64,000 nt of DNA, from IMG/VR virus record IMGVR_UViG_3300032050_000002. The stretch is one strand, 5' to 3'. Positions within the stretch are counted from its first letter, which is position 1, and the number at the start of each line of letters is the position of its first letter. This stretch comes from a virus (taxonomy: Duplodnaviria > Caudoviricetes). The notes under the pieces are model-generated. The model did not search any database. It saw only the letters and a program-made list of their open reading frames with translations, and was not told the origin of the DNA. Of the stretch, positions 1-64,000 are shown one piece after another. The position numbers and the translations under genes were made by a program.

Positions 1-7568: not shown

Positions 7569-8390
7569 ATGCAAAGAGATTATAACCTACTTAAAACTGT
7601 ATTATCAGTCCCAACCAAAACTTACCAAGAAGATATGATGGTTGAATTTTTAACCAATTGGTTAAAAGAAAATAATTTTTCATTTACCACCGATAATATG
7701 AAAAATATCTATGTTACAAAACAAACTGACAAAGATATTGAATATTTTCCTTGTGTGGTGTCTCATATTGATACGGTTCATAATATAGAACCAATTAATA
7801 TAAAAGAAGAGACATTAGTAAATGAACAAAGAAATTATAAACTAGCCTTAAAAGCTTATAACGATTTAGGTAAACCAACAGGAATTGGTGGTGATGATAA
7901 ATGCGGTGTCTATGCTTGTCTTGAATTATTAAAAGAATTACCAAACATTAAAGTCGCATTTTTTGTGTCAGAAGAAACGGGATGTCACGGTTCAAGAAAT
8001 TCGGACAAAGAATTTTTTAAAAATGTTGGTTACGCAATTCAGTTTGATGCACCAGGTAATACAATGGTTAGCGAATATTGTATGGGAGTTCAATTATTTG
8101 ATAGAGAATCCGAATTTTTTAGTTCTTGTGATAGGATATTAAATGAAAGTTTTAAAAACGCTCCAAGATATCAATCACATCCTTATACCGATGTTTACGC
8201 CTTAAAATCATTGTTCGATTTTTCTTGTATTAATTTTGCTATTGGATATTACAATTATCATACAAGAAATGAATACGTTGTTGTTGAGGATGTCTATAAT
8301 GGAATTAGTGCCGGTAAAAAGTTAATAGAATCTTTGGGTTATAAAAAATATAAAAAAGTTACCAAAGAAAAATCAGTTTTATTTGGATAA
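7569..8390 (+). CDS. M20/M28-family zinc metallopeptidase
   Basis: SHIDTVH, GGDDKCG, SEETG, QFD and late H motifs of clan MH peptidases. Confidence 0.85.
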   Translation: MQRDYNLLKTVLSVPTKTYQEDMMVEFLTNWLKENNFSFTTDNMKNIYVTKQTDKDIEYFPCVVSHIDTVHNIEPINIKEETLVNEQRNYKLALKAYNDLGKPTGIGGDDKCGVYACLELLKELPNIKVAFFVSEETGCHGSRNSDKEFFKNVGYAIQFDAPGNTMVSEYCMGVQLFDRESEFFSSCDRILNESFKNAPRYQSHPYTDVYALKSLFDFSCINFAIGYYNYHTRNEYVVVEDVYNGISAGKKLIESLGYKKYKKVTKEKSVLFG

Positions 8391-8417
8391 AAAAAAGGGA
8401 GATTATTCTCCCTTTTT
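8391..8417. terminator. Bidirectional terminator overlapping the clpC 3' end
   Basis: aaaaaagggaga-tta-ttctcccttttt. Confidence 0.75.
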
Positions 8418-10439
8418 CTTTTTAGTCTTCTTTTGTTTTCTTTCTTTTATCTTAATGTCCTTTTCTTCGACATATAATTCATACTCCACATTATCCTCAA
8501 TGTTTCCCTTTAACACTTCCTCAGAAATGTAATCTTCAATCTTATCTTGGATTGCTCTCTTTAGTGGTCTCGCTCCGTACATCTCATCAAAACCAACCTC
8601 AGAAATTAAATTGATAATTGATGGGTCGTATACAAATTTATATTTTAATGTTTCTAATCTATTAAATAATTTATCCAATTCTATTTTAACAATCTTATCA
8701 ATATCTTCTTTAACTAATTTGTTAAATATGATAATCTCATCAACTCTATTTAAAAACTCAGGAGCGAAAAACTTCTGCAATTCTTTTTTAAGAATATCTC
8801 GTTTGTGTTCTTCTTCAACATAGGTGGATGATTTTGATTTAAATCCAACACCAGAACCAAACTCTTGTAATTTCTTAACACCTAAATTTGATGTCATAAT
8901 GATTACACAATTCTTAAAATTAATTTTTCTACCTAATCCATCAGTAATATGACCATCATCTAAAACTTGTAAAAGGGTTGAGAATATATCTTTGTTTGCT
9001 TTCTCAATTTCATCAAATAAGATAACTGAGTATGGTTTATTTTTAACTTGTTCTGTTAATTGACCGCCTTCATCATAACCAACGTAACCCGGAGGTGCCC
9101 CAATTAATCTTGATATTGTGTGTTTCTCTTGGAACTCAGACATATCAACTCTGATTAAATTATCTTCACTTCCAAATATTTCTTTAGCCAATTGTTTTGC
9201 TAAATATGTTTTACCAACACCTGTCGAACCTAAGAAGATAAATGAACCGATTGGTTTATTTGGGTCTTTAATTCCTAATCTATTTCTTCTAATTGATTTA
9301 ACAATTTTATTTACCGCTTCATTTTGACCAACAACTTTACTATTAATAACTTCAGCAAGATTTGTTAAAGTTTTGGTTTCATCAGAGTTTATTTTAGATA
9401 AAGGTATCTTTGTCATATTAGATACTACTTCATATACTAAATCCTCAGTTACTTCTTTCTTTTTAATTTGTAATTCAGTTTCAAATTTCTTCTTTTCTGA
9501 TTCTAACTTATCAAGAATCTTTCTTTCTTTATCTCTTAGTGATGCCGCCAATTCATAATTTTGTTGTTTAACCACATCAAGTTTTTCTTTCTTAACATCC
9601 AAAGCATCTTGTTTTAGTTTTTCAATAACTTCTGGCATTTTAATCTCAACCTGACTTCTTGCCCCAACCTCATCAATAATATCAAACGCTTTATCAGGAA
9701 ATTCTCTATCCGTAATATATCTTTCCGCCATATCAACACATAATTTTAGAATCTCACTTGAATAGATTACGTTATGATAACTTTCATATTTTTCTTTAGC
9801 ATTTTCTAATATCTGTAACGTCTCTTGTTTTGTCGCCGCGTCAACAATAACTTTTTGGAATCTTCTTTCTAAAGCACCATCTTTTTCAAAGTTTTTACGA
9901 TACTCATCTAAGGTCGTAGCACCAATACATTGTATTTCTCCTCTCGCTAATGCGGGTTTAAATATGTTAGACGCATCAAGAGAACCTGAAGAATTACCCG
10001 CTCCAACGATTGTATGAATTTCATCAATAAAAACAATAATGTTAGGGTTAGATTGAAGTTCTTCAATTATAACTTTCATCCTTTCTTCAAATTGTCCTCG
10101 GTATTTTGTTCCCGCAACAACAGAAGTCATATCAAGTAATACAATCTTTTTATCCATTAAGTTTCTTGGACATTCCCCATTGAATATCTTTATAGCCAAT
10201 CCTTCAACAATTGCGGTTTTACCACAACCAGGTTCACCAATAATAATAGGGTTATTTTTCTTTCTTCTTGAAAGAATTTGAGCAATCCTTGAGATTTCTC
10301 TATCTCTACCGATTACAGGGTCTAACTTACCTTCCTCGGCAAGTTTAATTAAATTTCTACTGAAGTTATCAAGAACCGGAGTATTTGATTGGTCTTCCGA
10401 TTTATTCTTTTTTCCTCCACTGTCTGCTGATTCAATCAT
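8403..10439 (-). CDS. clpC: ClpC-type Hsp100 AAA+ unfoldase lacking the N-terminal Clp_N domain
   Basis: Two AAA modules ([14 protein letters not shown]; [15 protein letters not shown]), UVR-type middle domain [11 protein letters not shown]; starts directly at LDNFSRNL. Confidence 0.92.
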
Positions 10440-10608
10440 AGTTAGTTGTTTTTAAAAAATATATGAAATTTATTTTAATATTCAACTATTGATATAATGT
10501 CATAAATAAAAAACAATACTGACAATTTGTCACAAATATTTACAAAGAATATATTTTGGTACATATTTAGATATGGGTGAAAAAAATAAACAAAAAAATA
10601 AAAACAAA

Positions 10609-11058
10609 ATGAAAAATTTTAATTACTTTAAAAATTTTGATGAATTAATGAGAGAACTTTTAAATGAGTCGATTAACTACGAATTCCCTTCTAAGTATTT
10701 TGCGGGTAAAACAAAAACTGAAAAAGGAACTGATGAAAATGGTGAATGGGTACAAACAACTTACGTATCTCCTGACGGAAGTTATTCTTACACTAACTTT
10801 GTTAGAGTTGGTAACTCCACTAAAAAAACAGAATCAAAAACAAATTCTAAAACAACTGAATTACAAAAACAATTAAGTAAAGCTGTAGAGGAACAAAACT
10901 ACGAAGAGGCGGTTAAATTAAGAGATAAAATTAGAAAAATTGAAGGTCATAAAGAAAAAATTGATTCTTTAAGGTCTGAGTTAGATTTAGCGGTTAAAAA
11001 CCAAGATTACGAAAAAGCAATCGAATTAAGAGATGAGATTAAAAAATTAGAAAAATAA
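10609..11058 (+). CDS. Protein with two UvrB/UvrC (UVR) coiled-coil motifs; McsA-like putative Clp adaptor
   Basis: LSKAVEEQNYEEAVKLRDKI and LDLAVKNQDYEKAIELRDEI; divergent from clpC; start may alternatively be 10573. Confidence 0.8.
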   Translation: MKNFNYFKNFDELMRELLNESINYEFPSKYFAGKTKTEKGTDENGEWVQTTYVSPDGSYSYTNFVRVGNSTKKTESKTNSKTTELQKQLSKAVEEQNYEEAVKLRDKIRKIEGHKEKIDSLRSELDLAVKNQDYEKAIELRDEIKKLEK

Positions 11059-11063
11059 TCAAA

Positions 11064-11096
11064 TAAACCCTCGACAAAAATCGGGGGTTTTTTATT
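11064..11096 (+). terminator. Intrinsic terminator
   Basis: aaaccctcga-caaaaa-tcgggggtttttt. Confidence 0.75.
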
Positions 11097-11113
11097 TTTA
11101 ATTAAAAAAAGTT

Positions 11114-11356
11114 ATGGCAATATTAAAAGAAGAAATTAATGGAACAAAAATTATTAATGAAATTCAATCATCTAATATTAGAAAAACCGAATACGATACG
11201 GAAAATAAAACATTATTAGTTGAGTTTAATAATGGTATGAAATACGAGTATCAAGAAGTTCCTCATCAGTTATACACCCAATTCAGAATGTCAGAATCTC
11301 AGGGTAAATTCTTTAGCTCAAAAATTGCAAAAACATTTAAATACAAGAAAATATGA
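11114..11356 (+). CDS. KTSC domain protein
   Basis: IQSSNIRKTEYD...LLVEFNNG..YEY..VP..Y..F....S.GKFF pattern. Confidence 0.88.
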   Translation: MAILKEEINGTKIINEIQSSNIRKTEYDTENKTLLVEFNNGMKYEYQEVPHQLYTQFRMSESQGKFFSSKIAKTFKYKKI

Positions 11357-11387
11357 TAAATCCTTATTTAAGAATATTTATTTAATT

Positions 11388-13664
11388 ATGGATAATCTTA
11401 AAAGCATTTTATCAAGTTTTAAATTAAAAAATGAACTAAACTCTAAAGTTTGGGAAAAATCCAAAAAAGAAGGATATACATTAAACCCAAAAGTTAGAAC
11501 TAACCTATTAGAAATATCTTACGATTTTATTGAGTCTTTAAAAGTTGATGTTGTTATCAGTGATATAATAATGACAGGTTCTTTGGCTAATTATAATTGG
11601 TCGAACTATTCAGATATTGATTTACATATTATTGCGGATTTCGGACAATTTTCAAAAAACGTGAGGTCTTTATACGAAGAATTATTTAGACTAAAAAAGA
11701 CGGTTTACGGAGCGAAACACGATATTAAAATATTTGGTTATGACGTTGAATTGTACGTTGAGGACGAATCAATAGCTAGAGATGTTAAAGGAGCGGGAAG
11801 GTATTCAATTTTGCATAATGAATGGACCGTAAAACCACCTAAAGAATCGTTCAAAATAAGAGAAAAAGATATTAAAGAAAAGGCTAAAAAATGGATGAAA
11901 ATAATTGATGGTGTTGAAGAAACTATTCAAGATGAGGATATTGAGTCAGCTAAAAAATTATTAAAAAAATATACTGAAAAAATTAGAAAATATAGAGAAT
12001 GTGGATTAGAAAAAGGTGGGGAATATTCTGATGAAAATTTAGTATTTAAAATTTTAAGAAGAAACGGTTATTTAGACAGGTTAAAAGACATGAAAAATAA
12101 ATTAATAGATAAAAAATTATCTATTAAAGAGTCGATAACTACAATTGGAGACGAATTTAAAGTTGATTTAGAAAACGGTCCCGCTAATCACGGAAAAAGG
12201 GCGTTTGGTAATTGGCAATCAGACAATGCTTGGGATGTTTTTGCTCCCGCCGGCACCGTAGTTAATTCATATACCGATGGAGTGGTATCTAAAGTCTACG
12301 ACAATGGTAAAAGGTCTGGTAAAGTTTTTGGAACTCAGATTAATGTAAAAGGTGAAAATGGATATCCTGATATTTTTTACACACATCTTACTAATGTTAA
12401 ACTATCTTCGGGAGATAAAGTTAATGTCGGGGATTATATTGGTGAAATTATACAATGGTGTGTGGATGAAAATTGTTCTAAAAAAATGGATGGAACTCAT
12501 GTTCATATTGGTTTACCGAGAGGAAATCATTTAAAAGATTTAATCAATGATAAGGTATTTAAAGGTGGTGATGGTAAAAATATGAAATATGAAAAACACG
12601 ATAGTTTTTTATCATCTTTATTTAGTTTATTTGGTCTTAGTGGTAAATCAAAAGATAAGAATTTTGAAAAAATTGTTGATGATGTGGGAGACTCTAAATT
12701 TTTAAAATCTATAATTGATATTATAGATTCTGATAAAATTTTAAAGAATATAAAAACTCCAAAATCAAAAATACCTTATGATAAAGATGTTGAGATTATT
12801 CAAACCGCACTACAATTTTTAGGATTTTCATTACCTAAATGGGGAGTAGACGGTTTATTTGGTCCTGAAACACAAAGAGCGGTAGAATCTTTTGAAGAAA
12901 AAAATTCATTAAAAGTGGATGGAGAATTAAATAGCAATGATTTAAAAGTTTTATTAAGTAATCTATCTGAAAAGGGATTTACTGATGAAAAACTAAGCGG
13001 TATTCAGAGAGATTCTGATTTCGTAGTTAATGGTCAAATCGATTTAAGTAAAGGAAAATTTAATGGAGAACAATTAAAAAATATAAATCTAATTATTAAT
13101 GAGCTTAATAATAAAGGTATTACAAATCCATATACTCAAGCAGGTATTTTATCCGTTATAGGTAAAGAATCTAATTTTAATACATATAAAGAAATTGGGT
13201 ATAGTAATACCTCAAATTCAAGAATACGAAATATTTTTGGTAGAAGAGTGTCTAAATATTCTGATTCTGAATTATCAAGATTAAAACAAAATGATGAAGA
13301 TTTTTTTGATGCGATGTATGGGATGAATTCAGGTATGAAATTAGGTAACACAATGCCTGGTGACGGTTGGAGATATGTTGGTAGGGGTATGAATGGACTT
13401 ACGGGTAGAGCAAATTATAGAAAATATGGTAATATGATAGGAGTTGATTTAGAATCTAACCCCGAAAAAGTAGAAGACCCTGAAATTGCTGCAAAGGTGG
13501 CGGTTGCGTTTTTTACAAAAAATAAACCACCTCAAAGTATTCCTAATTTTGAGAACAAACAAGACGCAGTTAACTACTTTGCGGATATTAATGCCGGGGG
13601 TCGTTCATCATTCTCAAGAGAGGCTGCCGATAAATACTCTACAAGTTTTGATGTTATTGCTTAA
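11388..13664 (+). CDS. Multidomain fusion: Pol-beta-like nucleotidyltransferase + M23-like peptidase + peptidoglycan-binding domain + GH19-like lysozyme
   Basis: GSLANYNWSNYSDIDLH/DVELYVE; YTHL..HVHIG; IQTAL..LG..VDGLFGPET..AV..FE; KES..KE..WRYVGRGMNGLTGRANY; start moved to 11388 (ATATTTAT 11374-11381). Confidence 0.85.
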   Translation: MDNLKSILSSFKLKNELNSKVWEKSKKEGYTLNPKVRTNLLEISYDFIESLKVDVVISDIIMTGSLANYNWSNYSDIDLHIIADFGQFSKNVRSLYEELFRLKKTVYGAKHDIKIFGYDVELYVEDESIARDVKGAGRYSILHNEWTVKPPKESFKIREKDIKEKAKKWMKIIDGVEETIQDEDIESAKKLLKKYTEKIRKYRECGLEKGGEYSDENLVFKILRRNGYLDRLKDMKNKLIDKKLSIKESITTIGDEFKVDLENGPANHGKRAFGNWQSDNAWDVFAPAGTVVNSYTDGVVSKVYDNGKRSGKVFGTQINVKGENGYPDIFYTHLTNVKLSSGDKVNVGDYIGEIIQWCVDENCSKKMDGTHVHIGLPRGNHLKDLINDKVFKGGDGKNMKYEKHDSFLSSLFSLFGLSGKSKDKNFEKIVDDVGDSKFLKSIIDIIDSDKILKNIKTPKSKIPYDKDVEIIQTALQFLGFSLPKWGVDGLFGPETQRAVESFEEKNSLKVDGELNSNDLKVLLSNLSEKGFTDEKLSGIQRDSDFVVNGQIDLSKGKFNGEQLKNINLIINELNNKGITNPYTQAGILSVIGKESNFNTYKEIGYSNTSNSRIRNIFGRRVSKYSDSELSRLKQNDEDFFDAMYGMNSGMKLGNTMPGDGWRYVGRGMNGLTGRANYRKYGNMIGVDLESNPEKVEDPEIAAKVAVAFFTKNKPPQSIPNFENKQDAVNYFADINAGGRSSFSREAADKYSTSFDVIA

Positions 13665-13730
13665 CTAATTAAAACATTTTATGTATGTTGTATATTTATA
13701 TAATAAAATAATTTTTTAAAAAAATAAAAA

Positions 13731-14984
13731 ATGGGAAATTTAAAACCAATTGGAAGTGAAAAACTTCAAGGTATGGATAAAATTAATAGAATTCTTGAAA
13801 TTGCAAGATATAAGGAAAATAAACCAAACCCTATTAATGAGGATAAATCTATTGAATATCGTAAAACTTTAAGTGATAATAACAATTATCAAATCGTTAA
13901 AGAAAAAAACGGATACGTTATCACTAAAGCAATTAATGAATCTGAGTTTGAATATATTGAACCTATGAAAAATAGAAAATATTATTCTTCGTATTCACAA
14001 GCAATGAAAAGATTAAATTTAATTGCTAAAGAAGTTAATACTAATGTAGGTTACGATAAAAATGTTTCTCTTTTTTACGAAAGTGATAATAATGAAACAA
14101 AATTTTACTTAAAAGTAAATGCTAATGAGCAAGCACCTCCTGCACCAGCACCTGCACCCGCTCCAGCACCTGCACCCGCTCCTGAACCTATGCCTGAACC
14201 ATCACCTGAAGAAACTCCAACTGATGAATTACCTGAACCTGAAATGGATACAGATACTACTCCTGAAGATGATACAGATAAAGAAGAGGTTGTTACATTT
14301 AAAACAATACAAAAATTAACAGGTAAATTAGCACAAAAAATAAGAACGTTAGCTTCTGATGAAGAAAATCCTATGTCTTCAAAAGACATAAAATATGTTA
14401 TAAATTCAATTTTATCCGCACTTGATTTAAATTCTTTAGAACCTGAAGATAAAGAGCAAATTATGGCAAAATTTGAAGGTGAGGAAGATATGGATAATGT
14501 TGGAGGTGATGAGGAATCATCAGTTCCTGATGAGGAAATGCCGGAACCTGAAGAAGTGTCTGCAGAAGCTCCACCAGCTCCTGAAGGAGAAATGAGTGAA
14601 GAATTTGATGAAGACTATACTATGAGAGGTGCTAGAAAAAGAAGAAAAAAAATTCATCCTGATTTAACTGATGAAGAATCTGATGCTATGTCAGAAATGG
14701 TAGAAAGTTTATTTTCTGAATCAAAAGTTGATAGTATTTTAAAAAGTTATTTCAAATACGATAAAAAAGAAAAAGAAGTTATTAAAGAACAAAAAGAAAA
14801 CAAAAAAGAAATAAAAAATAAAATAAAAACTATTTCTGAAAATGTTGTTCAAGAAGTTGCAACTTTAAAATTTATCGAAAAAAATCCAAAAGCAAAATTA
14901 GTTGGTAAAACTTTAAATAAAACAATAGTATTTGAACAAAATAATAAAAGATATTTAATTACTCCAAAGGGACAAGTTAAGTGA
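13731..14984 (+). CDS. Hypothetical virion-associated protein with (PA)n and acidic low-complexity linkers
   Basis: 417-aa ORF; INE/MSE/ISE motifs; upstream ATATTTAT 13692-13699. Confidence 0.7.
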   Translation: MGNLKPIGSEKLQGMDKINRILEIARYKENKPNPINEDKSIEYRKTLSDNNNYQIVKEKNGYVITKAINESEFEYIEPMKNRKYYSSYSQAMKRLNLIAKEVNTNVGYDKNVSLFYESDNNETKFYLKVNANEQAPPAPAPAPAPAPAPAPEPMPEPSPEETPTDELPEPEMDTDTTPEDDTDKEEVVTFKTIQKLTGKLAQKIRTLASDEENPMSSKDIKYVINSILSALDLNSLEPEDKEQIMAKFEGEEDMDNVGGDEESSVPDEEMPEPEEVSAEAPPAPEGEMSEEFDEDYTMRGARKRRKKIHPDLTDEESDAMSEMVESLFSESKVDSILKSYFKYDKKEKEVIKEQKENKKEIKNKIKTISENVVQEVATLKFIEKNPKAKLVGKTLNKTIVFEQNNKRYLITPKGQVK

Positions 14985-15391
14985 ATTATTTAATTTACAT
15001 AAATGAATTAGGTCCTAACTATAAAGGAGATAATATATATGAATTTATTTTTTCTGATACGTTAGAAAATATTTGGGGAGACTCTTGGGAGTCAAAACCC
15101 GCCAATGATTATCCACAACCGCCTGAATTAAATTTTGTAAAAAAAGTTGGGATATTAAAAAATAATTTAGTATCTTTGTCTGTGATTCAAAAATCGGATT
15201 ACTTCTCAATGATTGACGCTATGGATGACGTAATTGCATTAGGATGGGAAAACGAATCTGATAGTATAAATTTTGACATTGATAAAAGATTAGTTTTTAG
15301 GTTTGGAGAAACAGAAGAAACTGTTAAAAATAAACTATACGAAAGAGATTTAATTCTCGAATTTGAAAAAAACGTTGTATATGAAAACTAA
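14981..15391 (+). CDS. Hypothetical protein (GTG start)
   Basis: 136-aa ORF overlapping the upstream stop. Confidence 0.65.
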   Translation: MNYLIYINELGPNYKGDNIYEFIFSDTLENIWGDSWESKPANDYPQPPELNFVKKVGILKNNLVSLSVIQKSDYFSMIDAMDDVIALGWENESDSINFDIDKRLVFRFGETEETVKNKLYERDLILEFEKNVVYEN

Positions 15392-16292
15392 ACAAAAAAT
15401 GTTAAAATTAATGGAGTATGGTTTAAAACCAAAAACTTTATCAGATTTGTCAGAGTCTCAAATTAATTCATTATATTTGCGATTAATGGAGACAAAGAAA
15501 GAAAATAAAGAAGAAACAAAAACTGAAGTTACTAATTTAACTTTTGACCCTGGAAACAATGGTGACCAACAAAAATTAGCTCAAAAAGGTATACACGTTG
15601 ACCCCACAACTAAAAAAATTACAATGACAACATCGTCAACAGGTGCAATTACTGAAAAGGAGTTGGATGAGTCCTTTGAATCCAAAAAAAAACAAAAACA
15701 TTTCTACTCAAAATGTGGAGATGGAAAAACAAAAGAACAAAAAAAATGGTGTAAAATGGCAAAAGAATTTTCAGACAAAACAAATTTTAAAAAGTTACCA
15801 GAAAAAAAGAAAGAAACTAAAGAAAGTAGTAACTATCAAAATATTGTAAAAAATACCGCGGCACAACTATATAAAAATAATCTTGGTAAAACACTTTCAC
15901 CTCAATTTGAGAGTAAATTAGAGAAGCAAATAACAAAATTATTGGAGGACAACATGAATCCAAAAATGTCTAAAAGAGATTTTATAAAATTGATTTTTGA
16001 AATGGATTACCCGGGAACTAAAGAAAAAGAACCGGACACAAAACCTGTTACAGAACCAACACCTGATATTGATTATGACCCATTTAATGACCCAGACCCG
16101 GATGCCCCTGAAGCAAGAAGTCCTTTAGAGGCTCCACCAAAACCTGATACAAAACCAAAACCTGTTACAGAACCAACACCTGATATTGATTATGACCCAT
16201 TTAATGACCCAGACCCGGATGCCCCTGAAGCAAGAGGAGGAGGATTTTCAATGTTTATGAAACAAGTAATGAATAAAGGAATGTTAAAATAA
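15381..16292 (+). CDS. Hypothetical protein with duplicated 26-aa acidic Pro-rich segment
   Basis: Start moved to ATG 15381; KPVTEPTPDIDYDPFNDPDPDAPEAR x2; small Cys pair KCG...WC. Confidence 0.7.
   Translation: MKTKQKMLKLMEYGLKPKTLSDLSESQINSLYLRLMETKKENKEETKTEVTNLTFDPGNNGDQQKLAQKGIHVDPTTKKITMTTSSTGAITEKELDESFESKKKQKHFYSKCGDGKTKEQKKWCKMAKEFSDKTNFKKLPEKKKETKESSNYQNIVKNTAAQLYKNNLGKTLSPQFESKLEKQITKLLEDNMNPKMSKRDFIKLIFEMDYPGTKEKEPDTKPVTEPTPDIDYDPFNDPDPDAPEARSPLEAPPKPDTKPKPVTEPTPDIDYDPFNDPDPDAPEARGGGFSMFMKQVMNKGMLK
16040..16235 (+). repeat. Exact 79-bp direct duplication (16040-16118 and 16157-16235)
   Basis: aaaacctgttacagaacc...cctgaagcaaga occurs twice, period 117 bp. Confidence 0.9.
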
Positions 16293-16299
16293 TATACAA

Positions 16300-17919
16300 A
16301 TGAGTTTAAATCACAGAATAGAAAAAATATTAAAAGTTAAAAACAATCTTGATAATAAATTAATCAATGAAGGTTTAACAAAAAAAGAAAAAAATCTTTT
16401 AGATAAAATTAATGTTCTTACGGAAGACGCGATGTCATTTGACCCTGAAAGTCTTGGCGGAGCAAGACCAAGTAGAACTTTACAATCAAAAATTGAAAGG
16501 GGTGAATTACCTCTTAGTAAATTTGGTTTAACTCAAGCTCAAGTAGATTTTTTTACTTCTGAAGCATTTAAAGATTCGGTTAATAGATTAGAAGAATTAT
16601 TAGGTAGAAGTTCAGGTGTTAGTCGTAGTTTAACAATCGCGAATAGAAATCTTAAAACTGATGCAAGAACCGCGTTTAGTACTTTTATGGGTGTTGTTGG
16701 TGAGTTAATGGGAGAACTGATGTCTTTACAAATGGCAAACAAAGAAGAACTTGAACAGATTGCAACGGAATCTGTTGAGAAAGCTATGGGTATTGATAGA
16801 GAATTTTTTGATAAAAAATTAAAATTAGACGGTAAATTTACTACAGGTTTTTTATCCAAACTAAAAGGGATGAAAAACAAAATTGAAAAAATATCAGATG
16901 AGGAAATTGCAAATAAATTTGCTGATATTGACGCTGAAAAACAACAAAAAATCGAAGACTTAAAAAGAGATATTGAATCCGCCGGAGTTGAGGTTGATGA
17001 AGAAAAAGTTAAGCAGGCAGTAGAGTCAACATTTCAAATATCACCACAAACATTAGAAAAAGCAAAAAATGAATTTTCTGATGAAGTGTCGAGAAGAATG
17101 ATTATCAATATGTTTAGAAGAGGTATGTCATTGTATTATGCAAACGCGTACGATATTTGTGAAGATAAGATAAGAGAATTACCTGATGGAGATAGAATTA
17201 TAGAACTATCAAATGTTATCCAACCTATAATGTTACATATGTATTGGTTATTTGATGATATTGGAGGTGTCGGAGCAGGTGGAGGTGGTCACATTGGTCA
17301 AATTCAAGTTAAGCCACCACAATCTCAAGGTTCAGAAGAAGGAGGGTCGGATGAGGAAGAAGAGGATGAAGAACCTGAAACCCCTAAAAGACCTGAACCA
17401 CCAAAACAACAATCTAAAAGTCAGTCAGGTCCTTTTATAATTCAAGCAAGAGCGGGAACATTACCTTTACTTGTTCATGAATTAGTTAAAGGTGTTATTA
17501 TGTTCTTTACATCTGCCGGAGGTAAAGGAAGTCCTGAACAAAGACAATTAGCGAAAAAGGCATCTACGTCATTGGAAACCGAGGCTTATGATTTGGTATA
17601 TAGTGAAAAATTTTATATTGAATTTTATAAAATTTACAATAAAGTTGTAACCGATGTTACAGAACAAAGAGAATTGACTCCGTTCTTATTAAAGTTCTTG
17701 TCTGAAGAAAATAAGGATGTTCTTTTTAGACTAACAAAATCATTATTTACTTTAGGGTTAGAAGAACCTGAATTTGCGGAAATGTATATTAAAGGTATTG
17801 TTGAGAAGTCAAGAAAACTTAGAAAGAAGATGGAACAAAATCCTTCTTATGTTAAGAAAAAACAATATGGGTCAAGTGAAGATTCTGATTCAGGTTGGGA
17901 TTTTGATTTAGATATTTAA
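16300..17919 (+). CDS. Hypothetical protein (539 aa), probably head-associated
   Basis: Long ORF directly upstream of the terminase; LINE/LTE motifs near the N-terminus. Confidence 0.7.
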   Translation: MSLNHRIEKILKVKNNLDNKLINEGLTKKEKNLLDKINVLTEDAMSFDPESLGGARPSRTLQSKIERGELPLSKFGLTQAQVDFFTSEAFKDSVNRLEELLGRSSGVSRSLTIANRNLKTDARTAFSTFMGVVGELMGELMSLQMANKEELEQIATESVEKAMGIDREFFDKKLKLDGKFTTGFLSKLKGMKNKIEKISDEEIANKFADIDAEKQQKIEDLKRDIESAGVEVDEEKVKQAVESTFQISPQTLEKAKNEFSDEVSRRMIINMFRRGMSLYYANAYDICEDKIRELPDGDRIIELSNVIQPIMLHMYWLFDDIGGVGAGGGGHIGQIQVKPPQSQGSEEGGSDEEEEDEEPETPKRPEPPKQQSKSQSGPFIIQARAGTLPLLVHELVKGVIMFFTSAGGKGSPEQRQLAKKASTSLETEAYDLVYSEKFYIEFYKIYNKVVTDVTEQRELTPFLLKFLSEENKDVLFRLTKSLFTLGLEEPEFAEMYIKGIVEKSRKLRKKMEQNPSYVKKKQYGSSEDSDSGWDFDLDI

Positions 17920-17938
17920 TTAACTATTAATAATTTTA

Positions 17939-17973
17939 TTAACCCTCATTTAAGAAATTAAATGGGGGTTTTT
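17939..17973 (+). terminator. Intrinsic terminator
   Basis: aaccctcattta-agaaat-taaatgggggttttt. Confidence 0.7.
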
Positions 17974-17995
17974 AGTATTTATATAAAAATGATTT

Positions 17996-19759
17996 ATGAG
18001 TTTAAGTAAAGAACAGGTTCTAATGGAATATGTAAAGTGTCATAAGGATACTACATACGCATTAAGAACATATCTACAAACATACGATAATACGGTTTCA
18101 AAATACGTACCGTTAGAATTGTTTCCTGACCAAATTTCATTGTTAGAAGACTATGAGAATTACAATGAAAATATTGCATTGAAATATAGACAAGCTGGTG
18201 TAACAACAGTTACCGCGGCATGGGCGTCCAAAAAATTAGTATTGGCTCAAAAAACAAAACCTGAAAAAATTCTTATTATAGCAAACAAACTCGATACATC
18301 TCAAGAGATGGCTAATAAAATAAGGGCGTTTGTTGCTCAATGGCCTAAATGGACGGGTATTGATTTTGCCCCTGAAAAAAATTCACAAAAACATTATAAA
18401 TTAACAAATGGTTGTGAGGTAAAGGCGGTTGCGACATCAAAGGACGCTTTACGTGGTTTTACACCAACAATTCTTATATTTGATGAGGCGGCGTTTATTG
18501 ACGCGGATAGTGATTTTTGGGCGGCTTGTATGGCGTCACTATCAACAGGTGGTAAGGTTATTGTTATTTCAACTCCTAACGGATTTGACCCAATTTACTA
18601 TGAAATTTATGACCAAGCATTAAGAAATTTAAACGATTTTAAAGTATCTGAAATGTTTTGGTTTAGAGACCCAAGATATACAAAAGATTTATATTTTGTT
18701 AAAACTGACGATATTGTTCATTACCTTTTAAATAAAAACGACCATAAGAATGTGGAGATAATTGATTGGTCGGATAAGTCATTTAACAATAGAAATTTTG
18801 AGGAAGCCAAAAAGATAATGCAAGATGGATTCAAACCTTGTTCAGATTGGTTTGAAAAAATGGTTAAAAAATTAAAGTACGACAAACGAAAAGTATCACA
18901 AGAGTTGGAGTGTAATTTCTTAGGTTCTGGTGATAATGTATTTGATTCTAAACTTTTACAAAAAATACATGAAACTTATGTCAGAGAACCTGAAAATAAA
19001 ATGATGGGTAATTCTTTATGGATATGGAGAGAACCCGTTGTTGGTCACAAATATGTAATGGGGGTTGATGTTAGTAGAGGGGATAGCGAAGATTTTAGTT
19101 CATTTCAAATCATAGATTTTGATACAAGAGAACAAGTCGCAGAATACGTTGGTAAATTACCTCCCGACAATATGGCGGAGGTTTGTTATAAATGGGCAAA
19201 TATGTACAACTGTTTTATTGTTGTCGATATTACAGGAGGTATGGGAGTTTCAACATCAAGAAAACTTCAAGAGATGGGTTATAAAAACCTATATATTGAT
19301 GGTGTGGATATGATGAATAAATGGAAATATGTTGCAAATGCCGCAGATAAAATACCTGGAATAAACTTCAATAATAAAAGAGTTCAAATAATTGCTTCTT
19401 TTGAGGAGGCAATGAGACACGATTTTAAAATATATAGTAGTAGATTGTTTAACGAAATGAATACATTCATTTATGTTAACGGAAGACCAGACCATCAAAA
19501 AGGTCATCATGACGATTTAATTATGTCAATTGCTATGGCAACATATGTTGCGGAATCTTCTTTTAGTAGTTTAACAAAAGTAACAGAACAAACAAAGGCT
19601 ATGTTAAATTCTTGGTCGGTTAGTAATACTGAAAGTGTGTCAAATCAATTATCATTTAACCCTGTAATTCCGGTATATAATGAAAGACAGTCAACATCAA
19701 ATAACAGTTATACAAAAGAAGATTATATGAAATACGGTTGGCTATTTGGTCATCGTTAA
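17996..19759 (+). CDS. terL: Terminase large subunit (T4 gp17-like)
   Basis: KYRQAGVTT deviant Walker A, ILIFDEAAF Walker B, ISTPNG coupling motif, nuclease GVDVSRG...HDDLIMS. Confidence 0.95.
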   Translation: MSLSKEQVLMEYVKCHKDTTYALRTYLQTYDNTVSKYVPLELFPDQISLLEDYENYNENIALKYRQAGVTTVTAAWASKKLVLAQKTKPEKILIIANKLDTSQEMANKIRAFVAQWPKWTGIDFAPEKNSQKHYKLTNGCEVKAVATSKDALRGFTPTILIFDEAAFIDADSDFWAACMASLSTGGKVIVISTPNGFDPIYYEIYDQALRNLNDFKVSEMFWFRDPRYTKDLYFVKTDDIVHYLLNKNDHKNVEIIDWSDKSFNNRNFEEAKKIMQDGFKPCSDWFEKMVKKLKYDKRKVSQELECNFLGSGDNVFDSKLLQKIHETYVREPENKMMGNSLWIWREPVVGHKYVMGVDVSRGDSEDFSSFQIIDFDTREQVAEYVGKLPPDNMAEVCYKWANMYNCFIVVDITGGMGVSTSRKLQEMGYKNLYIDGVDMMNKWKYVANAADKIPGINFNNKRVQIIASFEEAMRHDFKIYSSRLFNEMNTFIYVNGRPDHQKGHHDDLIMSIAMATYVAESSFSSLTKVTEQTKAMLNSWSVSNTESVSNQLSFNPVIPVYNERQSTSNNSYTKEDYMKYGWLFGHR

Positions 19760-19773
19760 TATTTATACAAAAA

Positions 19774-20220
19774 ATGGGTTTAATCAGGAGAAATAAATCA
19801 GGTAGGTTTATTGGTGGAAGTAAATTAAACGTTCCGGGGCAAGGGATATATACTGTTGTTAGACAACCTAACGATAAAGAATCGATTAAGTCGCAGATAG
19901 AAAGAATCCCTAGACCAAGTCAAACTCCAACTCCAACAATAACACCAACAATACCTCCAACTCCAACAATAACACCAACAATACCTCCGACTCCAACACC
20001 AACACCAACTCCGAGTTTTACTCCGACACCAACACCAACACCAATAGAAATTTGTTATCTATCAACAGAATTTTTAGATTCAATAATAACTGAAAATGGT
20101 GATAATTTAATTGTAGATTGTCCCGAACCAACACCAGAAATTATTGACGCATTATTAATTGACGGTGAAACTTATTTATCACCAGGTGAAGACGAATATT
20201 TATTGTTTGTTGACCCATAA
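19774..20220 (+). CDS. Pro/Thr-rich low-complexity protein, putative tail/fibre-associated
   Basis: (PT)n tract; ICYLSTE..ITENGDNL motif; start moved to 19774. Confidence 0.6.
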   Translation: MGLIRRNKSGRFIGGSKLNVPGQGIYTVVRQPNDKESIKSQIERIPRPSQTPTPTITPTIPPTPTITPTIPPTPTPTPTPSFTPTPTPTPIEICYLSTEFLDSIITENGDNLIVDCPEPTPEIIDALLIDGETYLSPGEDEYLLFVDP

Positions 20221-20243
20221 TATAATATTTATAAAGTAAAAAA

Positions 20244-21596
20244 ATGCCAAATTTAACAGGTAAAACAATAGGACAATTAATAACACTAACGGGTATTACA
20301 ATAGATACACTATTTGCCGTAGAATATAGTGGTATAACATATAATATACCATTCTCAACCATAACTCAAACATTTGAGACTGGTTACCTTCCATTGAGTG
20401 GGGGTACTGTAACAGGGGTAACCGTATTTAATTCTGGGGTAACAATAAATCCAGATTTAGATGTTACAGGAAAAACAAAAACAAATACTTTGCAAGTGAT
20501 GTCTGGGGCCAGTCCAGGATATGTACTAACTTCAGATGGTAATGGAAACGCGACTTGGCAACCCACCGTAACAGGAGGAACCGTATATCAACCAGTGACA
20601 TTTAATAGTGGGGTAACATCAACAGAAGTTATAACACCACAAATTAAGACTGATAATGATATTAAATTTAGTTCCACAGTCCCAAATAAAAGGGCAAAAT
20701 TCTCATCAGACGAAAAAACATTTGTTGATTTAACAAGTGGTGAATGGTCAGTTGGTGTTACCACCCCAACTGCAAAAATGCACATTGCGGGAACAACTAA
20801 CGATTCTTCACAATACGCAGTAAAGGTTGAAGATAGTAGTGGAACGACTAATTTTTCCATTAGAAATGACGGATTAGTTACTATGGCGTTGGCTAAAACC
20901 AGTTTTATCGAATCTAATTCACCATTACTTATTAATAATGGTGACCAAGGTAATGTATATTTTGGTTCATTAAGCGCAATAACTGTGGATGTTGATAACA
21001 TTAGAATAGGTGTTGGAACTTTAACCCCAACTGAATCACTTGACGTTACAGGAAATACCAAAATAGGTGGAACACTTAATATTGGAACTATTGGCGGAGG
21101 AAGTCCAATCATTAATTTAGGTTTAGATAACAGTGGAAATGTCGTTACAGGAACAACAGGTTCAATTACTTATAGTGGTGTAGGATTTTCTTTTAGACAA
21201 CAATTAACAAGTGTAAATCCGTCTCAATTATCGACTTATTATACTACTGTCGTTAGTTCGAGTAGTCTTTTTTCAAGTCCAACATTAAACAAATATAATA
21301 TACCTTTTAACTGTACATTAATTGGTTGTACAATCACAACGTACGCTCTTGGTAGCGGAGGTTCGAATGAACTTTCCACCGTTTATTTTAGAATAAACAA
21401 TAACACAGATGTTTTATTATCAAATAATGTTTCATTTAGTGGAACTGCACCATTAATGCAATCGGTAATAAATTCAAGTCTTTCACAATCATTAAATGTG
21501 AATGACGAAGTTCAGATAAAATGGGAAACCCCTAATTGGATGTCAATACCAACATCTTGTGGAATTTTTGTTGACTTACATTTTATAAAAAATTAA
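20244..21596 (+). CDS. Putative tail fibre / structural beta-rich protein
   Basis: Gly/Thr-rich, GYVLTSDGNGNATW and VGIGT..PT..L.V.G repeats typical of Bacteroidota-phage fibres. Confidence 0.65.
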   Translation: MPNLTGKTIGQLITLTGITIDTLFAVEYSGITYNIPFSTITQTFETGYLPLSGGTVTGVTVFNSGVTINPDLDVTGKTKTNTLQVMSGASPGYVLTSDGNGNATWQPTVTGGTVYQPVTFNSGVTSTEVITPQIKTDNDIKFSSTVPNKRAKFSSDEKTFVDLTSGEWSVGVTTPTAKMHIAGTTNDSSQYAVKVEDSSGTTNFSIRNDGLVTMALAKTSFIESNSPLLINNGDQGNVYFGSLSAITVDVDNIRIGVGTLTPTESLDVTGNTKIGGTLNIGTIGGGSPIINLGLDNSGNVVTGTTGSITYSGVGFSFRQQLTSVNPSQLSTYYTTVVSSSSLFSSPTLNKYNIPFNCTLIGCTITTYALGSGGSNELSTVYFRINNNTDVLLSNNVSFSGTAPLMQSVINSSLSQSLNVNDEVQIKWETPNWMSIPTSCGIFVDLHFIKN

Positions 21597-21600
21597 AAAT

Positions 21601-21807
21601 ATGAGAATAGAATACGAATACGGTTTATTAAAACCAGACGGAACACCAAGAGAAGGTTGTAATAAAATTACATACAACGATGAGGGTGAAATGATTATGA
21701 AAGAATATTTACCAGATGGTCCACCAAAAGGATTAGCATTAGACGCAATTTTAAAAGCAACTCCGGAAGAATTAGAAGAGATAAAACGAATTCTTGGTAT
21801 TATATAA
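21601..21807 (+). CDS. Small hypothetical protein (possible fibre-associated protein)
   Basis: 68-aa ORF co-oriented 4 nt after the fibre gene. Confidence 0.5.
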   Translation: MRIEYEYGLLKPDGTPREGCNKITYNDEGEMIMKEYLPDGPPKGLALDAILKATPEELEEIKRILGII

Positions 21808-21874
21808 TTAAATCAATAATTACTTCAGTTTTTAAACTATTTAATTATAAAGATTTAAAGTTAAAATTATTACT

Positions 21875-23701
21875 ATGGAAAATAATAAGAACGAAAAGAA
21901 TTTAACGGTTTGGCAAAGACTACAAAGGGCTATGGGTCCTAACGCTTTGTTAAATCAGGATTATCCCACATATAAGTTTGATAAGGAACAATTACTTAAA
22001 ACAAACTCCAAACAAGAATACGAGAAAGAAAAATTACAAGCTCAACAAACATTTTACTTAGCAAATCAATGGGCGAAAATTGAAAGTAATCTTTATACTC
22101 AAGCAGTTTATTACGAACCAACAAGATTGGCGTCATTTTACGATTACGAAAGTATGGAGTATACTCCTGAGATTTCAACTGCTTTAGACATATACGCTGA
22201 AGAATCCACAACTGTTAATCAAAATGGTTATATGTTACAAATTTATTCAGAATCAAAACGTATTAAATCAATCTTGGCTGACCTATTCAACAATGTGTTA
22301 GATATCAATATTAATCTACCAATGTGGACAAGAAACGCTTGTAAGTATGGTGATAATTTTGTTTATCTTAAATTAGATTCTGAAAAAGGAATTGTTGGTT
22401 GTATGCAATTACCAAACATAGAAATTGAACGTTTGGAGAGAGGTATGCCAGCGAAAACATCCAGACTTGAAGAACCTGAAGAAAACAAAGGTTTAAGATT
22501 TAAATGGAAAACCAAGGATATGGAATTTAATTCTTGGGAAATTGCTCATTTTAGATTATTAGGTGATGATAGAAAATTACCATACGGAACCTCAATGTTA
22601 GAAAAGGCAAGACGTATTTGGAAACAATTATTATTATCTGAAGACGCGATGTTAATATACAGAACCGCAAGAGCCCCTGAAAGACGTGTATTTAAAGTAT
22701 TTGTAGGTAATATGGATGATAAAGATGTTGAGGCGTATGTACAACGTGTTGCTAACAAATTTAAAAGAGACCAAGTTGTGGATTCAAAGACAGGAAATGT
22801 TGATATGAGATTTAATCAAATGGCGGTTGACCAAGATTATTTTATCCCTGTTAGAGACCCGGCACAAGCATCACCAATTGAAACTTTACCAGGTGGTCAG
22901 AACATGGGAGAAATTGCGGATATTGAATACATCCAAAAGAAATTATTAACGGCTCTCCGAGTTCCAAAAGCTTTCTTAGGTTTTGAAGAACCAGTTGGTG
23001 GCGGAAAAGATTTATCATTATTAGATATTCGTTTTGCAAGAACAATTAATAAGATTCAAAAATCAATGATTGGAGAATTAAATAAGATTGCAATTATTCA
23101 TTTATTTTTATTAGGTTTTGAAGATGAGTTAAATAATTTTACACTAACATTAACAAATCCTTCTTCTCAAGCCGATTTATTAAAAATTGATGTTTGGAAA
23201 GAAAAATTATTAGCTTATAAAGACTCCGTAACCGCAATTGAAGGTATTGCTCCGACATCTGTATCTTGGGCTAAAAAACATATACTTGGATTCTCTGATG
23301 ATGAAATTAAACTTGACTTACAACAACAAAGAATTGAGAAGGCCGTTGGTGCTGAATTAACAGGAACTGCGACAATCATTACTCATACAGGTATATTTGA
23401 TAATGTAGATAAATTATATAAAGTTGTTACAGGTTCAACAGCATCTGCAGCAACTCCACCACCACCTCCTGGCGGAGGAGAACCTGGTGGAATGGGAGGT
23501 GAAGAAATGGGTGGAGGAGCTCCACCACCTCCACCGGCACCTGAAGCGGCGGTAACACCTGAGTCATTTAAAAAAGATAATTTAAATATTCTATTAGAAT
23601 CTGAAGGTCTAATTAATGAAGATTCTTACATAGATTTATCAAAGGCGAGAAATTCATTAGGAGAAATAGAAAAACAATTAAGAAATATTCTAAAAGATTA
23701 A
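21875..23701 (+). CDS. gp20: Portal protein (T4 gp20-like)
   Basis: EDAMLIYRTARAPERRVF, EDY-like DQDYFIPVR, I(E)TLPGG, LRVPKAFL, DIRFAR. Confidence 0.95.
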   Translation: MENNKNEKNLTVWQRLQRAMGPNALLNQDYPTYKFDKEQLLKTNSKQEYEKEKLQAQQTFYLANQWAKIESNLYTQAVYYEPTRLASFYDYESMEYTPEISTALDIYAEESTTVNQNGYMLQIYSESKRIKSILADLFNNVLDININLPMWTRNACKYGDNFVYLKLDSEKGIVGCMQLPNIEIERLERGMPAKTSRLEEPEENKGLRFKWKTKDMEFNSWEIAHFRLLGDDRKLPYGTSMLEKARRIWKQLLLSEDAMLIYRTARAPERRVFKVFVGNMDDKDVEAYVQRVANKFKRDQVVDSKTGNVDMRFNQMAVDQDYFIPVRDPAQASPIETLPGGQNMGEIADIEYIQKKLLTALRVPKAFLGFEEPVGGGKDLSLLDIRFARTINKIQKSMIGELNKIAIIHLFLLGFEDELNNFTLTLTNPSSQADLLKIDVWKEKLLAYKDSVTAIEGIAPTSVSWAKKHILGFSDDEIKLDLQQQRIEKAVGAELTGTATIITHTGIFDNVDKLYKVVTGSTASAATPPPPPGGGEPGGMGGEEMGGGAPPPPPAPEAAVTPESFKKDNLNILLESEGLINEDSYIDLSKARNSLGEIEKQLRNILKD

Positions 23702-23723
23702 TATTTATATAAAAAATATAAAA

Positions 23724-24440
23724 ATGAAATTTGGTATTATAAAATCAAAAATAGAAAAAGTATTATTAGAATCTTACTCTAATAACACATTTAAAGACGA
23801 AATTAAAAACTTTAATTATTTAGTTTTAGCAAATAAAAATTTAAGTAAACTATATTACTTGTATGATGAATTAAACTCCAACAAAGGATTAAATGAATCT
23901 GTTGCGAAAGACTATATTAACGAGTCAATTAAAATTTACGAAAATACCTTAAATAAAATAACTGAATCAGATTTAAAAAAATTAAATATTTGGTTATCTG
24001 ATGTTAAATGTAACAACATTTATGAACACGTTGATAACGTTTTTAATTTAGATGTGTTAAACATAGAATCAAATATCAAAGCAAAAAAAGTTGTTACTGA
24101 GTCATTAAAAAGAACTCCTATTAAAAAACAAGAACCTGTTAATATTCCTATTAGTGCAATGGTTAAGGTCGCAAACAAAACAATCTCAAACTACGTAGAG
24201 AATTTAAATGAGTCTGAAAAACAAGAATTAACAAGACTTCTTAAAGAAGACGACAAAGATTTAAAGTTAAAATTTCAATTAGTTAAAGAAAGTCTTTTGA
24301 CAAAATTAGAGAATATGAAATCATCTGAATCGGACGTAACAATTCATTCAAGAATAGATGAAACATTAACAAAAGTTTCTTCAGAAAAATACGACAAGTT
24401 AACTTACTTTAAGTTAAAGAATTTAAACGAAAATCTTTAA
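23724..24440 (+). CDS. Hypothetical head-module protein
   Basis: 238-aa ORF between portal and protease; many LLE/LNE/INE sites. Confidence 0.7.
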   Translation: MKFGIIKSKIEKVLLESYSNNTFKDEIKNFNYLVLANKNLSKLYYLYDELNSNKGLNESVAKDYINESIKIYENTLNKITESDLKKLNIWLSDVKCNNIYEHVDNVFNLDVLNIESNIKAKKVVTESLKRTPIKKQEPVNIPISAMVKVANKTISNYVENLNESEKQELTRLLKEDDKDLKLKFQLVKESLLTKLENMKSSESDVTIHSRIDETLTKVSSEKYDKLTYFKLKNLNENL

Positions 24441-24625
24441 TTTGATTTAAACTTTTTTTGAACGTAAATTGCCTTCTTTAGAGAGTCCCTGTCCTTTACG
24501 GATTTTTTGGTGTACTCTTTTCTCTCAATCAATTCAGATTGTTGTCTTGTCTTAATAATCTTACTTTTGTAAATCTTCAGAGCTTTTTCAAGCGACATAT
24601 TTTTATCTAATTTTACAATAATCAT
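24437..24625 (-). CDS. rpsU: 30S ribosomal protein bS21 (62 aa)
   Basis: MIIVKL...SLEKALKIYKSK...RKEYTKKSV..R...KKAIY matches the S21 pattern; start moved to ATG 24625. Confidence 0.88.
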   Translation of the reverse strand: MIIVKLDKNMSLEKALKIYKSKIIKTRQQSELIERKEYTKKSVKDRDSLKKAIYVQKKFKSN

Positions 24626-24720
24626 ATTATACAAATATCGCCAATATAACAATTTTTTTGACAATGATATCATTTATACTTAATTTTTTTAAAAATAAAC
24701 TTTTAAACAAATGAAAATTA

Positions 24721-25182
24721 ATGAAAAAAGGAAAAACCTGTAAAATTCAGGGATTCAAAAAAATGAAATCGGTATATGGAACTGTAGATTCTGTCGATTT
24801 CAAATCTGTATATTTGAATATACAAACTTGGGTATTACCCATAAAACATTCTCTAAATTGGTCAAGGGTTGTTTTAAATATGAGTAGAGAAATAAAACAT
24901 TTAATATTTGAATTATTAGATAAGGATATGTTAAAAGATAATTTTATAGTTGATTTAGATTTAAGAGCAAGCGGAATTGTCGTATCAAAAAAATCATTTT
25001 TAAATCTTGAGATAAATTTTTACTTAAAAGAAGAAATGAATTTTAAATCTGAGAAATTAAAATCATATATGAAAAAGATTTCAAAAGAAATTTCAACCCA
25101 TATTTTTAACAAAAGTGAATATTTTACATTTAGTTTAAAGAAACAACCAAAAGAAAAAGTTGCACAAACTGATAATCTTTAA
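24721..25182 (+). CDS. Hypothetical protein
   Basis: 153-aa ORF divergent from bS21. Confidence 0.65.
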   Translation: MKKGKTCKIQGFKKMKSVYGTVDSVDFKSVYLNIQTWVLPIKHSLNWSRVVLNMSREIKHLIFELLDKDMLKDNFIVDLDLRASGIVVSKKSFLNLEINFYLKEEMNFKSEKLKSYMKKISKEISTHIFNKSEYFTFSLKKQPKEKVAQTDNL

Positions 25183-25203
25183 TATTTATATTAAAAAAAT
25201 ATT

Positions 25204-25926
25204 ATGGAATTAAAGATTTTAAAACCCGGACAATCAGGTAAGGGAATCCTTATCGAAGAAGATGCGGGCTATATTTCCCCAACGGATAGTAGAAATATGG
25301 ACATTATTAAAGAGTCCAAAAATATGTTAGACCACTCAAAACCATTTGAGTTTTATGCCGTATTACAGAAATACAATACACCAAATAGAAACGGTAGAGT
25401 TTACCCTGAAAATATCTTAAAAAGAGAGTCTCAGAATTATAAAAAAATGATTGAGAAGGGAACTTCTCTTTCTGAATTAAATCACCCTGAATCATCTTTA
25501 ATTGATTTGGATAGAGTATCTCACATTATTACAGATATTTGGTGGGACGGACCTATTCTAATGGGTAAACTTAAATTATTAACTTCACCAGGTTTTCATG
25601 AAAGAGGAATTGTATCAACAAAAGGAGATATGGCGGCAAACTATTTAAGACAGGGAGTGACTTTAGGTATATCATCAAGAGGAGTTGGCTCACTTAAAAA
25701 AGTTGGTGAACAAAATGAAGTTCAAGATGATTTTGAATTAATTTGTTTTGACTTAGTGTCTTCTCCATCTACACCTGGTGCGTATCTATTCTTAAATCCT
25801 GACGAAAGAACCAAATTTGAAGAGAACATTGAAGAAGAAAAAAAGATGAGAGATACAAATTCTTTGGGAGTTAACGATAAAAGTATTGACTTAATGAAAA
25901 AATTAAACGATTATTTGGGATATTAA
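25204..25926 (+). CDS. gp21: Prohead core protease (T4 gp21-like, S80/U9)
   Basis: NRNGRVY, ELNHP, GISSRGVGS, FDLVSSPSTPGA. Confidence 0.95.
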   Translation: MELKILKPGQSGKGILIEEDAGYISPTDSRNMDIIKESKNMLDHSKPFEFYAVLQKYNTPNRNGRVYPENILKRESQNYKKMIEKGTSLSELNHPESSLIDLDRVSHIITDIWWDGPILMGKLKLLTSPGFHERGIVSTKGDMAANYLRQGVTLGISSRGVGSLKKVGEQNEVQDDFELICFDLVSSPSTPGAYLFLNPDERTKFEENIEEEKKMRDTNSLGVNDKSIDLMKKLNDYLGY

Positions 25927-25938
25927 TATCAAATAATT

Positions 25939-26157
25939 ATGAGTGAAATGGATGAAAAGTATTTTGTAGCGAAAATAACCATCGATATGGTTGACGCTGA
26001 ATCAGGAAAAGTTAAAAAACAAAAAGAAGAAAAATTGGTTAGAGGGTATTCTCCAACCGATGTTGAGGCGAAAGTAACAAAGATTTTTGAGGCTTATACG
26101 CAAGATTGGAGAATCACAGCAATTGTTGAAAGCAAAATTGATGAAGTGATAGAATAA
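25939..26157 (+). CDS. Small hypothetical protein
   Basis: 72-aa ORF followed by a terminator. Confidence 0.65.
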   Translation: MSEMDEKYFVAKITIDMVDAESGKVKKQKEEKLVRGYSPTDVEAKVTKIFEAYTQDWRITAIVESKIDEVIE

Positions 26158-26176
26158 ATCAAATTTCAATGATTTT

Positions 26177-26207
26177 AAAAGGAGGGAAATAAAATCCCTC
26201 CTTTTTT
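26177..26207 (+). terminator. Intrinsic terminator
   Basis: aaaaggaggga-aataaaa-tccctcctttttt. Confidence 0.85.
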
Positions 26208-26230
26208 GTTTTCAGCATATTTATATTAAT

Positions 26231-27220
26231 ATGAAATATTTTCTATCTGAAAAACAACTTAAAGTAATAGAAGAATCTTGGAAAAAAAAGGAAGAAGACC
26301 CTATTGCAACACATATTAGAAAATGTCTTAAAGATGTATACAAACCTTTAGGATTTTGGGGGTCAATTCAAAATCCTGATAATAACTGTGAAACTGGTGA
26401 AGGGGTTATTAGAGCATATCCTCATCTAGCCGGAGAAGACGAATGGTCAATATTAAATAGATTTGACACAAACACAAAAGTCAGAGACAGAATAAAACAA
26501 ATTTTTTTAGAAAAAAATCCTGGACAGGAATTAACATCAAGTAGTTTAATAGATTTTATTGAAAATAATAAAAAAGAACTATTTAATGGTGATTACACCG
26601 ATGAATTAGTTGCGCTTAATAAGTCAACAATTGAATCGGGTAATAGAAATGAAAAATTTGCAATCGATGTGCTAAAAAAATATTTTGGTGATACGGGAAT
26701 TATAAAAAGATTTTGTTCAGGTGATGTGAGAGACACGTTAAAAGGGATGGACTTATCAGTTGAGGTTGGGAGTGGTTCATTTCACGTACAGGTAAAACCT
26801 TTTGAAGAGGTTAAGAGTTATGTCGATGAAGAAAATGCCGACACTTATTTCCAATTAAAAACATATTATAATCCGTCAAAATATTCCGAAAAGAATGTTG
26901 ATATTATATTTTTTGTAAATTTTGATTCTCAAAAATATATTCTATTTGCAAATAATAAAAAATATATAGTCGCAAAATCAACAAACTCTGTCGCTTTTTA
27001 TGAACCGTATTTATTAACCAATATAGAATTTAACACCCAATACAAAAAAAGAAAACAATCTAAAAATAAACAAACCAAAAAAGATTATGTTAAAGATTTA
27101 TTTAAAGTTAACATAAGAAAACTTAAAGATTTGGAGTTTAAAAAAGAAGCGTTAGAGAAACTTATTCAGAAAGAAAAAAAGAAATTAGAATCAATAGGTC
27201 AAGGAAAATTAGACCTTTAA
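26231..27220 (+). CDS. Putative PD-(D/E)XK nuclease-fold protein with N-terminal LSEKQL motif
   Basis: GNRNE...GMDLSV...HVQVKP fits the E..D..(E/Q)xK catalytic pattern. Confidence 0.5.
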   Translation: MKYFLSEKQLKVIEESWKKKEEDPIATHIRKCLKDVYKPLGFWGSIQNPDNNCETGEGVIRAYPHLAGEDEWSILNRFDTNTKVRDRIKQIFLEKNPGQELTSSSLIDFIENNKKELFNGDYTDELVALNKSTIESGNRNEKFAIDVLKKYFGDTGIIKRFCSGDVRDTLKGMDLSVEVGSGSFHVQVKPFEEVKSYVDEENADTYFQLKTYYNPSKYSEKNVDIIFFVNFDSQKYILFANNKKYIVAKSTNSVAFYEPYLLTNIEFNTQYKKRKQSKNKQTKKDYVKDLFKVNIRKLKDLEFKKEALEKLIQKEKKKLESIGQGKLDL

Positions 27221-27307
27221 TTAAAATATTTATATTCATCAAGTGTTAAAATAAAAACTTTTTAACATTTGGATATATTTATATACAAATAAAACCAAAC
27301 AAAAAAA

Positions 27308-36890: not shown

Positions 36891-38660
36891 TTAATTATTT
36901 AATCCAAACATTCCACCTAACGCAATCGCGTCTAATTGTGTAATCGCCTTACCTCTTTCATTTGTCCACACAGGATGAGGTGGAGTAACTGTAAAAACCG
37001 TTACACCTCCATCACAAGTCTCACAAACAATATTTTCCGTACCTGCCGATAAAGGTTGATTACATAAGAAACAATTGCTATAGAATAATGTTGGTATATA
37101 TTCACTTGTATTTGGTAATATACAAGAATCTAATAACTCATAACATTCCGTACCACCATTTGCAAAAATAGGCCCTTGGTTTAATACTTTAGCTATGTTT
37201 TCTAACGTCATTGATAAATAATAAACTTGACCTGTTGTACACTCTCTAAGAGTAACCCCATATAATTGACCACAATCTTCACAAGAAGAATAAGTGTCAT
37301 CAACATTTGAGTAATATAATTCACCAATACCTATTTCGGTAACACTATCACCTATTGTTCCACAAACTGCTGGAGTTGTTCCGTAATTGGCTTTTATTAC
37401 AGGATTAACTAATTGACTATCAGACGGTATATTAACATATCCTTGCTCACCGTTACAAGTTGTAAATTCGTGTAGGGTGTAGAGTTCAGGTTTAGTTATA
37501 AATAAAATACCAGGGTCACAACAACAATCGGTACTATATACACCAATTGTTACCCAATCACCGGCATTGTAATTTATTGTAATTTGTCCTGCCTCGTTTA
37601 AACTAAATGCGAATTGAAATGTTGTGTAATCAATATTATTAATACCGTTAGGTTGATTAGAACTAACCCAATAAAAAGGCCAATCACATAATGGGTTGCA
37701 CTCGTCTATTGTCGACCAAAAATAATCTAAGGTTAAAGTACCCGATGTTTGAAATTGATGATACACGTAAGTTAATCCTTCACCTTCGTTGCAATCAACT
37801 TCCCCATCTGAACCTGAAATTAACCATGCGGGAGGTCCTTCAAAAGAAGGATTAAAATCAACAAAACCTCCAAAACTTTCGTAAGTTGACCAAGAATTCA
37901 AACATTCTGTACAACTACTATAAACAACTGTACTATTAACAACAGGTGTTCCTGAAAATGTTGATATAAAATCATTTAATGTAAAAAATGGTATTATGCT
38001 ATCGGCATAATCAATGAATTTACAAGATGTGGTACCCGATTGGAACAATATGGTTGTTCCTGTTACTAAATTTTGATGACTGTAAATAAATCCTACTTCA
38101 TCAGGATTTTCGCAATCGGTGTACGAATAATATCTACCCAAACAAGATGTACATTCTTCACAACTTTTACTAGGAGAATACTCAACTATGTTAGGTAACG
38201 GAATTAATTCAGTTTCTTCAAACGGAATTATATCAATAATTGTAAAACAATCATTAAAATATAAAATATTTTCACTTTCACTTTCACCAAAAAAATGGAG
38301 CTCAGGAATTGATAATATATCTCCAATTTCATATAGATTACTAACAATAATCGGGAATTCTGAGAAAAATTCTGAACCTGGATTACAAGATTGAACTAAC
38401 GCGATTAATGTGTTTGCACTAAAACAATCTAAACAGTTATCATATGTGCTAACATATGAATGTGTTGGCTCTATTTCAGTAACCTCCACTAATACCTCAA
38501 CACATTGTTTTTTAGAAGGACTATGTAAATCTTGGACTAATAATATTTGACCTGGCGTTAACTCGATATCTGAACCAACATAATATATTGGTCTGTTAGT
38601 TATTGAAATTGGGACGAATGATAGTTGGTCACAAGTTGTTGCTGAATAAACGTATAACAT
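36891..38660 (-). CDS. Cys-rich modular protein with repeated Y-x-x-C-x-x-C units; putative tail/baseplate structural protein
   Basis: YDNCLDC, KSCEEC, YSSCTEC, YSSCEDC, YSNCFLC. Confidence 0.65.
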   Translation of the reverse strand: MLYVYSATTCDQLSFVPISITNRPIYYVGSDIELTPGQILLVQDLHSPSKKQCVEVLVEVTEIEPTHSYVSTYDNCLDCFSANTLIALVQSCNPGSEFFSEFPIIVSNLYEIGDILSIPELHFFGESESENILYFNDCFTIIDIIPFEETELIPLPNIVEYSPSKSCEECTSCLGRYYSYTDCENPDEVGFIYSHQNLVTGTTILFQSGTTSCKFIDYADSIIPFFTLNDFISTFSGTPVVNSTVVYSSCTECLNSWSTYESFGGFVDFNPSFEGPPAWLISGSDGEVDCNEGEGLTYVYHQFQTSGTLTLDYFWSTIDECNPLCDWPFYWVSSNQPNGINNIDYTTFQFAFSLNEAGQITINYNAGDWVTIGVYSTDCCCDPGILFITKPELYTLHEFTTCNGEQGYVNIPSDSQLVNPVIKANYGTTPAVCGTIGDSVTEIGIGELYYSNVDDTYSSCEDCGQLYGVTLRECTTGQVYYLSMTLENIAKVLNQGPIFANGGTECYELLDSCILPNTSEYIPTLFYSNCFLCNQPLSAGTENIVCETCDGGVTVFTVTPPHPVWTNERGKAITQLDAIALGGMFGLNN

Positions 38661-38905
38661 TATTGTTTTTCTTTATTTTTAAATTTATCTAAAATGACAT
38701 CCATTTTTTCTTTAGGAAAGAATTTGTTAAAAAATTCTGAATTTTTATTTTCAGATGACCAAATTTTCTTTGGTTCTGAATTTATTTCTTTTTTGGACAT
38801 AACATTTTCTTTATATGACGTTTTGTCTTTTCTAATTTCATCAATAACCTTTTTCGCGTTCTCGACAAAAACATCCGTTTTATTTTTTTTAACTTTCTTT
38901 TCCAT
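38660..38905 (-). CDS. Small basic hypothetical protein
   Basis: 81-aa ORF; minus-strand ATATTTAT 38935-38942. Confidence 0.55.
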   Translation of the reverse strand: MEKKVKKNKTDVFVENAKKVIDEIRKDKTSYKENVMSKKEINSEPKKIWSSENKNSEFFNKFFPKEKMDVILDKFKNKEKQ

Positions 38906-38947
38906 TTTTTTATTTCTAAAATAATTTATTAATCATAAATATCTAAT

Positions 38948-40408
38948 TTATTTGTAATCTACAATCTGAAATTTAATTTGTTTCTTATAAGTATTCACTT
39001 CTCCCGAAGATTCCACTTTTAAATCTATATAATACTCATTTGGTATTTTATCTCTTGTATCAAATATAAAATAATACTCATTTGGAGTTCTATTAATTTT
39101 TGTCCAATCTTGGACTTGAACTTCCGTTTGTCCTTCTCTCACATAAATTCTATAAAAAGCGTCAACTTTTTGTAATAATTTATTCGTTGTATATGCTTGT
39201 TTTATAACAACACCAACTTTTCTAATATCGGTGTTAAATATTTTTTCATCTTGTTTAATTCCGTAATAATCAAACCCATATATCTTTGGGTCTTGAGATG
39301 TTGTCCCAATTTGATAAACACTTTTAAATGGTTGTAATGTAAACTCATTTAGTAATGGATTTAATGGAAATGTGTCAACACTTAGGTCATACCATTTATC
39401 TGTAAAGGTACAAGGTGTTTTATAACCCGATAACGGAGGAACAATAACTTCGTACACCCCTTTAGTTCTTTGGCAAGTTGTAAGACCTGTAAGACCGGCA
39501 ATAGGATTACCAGCATTATCTAATATATCGACTAAAGGATTATTATCTAAATTAATTGGGTTTCCGTTTTCATAAAGATATAGATATAATTTATTTGTTT
39601 TTCCTAAACTAAATAAATTTCTATCATCATCAATTAAATCGTTATAAGACGATTCTAAAAATGGTTCGTAAAATGTTTGTGTGTGTCTTGTAAAAAATTG
39701 AACTTCATAAACATCTGTTAACCCTGTTAAGTTTTCTAATTGGGGTTTAAACGCTACCACCCATCCAGTAATACCTGATAAAGAATTATCTAATATTGCG
39801 TTTATCTCATCTGTCATATCAAACTCGATATTTTCATTACCAAATTCAAAATGTTGAGTTGCAACCTCAACTAACGAAGAATATGGTACGGGTCCGATAT
39901 TTTTATTATTATAAATTCCATCCTCAGTCCAAACTCCTAATGTAGTTGTTTGAAACCAGTTTGATGGTCTATCTGAAAAATTTTTATCGATTTCTACATT
40001 ATATTGCAAGTCGGCAAAATCATAACCAACTCCCTCATCCCAAATTTGAGGTGTTTCGGGGTCGTCATTAATATATGGAATTCTAAGTAGAACCAAATCA
40101 AATGATGTTGCTCTTTGTCTTCCTTGGGATGTTGATGTATTTAAAAAATCAAAATTAAATGACGTTGTGTTCGTCATTCTTAAAATATGTTTCATACCTC
40201 CATCGCAAGGAGATATTGTACCATCATTATATTTTTGTTTTAGTAATGTTAAATCTAAATCAAAAATGAATCTACTATACCCACTAGGATATTGAGATGT
40301 TAATAAATTACCAAAGAATAATTCCGTAACAGGATTTCTTCCCGTATTGGTAAAACTATTTGAAATTATTGTATTGTTTTTACTGAAATAAGAATTAGTA
40401 ATTGACAT
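38948..40408 (-). CDS. Putative baseplate/tail structural protein
   Basis: 486-aa beta-rich ORF next to the gp5-like gene; minus-strand ATATTTAT 40427-40434. Confidence 0.55.
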   Translation of the reverse strand: MSITNSYFSKNNTIISNSFTNTGRNPVTELFFGNLLTSQYPSGYSRFIFDLDLTLLKQKYNDGTISPCDGGMKHILRMTNTTSFNFDFLNTSTSQGRQRATSFDLVLLRIPYINDDPETPQIWDEGVGYDFADLQYNVEIDKNFSDRPSNWFQTTTLGVWTEDGIYNNKNIGPVPYSSLVEVATQHFEFGNENIEFDMTDEINAILDNSLSGITGWVVAFKPQLENLTGLTDVYEVQFFTRHTQTFYEPFLESSYNDLIDDDRNLFSLGKTNKLYLYLYENGNPINLDNNPLVDILDNAGNPIAGLTGLTTCQRTKGVYEVIVPPLSGYKTPCTFTDKWYDLSVDTFPLNPLLNEFTLQPFKSVYQIGTTSQDPKIYGFDYYGIKQDEKIFNTDIRKVGVVIKQAYTTNKLLQKVDAFYRIYVREGQTEVQVQDWTKINRTPNEYYFIFDTRDKIPNEYYIDLKVESSGEVNTYKKQIKFQIVDYK

Positions 40409-40433
40409 TCAAAAGTTATTTACTTTATAAATA

Positions 40434-42038
40434 TCAATTAATTCTAATATTTTGATTTAAAATTGTAATTTCCGCATTAGCCAATATCTCATCTATTTCA
40501 GTAGTTGTTTGTCCGTTTCCTGACGCGACAGGAACTGGTGCTTGTGTTGAAATTGGATGTACGTGACCTTTTATATAAGATACTATTTTTCGTAACAACT
40601 CTATTAATTCATCACCCCTAACAACTGAATATGTTTTTGACTCAATACGACCCTTACCTATAAAATTTTCAGGTTCAAGACCATATAATGTATCTGATAA
40701 TAATTCAACCTCTCCTTTTGGAGCTCCAGTAGTTTTATGAGTTAAGAAATATAATTTATCAGCTCCCATGACCCCATATGTTGTTGGATTCTGAGAATAA
40801 AGTAATGATGCGTTTTCTTCTTGAATTATACCGTAAGTTGGTCCAATAACCGCTTGTCCTGATTGGTTTGAAGATACTATAAAAAAACCTTTAACATTTT
40901 CATCATAATTTACTTGTATCCCGTCAAACAATGTTTTGTAATTTTTTCTAATACTTCTACTAACAGGGTTTTCAGTATTACCGGTAAATGACCCACCTTT
41001 TTCATATGAAATTTTTGATGGAGTTACTACAAAAGGAAATACTTGTGAAGACTCAAAATTTTTAGAACTGTTAATGGTATATCCGGGTATCTCAACTTTA
41101 CCCGTAAATAATGATTGGATAATTTGATTAGTTAAATTTTGTATGTCATTTATAGACTTGTTTTTAAATACAAACTCTTCAATCGGTCCTTGATAATTTG
41201 TACCGATTGTTAGTTCTTTAATAGTACCTAATTTAAAATTTTGAGTATTAACTAACGGAGAACTATTTGGAATTACGTTATAAATTCCAATAGAACCATT
41301 AAATTGGTCACTATTGTTTTCTAAATTATCAACATTCCATATTAATATTTTTTTAGAATCAATTAAAGTGTAATCAAATTTAGATATCACCTCTATTTCA
41401 TCTTCCGTTAATGTTTTTGTAAAGTTTGATAATTGTATAAACGACCTAAATTGATTTCTTTCTGGTGCAACACCGATTTTTAAATTTGAAGTATTTGTTT
41501 TTCCCGCCCTAATTAAAACTGTTTCAGGTTTTAATACTATATCAGTACTACCTCTACCTAAAAAACTATTATCACCGGGTTTTGGAAATATTCCTGCACT
41601 ACCTGTATAATTTGTAATATTATCGGTTTGTTTATATTGATTACCTGTTGATAGTTGTTGTTGTGCGGAATTAAAATCTTCTTTTACCAAATATCTTGGG
41701 TCTGAAAATGGTCCTTGAATATAAAAACGATTTCCATCTTTATAATTTTTGTCATAATATAAAATATGAACATACTCACCAACTAAAGGGGTTTGATATA
41801 AATAGAATGGTAATAAAGGTAAAAATAAAATTGGGTCTCTATTTGTCCAAGCGTCTACGGTTTCATTCCATCCTGGAATTGACTCCGTTATTTTACTATA
41901 ACTAACATCTTGGTCTGGTAAAACTCTTAATCTACCTAAATTTTTTGGGTCGTTATTGTCAAAAACTTTTCCAGGAAATATAATCTTGGTTAATTGTATT
42001 TCATCAGCGTTCCTTAAAAAATCGTCTTTAAAACTCAT
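40434..42038 (-). CDS. Baseplate hub / central spike protein (T4 gp5/VgrG-like)
   Basis: N-terminal OB-fold signature GKVFDNNDPKNLGRLRV; C-terminal HVHP metal-binding tip motif. Confidence 0.8.
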   Translation of the reverse strand: MSFKDDFLRNADEIQLTKIIFPGKVFDNNDPKNLGRLRVLPDQDVSYSKITESIPGWNETVDAWTNRDPILFLPLLPFYLYQTPLVGEYVHILYYDKNYKDGNRFYIQGPFSDPRYLVKEDFNSAQQQLSTGNQYKQTDNITNYTGSAGIFPKPGDNSFLGRGSTDIVLKPETVLIRAGKTNTSNLKIGVAPERNQFRSFIQLSNFTKTLTEDEIEVISKFDYTLIDSKKILIWNVDNLENNSDQFNGSIGIYNVIPNSSPLVNTQNFKLGTIKELTIGTNYQGPIEEFVFKNKSINDIQNLTNQIIQSLFTGKVEIPGYTINSSKNFESSQVFPFVVTPSKISYEKGGSFTGNTENPVSRSIRKNYKTLFDGIQVNYDENVKGFFIVSSNQSGQAVIGPTYGIIQEENASLLYSQNPTTYGVMGADKLYFLTHKTTGAPKGEVELLSDTLYGLEPENFIGKGRIESKTYSVVRGDELIELLRKIVSYIKGHVHPISTQAPVPVASGNGQTTTEIDEILANAEITILNQNIRIN

Positions 42039-42280
42039 AATTGTTTTTTATTATTTCTATTTTCGTATTCGTTTAATATTAAATTATAAGTGTTTTCTAA
42101 GTTATCTAAATGATGTGTTAATTTTATTAAAGTTTCTTTAGTTTTTTCAAAATCTTCTTTAATAAAATCCATTGCAAATACTAAATCTTTATTTGAATGT
42201 GATTTATATTCGCTTGTAATTTTTAAAATTTTTTCTACGGTCTCTTTCTTATTCATATTAAAATTTTTTACCGAACGCAC
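42035..42280 (-). CDS. Small coiled-coil hypothetical protein
   Basis: 81-aa ORF, translationally coupled. Confidence 0.55.
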   Translation of the reverse strand: MRSVKNFNMNKKETVEKILKITSEYKSHSNKDLVFAMDFIKEDFEKTKETLIKLTHHLDNLENTYNLILNEYENRNNKKQL

Positions 42281-44282
42281 TTGCTGGTATAGTTACACCC
42301 GCAGGTGTTATTGCTAATGAACCTATCGCAATTTGTACTTTATTATTTTCCGCGTCTTCCTCAGATACTGCCTTTATTTGTGCAAATCTTGACAACATTT
42401 CTAAATTAGGACTTCCATCGGGTAATGGTCCTGTAGGCACTCCTATCCTTTGTAATTCTTCTATAACCCCTAAAAACGCTCTTGACTCTGAAAACCCATC
42501 CAATAGTTCACACGCGAATAACAATGGTAAAGGTAATTTTTGTTGAGCACCACTTGAAGTTATGAACGTAGATGCTGCCCTAAGTAATCTTAAAATCTCA
42601 TTAATAACACTTTTACATTTTCTCCAATCATCAATAAATTGAGCTGCAGCTATTAAAATATTGGTTAATTTTAAAATCATTGTTAATTTTTTATTTGTCT
42701 TTTCTTTTGACACATCTAAAATTACTTGTTGAATAAGATTTTTTATATCTTTTTTTAGAAGTTCAAACAACTCTTCAATTAATAAAGCGTTAACTTTGGA
42801 CACTAAATTTATCACAAATTTTTTAAAGAATTTAACAAATAATTCATAACTATTTATTAAATCTAGACCTGTTTTACCTAATGCCTCAAACATGGTATAT
42901 ATTGGTAATAATACTTTTGGACTTAATAATGAAAAAATTAATCCTTTTACTAAAGAATTAATAAAATCCCAATCAACGGCAAAACTTATTTGAGCGTCAA
43001 CACCTAATCCTTCAATATTTGAATTCTCTAATAAAGCGTTTGTAACTTCTTCAGGTTTATTAATCGCAACATTATTATCTACCAAAGTTAAATTGTTTAA
43101 CGCGCTTAAAACCGCGTCAGGATTTATTGGTATTTTAACATTATCACATTGTAAAAATTCAATAACTCCATTTTTAATATTGGTTACTTTTTGGTCAATT
43201 TCTCGTAAATCAACACTATCTAACTCAAAAAAAGTATCATCAACATTTCCTGTTTCACCTAATTTAGAAATTCCACTAACGTCAATCTCTTCTTTATTAT
43301 CAAAACATAAACCCAGTATTCTTAATAAGATTCTTTCAAAGAAACCAGCATCTTTTAAAAAAGAAACACTATAATCAATATTCATAGAAATAGCCCCACT
43401 CATCGCGTTTATAACATTGGCGAATACGTTATGTAAATCAAATAATTTTATTGATTTATAGTAATCATTAATAAATTCAACAACTGAAGTCGAATCATTT
43501 GCTCTATTTGATAAGGTAACTTTATACCAACCCCCACCAACACCTGTAACAGGATGATTTTCAAAAAATTGTATGTTAAATAAATCTTGACCTGACGCTC
43601 CTTTATAATTTTGACCATACTGTCCATTATATGAATTTGATGGCGATTGTATTCTTTGATATAGTTCTCTATTCATTGAGAATGGAAAATCTTGTATTAC
43701 AATTGGGTTTTTTTCGTATAATAATTTTCCCGCATCAGATTCGGGTTCCAATTTTAATAAATTGGCTAAATCAATTGATTTTACTTTTATATAAATTGAT
43801 AGTCCTTGGGTATAAGTTTGTTGTTGGTCACAACCTATAACTTTTATTATTTCTTTATTTAATATCTCAGATATTTTTGGTTCTATGTTTTTTAATGCTA
43901 AAGTTAGTTTACTCTTAACATATTTTACAGTATTAAGATTATTTATTCTATTTTTGGTGTCCTTTAAATTATTAACTTTAGAATTTAATTTATCTTTTTT
44001 TGATTTTAGATTTTCAGTTCTATCATTATAATCAGAAGAACTAATTTGCAACATTTCCAAAAGTTGCTCAAACTGACTTTTTACTTCTTTATTTGCGTAT
44101 TTTTTACCGTTTTTTTGAAAATCATCTAATCCCTTATTAACTTTACTATTAGACTTTTCAAAAGAGTCTCCCGCCTTTTTTTTAACCTGACTATATTGAG
44201 TTTTTAAATCATTATAAGTCTTGATACTTTTAATTCTATCTTTAATTTTTACATAGTCTGACTGATTATCAATAGATGCCAT
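42258..44282 (-). CDS. Large hypothetical protein (674 aa), probably tail/baseplate module
   Basis: Helical ORF in operon with the gp5-like gene. Confidence 0.65.
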   Translation of the reverse strand: MASIDNQSDYVKIKDRIKSIKTYNDLKTQYSQVKKKAGDSFEKSNSKVNKGLDDFQKNGKKYANKEVKSQFEQLLEMLQISSSDYNDRTENLKSKKDKLNSKVNNLKDTKNRINNLNTVKYVKSKLTLALKNIEPKISEILNKEIIKVIGCDQQQTYTQGLSIYIKVKSIDLANLLKLEPESDAGKLLYEKNPIVIQDFPFSMNRELYQRIQSPSNSYNGQYGQNYKGASGQDLFNIQFFENHPVTGVGGGWYKVTLSNRANDSTSVVEFINDYYKSIKLFDLHNVFANVINAMSGAISMNIDYSVSFLKDAGFFERILLRILGLCFDNKEEIDVSGISKLGETGNVDDTFFELDSVDLREIDQKVTNIKNGVIEFLQCDNVKIPINPDAVLSALNNLTLVDNNVAINKPEEVTNALLENSNIEGLGVDAQISFAVDWDFINSLVKGLIFSLLSPKVLLPIYTMFEALGKTGLDLINSYELFVKFFKKFVINLVSKVNALLIEELFELLKKDIKNLIQQVILDVSKEKTNKKLTMILKLTNILIAAAQFIDDWRKCKSVINEILRLLRAASTFITSSGAQQKLPLPLLFACELLDGFSESRAFLGVIEELQRIGVPTGPLPDGSPNLEMLSRFAQIKAVSEEDAENNKVQIAIGSLAITPAGVTIPASAFGKKF

Positions 44283-44656
44283 TATTTTTTCATTTTATAA
44301 GGTTCATCAGTTTTTGATACATCTTTTTGAATTAAATTGGTTAATATAGTATCGTCAACATCTAAGTCAGACAAAGAAAAGGCTTCTTGAGTTGAATTTG
44401 ATTTTTCCCAAATACTTGATTGTAATTTTGATAAAGATAATTTTTTCTCAACACAATCGTTAATTATTTTTTGTTGTTCTTTAATTATAGGACCAAGTAC
44501 TGTCATGTCTTCGGTTTCTTTCATCATTGCTAACATTTTATTTTGAATCCTAATGGCAGTACTTCTCTGTTCTACAAGCTCATTATAAATTTCTTGCATT
44601 AAAGAAAGAATTGATTCTTTCGTTAAATTAATTTCTTTTTTTACCGGTCTTCCCAT
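44282..44656 (-). CDS. Hypothetical coiled-coil protein
   Basis: 124-aa ORF; minus-strand ATATTTAT 44662-44669. Confidence 0.6.
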   Translation of the reverse strand: MGRPVKKEINLTKESILSLMQEIYNELVEQRSTAIRIQNKMLAMMKETEDMTVLGPIIKEQQKIINDCVEKKLSLSKLQSSIWEKSNSTQEAFSLSDLDVDDTILTNLIQKDVSKTDEPYKMKK

Positions 44657-44681
44657 AATTTATAAATATTTAGCGATTGTT

Positions 44682-45431
44682 TTATTTAACCATTGCTTGT
44701 ATTAATTTTGCGTACATTACTTTGTATTTTTTCATAGACCCTCTAATTTCTTTTGTTGATAGATTTGTCATATCTCTTAATGTTAGTAATATAATATTTT
44801 TATTAAATTTATTATTATCACTACCCACAAAAATTTGGTCGTAGTTCTCAAATATAGAGTGTAATGCGTATCCTAATTTAACTTCGTTTTCGGTGAGCTC
44901 AGGTTTTTTAACAAATTCATCTAATTCATTTAAAAATTTAAATATTATTTGTTCAGACTCTAAGTTGTCTTTATCTATTCTATATGAAAATTCAGGATTA
45001 TTTTCCAAATCAGATGAGATATCTTCATATGATATTTTTCGATTTATCTCTTTTTGGTCTTTAATAATTTGACCCATTAGATAGTTTTTACATATAGTTC
45101 CAAAATAAGAATATGCTTTTTTTTCTTTTGATGGTTTAAATTTATCAATTTTGGTCATCAAAAACGAGTGGGTGTCAATATGAATCTCGTAAAAATCCAT
45201 ATCTTTTCTATATAATTTATATCTTCTAATAATTGAAGATATCATTTTGTCTAAAGGTTTTTTTAGAAACTCATTATAAATCTTATTTTTTTCTTCGAAG
45301 GAATTGGCTTCTAAAAATTTTAGAACGGCCAATTCTTCTTTAACATCAAAATAATTTGTTTGAGTTGGTTTTCTACCTTTCTTCTTTACTTCCGCATTCG
45401 TACTTCCAGTTAAATTTGGAGATTCGGTCAT
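44682..45431 (-). CDS. Phage late-transcription sigma factor (T4 gp55-like)
   Basis: Sigma region 2-like KIDKFKPSKEKKAYSYFGTICKNYL (cf. gp55 FDP...AYFTQI). Confidence 0.7.
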   Translation of the reverse strand: MTESPNLTGSTNAEVKKKGRKPTQTNYFDVKEELAVLKFLEANSFEEKNKIYNEFLKKPLDKMISSIIRRYKLYRKDMDFYEIHIDTHSFLMTKIDKFKPSKEKKAYSYFGTICKNYLMGQIIKDQKEINRKISYEDISSDLENNPEFSYRIDKDNLESEQIIFKFLNELDEFVKKPELTENEVKLGYALHSIFENYDQIFVGSDNNKFNKNIILLTLRDMTNLSTKEIRGSMKKYKVMYAKLIQAMVK

Positions 45432-46243
45432 TAATTAACTTCGGATTCATATTTTATGGCTCTATCATTAATAAAGAAATATTCTTTTTTAGCCGATTCA
45501 ATCCAAAAACGTACCTCATCGTCAGACAAAATAGAATCTCCATTTTTGTAATTCCAAAATATAGACCCTTCTCTAAGGTTAGTATGTTTATAACCAATCT
45601 TAGGTATTGTCATAATTTTTAACGAATTGTGAGTTAATCTTAAAAACATTTCATAACCAAAAGTTAATTTAAACGAACCTTTCAATCCTCCAAAATCAGT
45701 GAAAGATGATTTTTTAATCACCATACCTGATGGTTGAAAATTTTGATATGTTTGTAAAGTATCATTACTTAAAATTCCCATTTCAGAAGAAATATTAAGA
45801 GCGAATGTTGCTTCATTTGTAAAACCCGCAAAACTACCTTTTTCGTCAGTATCAACAACTATTGGTAGAAAGGCATCAACTTCAGGATAAACTTCTTCAT
45901 ATTTTTTAACTGATTTAAACCATATGTTAGAGTATTCATCGTCAAATTCAAAAATAGAAATCCATTTAGATTTTGAAATTCTAACTCCATAGTTTATTTG
46001 TTCTGAAAAATTAGGTTCTTTAGTCCAAGAATGTTTTACAACATTAAGGTCTCCAAAATCAAATCCATTTAGATACTCAACCAAAGAAGTTTCGTCTGTA
46101 TGAACAATTATTAATTCATTTATTTTTACTTTTTGTACCTTTAATGATTCGATACATTTTGTGAAATATTCTTCAAATCCTCTTGCTCCGATAGATTTAA
46201 TAGGTAATATTACCGATACGTCAAATTTTTCCATGTTATTCAA
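45431..46243 (-). CDS. GT2-family glycosyltransferase
   Basis: VSVILPI, QINYG, IFEFDDEY DxD motif. Confidence 0.8.
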   Translation of the reverse strand: MNNMEKFDVSVILPIKSIGARGFEEYFTKCIESLKVQKVKINELIIVHTDETSLVEYLNGFDFGDLNVVKHSWTKEPNFSEQINYGVRISKSKWISIFEFDDEYSNIWFKSVKKYEEVYPEVDAFLPIVVDTDEKGSFAGFTNEATFALNISSEMGILSNDTLQTYQNFQPSGMVIKKSSFTDFGGLKGSFKLTFGYEMFLRLTHNSLKIMTIPKIGYKHTNLREGSIFWNYKNGDSILSDDEVRFWIESAKKEYFFINDRAIKYESEVN

Positions 46244-47297
46244 TTGTTTCTAGTTTATTTAATTGTTCTTCAAAAGATACTAATCTTGTATTAATAAATT
46301 CTTCAAAAATAGATAAGGTTTTTTTATAAAAATCATCTTTAGTTAGTAATTCTGAAATTGTTTTTTTCATACCTTCATAAAGAGTTTCACTAACATTATC
46401 CTCCAACCAATTTTGTAAAAATTGAGATGTAAAATCAATTAATTGAAGTTTGTTATTTATCCAAAGACCATTATCTTCATTCATCCATTGAGGCACCATA
46501 CTAGGTACTAATCCTAAAACAGGAACTCCTGATTTCATAGATTCTAGTGGGAATGTTCCATAAGAACTTGTCTCATCAATCCATATTGATAAAAAACAAT
46601 CTTTAAAAGCGTTTGCAAATTCTTTCTCTGTTAAACCTCTCATATCTCTAAAAGTAATCCATCTATACTGAGGGTATTTAACGTAAAATGATTTAATAAA
46701 ATTTGCAGTATCTCTTTGTTCTCTTGAATGAATTGCGATTACAGGTTTTGCGGGATATTTTGTAGTTTCAAAATTTTCAGAAATAAAAGGAGGTAAAATA
46801 TCAAAAGAAACACCTCTCATAATTGTCTCAATATATTCTTTTTGTTTTTCAGATGTGGTAATACATTTATAAAAACCCAATTGAGTCCAAGTTTGTCCTG
46901 GCTGTAATGTTTCAAAAATATGGTCATACGCTTGAGATAAAACCACTTTCCCACAAGGAAGTTTTGTAATTTGGGGCATTACAAATCCAAATAATTCAGG
47001 AATTATAATAAAATCTTCGGGTGATACTTCTAAATTTTGACCCTCTATTGCTCTGTGGGGTAGTTTTTCCATATATTCTTTACCTAACCATCCAGCAACC
47101 CCAACGTAGTCTGGTTTTTCATGTAACATAATCGGATTAAATCCTCCACTCAGTAACGCCATTCCTAAATTGTAAATGTAAGAAATAGACGCTTTAGCAT
47201 TACCTTTAGTATCTTGAACTAAAAGATAAATTCTTGATTTTTTTTGTTTTAGGTTATCAATTGAACCCTCTAACTTTTTAATTTGCTCTTGTGTCAT
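46236..47297 (-). CDS. GT-B fold (GT4-like) glycosyltransferase
   Basis: ETSSYGTFPLESMKSGVPV matches the E-x7-E-A-M-x-x-G motif. Confidence 0.7.
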   Translation of the reverse strand: MTQEQIKKLEGSIDNLKQKKSRIYLLVQDTKGNAKASISYIYNLGMALLSGGFNPIMLHEKPDYVGVAGWLGKEYMEKLPHRAIEGQNLEVSPEDFIIIPELFGFVMPQITKLPCGKVVLSQAYDHIFETLQPGQTWTQLGFYKCITTSEKQKEYIETIMRGVSFDILPPFISENFETTKYPAKPVIAIHSREQRDTANFIKSFYVKYPQYRWITFRDMRGLTEKEFANAFKDCFLSIWIDETSSYGTFPLESMKSGVPVLGLVPSMVPQWMNEDNGLWINNKLQLIDFTSQFLQNWLEDNVSETLYEGMKKTISELLTKDDFYKKTLSIFEEFINTRLVSFEEQLNKLETIE

Positions 47298-47298
47298 A

Positions 47299-47580
47299 TT
47301 AGTATTTGTTTATTAATTTTTTATTTAAAAGACTGTTAAATGCTAATTTAAATGGCATTGATAATCCATTACTTGATTTTAAACCGAGAGTTTCGTCAGT
47401 CTCAGCGTCTTCAGTTAAAATTGTTTCAGTTAATAATTTAACCATATCATATCTTACAACACTGATTGTGTTTTGAGGTGCAGTTTCTCCCGAAAATTCA
47501 TCCAATGGTGTGTCAACATTTATATATTCTTCAATCTTATCTAAATCAAAGTAATAGTGTTCTCCTAAAATTTTTAACAT
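47299..47580 (-). CDS. Hypothetical protein
   Basis: 93-aa ORF in operon. Confidence 0.6.
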   Translation of the reverse strand: MLKILGEHYYFDLDKIEEYINVDTPLDEFSGETAPQNTISVVRYDMVKLLTETILTEDAETDETLGLKSSNGLSMPFKLAFNSLLNKKLINKY

Positions 47581-48176
47581 TATATTATTTGTTTTAATTT
47601 TTCCTCAAGCTCTTTTATCGTACTAATTGATAAATCACTTTCAGAATGTTTATTATAAACCGTATCAAATTTTATCACAATTTTATCTGACGGATATTCT
47701 AATAATAAGGCGGGATTTGCGGTAAGTAAAACGTCAATTTCATCCCACATTGAATTAATTGTATAATTACTATAAAATTTTACTTTTTCAAATTGACAAC
47801 CAAACTTAGATAAGAAAAAAAGAGTTGATGGTTTTGATTTACCAATCTCATCTGACACAATAATTAATTCGTGGTCTTCCCTTAATTTTAAATAAACTTC
47901 ATTTAAATCATTAAATGTGTTATATTCTGTTGATTGTGCGTGACCAAATATTTCCATTGGAAATTCTTCATAAAGAAATGAGTATAATTCTTCTTCATTT
48001 TGAAATTTTAAGTGGTCGGATAAATTTAAGGACTCTACAGGTAAAATCATTTCATATTTAAATTCACCGTTGTCTTCAATACCTTCAGTTTTATCAATTA
48101 AAAATTTTTGATAAGTTTGAGTAATTTTATCAATGGTATTTCGTAAAACCCCATTAACTTCAATACCTATTCTCAT
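47580..48176 (-). CDS. HAD-superfamily 5'(3')-deoxyribonucleotidase-like protein with degenerate motif I
   Basis: MRIGIEVNGVLRN in place of the DxDGVL motif. Confidence 0.6.
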   Translation of the reverse strand: MRIGIEVNGVLRNTIDKITQTYQKFLIDKTEGIEDNGEFKYEMILPVESLNLSDHLKFQNEEELYSFLYEEFPMEIFGHAQSTEYNTFNDLNEVYLKLREDHELIIVSDEIGKSKPSTLFFLSKFGCQFEKVKFYSNYTINSMWDEIDVLLTANPALLLEYPSDKIVIKFDTVYNKHSESDLSISTIKELEEKLKQII

Positions 48177-48898
48177 TCTTCGTATTGTTTTAATATTTTG
48201 CTAATAAGTGGATTTCTAACAATATCTTTATCTTCAAACTCAAAAACACCAACGTCATCAATGTTTTTAAATTTCTGTAAAGCATCCCATAATCCACTTT
48301 GCTTTTTGTCTTTATATCTGTCGGTTTGTTCTAAATCTCCAGATATAAAAAATTTACTATTAAAACCAATTCTTGTCAATAGAAGTTTCATTTGATTTGG
48401 GGTAGAATTTTGAGCTTCTTCAAATATTAAAATTGAGTTGTCTATATTCATACCTCTCATATATGCCAATGCAAATACTTCAATAATGTCATTTTCTTTT
48501 AATTTTTCTCTAGCCTCTTTACCGATAATTTTATTTATTAGGTAATAAGAAGGGAAAATATATGGGTCTAATTTTTCTTCCATATTTCCCGGTAACGAGC
48601 CAAGTTTTTCTTCGGCCTCAACTGCGGGTCTAACAATAATAATTTTTTCATAATTGTTATTAGGGTCGGCAAGTAAATCTAAAGCCGCCTTCATCGCAAT
48701 ATAACTTTTACCAACACCCGCAGGTCCTGAACAAATTGTTATTTGATTGTTTGTTAGAAGATTATAATATTTTTTTTGATTTTCGGATAAGAATTTTTCT
48801 TTTGATTTTTTCTTTATTACCTCAAGTATAAATTCTTTTTTTGTTTTATACTTAATTTGTGGTTCTGTATTTTGTGTTGATTTTTTTCTTTTTTCCAT
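48173..48898 (-). CDS. phoH: PhoH-family ATPase
   Basis: GPAGVGKS, RPAVEA.E.LG.LPG, AYMRG, EEAQN, GDLEQTD, DIVRNPL. Confidence 0.95.
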   Translation of the reverse strand: MEKRKKSTQNTEPQIKYKTKKEFILEVIKKKSKEKFLSENQKKYYNLLTNNQITICSGPAGVGKSYIAMKAALDLLADPNNNYEKIIIVRPAVEAEEKLGSLPGNMEEKLDPYIFPSYYLINKIIGKEAREKLKENDIIEVFALAYMRGMNIDNSILIFEEAQNSTPNQMKLLLTRIGFNSKFFISGDLEQTDRYKDKKQSGLWDALQKFKNIDDVGVFEFEDKDIVRNPLISKILKQYEE

Positions 48899-49549
48899 TT
48901 ATAGTTTTTGTTTATTTTTTAAATTATTTATTTTTTTAAAAACTTCTTTATTATTTATTTCTTTTTTCCATCTATCGTCTTTAGAAATTTTATTATAATA
49001 TGAAATAGTGTTATTCCATATTGCACATTTTTTATCATAGAATTCATATACTGAATTCCAAAAAAGAAAATCTTCTCTATTCACCCCTTCAAGGTAGAAA
49101 TTTGGCTTTTTACATTCTTTTAAACATTCATAATGAGATAACACATTTCCGGTATCAATAAAATTAAATTTTGGGGGACTTGCAATTAATCTTAATCTTC
49201 CGTCAGGATTAATTTGCTCCCCAATTAACATACCTTTAAAATTATTTTCTTCACATTCTTTATACTTTATATACATGTTTTCATGTAATAAAGTATCGTC
49301 ATCTAATATACAAAAATAACCATTATTTATTTTTGATAGAGCGTAATTTATTTTTGATACTTCATCAGTATCTTCACAATCAACATTGTATAATCTAACT
49401 CTTTTGTCATTTTTAATAAATTCTAAATCAATATCTTCTCTCTTATTTGACTTAGAAATATGCCAAGTGATGTCTTCATTAATTAAAATAGAATTATAAA
49501 TTGTTTCTAAATTTTCAAATCTATATAGTGCAGTTACAATATTTAACAT
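48899..49549 (-). CDS. GT-A fold glycosyltransferase (GT2-like)
   Basis: MLNIVTA, INYAL, CILDDD, IDTGN, EDFLFW. Confidence 0.75.
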   Translation of the reverse strand: MLNIVTALYRFENLETIYNSILINEDITWHISKSNKREDIDLEFIKNDKRVRLYNVDCEDTDEVSKINYALSKINNGYFCILDDDTLLHENMYIKYKECEENNFKGMLIGEQINPDGRLRLIASPPKFNFIDTGNVLSHYECLKECKKPNFYLEGVNREDFLFWNSVYEFYDKKCAIWNNTISYYNKISKDDRWKKEINNKEVFKKINNLKNKQKL

Positions 49550-49980
49550 TATTTAGTTTTAACAAATTTATACCAAACTCTTTCGTGTATAAAATACAAA
49601 ATCATTTTAGTTATGACCTCAGTTCCTCCTATTGCTAAACCTATTTTTAAATTACCTGTAAGTAACCAACTTATTAATGTCGTATCAATAGTACCAACAA
49701 TTCTCCAAGTTATTGTTTTTGCTAAATGTCTTGCTATAGTATTTTCTTTTTTTTCAGTCTTAATATGTGCAACATTATTTTCTAATTTTAGAACACCTTT
49801 ACAACTGATATGCCATTTATAATCATTTATTTCCAGAATCCAATCTTTTGTAGTGTACGTATTTCCATCAATAATAACGTCAGAAACTAAAATTTCGTTA
49901 CCATTTTCAAGTAATCTCCATCTTTCATTATCTTTAGTTGAATTAGTATTGTATCTAATTTGATATATTTTATTTTCCAT
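49549..49980 (-). CDS. Fusion: small N-terminal domain + DUF2061 membrane domain
   Basis: RHLAKTITWRIVGTIDT...LYFIHERVW is typical of DUF2061, which often lies beside cysC. Confidence 0.8.
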   Translation of the reverse strand: MENKIYQIRYNTNSTKDNERWRLLENGNEILVSDVIIDGNTYTTKDWILEINDYKWHISCKGVLKLENNVAHIKTEKKENTIARHLAKTITWRIVGTIDTTLISWLLTGNLKIGLAIGGTEVITKMILYFIHERVWYKFVKTK

Positions 49981-49983
49981 TTA

Positions 49984-50565
49984 TTATTTCAAGTTTAATT
50001 TATCATAAATAAAATGTGTGCAATCGTCAATTGAGTGTGATTTAGTTTTAACTCTTATTCTTGGATTTATTGGTTCTTCATAAGGAGAATCAATACCAGT
50101 AAACATTTTAATTTGACCCGCCCTTGCCTTTTTATAAAGACCTTTAGGGTCTCTATTTTCACAAACATCTAAAGGAGTATCTACAAAAACTTCTATAAAA
50201 TTTTCTTCACCAATTATTTTTTTGGATTCTTCTCTTTCATTAATAAATGGAGATATAAATGCGGTTATAACTATAAGTCCGGCATCGTTCATTAATTTAG
50301 AAATTTCGGCAATTCTTCTAATGTTTTCTTTTCTATCAGAATCTGAAAACCCCAAATCTTTATTTATCCCTAACCTAATATTATCACCATCTAAAATATA
50401 AGATAGTTTTCCTTTTTCATGTAATAAAATTGATAATTGATTTGCAATGGTTGATTTACCACTGCCAGATAAACCAGTCAACCAAACAACAAATGATTTT
50501 TGATTTAATAATTTTTCTCTATCCGATTTAGAAATTAATAACGTTTGTTTAAATATATTTTCCAT
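49984..50565 (-). CDS. cysC: Adenylyl-sulfate (APS) kinase
   Basis: WLTGLSGSGKST, LDGDNIR, ENIRR, FISP, RDPKGLYKKAR.G.I..FTGIDSPYE. Confidence 0.97.
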   Translation of the reverse strand: MENIFKQTLLISKSDREKLLNQKSFVVWLTGLSGSGKSTIANQLSILLHEKGKLSYILDGDNIRLGINKDLGFSDSDRKENIRRIAEISKLMNDAGLIVITAFISPFINEREESKKIIGEENFIEVFVDTPLDVCENRDPKGLYKKARAGQIKMFTGIDSPYEEPINPRIRVKTKSHSIDDCTHFIYDKLNLK

Positions 50566-50574
50566 TAAATAATA

Positions 50575-51177
50575 TTAGAACTCATATCCAAAATAATCAA
50601 TATCTCTTTTATACATATGATAAACTTTTTCGGCATCTGAGTCGCTATAGTAAGTTCTATAATGGTCGTGGTTAAATTTATTCCTACACTCTAAGTCTAA
50701 ACTAATATTTAGTTTGGTTGAAATGTTTCTATAATCATCATTAATATTTTCGTACCTACCAATGAAGTCAACATTTATATTTCCTTCTTTGTTTGTGAGA
50801 TAATCAAGTTGATTAAATGATATTGATTTTGGGTAATACTCTCCATTTGGATTGTCATGTCCGATTTTTTCTACAATAATTTCTGTAAGATTTAAAAATT
50901 CACTAAAATTTTTTGAATTGTTTAAAACATATTTTGAAAAGTCGTTGGAAACCTTTAAATTCAAAAACATGTTATACCAAGAAACTAATCTATCCCAAGG
51001 ATTCCTAACAAAAGAAAATTTAAAATAATTTTTATATTCATTTTCTAATTCAGTTATAAATGAATGTTTGTTTTTATATTTTATCCCCCCTGACTTTAAC
51101 ATATTTATACTTATAGATGTTCCGGCTGTTTTATGTATATGAACAAACACATATTTTTTATTATGATTAATAATCAT
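50575..51177 (-). CDS. Sulfotransferase (Sulfotransfer_2-like)
   Basis: 5'-PSB FVHIHKTAGTSI; 3'-PB FVRNPWDRLVSWY; FIGRYE; DIDYFGY. Confidence 0.9.
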   Translation of the reverse strand: MIINHNKKYVFVHIHKTAGTSISINMLKSGGIKYKNKHSFITELENEYKNYFKFSFVRNPWDRLVSWYNMFLNLKVSNDFSKYVLNNSKNFSEFLNLTEIIVEKIGHDNPNGEYYPKSISFNQLDYLTNKEGNINVDFIGRYENINDDYRNISTKLNISLDLECRNKFNHDHYRTYYSDSDAEKVYHMYKRDIDYFGYEF

Positions 51178-51379
51178 TTTTTCTATTATTTGATATTTTT
51201 AATATTTCATTATATAATGAATAATCTTCATCGTGAAAATCAATTATTTTTTTTAATAAAACATCATCCACGCTATAAAATTTGTTTTTGTTATTAACAT
51301 TTAAATTTAAAACTTTTAACGAGTGGGAAAAAGATACTCCCGTTGTTTTTGGTATATGTATATTAACTATTTTCATCAT
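51167..51379 (-). pseudogene. Internally deleted sulfotransferase (70 aa)
   Basis: Keeps IHIPKTTGVSF and a C-terminal I...H.ED..LY segment but lacks the R.P..R.S core. Confidence 0.55.
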
Positions 51380-51932
51380 AAAATCTATTTATTTTATTTT
51401 TTTGTTCTTCAGTTAATTTAAATTCATACCTTTCATTATCAGGTTTAAGAGAATGAAAATTTGAAAGTCCAGTCATACCAAGATATTCCTCAATCGATTT
51501 AACGTCAAAGAAATTAAATATCTTAATATCTTTACTAATTTCACCGTTTTCACCAATAATAAATTCTTTATAGTGTAAATTGTGATTATCGAAAATCAAT
51601 GAATTTTTTTTATCTAAAAAATAATTTAAAAAAATGTCAAAATTTTCAACGTATTGTTCTAAACCATTAGAATATTTTCTTAAATAAAAATATTCTGAAA
51701 TAACTCTATCAATATTTGGTCTAATTACAGTAAAAATTTTATTAGTTAATAATCCCATCTCTTTAAGTTCTCTATAGGTACAGTGTTGAGGACTATGACC
51801 ATTTATATAACCTTGTTTTCTAACAGAACGAAATTTCACATCATATCCGTTATCCTTAACAAATTTCTCAATAGAATCTCCACCTGTTTTTGGAATATGG
51901 ATAAATGTTATTTCGTCATTAAAAATCGGCAT
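51363..51932 (-). CDS. Sulfotransferase (Sulfotransfer_2-like)
   Basis: FIHIPKTGGDSI; IRPNIDRVISEY. Confidence 0.88.
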   Translation of the reverse strand: MPIFNDEITFIHIPKTGGDSIEKFVKDNGYDVKFRSVRKQGYINGHSPQHCTYRELKEMGLLTNKIFTVIRPNIDRVISEYFYLRKYSNGLEQYVENFDIFLNYFLDKKNSLIFDNHNLHYKEFIIGENGEISKDIKIFNFFDVKSIEEYLGMTGLSNFHSLKPDNERYEFKLTEEQKNKINRFYDENS

Positions 51933-52871
51933 CAGTCAAAAAAAAATTATAAATTTATTGTGGTATCTTTATAACCATATATGATATGTATATCCTCTAA
52001 ATTAGAGATGTGATTTTGGGAATTCTTATTAATCATCAATTAATTTTAAATTAATATCATTTATAGTGTCATTTAATAAATCGTTATAATAATATAAACA
52101 AAATTCACTTTTAAGATAATACTCTTCAAACCTTTCGTATTCTTTAAATAATTTTTTATCTTCTTTTACAAATTCCTTATAATTCATATTATAATTAGAG
52201 TATAAATTTCTTATAAAATCATTTACAAACGTTAATCTTCCTGACCCAATAATTTTGTGAGATTCGCAATTAATTGATTCTTTAACAACAAATTTAGGAT
52301 GAATAATATCTCTATAAAAATAAGTATCTCCAATTTCAATAGTTTCTTTATTTATAATTGAATTGAATATTTTACCAAATAAAAAATTCTTATCTCTATA
52401 TATAGAATTGAAATTGAATGGAAATAATATTATTACGTTTGAGTATCTACTACCATTATCAATGATATGTTTAGTAATTTTATATTTGGATTCTATATAA
52501 GGGGTATTGTAAAAATTAAAAGGGGTTGACAAATTTATTTGACCTGAATTTTTATTCCAAAGTTCGCATGTAGAATAAATAATTACTTTATTTGCTCTTA
52601 TTATGAAGAATTCAATAAATTCTAACGTAATTGTAAAATTAACTTCATAATATTCATTTATATTTTCTATGAATTTTTTAGATTCGCCAATACAAATAAA
52701 AACCCTATCCCATTTTGAATTTTCATATTCTTGAAAATTAAAGTTTCTACCGGAAACTTTTCTATAGTTATCAGCGAAATAATAAGATAGTTGAGATGTG
52801 TTTCCTATAACTAAGTTATTCATGTTTTATAACCTTAAATTAAATGTTATTTCGTTATTAAAAATTGGCAT
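51902..52871 (-). repeat. 31-bp direct repeats (51902-51932 and 52841-52871, 2 mismatches) flanking the epimerase gene
   Basis: taaatgttatttcgt(c/t)attaaaaat(c/t)ggcat; both copies encode the start MPIFN(D/N)EITF. Confidence 0.85.
52029..52823 (-). CDS. NAD-dependent epimerase/dehydratase-like (degenerate SDR)
   Basis: N-terminal LVIGNTSQL Rossmann strand, YSTCE, YIESK (YxxSK), FNFNS. Confidence 0.7.
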   Translation of the reverse strand: MNNLVIGNTSQLSYYFADNYRKVSGRNFNFQEYENSKWDRVFICIGESKKFIENINEYYEVNFTITLEFIEFFIIRANKVIIYSTCELWNKNSGQINLSTPFNFYNTPYIESKYKITKHIIDNGSRYSNVIILFPFNFNSIYRDKNFLFGKIFNSIINKETIEIGDTYFYRDIIHPKFVVKESINCESHKIIGSGRLTFVNDFIRNLYSNYNMNYKEFVKEDKKLFKEYERFEEYYLKSEFCLYYYNDLLNDTINDINLKLIDD

Positions 52872-52876
52872 TTATT

Positions 52877-53371
52877 TTATATTTTTTCTCCAAAAATCAT
52901 GAAAGAATTATTTAAATCAATCCCTGATTTAAATATGTTTTTATAACCTCTATCTAACATATAATCATAAATAATTTGGGGAGTGAATACATTTTTATGT
53001 TTCAAGTTATTCCAAGGTCTCCAATATACTTGAGAGTAATCAGGTAGATACAAAAAAAGAACTCCACCTTCTTTTAAATTATCATACCAATAATTCATAA
53101 CACTAACCCAATCGTTAATATGTTCTAAACAATGACTTGAAAATATATAGTCAACATTCTTTTTAGGTAAGTTCAAAGCGTGAAATCCGTCATTAAAACT
53201 CAAATCTATTGGTATTGAGTTTGGAAACGACCATTCTTTTTTCATACAACCAATATCATATCCTTCACCATAACAAACTTGTTTTGCAAATGGTATTGCA
53301 TATTGCGATGCGTTTCCTTGAGATTGAAAAATGGGGTATATATTCCCCTTATATTCTATAGTTTTTATCAT
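52877..53371 (-). CDS. Class I SAM-dependent methyltransferase
   Basis: YDIGC, IFSSHCLEH, GGVLFLYLP; start moved to 53371 (ATGA overlap). Confidence 0.82.
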   Translation of the reverse strand: MIKTIEYKGNIYPIFQSQGNASQYAIPFAKQVCYGEGYDIGCMKKEWSFPNSIPIDLSFNDGFHALNLPKKNVDYIFSSHCLEHINDWVSVMNYWYDNLKEGGVLFLYLPDYSQVYWRPWNNLKHKNVFTPQIIYDYMLDRGYKNIFKSGIDLNNSFMIFGEKI

Positions 53372-53967
53372 AAATTTTTTTTTGGTTGGCAAATTATATA
53401 TCCTTCATGCCTATAGTCTTTAACTATAGTGTGTGTATCTGATAATATATCGTAAATAAAATTAACACCTGAAGAAGTCTTCTCGTTTTTTAAAACCCCA
53501 TCCCAATTTCCAGATTGGTAATTTCCTTTCTCATAAATCCTTAAATCATCAATAATGAAAACATCATTCTCAATATTTTTACTTTCTTTTATAATTCTTA
53601 ATTCTTTCTCTAAAGGTATAAAAATTTCTTTATTATTTAAATAATCATTACCAAAACTATTGTCATAAAAATCAGGTAAATGAGCATCTAACCAAAACAA
53701 ACAATTTTTTTTTGTTAGTTGAGGTAATAATTCTATTAATCCATCAATGGAGTTATTTTTTATTAATTTTATTTGGCGATTCTTACTAAACCTTTGGGTG
53801 CAAAGATTGTAAAATTTATCCAATAATTCGATACTATACATATCCTCAAACCCAAATGATGATGCGTAATCTAAACTGTCTCCCATATAAGTACCCGTTT
53901 CTACAAAGACAGATAGATTGTTTTTAATTTTGTATTGATTCAAATCAAATATTTTAAGTGTGCCCAT
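53368..53967 (-). CDS. SAM-dependent methyltransferase-like protein
   Basis: FVETGTYMGDS, SIEL, FWLDAH, IIDD. Confidence 0.75.
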   Translation of the reverse strand: MGTLKIFDLNQYKIKNNLSVFVETGTYMGDSLDYASSFGFEDMYSIELLDKFYNLCTQRFSKNRQIKLIKNNSIDGLIELLPQLTKKNCLFWLDAHLPDFYDNSFGNDYLNNKEIFIPLEKELRIIKESKNIENDVFIIDDLRIYEKGNYQSGNWDGVLKNEKTSSGVNFIYDILSDTHTIVKDYRHEGYIICQPKKNL

Positions 53968-53968
53968 T

Positions 53969-54589
53969 TTATTTTTTTTTAAAAACCGCGGTTAATATGT
54001 TTTTATCATTGTTAGTATTTTTTCTTATAATGTCTTCAATATTATTATAATTAATAAGTTCATATTCATTTTCATTCATAAAATTTATTAATGATTTTTC
54101 AGAAAAATGAAATAAATGTTCATTCGGCCTAAGGTGTCTCCATTTAGAAAACCATTCATCTGAAAAATTATGACACCAAGGAACCGAAATAACAACATAC
54201 TTAGTTTTTAATTTTTTTACAAATGATATATCTTCAAAATGTTCTAAAGAGTCAAAAAAAGTTACAACATCTACCTCAATTTCTATAGATTCAGATAGTA
54301 AACATCCTTCAGGTAATTTATATCCTGATATATCATAACCGTAACATTTGTTTATCGTGTTTTTACAAACAGATAAAAAATCACCATTTCCATAACCGAC
54401 ATCAAGTATTGAATTTGGAATATGTCCAATACTCCCTATAATAAAACCATATCTTAAATAGGACATTCTAACACCCAATTCACCATATGTATTATAACTC
54501 CTCTCAATATATTCCGTGTCGTATTTTCTTTTGTTTATTACCGATTGTTTAATAACACCGTTGGGTAATTCTTTATAATTTTCTAACAT
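53969..54589 (-). CDS. Class I SAM-dependent methyltransferase
   Basis: ILDVGYGNGDFL, GYDIS, FFDSLEH. Confidence 0.85.
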   Translation of the reverse strand: MLENYKELPNGVIKQSVINKRKYDTEYIERSYNTYGELGVRMSYLRYGFIIGSIGHIPNSILDVGYGNGDFLSVCKNTINKCYGYDISGYKLPEGCLLSESIEIEVDVVTFFDSLEHFEDISFVKKLKTKYVVISVPWCHNFSDEWFSKWRHLRPNEHLFHFSEKSLINFMNENEYELINYNNIEDIIRKNTNNDKNILTAVFKKK

Positions 54590-54593
54590 TTTT

Positions 54594-55280
54594 TTAATTT
54601 ATTAATTTCCAATTAAGTTTAGATTTGGCAAAATCTTTACTAGGTCTACAATATGTGTGAAAAAATAGTTCATTTTCAAAATTGAAAGAGTCAATCATCA
54701 TTCTAAATGATGAATCCATACAATGAATTTCTTTAGCGTTCTCAATAAGAGTTAAGTAGTCAAAAACATTTTTCGTAAGTTCTGGTATAGGTCTAATAAC
54801 TTTTTTATTTTTTAAAAATTCATTTCTAATATTAAAATTCCTAAAATTGTCATCATGTACAAAAATATATTCTTTTTTAATAAGATTAAATTTTTCAAAA
54901 AAAATTAATTCTCTTTTGAAATCTCTTTCACATTTAAAGTTATTCCATCTTTCATTGAAATCAATAGAATTACTTAAATAAAAATTTTCATCGAAGCTAT
55001 GTGACATAAATTTATTAGTTAAAGTTATTCTTATAATGTCTTCTTTTTGTATTTTATTTTTTAAAATGTATTCATACACAAAATTGTCATTAGTCGCATA
55101 GTCTTGGTAACCTGAAATAAAATTTATGTTTTTTAAATCTCTAAACATAAATTTTAAACTTTCTAAGTTTTGTTTATGGGAAAAAATTAGATATTCTTCA
55201 TCATCTCTAATAATTTTACGGAGCATACCGTTACAAATAAAAAAATCTCCAAGACCTAAATGAGGATATATATATTTCAC
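54594..55280 (-). CDS. Putative glycosyltransferase-like protein (GTG start)
   Basis: HLGLGD N-terminal motif, FVH, IHCMDSS as in GT9/GT11-like folds. Confidence 0.5.
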   Translation of the reverse strand: MKYIYPHLGLGDFFICNGMLRKIIRDDEEYLIFSHKQNLESLKFMFRDLKNINFISGYQDYATNDNFVYEYILKNKIQKEDIIRITLTNKFMSHSFDENFYLSNSIDFNERWNNFKCERDFKRELIFFEKFNLIKKEYIFVHDDNFRNFNIRNEFLKNKKVIRPIPELTKNVFDYLTLIENAKEIHCMDSSFRMMIDSFNFENELFFHTYCRPSKDFAKSKLNWKLIN

Positions 55281-55281
55281 G

Positions 55282-56004
55282 TTATTTTATTTTTTTAAAA
55301 ACTCTATTATGACCAACACAAATTAATTCAACAAAATCAGTATCTGATTCTAATTTTTCTTTAACCGCATTACAAACGTCTATATGACCTTTAAATCTTC
55401 CCGGTTCGTTAGATAACGATTTAAAACAAGAAGAATCGTCTAAAACAACAAATCCGTCAACTTTTACAATTTGTTTTGTGAGTTCTATATCTGAAATAAC
55501 ACAATTGTAATCGTGACATCCGTCAATATAAACAATATCAAAAGATTTCATGTTAATTAACTTGGTTTTAATTTCGGTGTTAGTCGAGTCCCCTTTAATT
55601 AAATTAATATTTGAATCAAAATTCAAATTAAAATATTTAAATAAATCTTTAATTGTCTGTTCGTAATTAGTCTTTTCATAAATAGAAAATTTATCTCCCG
55701 AACTATCAAAAGGCGACGCACCATAAAATTCTACTTTTTTATCATAATTGTCTGATAACAATTTTATCAGACTAAGAACTTGACCTTTGTAAACCCCAAT
55801 TTCTAAAAATTTGAATTCTTTTGGTTGTAATTTTATTAGTTCCCTCCACATAGTATGAAACGGTCTTTCACCATATCCTAAATTATTTTTTTCTATGTGG
55901 ATTCTGTGTTTTAACAATAATTCATCTTTTAAAAATTCGGACATAAATGTTTGATATATTTTGTCCAAATTAGATTCTTTTTGATTTTCTAAAATTAAAT
56001 TCAT
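55282..56004 (-). CDS. Class I SAM-dependent methyltransferase (Methyltransf_24-like)
   Basis: FLEIGVYKG, IKGDS, IVYIDGCHDY..V..D, VVLDD. Confidence 0.85.
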   Translation of the reverse strand: MNLILENQKESNLDKIYQTFMSEFLKDELLLKHRIHIEKNNLGYGERPFHTMWRELIKLQPKEFKFLEIGVYKGQVLSLIKLLSDNYDKKVEFYGASPFDSSGDKFSIYEKTNYEQTIKDLFKYFNLNFDSNINLIKGDSTNTEIKTKLINMKSFDIVYIDGCHDYNCVISDIELTKQIVKVDGFVVLDDSSCFKSLSNEPGRFKGHIDVCNAVKEKLESDTDFVELICVGHNRVFKKIK

Positions 56005-56007
56005 TTT

Positions 56008-56691
56008 TTAATAAATTGATGGTTGGAAATAATTATATTTTATTTTATCAGTTCCAAAATTTATACTTTTTAACTTATTTTTGATAAATAAGTTTGTCAA
56101 AATACTTTGGTCATATCTGTGTTCTTTGAAATTATTTATATTTGGTAGTCCACTCACGTTTTGTATTTCAGTTAAAATATTTTTATTTTTGGTAAATTCG
56201 TACCATTCTTCGACAAATTTTACGTTAAAATCGTTATTTTTTAATCCAACAACTCCGGCCTCTAATTGCACCGAATTATGATATTCGGGACTATCACATT
56301 CCATTAATACAAAAGTATCTCTTTTTGTCCACTGTCCATGATTATAACCTCTATTAACGAAAAAATAATCGTTATTTTTAAAATGTTCAACTATAGAATC
56401 AAAAAAAGGTTTTAATGGTAAATCAGTTGAATCAACATAAAGTAGTATATCTTCTTTACCAATTTTATTTAACTCATTTAATATTATAAAAGGTTTCCAA
56501 ATGCAATACCCATATCCCCTTTTATACAATAGAATTTCTTTATGTTCTTCTAAAAATGATTTTGGTAAATCATCTTGGGTTAAATTAATTTGTTTATTAA
56601 TACCAATTCTATCTAAATGATTTTTTAATTTATTTTGCGAATCAATAAAATTTCCTTTCGCAAAAGTTAAGACAATTATATTATCATACAT
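56008..56691 (-). CDS. Putative GT-A glycosyltransferase
   Basis: GYGYCIWKPFII, LLYVDS, EHRYDQSIL. Confidence 0.65.
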   Translation of the reverse strand: MYDNIIVLTFAKGNFIDSQNKLKNHLDRIGINKQINLTQDDLPKSFLEEHKEILLYKRGYGYCIWKPFIILNELNKIGKEDILLYVDSTDLPLKPFFDSIVEHFKNNDYFFVNRGYNHGQWTKRDTFVLMECDSPEYHNSVQLEAGVVGLKNNDFNVKFVEEWYEFTKNKNILTEIQNVSGLPNINNFKEHRYDQSILTNLFIKNKLKSINFGTDKIKYNYFQPSIY

Positions 56692-56696
56692 AATAT

Positions 56697-57452
56697 TTAA
56701 ATTTTATTATTAATTAATTTTTTATGACTTTCATCATAATCAACATGGTGGGTTTGAGTTCCGTGCGAATTTAATTGGAAGTGTTTTATTAATCCACTGG
56801 TTAATTTCATTTTTTTATTTTTTATTAAATAGAAAAATGAAATTGCTCTTTCTTGAGCGTGACCACAATATTCATCCTCTTTTATTTCGTCTATTAATGG
56901 TTCAAACCAATTCATATATTCGTTAAAAATTTCTTTTTTAAATGTTATGTTATTAGTTGATGACCAAAATGAATCCGGATATGTTTTAACGATAGAATCA
57001 ATAATATTTTTTACATCTAAGTTATGTATTTTTTTAATTGCCGGTAATACACTTCTAACCCAATTATTGTTATTAATAAAATGGTAATTATCTAATCTAA
57101 TTGGAACATACCCAACCAAGTCACAATCTTCATTGAAGAAGTTATCTATTATTGTTTCAAACTGTTCTGATAATACTACATCGTATTCAATTAACGAAAC
57201 ATAATCTGTAGTCACCAAATTATTTTTCCAAATCATATACCATCCTGTAAATGCGGTAAAAAGAGGATAGTCTTCTAAATTTTCTTTAAAATTTCTTGCG
57301 ATTAATACATTTTTTAAATTACTAATTTTGGAAACGTCTTTTTTACCAACAAAAACATAACAATAATCTTTTAAATTTTTAAATTTATTATTTTGTTCAA
57401 ATTGTAAAAGAAGTTCTTGGTCGTGAATAAATATAAATGTTTTATGTGTCAT
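56697..57452 (-). CDS. Putative GT-A glycosyltransferase (DUF4422-like)
   Basis: LIEYD, NNITFKKE.F..Y..W, ERAISFF. Confidence 0.55.
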   Translation of the reverse strand: MTHKTFIFIHDQELLLQFEQNNKFKNLKDYCYVFVGKKDVSKISNLKNVLIARNFKENLEDYPLFTAFTGWYMIWKNNLVTTDYVSLIEYDVVLSEQFETIIDNFFNEDCDLVGYVPIRLDNYHFINNNNWVRSVLPAIKKIHNLDVKNIIDSIVKTYPDSFWSSTNNITFKKEIFNEYMNWFEPLIDEIKEDEYCGHAQERAISFFYLIKNKKMKLTSGLIKHFQLNSHGTQTHHVDYDESHKKLINNKI

Positions 57453-58954
57453 TGTTTAATAAATTTTTTTAAATATTTTAAATTATCAATTACAAATGGA
57501 GTTAGGTTTTCTAAATAATCCTTCTCTTCTCTTTCTTTTCTTTCAGGCTCATTTTTTCTTGTTTGACTTTCTAAATGATATGCTACTAAATTACTATCAC
57601 AATAATTAACATAACCTAAAGTTAGACATTTACAATTTAGTTCAAAATCTTCTAAATGTATATCATATTTTTCATTAAAATATCCACAAATTTCAAAAAC
57701 TTTTTTTCTAATCATTAACAATGCTGCGGTAGAACCAAGAACATCGTGTAAATTAACTGAATGATTGTAATAATGTTTAGCACCAAAATGTTTTAAAACA
57801 AATACTTTAAACTTATCAAAAAACGGCGTAATACCATCATGTTGCACTGTATTATCTTCATAATGAAGTCTTGCGCCAACAGTTCCGGTATTTTTATTAT
57901 TTTTAAATGTATTTAACATTCCATATATAACGTTATTTAACACAACAATATCATTATTACAAAATAGTAAAAACTCGTATTCACTGTTAACATGGTTTTT
58001 AACCACGTCATTATTTATTTTTGCAAAATTATAATAATCGTATTCTATTAATTTTATATTACCCAACTTTAATATATTAGTTTTAATATATTCTTTTTCA
58101 TCAGGTTCAGAACCCGTATCGGCAATAAAAATGTCAAATAGATTAGAGTTACAATTTTGGTAGAAAGATTTAATACAATTCTCCAACATCTCAACTTTTC
58201 CTTTGGTTGGGATTATTACCGCTACTTTACCAATATTTTTTATTGGTCGTTCTTTAATTTGAGGTATATAAATTTTTTCAGGTTTTAAATCTAACGGTAG
58301 TTTACTTCCCCATTTTTCCAAAAATTTTGATTTTGATGTAAAAAACTCATGATTGGGTTGACCCACAGATTCGTGAGTAATTTCAAAAGAAGATGTAACA
58401 CCTATTTTAATACCATCCAAATAATTAGGAATACAAAAAGAATGGTCATAAAAATGAAATCTACCTATAGTCTCATCAAAATTATGTTTAATTTTTCTTT
58501 TATCAAAAGAAATAAAAAGACCATCAATTGTTACAACGGAAACTAAAAAAGGTAATTTCGGAGAATACCTACTTAACCATTTCTTTTGTCCTTGAGGTTG
58601 ATGATAAACTTGCCCAACCATAGTCTCTTTCATTTTCTCCCAGTAAATTCCTGATTCAGGAAAATAACAACTACCTGCCTTTCCGATTATGCCGAAGTCT
58701 GAATTATTAGAATAATCTTCTAATAATTTTTTACCCCAATTTTTTTCTAATTTTATATCATTATGACAACATACAACAATATCATATATCGATTCATTAA
58801 TTCCTTTGTTGTAAATTTCAGCTAAAGAATATTGGTTATGATTTAAATATTCTAAGATTTGAACGTCTTTAATACCAACACTTTTAACTAAATGTTCTTT
58901 AAATTTAAGATTATAATCTAAATCTTTATGAGTGGAATAAATTATTGTTATCAT
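57449..58954 (-). CDS. Two-domain glycosyltransferase (GT2_5-like + GT2)
   Basis: VCCHNDI...DGLF...FHFYD domain, then VIIPTK..IADTGS..NFAKINN..FCNND..EDFEL domain. Confidence 0.85.
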   Translation of the reverse strand: MITIIYSTHKDLDYNLKFKEHLVKSVGIKDVQILEYLNHNQYSLAEIYNKGINESIYDIVVCCHNDIKLEKNWGKKLLEDYSNNSDFGIIGKAGSCYFPESGIYWEKMKETMVGQVYHQPQGQKKWLSRYSPKLPFLVSVVTIDGLFISFDKRKIKHNFDETIGRFHFYDHSFCIPNYLDGIKIGVTSSFEITHESVGQPNHEFFTSKSKFLEKWGSKLPLDLKPEKIYIPQIKERPIKNIGKVAVIIPTKGKVEMLENCIKSFYQNCNSNLFDIFIADTGSEPDEKEYIKTNILKLGNIKLIEYDYYNFAKINNDVVKNHVNSEYEFLLFCNNDIVVLNNVIYGMLNTFKNNKNTGTVGARLHYEDNTVQHDGITPFFDKFKVFVLKHFGAKHYYNHSVNLHDVLGSTAALLMIRKKVFEICGYFNEKYDIHLEDFELNCKCLTLGYVNYCDSNLVAYHLESQTRKNEPERKEREEKDYLENLTPFVIDNLKYLKKFIKQ

Positions 58955-59550
58955 ATACCAGTACTTCCAAATCCGTTATTACCTCTATCTTTTTCAGGAA
59001 GAACATTCCTTTCAACCAAGTCAACCCACTTACCATTAACCACAGGACATAAAACCGCTTGCGCAATTTTCATCCCCTTTTTAATTGTAAATGGTTCTTT
59101 ATTTGTGTTAAAAAGTATAACTTTAACCTCACCCAAATACCCGCTATCAACTGTGCCAGGTGAATTAAGACACATTAACCCTTGATTAATCGCTAACCCA
59201 CTTTTACTTCTAACTTGAATTTCATATCCGTCTTTGATGTCAAAAGATAATCCTGTTGGAATTAACGCTCTTCCTAAACCTACAATAGTAATTTCTTCTG
59301 TAGAGTATAAATCAAACCCTGAATCCGATTCATAATTATAGTATGGTGATGTTGAATCGTCATTAACTCTATAATATCCCAATTCTAATTTTCCAGTATG
59401 GTTAATCATGTCAGACTCAAGAGCTTTGATATCGACACCGTATTCATCATAGATAATATCAAAATCAATATCTTCTTTATTGTCGGATAAATAACTATTA
59501 AGTTTATCCAAGTCTTCTTTTAATTTGTTAAAATCAGGTTCTTTAATCAT
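58951..59550 (-). CDS. dut: dUTPase (trimeric type)
   Basis: SGFDL, RSKSGLA, GTVDSGYLGE, KIAQ, RGNNGFGSTG. Confidence 0.95.
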   Translation of the reverse strand: MIKEPDFNKLKEDLDKLNSYLSDNKEDIDFDIIYDEYGVDIKALESDMINHTGKLELGYYRVNDDSTSPYYNYESDSGFDLYSTEEITIVGLGRALIPTGLSFDIKDGYEIQVRSKSGLAINQGLMCLNSPGTVDSGYLGEVKVILFNTNKEPFTIKKGMKIAQAVLCPVVNGKWVDLVERNVLPEKDRGNNGFGSTGI

Positions 59551-60248
59551 TTTAAATCTTTTAATTTTTTAATTATTTCTATTAATACATTAACATCTTT
59601 TTCGCAATACTCTGAAATTTTTTCCAAACTTTTTTCACGCCAATAATATTCATGAATATTTTCTCCCGTAACCTCCCCATTTTTTGGCGTCTCAATTCCA
59701 AGACAAGAGCATAATAAATCCAATGAACCTATAGAACTATATGACCCGTATTGCCATATCTCTTTGGTGTCAATCGCCTTAACCTCCCAAGGTTTTGTGT
59801 CGTATGAAGGTAATATTGATGGTGGTAAAATACCATTAATAATCATTCTTTTTGCAAGGACAGGAATATCAAAGTTTTTTAAATTATGCCCACAAAGAAA
59901 GAAATCTAATTTACCACATCTATCAAGTAATTTTTGAACACCGATTAAGATTTCTTTTTCGTCATGACCTGAAAATGTTTGTTTTTTAACATCACCATTA
60001 TCCATTACAAACGCAACACTAACACAAATAATTTTTGAAAATTCAGGTACAAGACCTGAACGTTTAGAAAACATATCATTAATGTTTAATGAGGAATCTT
60101 CAGGAAATCTTTTTTGAAACCAATCGAAGTATTTTTCAAATCTGTTGGCTAATTCAGGTTTTGATTCACCACAAGAATTAAAATCTTTACATCCTCCGAC
60201 AGTTTCAATATCGATAAATAAAATTTTTGTTATTGGAATTTTTATCAT
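59547..60248 (-). CDS. PolB-type 3'-5' exonuclease (stand-alone DEDD)
   Basis: FIDIET, GHNLKNFDIP, IDT, YCEKDV. Confidence 0.88.
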   Translation of the reverse strand: MIKIPITKILFIDIETVGGCKDFNSCGESKPELANRFEKYFDWFQKRFPEDSSLNINDMFSKRSGLVPEFSKIICVSVAFVMDNGDVKKQTFSGHDEKEILIGVQKLLDRCGKLDFFLCGHNLKNFDIPVLAKRMIINGILPPSILPSYDTKPWEVKAIDTKEIWQYGSYSSIGSLDLLCSCLGIETPKNGEVTGENIHEYYWREKSLEKISEYCEKDVNVLIEIIKKLKDLK

Positions 60249-61459
60249 TTTACTAAAGTTTTATACCAATCTGCTCTATTCTTTGTAACATTTTTAAGAT
60301 GATATGTATCTTTAACTGTTTCATATAATCTATTACCCATGTCTTCAATCATATTTGGATTTTGAATTAATTTCTTAATGTATTTGTTCCAATCACTATG
60401 ATTTCTTGATTCTTCAACTAATAAAGCGTTACCATTAACAAAGTTACCATCTTTTAATGAATGTGTCAAGTCAATTGTATAAGGACCCACTTTTGAAGCT
60501 ATTAATGCTTTTTTATAGAAACCTGCTTCAATAACTTTTAATTGAGATTTAACTCGGTTGAAAATATGATTTTTAATTGGGGCTAAAGATATGTCAAACT
60601 TTGAATAGTTTTTAGCGTAAGATGTTACAGGTAAAGTCCAAACTCTTCTATAAGGTATTGTTGTATCAGAAGTATACTCTTCTTGTTTAAATTCTAATAA
60701 GAAATTTTTATAGTTTTCATCAACAATTTTATAATTGTTTGTAAATATTTCTTCATATCTTGCCCAAACAGTTTCATGTGGTTTAATATCTCTTTTCTTT
60801 TGTTCCCCCGTTTCTTTATTAATTTCCGTTACAGTTCCTCTAAGGTCAAATCCACATACAACGTATTGAACTTTATCATTAAACTCTGAGTTTTTAGAAA
60901 CCATACCATCTAATAACATTAAATCGTGTAAGTGAGAAGAACCTCCTAACCAACCAATTCTAATCTTATCTGAAGGTAGTGTTGGCTCTTTAAATTGAGG
61001 TTCATCAGGATTTATTGCATTTGGAAAAACCTCAACGTTTTTATTTAATTTTCTAATTTCATCCGCAAATACCCTTGTAGTTGTTGTAACATAACTAGCG
61101 GCTCTAAGATTGGCCATAATTTTTTGGTCAATCTTGTTTTGAACAATTATGCTATGTATCGGATGTTCTTTTGTTGGTAACCAATAGTCGTCCAAGTCTA
61201 CAATAACGACAATTCCCATAGATTTTAAATGATTGATTAAATTAGGTACTTGGTCATAATCTTGACCAACACTTCTGTGAATATGGACTATCTGATATTT
61301 TTTCCAAAAATTTATATCATTCGCTTTTGGTTCATAATCAATATCCACATGAAAATCATCGGGATACATATTTTGTAACATTACATGAGGGTCTACTGAA
61401 CGGAACTTCCCAACTCCTGTTTTGTCTGAAGGGATAACTAAAACATTAATTTTTGACAT
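60245..61459 (-). CDS. GT-B fold (GT4-like) glycosyltransferase
   Basis: DLDDYW, IGWLGGSSHLHD, DISLAP, KSQLKVIEAG. Confidence 0.85.
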   Translation of the reverse strand: MSKINVLVIPSDKTGVGKFRSVDPHVMLQNMYPDDFHVDIDYEPKANDINFWKKYQIVHIHRSVGQDYDQVPNLINHLKSMGIVVIVDLDDYWLPTKEHPIHSIIVQNKIDQKIMANLRAASYVTTTTRVFADEIRKLNKNVEVFPNAINPDEPQFKEPTLPSDKIRIGWLGGSSHLHDLMLLDGMVSKNSEFNDKVQYVVCGFDLRGTVTEINKETGEQKKRDIKPHETVWARYEEIFTNNYKIVDENYKNFLLEFKQEEYTSDTTIPYRRVWTLPVTSYAKNYSKFDISLAPIKNHIFNRVKSQLKVIEAGFYKKALIASKVGPYTIDLTHSLKDGNFVNGNALLVEESRNHSDWNKYIKKLIQNPNMIEDMGNRLYETVKDTYHLKNVTKNRADWYKTLVK

Positions 61460-61540
61460 AATTTTATTTTCTTTTATAAGAGAAAATATAATATATTAAG
61501 TTGTTTAAATCAATGTTATTATTATAGATTTATAATTATT

Positions 61541-63562
61541 TTATGTTATAAGATTTTTTTCTAAAAACTCGGACAATTTGTCTAAATTAAATTTATCTAA
61601 CATTTTTTGTTTCGTTATTTTTATTTTTTCTTCAAAAAAATTATAATTGTTGTAAACTTCCAATATTTTTTTTGAAGCGTCATCAATATCTGGCTCGGCC
61701 CAATTAGATTTATTGTTTAGTTCAAGATATGCGTTATGACTTGCATCAATCTTTGTAAGATTATAATTAACTAATTGACAATTTTCGTCACAAAAGTCTA
61801 AATTACCTGAAAAATTTGTGCAAACAACAGGAATTTCTAAATTTATTGCCTCCATCATTGTTAACCCTAAACCTTCTGAACGATGTAAAGAAATATATAA
61901 ATCAGCACTGTTAAATAAATCTGAAATTGATTCTCTATCTAATGTTTTATTAATTAAGATAATTCTATCATCTTTAAACTCGTTATGATTAATAAAATCA
62001 TTGTCATTACAATTATGAGTTTTAATAATTAAAACAACGTTTTCATCATTATGAAACGTTTTTTTAAATGACTTAATTGTCGCAAAAGGATTTTTTCTAC
62101 TAACATCACTACCGTAATCAAATGAAAATAGACAAACAAATTTACCATCAAACCCTAATTTTTTTTTAATATTATCTTTATTTTTTTTATCAAAAAAATC
62201 TGTAGGTATATTTAAAGTTTTTATGTTTTTGTTTAAAATATTTCTTTTAAAAGAATCTTCACAAAATTTGGAGATTGTCCAAATTTCATCAAATATTTTA
62301 GATTCTTTAATCCAAGTATCCGGAACATCGGGTAGTTCCCATGCCCATAATACAATATTATATTTATCTTTAATATAATTTTCACCAACAAGGTTTAAAA
62401 ACTTTGTCTCAGGATTACATATTATTAAATTACTATTGAAATAATTAAATTCTTCATTTAACATATAATTTTTATCGTTAAATGAATTTGGGAGATTTAT
62501 ATTAAAAGGTATTTTAGATTTTTTAAGTGATTTTATCACACTTCTCATGATTTGACCTAATCCGCTATCAGTATTTCCATATCCATATAGATTAACACCT
62601 TTAAACTTTTTTAAAAATCTTTCAAAAAGATTATCATCAAAAAAACTATCGACAAATGGTTGATGACACCCAAAAGTATCATCATAAAATTCGTGTTCAA
62701 AAGAAAATTTTTTACAAATTTCAACATTAGGTATATTATATTTATTTATTTTTCTAATAAAATATGAAAAAAACAAATCTTCGTAGTTTTGGTCGATGTC
62801 CGATGGTTTAACACTAAATGAATTATAATTTTTTATAATTTCAATCATAGCGTTTACCGACCTTAAACTTAATCCTCCATTACCAAAATAAACATCAAAA
62901 TCTAAATTATAGTCTTTTTTTATTGAGTCGGAATGTGCAGATGGTCCCCAAGGAGCACCAATATAATCCCATTCTAAAAAAGAGTTGTCAAATTCTTTAA
63001 AAATAAAAGTGTCTGATTGATAAATTAATACTTTCTCACAAGAAATTTTTTCCCAAAATTCCAAACTTAATAGAAGATTATTATATGAATTTCTATCTAT
63101 TTTTTTGTTTTCTAAATTAATGATTTCAATATTAGGTGATATTTCTTTTTTTAAATTTTTAATTTCATTAAAATTATTGTTTCCGCAAAAAATAATATGA
63201 CCCCACCCGTCACCCAACTTTTGTATAGTATTTTTTATTGTGAATTCAATCTGTTTGTTCCATCTAGTTTCAACTATTACAGATTTATTTTTAGAATTTT
63301 CAGATATTTTAGGGAAATTAGGTTCTAAATAACCTAATAATTTTTCACATAAATTATTAAATATTTTAATTTTATTCTCTTTATTTTTTAAAGATAACCA
63401 TTTTTCATTTTTTTTATACAATCTATTTTCTTTACGTCCATAATTAAGATAATGGTGAGTAACTCTTTCTTTTGTTATTATCCCCGCTTTTTTTAAATCA
63501 GGATTATATTTCAAATATAATTTCCAATCAAAGTCTTCAGGTAAAGTTTTATAATTATCCAT
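61541..63562 (-). CDS. Multidomain glycosyltransferase: FDWKxY...HY..YG repeat + DUF5672-like GT-A + GT4
   Basis: FDWKLYLKYNPDL..HYLNYG; YQSD..DYIGAPW..NGGLSLR..EDLFF; WAWE..SLHRSEGLGL..EA. Confidence 0.85.
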   Translation of the reverse strand: MDNYKTLPEDFDWKLYLKYNPDLKKAGIITKERVTHHYLNYGRKENRLYKKNEKWLSLKNKENKIKIFNNLCEKLLGYLEPNFPKISENSKNKSVIVETRWNKQIEFTIKNTIQKLGDGWGHIIFCGNNNFNEIKNLKKEISPNIEIINLENKKIDRNSYNNLLLSLEFWEKISCEKVLIYQSDTFIFKEFDNSFLEWDYIGAPWGPSAHSDSIKKDYNLDFDVYFGNGGLSLRSVNAMIEIIKNYNSFSVKPSDIDQNYEDLFFSYFIRKINKYNIPNVEICKKFSFEHEFYDDTFGCHQPFVDSFFDDNLFERFLKKFKGVNLYGYGNTDSGLGQIMRSVIKSLKKSKIPFNINLPNSFNDKNYMLNEEFNYFNSNLIICNPETKFLNLVGENYIKDKYNIVLWAWELPDVPDTWIKESKIFDEIWTISKFCEDSFKRNILNKNIKTLNIPTDFFDKKNKDNIKKKLGFDGKFVCLFSFDYGSDVSRKNPFATIKSFKKTFHNDENVVLIIKTHNCNDNDFINHNEFKDDRIILINKTLDRESISDLFNSADLYISLHRSEGLGLTMMEAINLEIPVVCTNFSGNLDFCDENCQLVNYNLTKIDASHNAYLELNNKSNWAEPDIDDASKKILEVYNNYNFFEEKIKITKQKMLDKFNLDKLSEFLEKNLIT

Positions 63563-63649
63563 AATGTAAAATTTAATTTTTTAATGAAAAAAATAAATAA
63601 AAAATCCCCACCTTTTTATGTGAGGATTAAGATAGATTAATTAATCTTT

Positions 63650-64000
63650 TTATTGAACTTTTTTAATCTTAGTTAACTTACCTTCAAAAATATGTTTGCC
63701 AACTCTAAATGTAAAAACTTCATTTGATTTGGAAGTCGACTCCACCAATAAACCGTTTTCAGATAATACCTCTTCAATAGTTTCTCTAACAATTAATTTA
63801 ATGGTACTAACATCTAATCCGACAGACTGTTGTTGTACTTGAGGTTTTGGTTGTGATTGACCAATTTGTTTCCCTGAAGCGTCTGTATTCATTAATCTAG
63901 CGGCCTTTTCGACTATATCAGTTGATATTGTAGGACCTGACATAGAATTTGGTTGAGATATTGGATGTTCAATCATTAATCTTTTAATCTCGTCCGGTAA
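63650..64000 (-). CDS. Hypothetical protein, 3' part only (frame open to window edge)
   Basis: Frame continues upstream of ATG 63976 as LPDEIKRLMIEHP. Confidence 0.65.
   Translation of the reverse strand, partial: LPDEIKRLMIEHPISQPNSMSGPTISTDIVEKAARLMNTDASGKQIGQSQPKPQVQQQSVGLDVSTIKLIVRETIEEVLSENGLLVESTSKSNEVFTFRVGKHIFEGKLTKIKKVQ

Follow-up and report, generated by a model that had tools for sequence, protein, structure and literature searches.

Why a phage should join a nucleotidyltransferase (NT) to cell-wall hydrolases in a single polypeptide, and whether the resulting protein works inside the cell that makes it or is carried in the virion to the next one, is the question raised by a gene at positions 11388-13664 of a 64,000-nucleotide stretch of viral DNA (IMG/VR record IMGVR_UViG_3300032050_000002; the whole stretch is referred to as the window, and all coordinates given below are on its plus strand). 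The source phage is large and comes from freshwater. The gene is a single unbroken open reading frame of 758 codons whose 87-kDa product contains, in order, a Pol-beta-type NT domain (residues 1-248), an M23-like peptidase, a PG_binding_1 domain and a GH19 endolysin-type glycosidase. This four-module anatomy, proposed earlier in a sequence-only reading, is borne out by Pfam, PHROG, phmmer and Foldseek matches to the individual modules, as is the intact NTase catalytic triad, but the use that was made of the LSIKE junction behind the NT domain, as evidence for proteolytic processing, has not survived. Literature searches found no description of an NTase-lysin fusion or of this NT family.

The ATG at 11388 is the true start, to judge from homologues that open with the same M-x-N-L-K-S-I-L, and a longer version starting from a TTG at 11325 would overlap the upstream KTSC gene. 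The same architecture is common to hundreds of metagenomic proteins from several sources, with 47-82% identity within the aligned set, and hence the fusion is neither a one-off nor an assembly artefact. No signal or membrane segment was found in the NT-lysin protein.

The nucleotidyltransferase domain

The NT domain (11388..12131) is made up of an NTase core followed by a C-terminal four-helix bundle. The claim that its Pol-beta motif is intact (G64-S65, D76-x-D78 and E121) is fully upheld, as the GS, DxD and E residues are conserved in every sequence that covers these columns in an alignment of 25 fusion proteins, and the same columns are invariant in 67 homologues of mixed architecture and 22 free homologues. 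An hG[GS] motif, a [DE]x[DE] pair, a third carboxylate and an alpha/beta NTase core fold place the domain in the Pol-beta superfamily and, judged by its sequence, it is clearly active-looking, that is, a nucleotidyltransferase that appears catalytically competent. It matches PHROG 36119 over residues 12-245 (E 1.7e-37), and the Pfam NTP_transf_2 match is weak (E 0.005, under its cut-off). The AlphaFold model has a pLDDT of 88, and the Foldseek check of the fold gave a divided answer, in that the top of the PDB list consists almost entirely of NTases, yet with TM scores of at most 0.27. With about 3,960 clusters at 50% identity in phages, including Lak megaphages, huge phages, T4-like cyanophages and Flavobacteriia phages, among others, the NT family is one of the larger unstudied phage enzyme families.

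Several better-known NTases were considered as guides to its reaction. The top Foldseek match, CdnE (6wt9; E 4.6e-4), has a TM score of only 0.23, and cGAS-like enzymes are bilobed, of ~300 residues or more and built on a long spine helix; the NT domain has ~245 residues and a simple four-helix bundle. Of the DrrA/GlnE-type AMPylases, DrrA was aligned by phmmer against the PDB over the GS..DxD region only (E 0.046), and Pfam SidM_N gave weak matches in two NT relatives. The RNA-repair NTase RlaP (PMC7824862) was rejected because Pfam gave only NTP_transf_2 and Polbeta in the NT region. A wide VIA-align search with the C-terminal half of the domain returned mostly generic helical bundles and no functional lead, and searches of the AlphaFold DB clusters and the ESM Atlas yielded unnamed relatives only. 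The antibiotic nucleotidyltransferases ANT(4')/KNTase, AAD(9), ANT(6) and LinB are among the best Foldseek PDB matches and share with the NT domain a size of ~250 residues, a Pol-beta core (GS, DxD and third carboxylate) and a helical bundle, but TM scores are 0.19-0.28, whole-chain rmsd exceeds 12 A and there is no significant sequence similarity. The resemblance appears to be one of shared layout and not of family membership.

The wall-degrading domains

Residues 250-386 (12135..12545), which include a conserved N-terminal segment, form an atypical M23-like metallopeptidase. The Pfam M23 match covers residues 280-376 (35.8 bits versus a cut-off of 28.7), D283, H333, H371 and H373 are invariant, and the HxH motif, the catalytic His and the M23 beta-fold are all present. 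The first zinc ligand, however, is D279 (in SDNAWD) and not a His, so that DxxxD replaces the HxxxD of M23 enzymes. Of 25 homologues, 23 have Asp in place of the His; the other two keep His and bear a canonical M23 domain instead. Foldseek matches to this module are LytU, LytM, lysostaphin and EnpA, with TM scores of ~0.5 (target-normalised) for LytU, LytM and EnpA. It is followed by the PG_binding_1 domain (residues 466-520; 12783..12947), with a Pfam PF01471 match of E 1.7e-11 (44.5 bits versus a cut-off of 23).

The GH19 endolysin-type glycosidase occupies residues ~560-758 (13065..13661) and was recognised by phmmer, Foldseek and conserved motifs, its Pfam score of 22.6 being under the cut-off of 25.5. 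It resembles the SPN1S endolysin (4ok7) both in sequence (phmmer 2e-14) and in structure (Foldseek TM 0.65, target-normalised), and the two catalytic glutamates, E594 and E602, together with G665-R-G...T672-G...N676-Y (GRG..LTG..NY, in agreement with the GH19 pattern GRG..(Q/G)LTG..NY), are kept in 13 of 13 GH19-type relatives. An Asp-for-His M23 variant joined to GH19 is unusual and of practical interest for enzybiotic work. No paralogues of the M23-like or GH19 modules were found elsewhere in the window.

Genomic context and late-type motif

A late-type motif, TATTTAT (11375..11381), stands just ahead of the gene with a gap of 6 nt to its ATG. Of 78 related loci, 77 have it ahead of the NT start, beginning at about -12 and occasionally at -9, -11, -26 or -28, and the sequence around it is otherwise divergent. 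Within the window, TATTTATA occurs no more than 45 nt upstream of 14 of the 62 genes, compared with ~0.56 expected, and 11 of these 14 genes belong to the structural block 13731-34401; the same motif is also found ahead of the p417, p238, protease, terminase and portal genes. The T4 late promoter TATAAATA was considered and rejected, as it precedes none of the 62 window genes in gene orientation, the enriched motif being TATTTATA. This late-type context suggests that the NT-lysin gene is expressed late and that its product is made with those of the structural genes.

Upstream lies a KTSC-domain gene (11114..11356; Pfam KTSC E 5e-18), just 5' of which a terminator-like hairpin (11065..11090) closes the preceding unit, and downstream four co-oriented genes (encoding 417, 136, 309 and 539 residues; 13731..17919) lead from the NT-lysin gene to the terminase, in an order that is kept across related loci. 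A second terminator-like hairpin (17941..17970), before the gene for the terminase large subunit, ends the unit that runs from KTSC to p539. For p417, p136, p309, p539 and the other head-block unknowns there was no Pfam, PHROG or NCBIfam match even at E 1. Almost every locus of the clade that extends over the KTSC gene has it 16-60 nt ahead of the NT gene, but the two are not a universal pair, since the upstream genes in phages Molly and S-CRM01 are not KTSC, and the pairing is thus clade-specific. Some 80 IMG/VR loci, all of one clade, have the order p373, M20 peptidase, ClpB-like protein (on the opposite strand), KTSC, NT, p417, p136, p309, (p539), TerL, portal, p238 and S77 protease. These are roughly 300-kb phages with T4-like heads, and the NT gene has a fixed position beside the head module, between KTSC and the terminase/portal block. 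No gene for a holin, a spanin or another membrane protein was found adjoining the NT-lysin gene.

Free and fused forms of the NT protein

Among the ~80 loci the NT protein is free in ~40 and fused in ~33. On the NT tree the free or fused state requires at least six changes, of which at least three are forced by well-supported branches, and cargo has been gained or lost repeatedly. Cargo, where present, is in almost all cases fused in frame (~33 of ~37 loci that bear it), being a separate gene in only four (L056 and L061-L063), which suggests that the cargo gains something from the NT part. At L056, the NT and a PG-binding protein are encoded by two genes where its sister L050 has the fusion, and NT-free relatives have a stand-alone PGB-GH19 gene of ~275 codons as well as a separate M23-like gene. 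Half of the clade has the NT without a lysin, and the two functions must therefore be separable.

The wall enzymes that are fused to members of the NT family include M23, VanY, Amidase_2, glucosaminidase, lysozymes and PG_binding_1, with the phage tail lysozyme family PF18013 among the alternative cargo, and a fusion in the reverse order, M23...NT, also exists. Other partners are GNAT, 2H/Acb1-like, NUDIX, HIGH-type NTase (cytidylyltransferase-like), Zeta-toxin-like kinase and ankyrin domains, the GNAT and cytidylyltransferase fusions being on contigs too short to show gene context. The cytidylyltransferase-like part of one of these proteins (P0242) has no BLAST-detectable similarity to ORF154 of phage S-CREM2. 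A separate Amidase_2 gene (~200 codons) is present in all five related genomes examined, four of them complete (305-322 kb), and a separate SLT match in four of the five, three of these above the cut-off, so that the fused lysin is not the sole candidate for the endolysin. Nor does it look like a canonical lysis-cassette endolysin, with no holin or spanin adjoining it and with other murein hydrolases kept by the relatives.

Proposed role of the fusion protein

The reading that we favour, and hold tentatively, sees the NT-lysin protein as an NT effector delivered by the virion and equipped with accessory entry lysins. It would be made together with the structural genes, taken up into the virion by means of its NT part and delivered at the next infection, when the lysin modules may help in a local opening of murein and the NT domain would move a nucleotide from an NTP onto a host or phage target. 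What we say of this protein's own packaging, location in the particle, delivery, substrate and possible cleavage is inferred. Support for packaging is provided by phage S-CREM2, whose ORF156 is a free NT homologue (36% identity over the full length, E 1e-40) that was found in the proteome of CsCl-purified virions with six unique peptides (PMC10665884, Table 3), as were its neighbours ORF154 and ORF155, and this makes packaging of the NT family plausible. That proteome is a sensitive one of 52 proteins, in which the peptide count of ORF156 is low (PMC10665884). Against this reading, the virion support comes from one distant homologue at this low count, half of the clade carries the NT without any lysin, and the genes for the free homologues of cyanophages and of Maribacter phage Molly are located among non-structural genes. 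In T4-like myoviruses, moreover, the entry lysozyme is normally on the baseplate hub, and proteins stored in the head are thought to pass through the tail tube and may never meet murein.

The main rival, which we consider somewhat unlikely, is that of a late cytoplasmic NT with an appended accessory endolysin, in which the protein is not packaged, a neighbouring lysin gene has been fused to the NT for shared expression and the wall is reached only through holin lesions at lysis. It would account for the likeness of the PGB-GH19 part to stand-alone endolysins (SPN1S is the best match and PHROG 181 is annotated 'endolysin'), for the separate PGB-GH19 and M23-like genes of NT-free relatives, for the two genes of L056 versus the fusion in L050 and for the repeated gain or loss of the fusion. 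Fusing as regular as that seen in ~33 of 37 cargo-bearing loci is, however, unexpected for independent genes, the Amidase_2 and SLT proteins of the relatives are able to act as endolysin, and a holin or spanin is absent nearby. The detection of a free NT homologue in virions and the existence of the reverse-order M23...NT fusion also argue against it.

A bolder form of the virion-delivered effector, and an improbable one at present, has the NT as the constant 'handle' of a polymorphic delivery system of jumbo phages that would load itself and whatever cargo is fused to it into the particle, be cut by the S77 protease at D-K-x-L-S-L-K-E and, after injection, nucleotidylate a host target. Such a system would be the phage counterpart of MuF- or Rhs-type cargo systems, with a new enzyme family at its centre. 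The cargo behind D-K-x-L-S-L-K-E would be wall hydrolases, acetyltransferases, phosphoesterases or kinases.

T4-type prohead proteases cleave after (L/I)-x-E, and the sequence-only reading had taken the junction L-S-I-K-E-S (residues 244-249; 12117..12134) as a processing signal at which a prohead-packed protein would be cut by the S77 protease after I-K-E248 to give an injected NTase and a separate murein hydrolase. The window does encode such a protease (Peptidase_S77; 25204..25926; Pfam PF03420 E 8.6e-23, PHROG 207), together with a T4-type portal and a gp23-type capsid protein. The junction, moreover, lies at the end of the last NT helix, which in the AlphaFold model stops at residue 244 with pLDDT dropping from 248, and is the start of a disordered linker; most close fusions read [LI]-K-E followed by S, A or G at this point, and L056 indicates that both halves are workable as separate polypeptides. 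Nevertheless, we regard this cleavage as quite unlikely. Free NT proteins, both of the same clade and of distant phages, stop at D-K-x-L-S-[LMI]-K-[EQ] plus 0-8 residues, where cutting would remove just those residues, and hence LSIKE is the natural C-terminus of free NT proteins and is not shaped as a protease site. The divergent fusions L026-L031 and L046 have L-S-I-E, L-S-M-E or L-S-L-E, which puts Ser rather than Leu or Ile at P3. In addition, the eight [LI]xE sites of the protein are close to the ~9 expected by chance, a rough estimate from residue frequencies, and the first of them ends at E42. No such site is present in the first 20 residues of the conserved N-terminus of NT proteins and there is, therefore, no recognisable T4-type capsid-targeting leader.

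It is very unlikely that an amino-sugar or nucleotide-sugar precursor of the wall is what the NT nucleotidylates, with wall synthesis being poisoned internally and the wall attacked by the fused hydrolases at the same time. Zeta toxins, which phosphorylate UDP-GlcNAc, would be the model, and the recurrent fusion of the NT to wall enzymes, of which there are many (M23 to PG_binding_1, as above), would be explained. The two-domain layout is like that of ANT(4'), AAD(9), ANT(6) and LinB, which adenylylate sugar hydroxyls, and the partners include Zeta-toxin-like kinase, HIGH-type cytidylyltransferase-like and GNAT domains. On the other hand, the structural likeness to the ANT enzymes is weak (TM at most 0.28), the partner set suits NAD/nucleotide or RNA-repair themes equally well and the free NT genes of the clade have no wall enzyme attached. 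Finally, an origin of the fusion as an artefact or pseudogene, in which a chimeric frame left by misassembly or a lost stop codon would have no function as a fusion, is refuted by the related loci and by the hundreds of independent metagenomic proteins of the same architecture (47-82% identity within the aligned set), in which all catalytic residues are conserved.

The NT-lysin fusions tie the NT family to the virion and entry side of infection, a link backed by one published virion proteome, and the occurrence of free and fused NT at the same locus is a natural experiment. If the NT is injected, it would, alongside T4 Alt, form a new class of effectors that modify the host early, and the cargo-swapping locus would show how jumbo phages diversify the proteins that they deliver. 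Without injection, the family is nonetheless a clean target in the search for a new nucleotidyl-transfer reaction.

Comparison with known systems

The C-terminal 300 residues of the NT-lysin protein share their domain order with the modular endolysins of phages of Gram-negative hosts, among which phiKZ gp144 has PG_binding_1 ahead of its catalytic domain and SPN1S has a GH19 catalytic domain. SPN1S is the best match by sequence and structure and phiKZ gp144 is also among the Foldseek matches, but in the present protein, of 758 residues, the module comes last, after an NTase and an M23-like domain. The endolysin-type features of the PGB-GH19 part argue against the favoured reading.

Two-domain entry hydrolases are similar in combining an M23-type peptidase and a glycosidase in one late protein, phi29 gp13 being a virion-associated entry hydrolase with a lysozyme and an M23 domain and T7 gp16 an internal core protein with a transglycosylase domain. 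Like them, the NT-lysin protein has no signal sequence and no holin partner nearby, and Foldseek also touches the pre-ejectosome protein of cyanophage A4 (9k2v). However, phi29 gp13 and T7 gp16 are not known to carry a nucleotidyltransferase, and the NT-lysin gene adjoins head and packaging genes rather than tail genes. With T4 Alt, an ADP-ribosyltransferase, and the T4 internal proteins the NT-lysin protein would share the concept of an enzyme that is made late, kept in a T4-type head and, once injected, modifies host targets. In the T4 internal proteins, an N-terminal leader serves for targeting and is removed by cleavage at (L/I)-x-E, whereas no such leader is recognisable here.

A further parallel is with the polyvalent proteins of phages and conjugative elements (Iyer, Burroughs, Anand, de Souza and Aravind, 2017; PMC5512222). 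The NT family and its lysin fusions are not described in that study, whose own Pol-beta NTase is minimal, fused to ArdC-N and reported from Firmicutes conjugative elements alone (PMC5512222). Polyvalent proteins also typically bear a self-processing zincin metallopeptidase, which the NT-lysin protein lacks in Pfam and PHROG scans. In both cases a single chain, with its gene next to those for virion or packaging proteins, unites unrelated activities, and a set of partners is shared as well, since GNAT, 2H phosphoesterase, zeta-toxin-like kinase, lysozymes and DD-peptidases are found among the partners of the NT family and are polyvalent-protein domains as well, delivered by virion or conjugation, for which the proposed logic is delivery with the DNA (PMC5512222).

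The NT-Lysin Protein and Its Modules

The NT-lysin protein, in which a Pol-beta-type nucleotidyltransferase domain (NT, residues 1–248) precedes M23-like, PG-binding (PGB) and GH19 modules, is encoded by an intact ORF of 758 residues (11388–13664, + strand). The ATG at 11388 is its start, as homologues open with the same M-x-N-L-K-S-I-L; a TTG at 11325, used in one automatic gene call, overlaps the gene upstream. Pfam places Peptidase_M23 at residues 280–376 (35.8 bits) and PG_binding_1 at residues 466–520 (44.5 bits), both above cut-off, and gives matches slightly below cut-off to Glyco_hydro_19 (22.6 bits) and NTP_transf_2 (17.7 bits). Further evidence confirms both of the weaker matches. 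In sequence, the last 200 residues align with the GH19-type endolysin of phage SPN1S (2e-14), the module matches it in structure (TM 0.65, normalised by target), and the catalytic glutamates E594 and E602 and the GRG..LTG..NY motif are kept in 13 of 13 relatives, while PHROG 36119 (function unassigned) matches the N-terminal 245 residues (1.7e-37). The four-part anatomy proposed in the sequence-only reading is thus borne out by Pfam, PHROG, and sequence and structure matches, as is the intact GS..DxD..E motif, which lies at G64-S65, D76-x-D78 and E121.

The M23 module departs from the usual pattern: where HxxxD would have its first zinc-binding histidine, 23 of 25 homologues have aspartate (D279, in SDNAWD), D283, H333, H371 and H373 are invariant among the 25, and a canonical M23 domain stands at the equivalent place in two relatives. 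In the full-length model (pTM 0.35) the domains are strung out like beads, and the linkers at residues 244–272 and 387–405 have low confidence. Neither a signal peptide nor a membrane segment was found in the protein, nor a holin-like gene near its gene. Taken singly, the lysin domains are ordinary.

A Fixed Locus With Variable Cargo

What is new is that, in a jumbo-phage clade, NT has repeatedly been joined to wall hydrolases at one constant position next to the head module. The comparison covered 80 IMG/VR loci and one 298-kb ENA contig, all with the gene order of the window, which runs p373 (proteins so named by length in residues), an M20-type peptidase, a ClpB/ClpC-like ATPase on the opposite strand, sometimes a UVR-motif protein, KTSC, NT, p417, p136, p309, sometimes p539, the terminase large subunit, a T4-type portal, p238 and an S77 protease. 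Complete clade members are 304–322 kb, and two have direct terminal repeats. At ~40 loci NT is free (243–259 aa) and followed directly by p417, at ~33 it is in frame with cargo, and at four an inserted gene, not joined to it, comes next. Fused cargo occurs as M23-like alone (~431–454 aa), M23-like with PGB (646–737 aa), M23-like with PGB and GH19 (768–783 aa), and PGB with other C-terminal domains (558–770 aa). By a maximum-likelihood NT-domain tree, the fused or free state must have changed at least six times, at least three of these changes being forced by well-supported branches; locus L056, where a free NT is followed by its own 346-aa PGB gene whose start codon overlaps the NT tail, is sister to the fused L050. 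In NT-free genomes, modules of these kinds are found elsewhere as small genes (PGB-GH19 of ~275 aa, M23-like of ~232 aa). An Amidase_2 gene of ~200 aa was present in all five related genomes searched (four complete), and an SLT match in four of the five (three above the family cut-off); given these separate genes, the fused lysin is accessory, and other endolysin candidates exist.

Several neighbours deserve mention in their own right. The strongly acidic p417 (13731–14984) has a (PA)n run, and in p309 (15363–16292) a unit of ~30 residues, rich in proline and aspartate, occurs twice; their order is conserved across the clade, and neither gave a family match. Some relatives (L046, L069, L070) have a portal ORF of 922–1046 aa matching the window's portal in two stretches, which suggests inserted material, for example an intein or an extra domain. 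A ribosomal protein S21-like gene (24440–24583, − strand), which shares 83% identity with the gene that Pfam annotates as S21 in relative L003, lies within the head module between p238 and a 153-aa gene. The gp23-type major capsid protein (29909–31819, 636 aa) has its main Pfam Gp23 match at residues 368–621 only, and its long extra N-terminal region carries an [LI]xE cluster in the first 60 residues. A second PG_binding_1 protein (33010–34146, 378 aa) is encoded directly behind the genes for capsid and endonuclease VII; no catalytic domain was recognisable in it, and its N-terminus resembles that of the separate PGB gene of L056.

Putative Transcription Signals

Two terminator-like hairpins, at 11065–11090 before KTSC and 17941–17970 after p539, flank the unit from KTSC to p539. 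The octamer TATTTATA (gene orientation) is found no more than 45 nt ahead of 14 of the 62 window genes against ~0.56 expected, 11 of them in the structural block, where it precedes most genes; T4's TATAAATA was found upstream of none of the 62. The octamer stands 11–38 nt before the starts at 13731, 17996, 19771, 20244, 23724, 25204, 26231, 27308, 31925, 33010 and 34401 (+ strand) and at 40408 and 44656 (− strand), and it looks like a late-promoter element of this clade. At 77 of 78 related loci the NT start codon is preceded by the heptamer TATTTAT, beginning at about −12 amid otherwise divergent sequence; the motif also precedes p417 (68/78), p238 (44/46), the protease (18/21), terminase (42/75) and portal (35/62), and rarely KTSC (6/74). 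We infer that TATTTAT is late-promoter-like, and on that reading NT, free or fused, would be expressed with the virion genes.

The NT Family and a Homologue Found in Virions

The NT family is itself new. An exhaustive HMMER search (query residues 1–250) gave 3,962 cluster representatives at E ≤ 0.001 and 1,175 at E ≤ 1e-30, relatives in AlphaFold DB and ESM Atlas are all unnamed and almost exclusively viral, and a literature search for the family found no paper. Free and fused members share invariant GS, S-D-x-D-x-H, E121, W146, P150, R203, G211, N217, K221 and R224, a pattern that argues for catalysis and against a purely structural role. As to the substrate, an antibiotic-nucleotidyltransferase-like layout, a weak DrrA match and partner sets fitting NAD/nucleotide metabolism or RNA repair offer no more than leads.

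In GenBank phages (45 records) the domain is always a free-standing protein of ~240 aa; they comprise Lak megaphages, huge phages, cluster-C T4-like cyanophages, Maribacter phages Molly and Colly, and Caulobacter phage Cr30. Its fusion partners outside the clade are GNAT, HIGH-type cytidylyltransferase-like (as in proteins P0242 and P0235), NUDIX, Zeta-toxin-like kinase, 2H/Acb1-like, ankyrin and MORN domains, and further VanY, Amidase_2, glucosaminidase and tail-lysozyme domains. A 931-aa protein at locus L086 (811–3990) has M23 ahead of NT, the reverse of the NT-lysin order, and Pfam assigns the gene directly after it to Acb5 (anti-CBASS family).

A free NT homologue, ORF156 of cyanophage S-CREM2 (126012–126725; 36% identity, full length, E 1e-40), is among the proteins that mass spectrometry detected in virions purified on CsCl, at six unique peptides and 15.2% coverage (PMC10665884 Table 3). 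Its neighbours ORF155 (five peptides) and ORF154, a cytidylyltransferase (three peptides), belong to the same virion proteome, a single sensitive data set of 52 proteins (PMC10665884). This link between the NT family and a virion proteome is new, and the detection of ORF156 is the strongest outside evidence for NT in virions; as one proteome and a distant homologue, it is supportive, not decisive. Cluster-C cyanophages (S-CREM2 124608–126725, locus L097; S-CRM01 g127–g125, locus L002) have a run of HIGH-type cytidylyltransferase, small hypothetical protein and NT, and all three genes of the run are represented in the S-CREM2 virion proteome.

Possible Roles of the NT-Lysin

The reading we tentatively favour, while granting it somewhat less than an even chance, is that the NT-lysin combines an accessory lysin used at entry with a nucleotidyl-transfer effector that is delivered. 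The late-made NT enzyme would enter the phage particle, would carry exchangeable wall-degrading cargo in part of the clade and, once delivered, would act as the effector, with the fused lysin assisting entry. That the cargo is nearly always in frame suggests that it gains something from the NT part, most simply its incorporation into virions. The main rival, which we regard as rather doubtful, is that the protein is a late cytoplasmic NT enzyme, fitted with an accessory endolysin, and gains access to the wall only when the cell lyses; this view is favoured by the resemblance of the PGB-GH19 tail to an ordinary endolysin, by PGB-GH19-type genes standing free in NT-only relatives and by the evolutionary lability of the fusion.

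A sub-case of the entry-lysin reading, and an unlikely one, is the original proposal of a virion polyprotein cut by the prohead protease after I-K-E. The phage does encode a T4-type S77 protease, a T4-type portal and a gp23-type capsid protein. The junction L-S-I-K-E-S did not hold up as evidence of cleavage, being the normal end of free NT proteins, which stop at ...LSLKE plus 2–8 residues, ...LSMKQ-stop or ...LSIK-stop in the clade and likewise at the motif in distant phages, S-CREM2 included (...LSLK-stop). In the structure model the motif also closes the last helix of the NT domain, and it is therefore accounted for without a protease. Several divergent fusions have L-S-I-E or L-S-M-E, so that P3 is Ser, not Leu/Ile; [LI]xE sites in the NT-lysin number eight versus ~9 by chance (a rough estimate from residue frequencies), and no T4-like leader ending in (L/I)-x-E was found in the conserved NT N-terminus. 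Cleavage at the junction is conceivable on general grounds: a disordered linker begins there, and in close relatives the next residue is Ser, Ala or Gly. A cell-envelope theme, in which NT would modify a wall precursor, is possible but weak, and we consider it highly improbable.

Multi-domain virion lysins and polyvalent proteins are already known kinds. Ejection proteins can double as anti-host-defence agents (preprint, 10.1101/2025.07.23.666291). The domain repertoire of delivered polyvalent proteins matches the breadth of the other partners of the NT family (PMC5512222). The Pol-beta NTase of polyvalent proteins is a minimal domain, reported from conjugative elements only, and differs from the NT described here.

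What the first reader, a model, noticed from the sequence alone, without database searches (positions are those of the whole stretch)
45431..63562. Phage-encoded sulfated, methylated glycan pathway (~9 GTs, 4 MTases, APS kinase, 2 intact sulfotransferases)
Seen: cysC, DUF2061, sulfotransferases, an epimerase, methyltransferases and GTs, all co-oriented and without signal peptides; no ATP sulfurylase, flippase or polymerase in the window. Established: CysC makes PAPS, the sulfotransferase donor. Inference: the phage taps host APS to build a cytoplasmic sulfated and methylated glycan. The most likely target is virion proteins (as in glycosylating giant viruses), since the cluster lies directly upstream of and co-oriented with the late sigma and baseplate genes. 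Host envelope or DNA modification are alternatives.
Basis: partly seen in the sequence, partly recalled or inferred. Interest (0 to 1): 0.75.

Follow-up and report, generated by a model that had tools for sequence, protein, structure and literature searches.

The report
Phage sugar-chain island with sulfation genes
An uncultured giant lake phage carries about nine sugar-adding enzymes, three or four methylating enzymes and its own supply line for activated sulfate feeding two sugar-sulfating enzymes, so it probably builds a sulfated, methylated sugar chain, a capacity not described for phages, although what that chain is attached to is still unknown.

Summary
On the minus strand of 45431-63562 lie an intact APS kinase (CysC), its DUF2061 partner, two complete carbohydrate-type sulfotransferases with a truncated third between them, one SDR "epimerase", three firm and one candidate methyltransferase, and nine glycosyltransferase-like genes. 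None has a signal peptide or membrane span. PhoH, dUTPase and an exonuclease are interspersed.

Comparisons support a sulfation module. CysC-DUF2061 is paired or fused in 17 of 18 related phage contigs. The ST2-ST1 pair recurs on many contigs. 382 IMG/VR contigs carry ST1 relatives, often in arrays, and their identifiable neighbours are mainly glycosyltransferases and methyltransferases.

Published work reads freshwater phage cysC as a sulfur-assimilation gene and calls the role of phage sulfotransferases unclear. Feeding phage sulfotransferases is therefore a new reading, with a parallel in giant-virus glycan clusters.

Pro/Thr-stalk proteins are encoded nearby. However, the cluster lacks the phage's late-promoter motif, the "late sigma and baseplate" neighbours gave no family match, and other viral sulfotransferase loci show no such stalk proteins. 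Remodelling of the host envelope is a serious rival.

The scan had noted this stretch before, and one withheld follow-up overlaps or touches it.

The parts
61541..63562 (-). First gene of the unit: two-domain glycosyltransferase, DUF5672 (GT-A fold) plus a GT4 C-terminal domain. It has a ~45-aa N-terminal motif shared with other GTs that sit beside sulfotransferases.
   Evidence: Pfam DUF5672 5.7e-34 and Glycos_transf_1 5.3e-11. The model of residues 60-330 has pLDDT 90.3. Its best PDB matches are B3GalT5, glycogenin and BoGT6a, probability 1.00. Homolog beside ST1 in L199. N-terminal motif hits in L199 and L027-29.
63603..63628 (-). Terminator-like hairpin just upstream of the first cluster gene
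60245..61459 (-). GT-B (GT4-like) glycosyltransferase
   Evidence: phrog_7162 glycosyltransferase 1.2e-43; weak NCBIfam C-terminal GT4 matches; 55% homolog in L107
59547..60248 (-). PolB-exo-like 3'-5' exonuclease (not a glycan gene)
   Evidence: Pfam DNA_pol_B_exo2 1.5e-12
58951..59550 (-). dUTPase (not a glycan gene)
   Evidence: Pfam dUTPase 8.1e-24
57449..58954 (-). Two-domain GT2 glycosyltransferase
   Evidence: Pfam Glyco_tranf_2_5 3e-21 and Glycos_transf_2 1.3e-12; 52% homolog next to CysC in L006-L011 and L031
56697..57452 (-). Possible DUF4422-type glycosyltransferase (weak)
   Evidence: Pfam DUF4422 1.4e-4, 22.2 bits against a cut-off of 25
56008..56691 (-). GT-A fold nucleotide-sugar transferase (GT34/GT8-like)
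   Evidence: Atlas structure TM 0.91 to a GT34 cluster and to GT2 and GT10 multidomain viral proteins; feature score 0.95
55282..56004 (-). SAM methyltransferase of the CmcI / sugar O-methyltransferase type
   Evidence: Pfam Methyltransf_24 1e-12; RMNT_CmcI 1.8e-3
54594..55280 (-). DUF6165/GT9-like single Rossmann domain, probably GT-related
   Evidence: Atlas TM 0.84 to a DUF6165 cluster and 0.68 to GT9; feature scores 0.91-0.92
53969..54589 (-). SAM methyltransferase
   Evidence: Pfam Methyltransf_23 3.7e-13; 29% homolog near DUF2061-CysC in a Bacteroidetes genome, L177
53368..53967 (-). Candidate fourth methyltransferase (unconfirmed)
   Evidence: N-terminal 'VFVETGTYMGD' SAM-loop-like motif; homologs in viral sulfotransferase loci L084, L113 and L107; no Pfam hit
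52877..53392 (-). SAM methyltransferase
   Evidence: Pfam Methyltransf_23 1e-9 and Methyltransf_11 7.6e-6
52029..52823 (-). Short SDR of the epimerase/dehydratase/reductase family, with YxxxK (YIESK) present and a degenerate glycine loop
   Evidence: Pfam Epimerase 1.4e-7, residues 36-176; sequence read
52842..52871 (-). Orphan copy of the first ~30 nt of the ST2 gene, upstream of the SDR gene (insertion scar)
   Evidence: Direct comparison, 28 of 30 identical
51363..51932 (-). Sulfotransferase 2 (ST2), a divergent Sulfotransfer_2, with both PAPS-binding motifs
   Evidence: phrog_3347 7.4e-7. 61 homologs; those at 40-51% identity carry PF03567. Motifs IHIPKTGGDS and RPNIDRVIS. Paired with ST1 in L199 and L200.
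51167..51379 (-). 70-aa truncated sulfotransferase remnant that keeps the IHIPKTTGVS loop
   Evidence: Gene call in L019; translation and weak BLAST to ST1 and ST2
50575..51177 (-). Sulfotransferase 1 (ST1), a compact 200-aa carbohydrate-type Sulfotransfer_2
   Evidence: Pfam 6.4e-15. 3559 homologs. Invariant K16/T17/G19/S21 and R58/N59/P60/R63/S66. Model pLDDT 90.7. All top PDB hits are PAPS sulfotransferases. CHST14 and others at E 1.7e-6, TM 0.66-0.69.
49984..50565 (-). APS kinase CysC (makes PAPS)
   Evidence: Pfam APS_kinase 4.1e-68; 55-68% identical to bacterial CysC; motifs intact
49549..49980 (-). DUF2061 protein, the conserved partner of CysC: an 85-aa N-terminal domain plus an amphipathic DUF2061 hairpin
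   Evidence: Pfam 2.9e-23. Present beside CysC in 17 of 18 viral loci. Fused to CysC in L016. Beside CysC in Flavobacteriales/Bacteroidetes MAGs.
48899..49549 (-). Small GT2-like protein with a DxD motif, unusually well conserved
   Evidence: 'FCILDDDT' motif; 214 homologs at 58-72% identity, a few with PF00535
48173..48898 (-). PhoH-like ATPase (not a glycan gene)
   Evidence: Pfam PhoH 7.7e-66
47299..48176 (-). Two ORFs of unknown role (198 aa and 93 aa)
   Evidence: No hit in Pfam, NCBIfam or PHROGs
46236..47297 (-). GT-B (GT4-like) glycosyltransferase (a lead)
   Evidence: Atlas feature scores 0.97-0.99 to Glycos_transf_1 clusters; no Pfam hit
45431..46243 (-). GT2 glycosyltransferase, the last gene of the block
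   Evidence: Pfam Glycos_transf_2 2.4e-5, 24.8 bits against a cut-off of 23.3
19738..20220 (+). Candidate acceptor: 160-aa protein with a (PT)n tract, in the structural gene block
   Evidence: A 30-residue window with 90% P/T/S

Best explanation
The block is a phage-borne glycan-building and glycan-tailoring island that works in the cytoplasm of the infected cell, probably a member of the Bacteroidota.

Proposed steps:
1. Nine soluble glycosyltransferase-like genes, with about eleven GT domains, assemble an oligosaccharide from host nucleotide sugars. One SDR adjusts a sugar.
2. Three or four SAM methyltransferases O-methylate the glycan.
3. The phage's own APS kinase, working with its DUF2061 partner, converts APS to PAPS.
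4. Two different CHST-like carbohydrate sulfotransferases use that PAPS to sulfate two positions of the glycan.

Shown: the identity and intact motifs of CysC and of both sulfotransferases, the GT and MT assignments, the lack of membrane or export parts, and the recurrence of the same combination in other phages.

Inferred: that these genes form one pathway, where the APS comes from, and the acceptor. My best guess for the acceptor is the phage's own Pro/Thr-stalk proteins of the virion. That would give the particle a methylated, sulfated, mucin-like coat.
For: Sulfation arm:
- CysC, E 4e-68, with intact motifs.
- ST1: Pfam 6e-15, invariant PAPS-binding residues, sulfotransferase fold, nearest reviewed structures CHST14/10/9/8/11.
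- ST2 is a divergent member of the same family.
- The ST2-ST1 pair is kept at 45-60% identity on about 18 shared contigs.
- CysC-DUF2061 is adjacent or fused in 17 of 18 viral loci.

Independent recurrence of CysC with sulfotransferases, GTs and MTs:
- L032: DUF2061-CysC-ST next to UGDH, epimerase, GLF and GT4.
- L040: ST-ST-CysC with GT2 and Methyltransf_24.
- L199: four sulfotransferases, DUF2061, five GTs.
- Among the 114 nearest non-sulfotransferase neighbours in 38 viral loci, GT and MT families dominate the Pfam hits.

Not an assimilation module: PAPS reductase is absent from five relatives, and no CysD, CysN or Sat is in the window.

For a virion or phage-protein acceptor:
- The 18 kb holds no phosphoglycosyl transferase, flippase, polymerase, transporter or any membrane span.
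- (PT)n-tract proteins are encoded 3-6 kb upstream and in the structural block.
- The unknown GT-like proteins have their nearest Atlas clusters in viruses, including giant viruses. Giant-virus fibril-glycan clusters also combine GTs, methyltransferases and sulfate-metabolism genes (PMC9614988).
Against: - Nothing links any enzyme here to a protein acceptor, and no recognisable initiating protein O-GT lies in the block.
- The cluster has no sense-strand copy of the late-type motif that precedes the structural genes.
- It is interleaved with PhoH, dUTPase and an exonuclease, which suggests early or middle expression.
- None of 78 other viral sulfotransferase loci has a PT-tract protein within 10 kb.
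- The ST2-ST1 pair also sits in an ordinary bacterial chromosome context (L200). Two viral sulfotransferase loci have a Wzx-type flippase domain beside the sulfotransferase.
- Four of the nine GT calls are leads only.
- The APS source is unknown.
- No expression data could be obtained.
Confidence: 0.45

Rival explanations
1. Host envelope remodelling. The soluble phage GTs, methyltransferases and sulfotransferases act at the inner face of the membrane on the host's own lipid-linked LPS, capsule or O-glycan intermediates. Host machinery then exports the product. The changed, sulfated surface blocks superinfection or stops progeny from re-adsorbing to debris.
For: - This is the published reading of large GT clusters in T4-like and jumbo cyanophages (PMC7824862).
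- Most GTs of bacterial surface-glycan pathways are soluble too, so the lack of membrane spans does not exclude it.
- The ST2-ST1 pair occurs in a bacterial chromosome (L200), and tandem ST1-type sulfotransferases occur in L024.
- DUF2061-CysC looks host-derived: about 63% identity to Flavobacteriales MAGs with the same pairing.
- A Wzx-type domain neighbours the sulfotransferase in 2 of 38 viral loci.
- The cluster lacks the late-promoter motif.
- Gene content differs strongly between related phages, as it does in surface-glycan islands.
Against: - No initiating transferase, flippase, polymerase, ligase or transporter lies in the 18 kb or elsewhere in the window.
- Nine GT-like genes suggest building a glycan from scratch. 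Seroconverting phages, as far as I know, manage with one to three genes.
- The nearest relatives of several GT-like proteins are viral rather than bacterial.
- The phage looks lytic and T4-like.
Confidence: 0.3
2. Not one pathway. The stretch is a variable region where unrelated glyco-genes and auxiliary genes have piled up. CysC acts as a general sulfur-metabolism booster, as published. The GTs and methyltransferases serve several separate targets.
For: - PhoH, dUTPase, an exonuclease and unknown ORFs are interspersed.
- An insertion scar and a truncated sulfotransferase show cassette turnover.
- 48899-49549 is far more conserved than its neighbours.
- The literature reads freshwater phage cysC as an assimilation gene (PMC10914622).
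- G001 and G002 carry CysC but no PF03567 sulfotransferase in the parts held.
Against: - CysC lies directly beside two sulfotransferases here and in L032 and L040.
- No cysH was found in five relatives.
- The genes are tightly packed, co-oriented and often overlapping, from one terminator onward.
- The neighbours of viral sulfotransferases are consistently GTs and MTs.
Confidence: 0.12
3. DNA hypermodification. The GTs decorate a hydroxymethylated base in phage DNA, and the methyltransferases and sulfotransferases tailor that DNA-linked sugar.
For: - The cluster shares its unit with dUTPase, an exonuclease and PhoH, and lacks the late motif. I recall the T4 DNA glucosyltransferase genes being early genes as well.
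- Phage GT-A and GT-B enzymes that put varied glycans on 5hmC are known (10.1101/2023.12.21.572611).
- A sulfotransferase sits among replication genes in Stenotrophomonas phage DLP6.
- 48899-49549 has DDD and EDF motifs.
Against: - No thymidylate-synthase-like hydroxymethylase or 5mYOX lies in or beside the cluster. Those are the neighbours that mark the DNA glycosylation pathways surveyed in that paper.
- The only thyA note for this genome lies about 45 kb before the window and is unchecked.
- Nine GTs and four MTs seem far more than a DNA sugar modification would need, and the preprint's text never mentions sulfate.
Confidence: 0.05
4. The sulfotransferases sulfate something other than a sugar, such as hydroxylated residues of a collagen-like or tail-collar protein, or a small metabolite. 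The GTs are unrelated to them.
For: - Bacterial operons that join sulfotransferases, PAPS synthetases and hydroxylases with tail-collar or collagen-like proteins have been predicted to sulfate proteins (PMC2938197).
- A collagen-repeat protein lies near ST-ST-CysC in L040.
Against: - ST1 belongs to Sulfotransfer_2, and its closest reviewed structures are all carbohydrate sulfotransferases.
- No dioxygenase or hydroxylase was found in the cluster.
- Viral sulfotransferases are flanked mainly by GTs.
Confidence: 0.05

Closest known systems
Glycogene clusters of giant viruses (Megavirinae fibril glycosylation: Moumouvirus australiensis Ma457/Ma461, Cotonvirus ORFs 724/725, Tupanvirus SAT/APS kinase R499; PMC9614988)
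   Same: A virus-encoded cluster with single- and multi-domain GTs, methyltransferases and sulfate-metabolism genes, and no export machinery. Several GT-like proteins here have their nearest Atlas clusters among Nucleocytoviricota (DUF6165, DUF1647, GT10 fusions, Methyltransf_24). In both cases sulfation of the glycan is inferred and not shown.
   Different: This is a tailed phage of bacteria. It has almost no nucleotide-sugar synthesis genes (one SDR only). It has APS kinase alone, without a sulfurylase in view. It carries two dedicated CHST-like sulfotransferases next to the kinase. The acceptor is unknown, whereas in mimiviruses the glycans are known to sit on fibrils.
LPS / capsular polysaccharide gene clusters of T4-like and jumbo cyanophages (e.g. 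P-SSM2; Iyer et al. 2021, PMC7824862)
   Same: A large, variable block of paralogous GTs, epimerase-family enzymes and O-methyltransferases in a large T4-like phage. Function untested.
   Different: That review's text never mentions sulfate, PAPS or sulfotransferases. The cyanophage clusters carry fuller sets of sugar-making enzymes. Here the distinctive part is the CysC-DUF2061-sulfotransferase arm.
Phage cysC as an auxiliary metabolic gene (62 cysC-encoding freshwater phage genomes; Chen and Banfield 2024, PMC10914622)
   Same: The same kind of gene in the same kind of phage: large freshwater phages.
   Different: That work reads it as assimilatory sulfate reduction and does not mention sulfotransferases or DUF2061. 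Here cysC sits beside two sulfotransferases, and no cysH was found in relatives.
Animal carbohydrate sulfotransferases CHST8-14 (Sulfotransfer_2, PF03567)
   Same: The same Pfam family, the same PAPS-binding motifs, and the best structural match (E 1.7e-6, TM by query 0.6-0.69).
   Different: The phage enzymes are 189-200 aa cores without a membrane anchor or stem. Identity is 14-20%. The acceptor sugar and position are unknown. No solved structure matches by sequence.
Virion glycosylation operons of mycobacteriophages
   Same: Phage-encoded GTs, in some phages together with an O-methyltransferase, that decorate capsid and tail proteins.
   Different: As I recall, those are a few genes inside the structural operon. 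Sulfation is not known there.

Membership tests
APS kinase (CysC, PF01583, EC 2.7.1.25) | Profile score above the curated cut-off over the full domain | tested here: met
   228.7 bits against a cut-off of 21.1; profile positions 1-152 of 152
APS kinase (CysC, PF01583, EC 2.7.1.25) | P-loop and substrate motifs (GxxGxGKS/T, DGD, FISP) | tested here: met
   GLSGSGKST, LDGDNIR and FISPF read in the sequence; 55-68% identity to bacterial CysC
APS kinase (CysC, PF01583, EC 2.7.1.25) | Phosphorylates APS to PAPS | not testable with these tools
   Needs an enzyme assay
Carbohydrate sulfotransferases (Sulfotransfer_2, PF03567) | Profile score above the cut-off | tested here: met
   ST1 scores 56.4 bits against a cut-off of 22. 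ST2 has no direct Pfam hit, but it matches phrog_3347 at 7e-7, and its homologs at 40-51% identity carry PF03567.
Carbohydrate sulfotransferases (Sulfotransfer_2, PF03567) | 5'-phosphosulfate loop (PKTGGTS type) and 3'-phosphate motif (RNPxxRxxS type) | tested here: met
   ST1: K16, T17, G19, S21 and R58, N59, P60, R63, S66 are invariant in 25 homologs. ST2: IHIPKTGGDS and RPNIDRVIS.
Carbohydrate sulfotransferases (Sulfotransfer_2, PF03567) | Sulfotransferase fold | tested here: met
   The model has pLDDT 90.7. All 50 best PDB matches are PAPS sulfotransferases, with weak E values. CHST14 matches at E 1.7e-6.
Carbohydrate sulfotransferases (Sulfotransfer_2, PF03567) | The acceptor is a sugar hydroxyl | not testable with these tools
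   Inferred from the family and from GT-rich neighbourhoods
Virus-encoded virion glycosylation cluster (giant-virus type) | A cluster of GTs with tailoring enzymes and no export genes | tested here: met
Virus-encoded virion glycosylation cluster (giant-virus type) | Own nucleotide-sugar synthesis pathway | tested here: not met
   Only one SDR (52029-52823). No dehydratase, aminotransferase or nucleotidyltransferase was found in the block.
Virus-encoded virion glycosylation cluster (giant-virus type) | The glycan is found on virion proteins | not testable with these tools
   Candidate (PT)n acceptors exist, but no link to them is shown
Wzx/Wzy- or ABC-dependent surface polysaccharide locus | Initiating phosphoglycosyl transferase, flippase or transporter, and polymerase | tested here: not met
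   No such Pfam family and no membrane span in 36.9-64 kb. The rest of the genome was not visible.
Phage DNA sugar hypermodification pathway | A hydroxymethyl-base-forming enzyme (ThyS-like or 5mYOX) next to the GTs | tested here: not met
   None in the block. The criterion is taken from 10.1101/2023.12.21.572611.
Assimilatory sulfate reduction gene set (cysDN/sat, cysC, cysH) | ATP sulfurylase and PAPS reductase alongside cysC | tested here: not met
   No CysD, CysN or Sat homolog in the window. PF01507 is absent from five related phage records. Those records, and this window, are incomplete.

The most novel reading that the evidence does not exclude
The cysC genes of large freshwater phages are currently counted as sulfur-assimilation helpers. 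In this reading they are instead the PAPS supply of phage-encoded carbohydrate sulfotransferases, and this phage coats its own particle (the Pro/Thr stalks) with a methylated, sulfated, mucin- or GAG-like glycan. That would be the first sulfated glycoconjugate made by a bacteriophage. Hundreds of other phages carrying sulfotransferase arrays would do something similar.
Probability: 0.3. Interest if true: 0.8.

Novelty: new variant of a known kind. Interest (0 to 1): 0.6.

Why it matters
Three things would follow if this is right.

1. **A common virome marker would change meaning.** Phage cysC would be read as a supplier for glycan chemistry rather than as a sulfur-assimilation helper.
2. **Phage sulfotransferases would get a role.** A 2023 paper states that their function 'remains unclear' (PMC10580990). 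I found relatives of ST1 on 382 IMG/VR contigs, often several per contig and up to eight in 20 kb.
3. **Glycan sulfation would extend to phages.** This modification, best known from animal matrix glycans, would reach bacteriophages. It could affect how phage particles or infected cells stick to mucus, particles and hosts.

The compact 190-200-aa soluble sulfotransferases and their partner kinase could also be useful tools for enzymatic sulfation.

Tried and rejected
- **Known phages:** a megablast of the 18 kb against 50,697 phage records found no match.
- **Own record:** an exact 39-mer search of IMG/VR did not find the window's record. No whole genome is held. L019 cannot serve as a handle. 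The rest of the genome of at least 307 kb therefore could not be searched for an ATP sulfurylase, PAP phosphatase, flippase or hydroxymethylase.
- **Expression:** no RNA holder was listed for the stretch.
- **PDB by sequence:** searches with four unknown proteins and with the ST1 profile gave nothing useful.
- **Defence systems:** PADLOC gave no match for ten cluster proteins.
- **phrog_3347:** it found nothing in five relatives, but nothing rang in the controls either, so this says nothing.
- **60245-61459:** I considered that its N-terminus might be a third sulfotransferase (BLAST 5e-4 to ST1). I rejected this because its 'PSDKTGVGK' start, as I read it, is the usual GT4 glycine loop, and PHROG calls the protein a glycosyltransferase.
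- **PT-stalk link:** I tested whether viral sulfotransferase loci in general sit beside PT-tract proteins. They do not (0 of 78).
- **Sigma-70-type promoter scan:** it gave no more sites than shuffled sequence (141 against 148 expected).

Full report
**What is there**

The window comes from an uncultured freshwater T4-like jumbo phage. It has a T4-type major head protein at 29909-31819. No whole genome is held. The exact proteins occur on many lake metagenome contigs, the longest of 307,689 bp.

From 36.9 kb to the end of the window every gene is on the minus strand. A terminator-like hairpin lies at 63628-63603. After it, a tightly packed and often overlapping string of genes runs from 63562 down to 45431.

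Profile searches, one Atlas call per unknown protein and two structure predictions give this map:
- **Glycosyltransferase-like genes (nine):**
  - 61541-63562: DUF5672 plus GT4.
  - 60245-61459: GT4-like.
  - 57449-58954: two GT2 domains.
  - 56697-57452: weak DUF4422.
  - 56008-56691: GT-A.
  - 54594-55280: DUF6165/GT9-like.
  - 48899-49549: small GT2-like protein with a DxD motif.
  - 46236-47297: GT4-like.
  - 45431-46243: GT2.
- **Methyltransferases:** three firm ones (55282-56004, 53969-54589, 52877-53392) and one candidate (53368-53967).
- **SDR:** one short enzyme of the epimerase family (52029-52823).
- **Sulfation arm:** ST2 (51363-51932), a 70-aa sulfotransferase remnant (51167-51379), ST1 (50575-51177), CysC (49984-50565) and a DUF2061 protein (49549-49980).

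I folded the DUF5672 domain from a 32-sequence alignment (pLDDT 90.3). It is a GT-A fold. Its best solved neighbours are B3GalT5, glycogenin and BoGT6a, at probability 1.00. In 41 long relatives it is fused mainly to GT4, WbsX and other GT domains. The first gene is therefore a two-domain glycosyltransferase.

None of the proteins has a 19-residue hydrophobic span or a signal-like N-terminus.

Two caveats apply:
- Four GT calls and one MT call are leads rather than curated hits.
- PhoH, dUTPase, a PolB-exo-like exonuclease and two unknown ORFs sit inside the block.

**The sulfation arm is real and conserved**

*CysC.* It scores 228.7 bits and keeps the P-loop and substrate motifs.

*ST1.* It belongs to a very large family of compact, roughly 200-aa Sulfotransfer_2 proteins, with 3559 hits.
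- Both PAPS-binding motifs are invariant in 25 homologs.
- The model is confident (pLDDT 90.7).
- All 50 best PDB matches are PAPS sulfotransferases, though with weak E values.
- The best reviewed neighbours are the catalytic domains of carbohydrate sulfotransferases CHST14, 10, 9, 8 and 11 (E 1.7e-6, TM by query 0.6-0.69).

*ST2.* It has no direct Pfam hit. It matches a PHROG annotated as galactose-3-O-sulfotransferase, it keeps both motifs, and its homologs at 40-51% identity carry PF03567.

*The pair.* Homologs of ST1 and ST2 share contig sizes in about 18 clusters. They are adjacent in a 141-kb phage contig (L199) and in a bacterial contig (L200). The pair has thus been kept together through divergence down to 45-60% identity.

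*DUF2061.* It accompanies CysC in 17 of 18 related IMG/VR loci and is fused to it in L016. Among the 80 bacterial loci with the closest CysC, it neighbours CysC in only 6, mostly Flavobacteriales or Bacteroidetes MAGs. This fits a Bacteroidota host and a host origin for the pair.

**CysC feeds sulfotransferases rather than assimilation**

- The window has no CysD, CysN or Sat homolog. Of 1,057 ORFs from bacterial cysC neighbourhoods, only the CysC parts hit the window, apart from one methyltransferase-like ORF that matches 53969-54589.
- Five related phage records have no PAPS reductase.
- The same combination recurs independently:
  - L032 has DUF2061-CysC-ST beside UDP-glucose dehydrogenase, an epimerase, UDP-galactopyranose mutase and a GT4.
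  - L040 has ST-ST-CysC with GT2 and Methyltransf_24.
  - L199 has four sulfotransferases, DUF2061 and five GTs, including a homolog of the DUF5672-GT4 protein directly beside ST1.
- In IMG/VR, 382 contigs encode an ST1 relative. Of the 78 loci fetched, 53 have at least two sulfotransferases, and L043 has eight.
- I scanned the 114 nearest non-sulfotransferase neighbours from 38 of these loci against Pfam. Glycosyltransferase and methyltransferase families lead the list.

Published work counts freshwater phage cysC as an assimilatory auxiliary gene and does not mention sulfotransferases (PMC10914622). A 2023 paper says the function of phage sulfotransferases 'remains unclear' (PMC10580990). 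No paper in the library uses any of four phrases for a phage- or virus-encoded sulfotransferase.

The nearest precedent is in giant viruses. Their fibril-glycan clusters include methyltransferases and sulfate-metabolism genes, from which sulfation has been suggested but not shown (PMC9614988).

**Where APS comes from is open**

In relatives, CysC is followed by, or fused to, a roughly 150-aa HxGH nucleotidyltransferase. L003 has the order CysC then nucleotidyltransferase, which I recall is also the domain order of animal PAPS synthase. CysC is often fused to a HAD-like domain as well.

An earlier follow-up of this scan, on another genome, argued that this small enzyme is a minimal ATP sulfurylase. 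I did not test that claim. The gene is not in this window, and the rest of the genome could not be searched.

**The target**

That does not hold up:
- Those genes gave no match in Pfam, PHROGs or PADLOC.
- The motif ATATTTATA occurs 18 times against 5.65 expected. It precedes the structural genes and 44282-44656 and 38948-40408.
- It never occurs on the sense strand within 45431-63562. Only two degenerate TATTTAT copies lie before starts there.
- The neighbouring late-type units thus have their own promoters. The cluster looks like a separate unit, possibly early or middle, shared with nucleotide-metabolism genes.

Other evidence keeps the virion reading alive:
- The divergent block 3-6 kb upstream encodes 339-aa and 946-aa proteins with long (PT)n tracts. 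A 160-aa (PT)n protein lies in the structural block at 19738-20220.
- No export or lipid-carrier gene lies in the 18 kb.
- Several GT-like proteins have mostly viral nearest relatives, some from giant viruses.

Evidence against it:
- None of 78 other viral sulfotransferase loci has a PT-tract protein within 10 kb.
- The ST2-ST1 pair and DUF2061-CysC look host-derived.
- A Wzx-type domain neighbours the sulfotransferase in two viral loci.
- The published reading of such clusters in large phages is host-surface modification (PMC7824862).

DNA modification is unlikely. No hydroxymethyl-base enzyme lies in or beside the block, and that neighbour is what marks known phage DNA glycosylation pathways.

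**Verdict**

- I put about 0.75 on the core claim: a phage-encoded glycan sulfation and methylation pathway fed by PAPS.
- I put 0.45 on the full statement, including a phage or virion protein as acceptor.
- I put 0.3 on host-envelope remodelling.
- The remainder covers a mixed bag of unrelated genes, DNA, or non-sugar acceptors.

This is a new variant of a known kind. Virus-encoded glycan clusters and phage cysC are each known. A phage module in which CysC and DUF2061 sit beside dedicated carbohydrate sulfotransferases inside a GT/MT island is not described in the papers I could search.

The scan's earlier notes already flagged this stretch and the sulfation module.

Noticed in passing
L003:9977-11026, L031:10001-10966 and 10971-11435, L016:9767-10939, L043:4764-5591: In related phages CysC is fused to, or followed by, a ~150-aa HxGH nucleotidyltransferase (motifs GRYQPYHYGH and ISATKIR). 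It is often fused to a HAD-like domain as well. L003 has the order kinase then nucleotidyltransferase, which I recall is also that of animal PAPS synthase. This is a candidate minimal ATP sulfurylase. It is absent from this window.
   Followed up: partly
L043 (IMG/VR 3300009508_002179), whole 20.6-kb locus: Eight ST1-type sulfotransferase genes within 20 kb of one viral contig, plus a CysC-nucleotidyltransferase fusion. 53 of 78 viral loci have two or more sulfotransferases.
   Followed up: partly
window 63416-63544 (residues 7-49 of the 673-aa protein); L199:9074-9202; L027:7888-8022: A ~45-residue N-terminal motif (DFDW.LYL.YNPDL...HY..YG..E.R) is shared by otherwise different glycosyltransferases that sit next to sulfotransferases. 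It may be a common docking or assembly module.
   Followed up: no
window 48899-49549: This small GT2-like protein is much better conserved than the rest of the island: 214 homologs, and the 120 listed are mostly 58-72% identical. That suggests a conserved substrate and perhaps a role separate from the variable glycan genes.
   Followed up: partly
window 52842-52871 versus 51903-51932: The first ~30 nt of the ST2 gene are repeated (28 of 30 identical) upstream of the SDR gene. This looks like a scar left when the SDR cassette was inserted in front of ST2.
   Followed up: yes
window 8403-10439 (minus strand): A 678-aa ClpB/ClpA-type double AAA+ chaperone (AAA_2 at 5e-68, ClpB_D2-small) is encoded by the phage.
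   Followed up: no
window 213-44669, 18 sites: ATATTTATA is three-fold enriched (18 against 5.65 expected). It lies 6-32 nt before the starts of structural genes on the coding strand. It is absent in the sense orientation from the glycan island.
   Followed up: yes
window 49726-49980 (N-terminal 85 residues of the DUF2061 protein); L031:11419-11886; L168, L177: The DUF2061 protein has an extra N-terminal domain. The domain aligns with the L031 phage homolog (52% over 143 residues). L168 and L177 gave much stronger DUF2061 scores (E about 1e-53 to 1e-55), which suggests those Flavobacteriaceae/Bacteroidetes genes share the domain too. Its fold and role are unknown.
   Followed up: no
L201 (Stenotrophomonas phage DLP6, KU682439.2 38223-38837): A cultured T4-like phage has a lone ST1-type sulfotransferase among replication genes (clamp loader, RegA, DNA polymerase). 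This gives a bench system for asking what phage sulfotransferases modify.
   Followed up: partly
window 29909-31819: The major head protein is 636 aa. The T4-type head domain matches only residues ~376-613, which leaves a long unexplained N-terminal part.
   Followed up: no
window 47580-48176: The N-terminus 'IGIEVNGVL' resembles what I recall as the HAD phosphatase motif DxDG, but with both acidic residues replaced. It may be an inactivated HAD-like protein. No profile hit.
   Followed up: no
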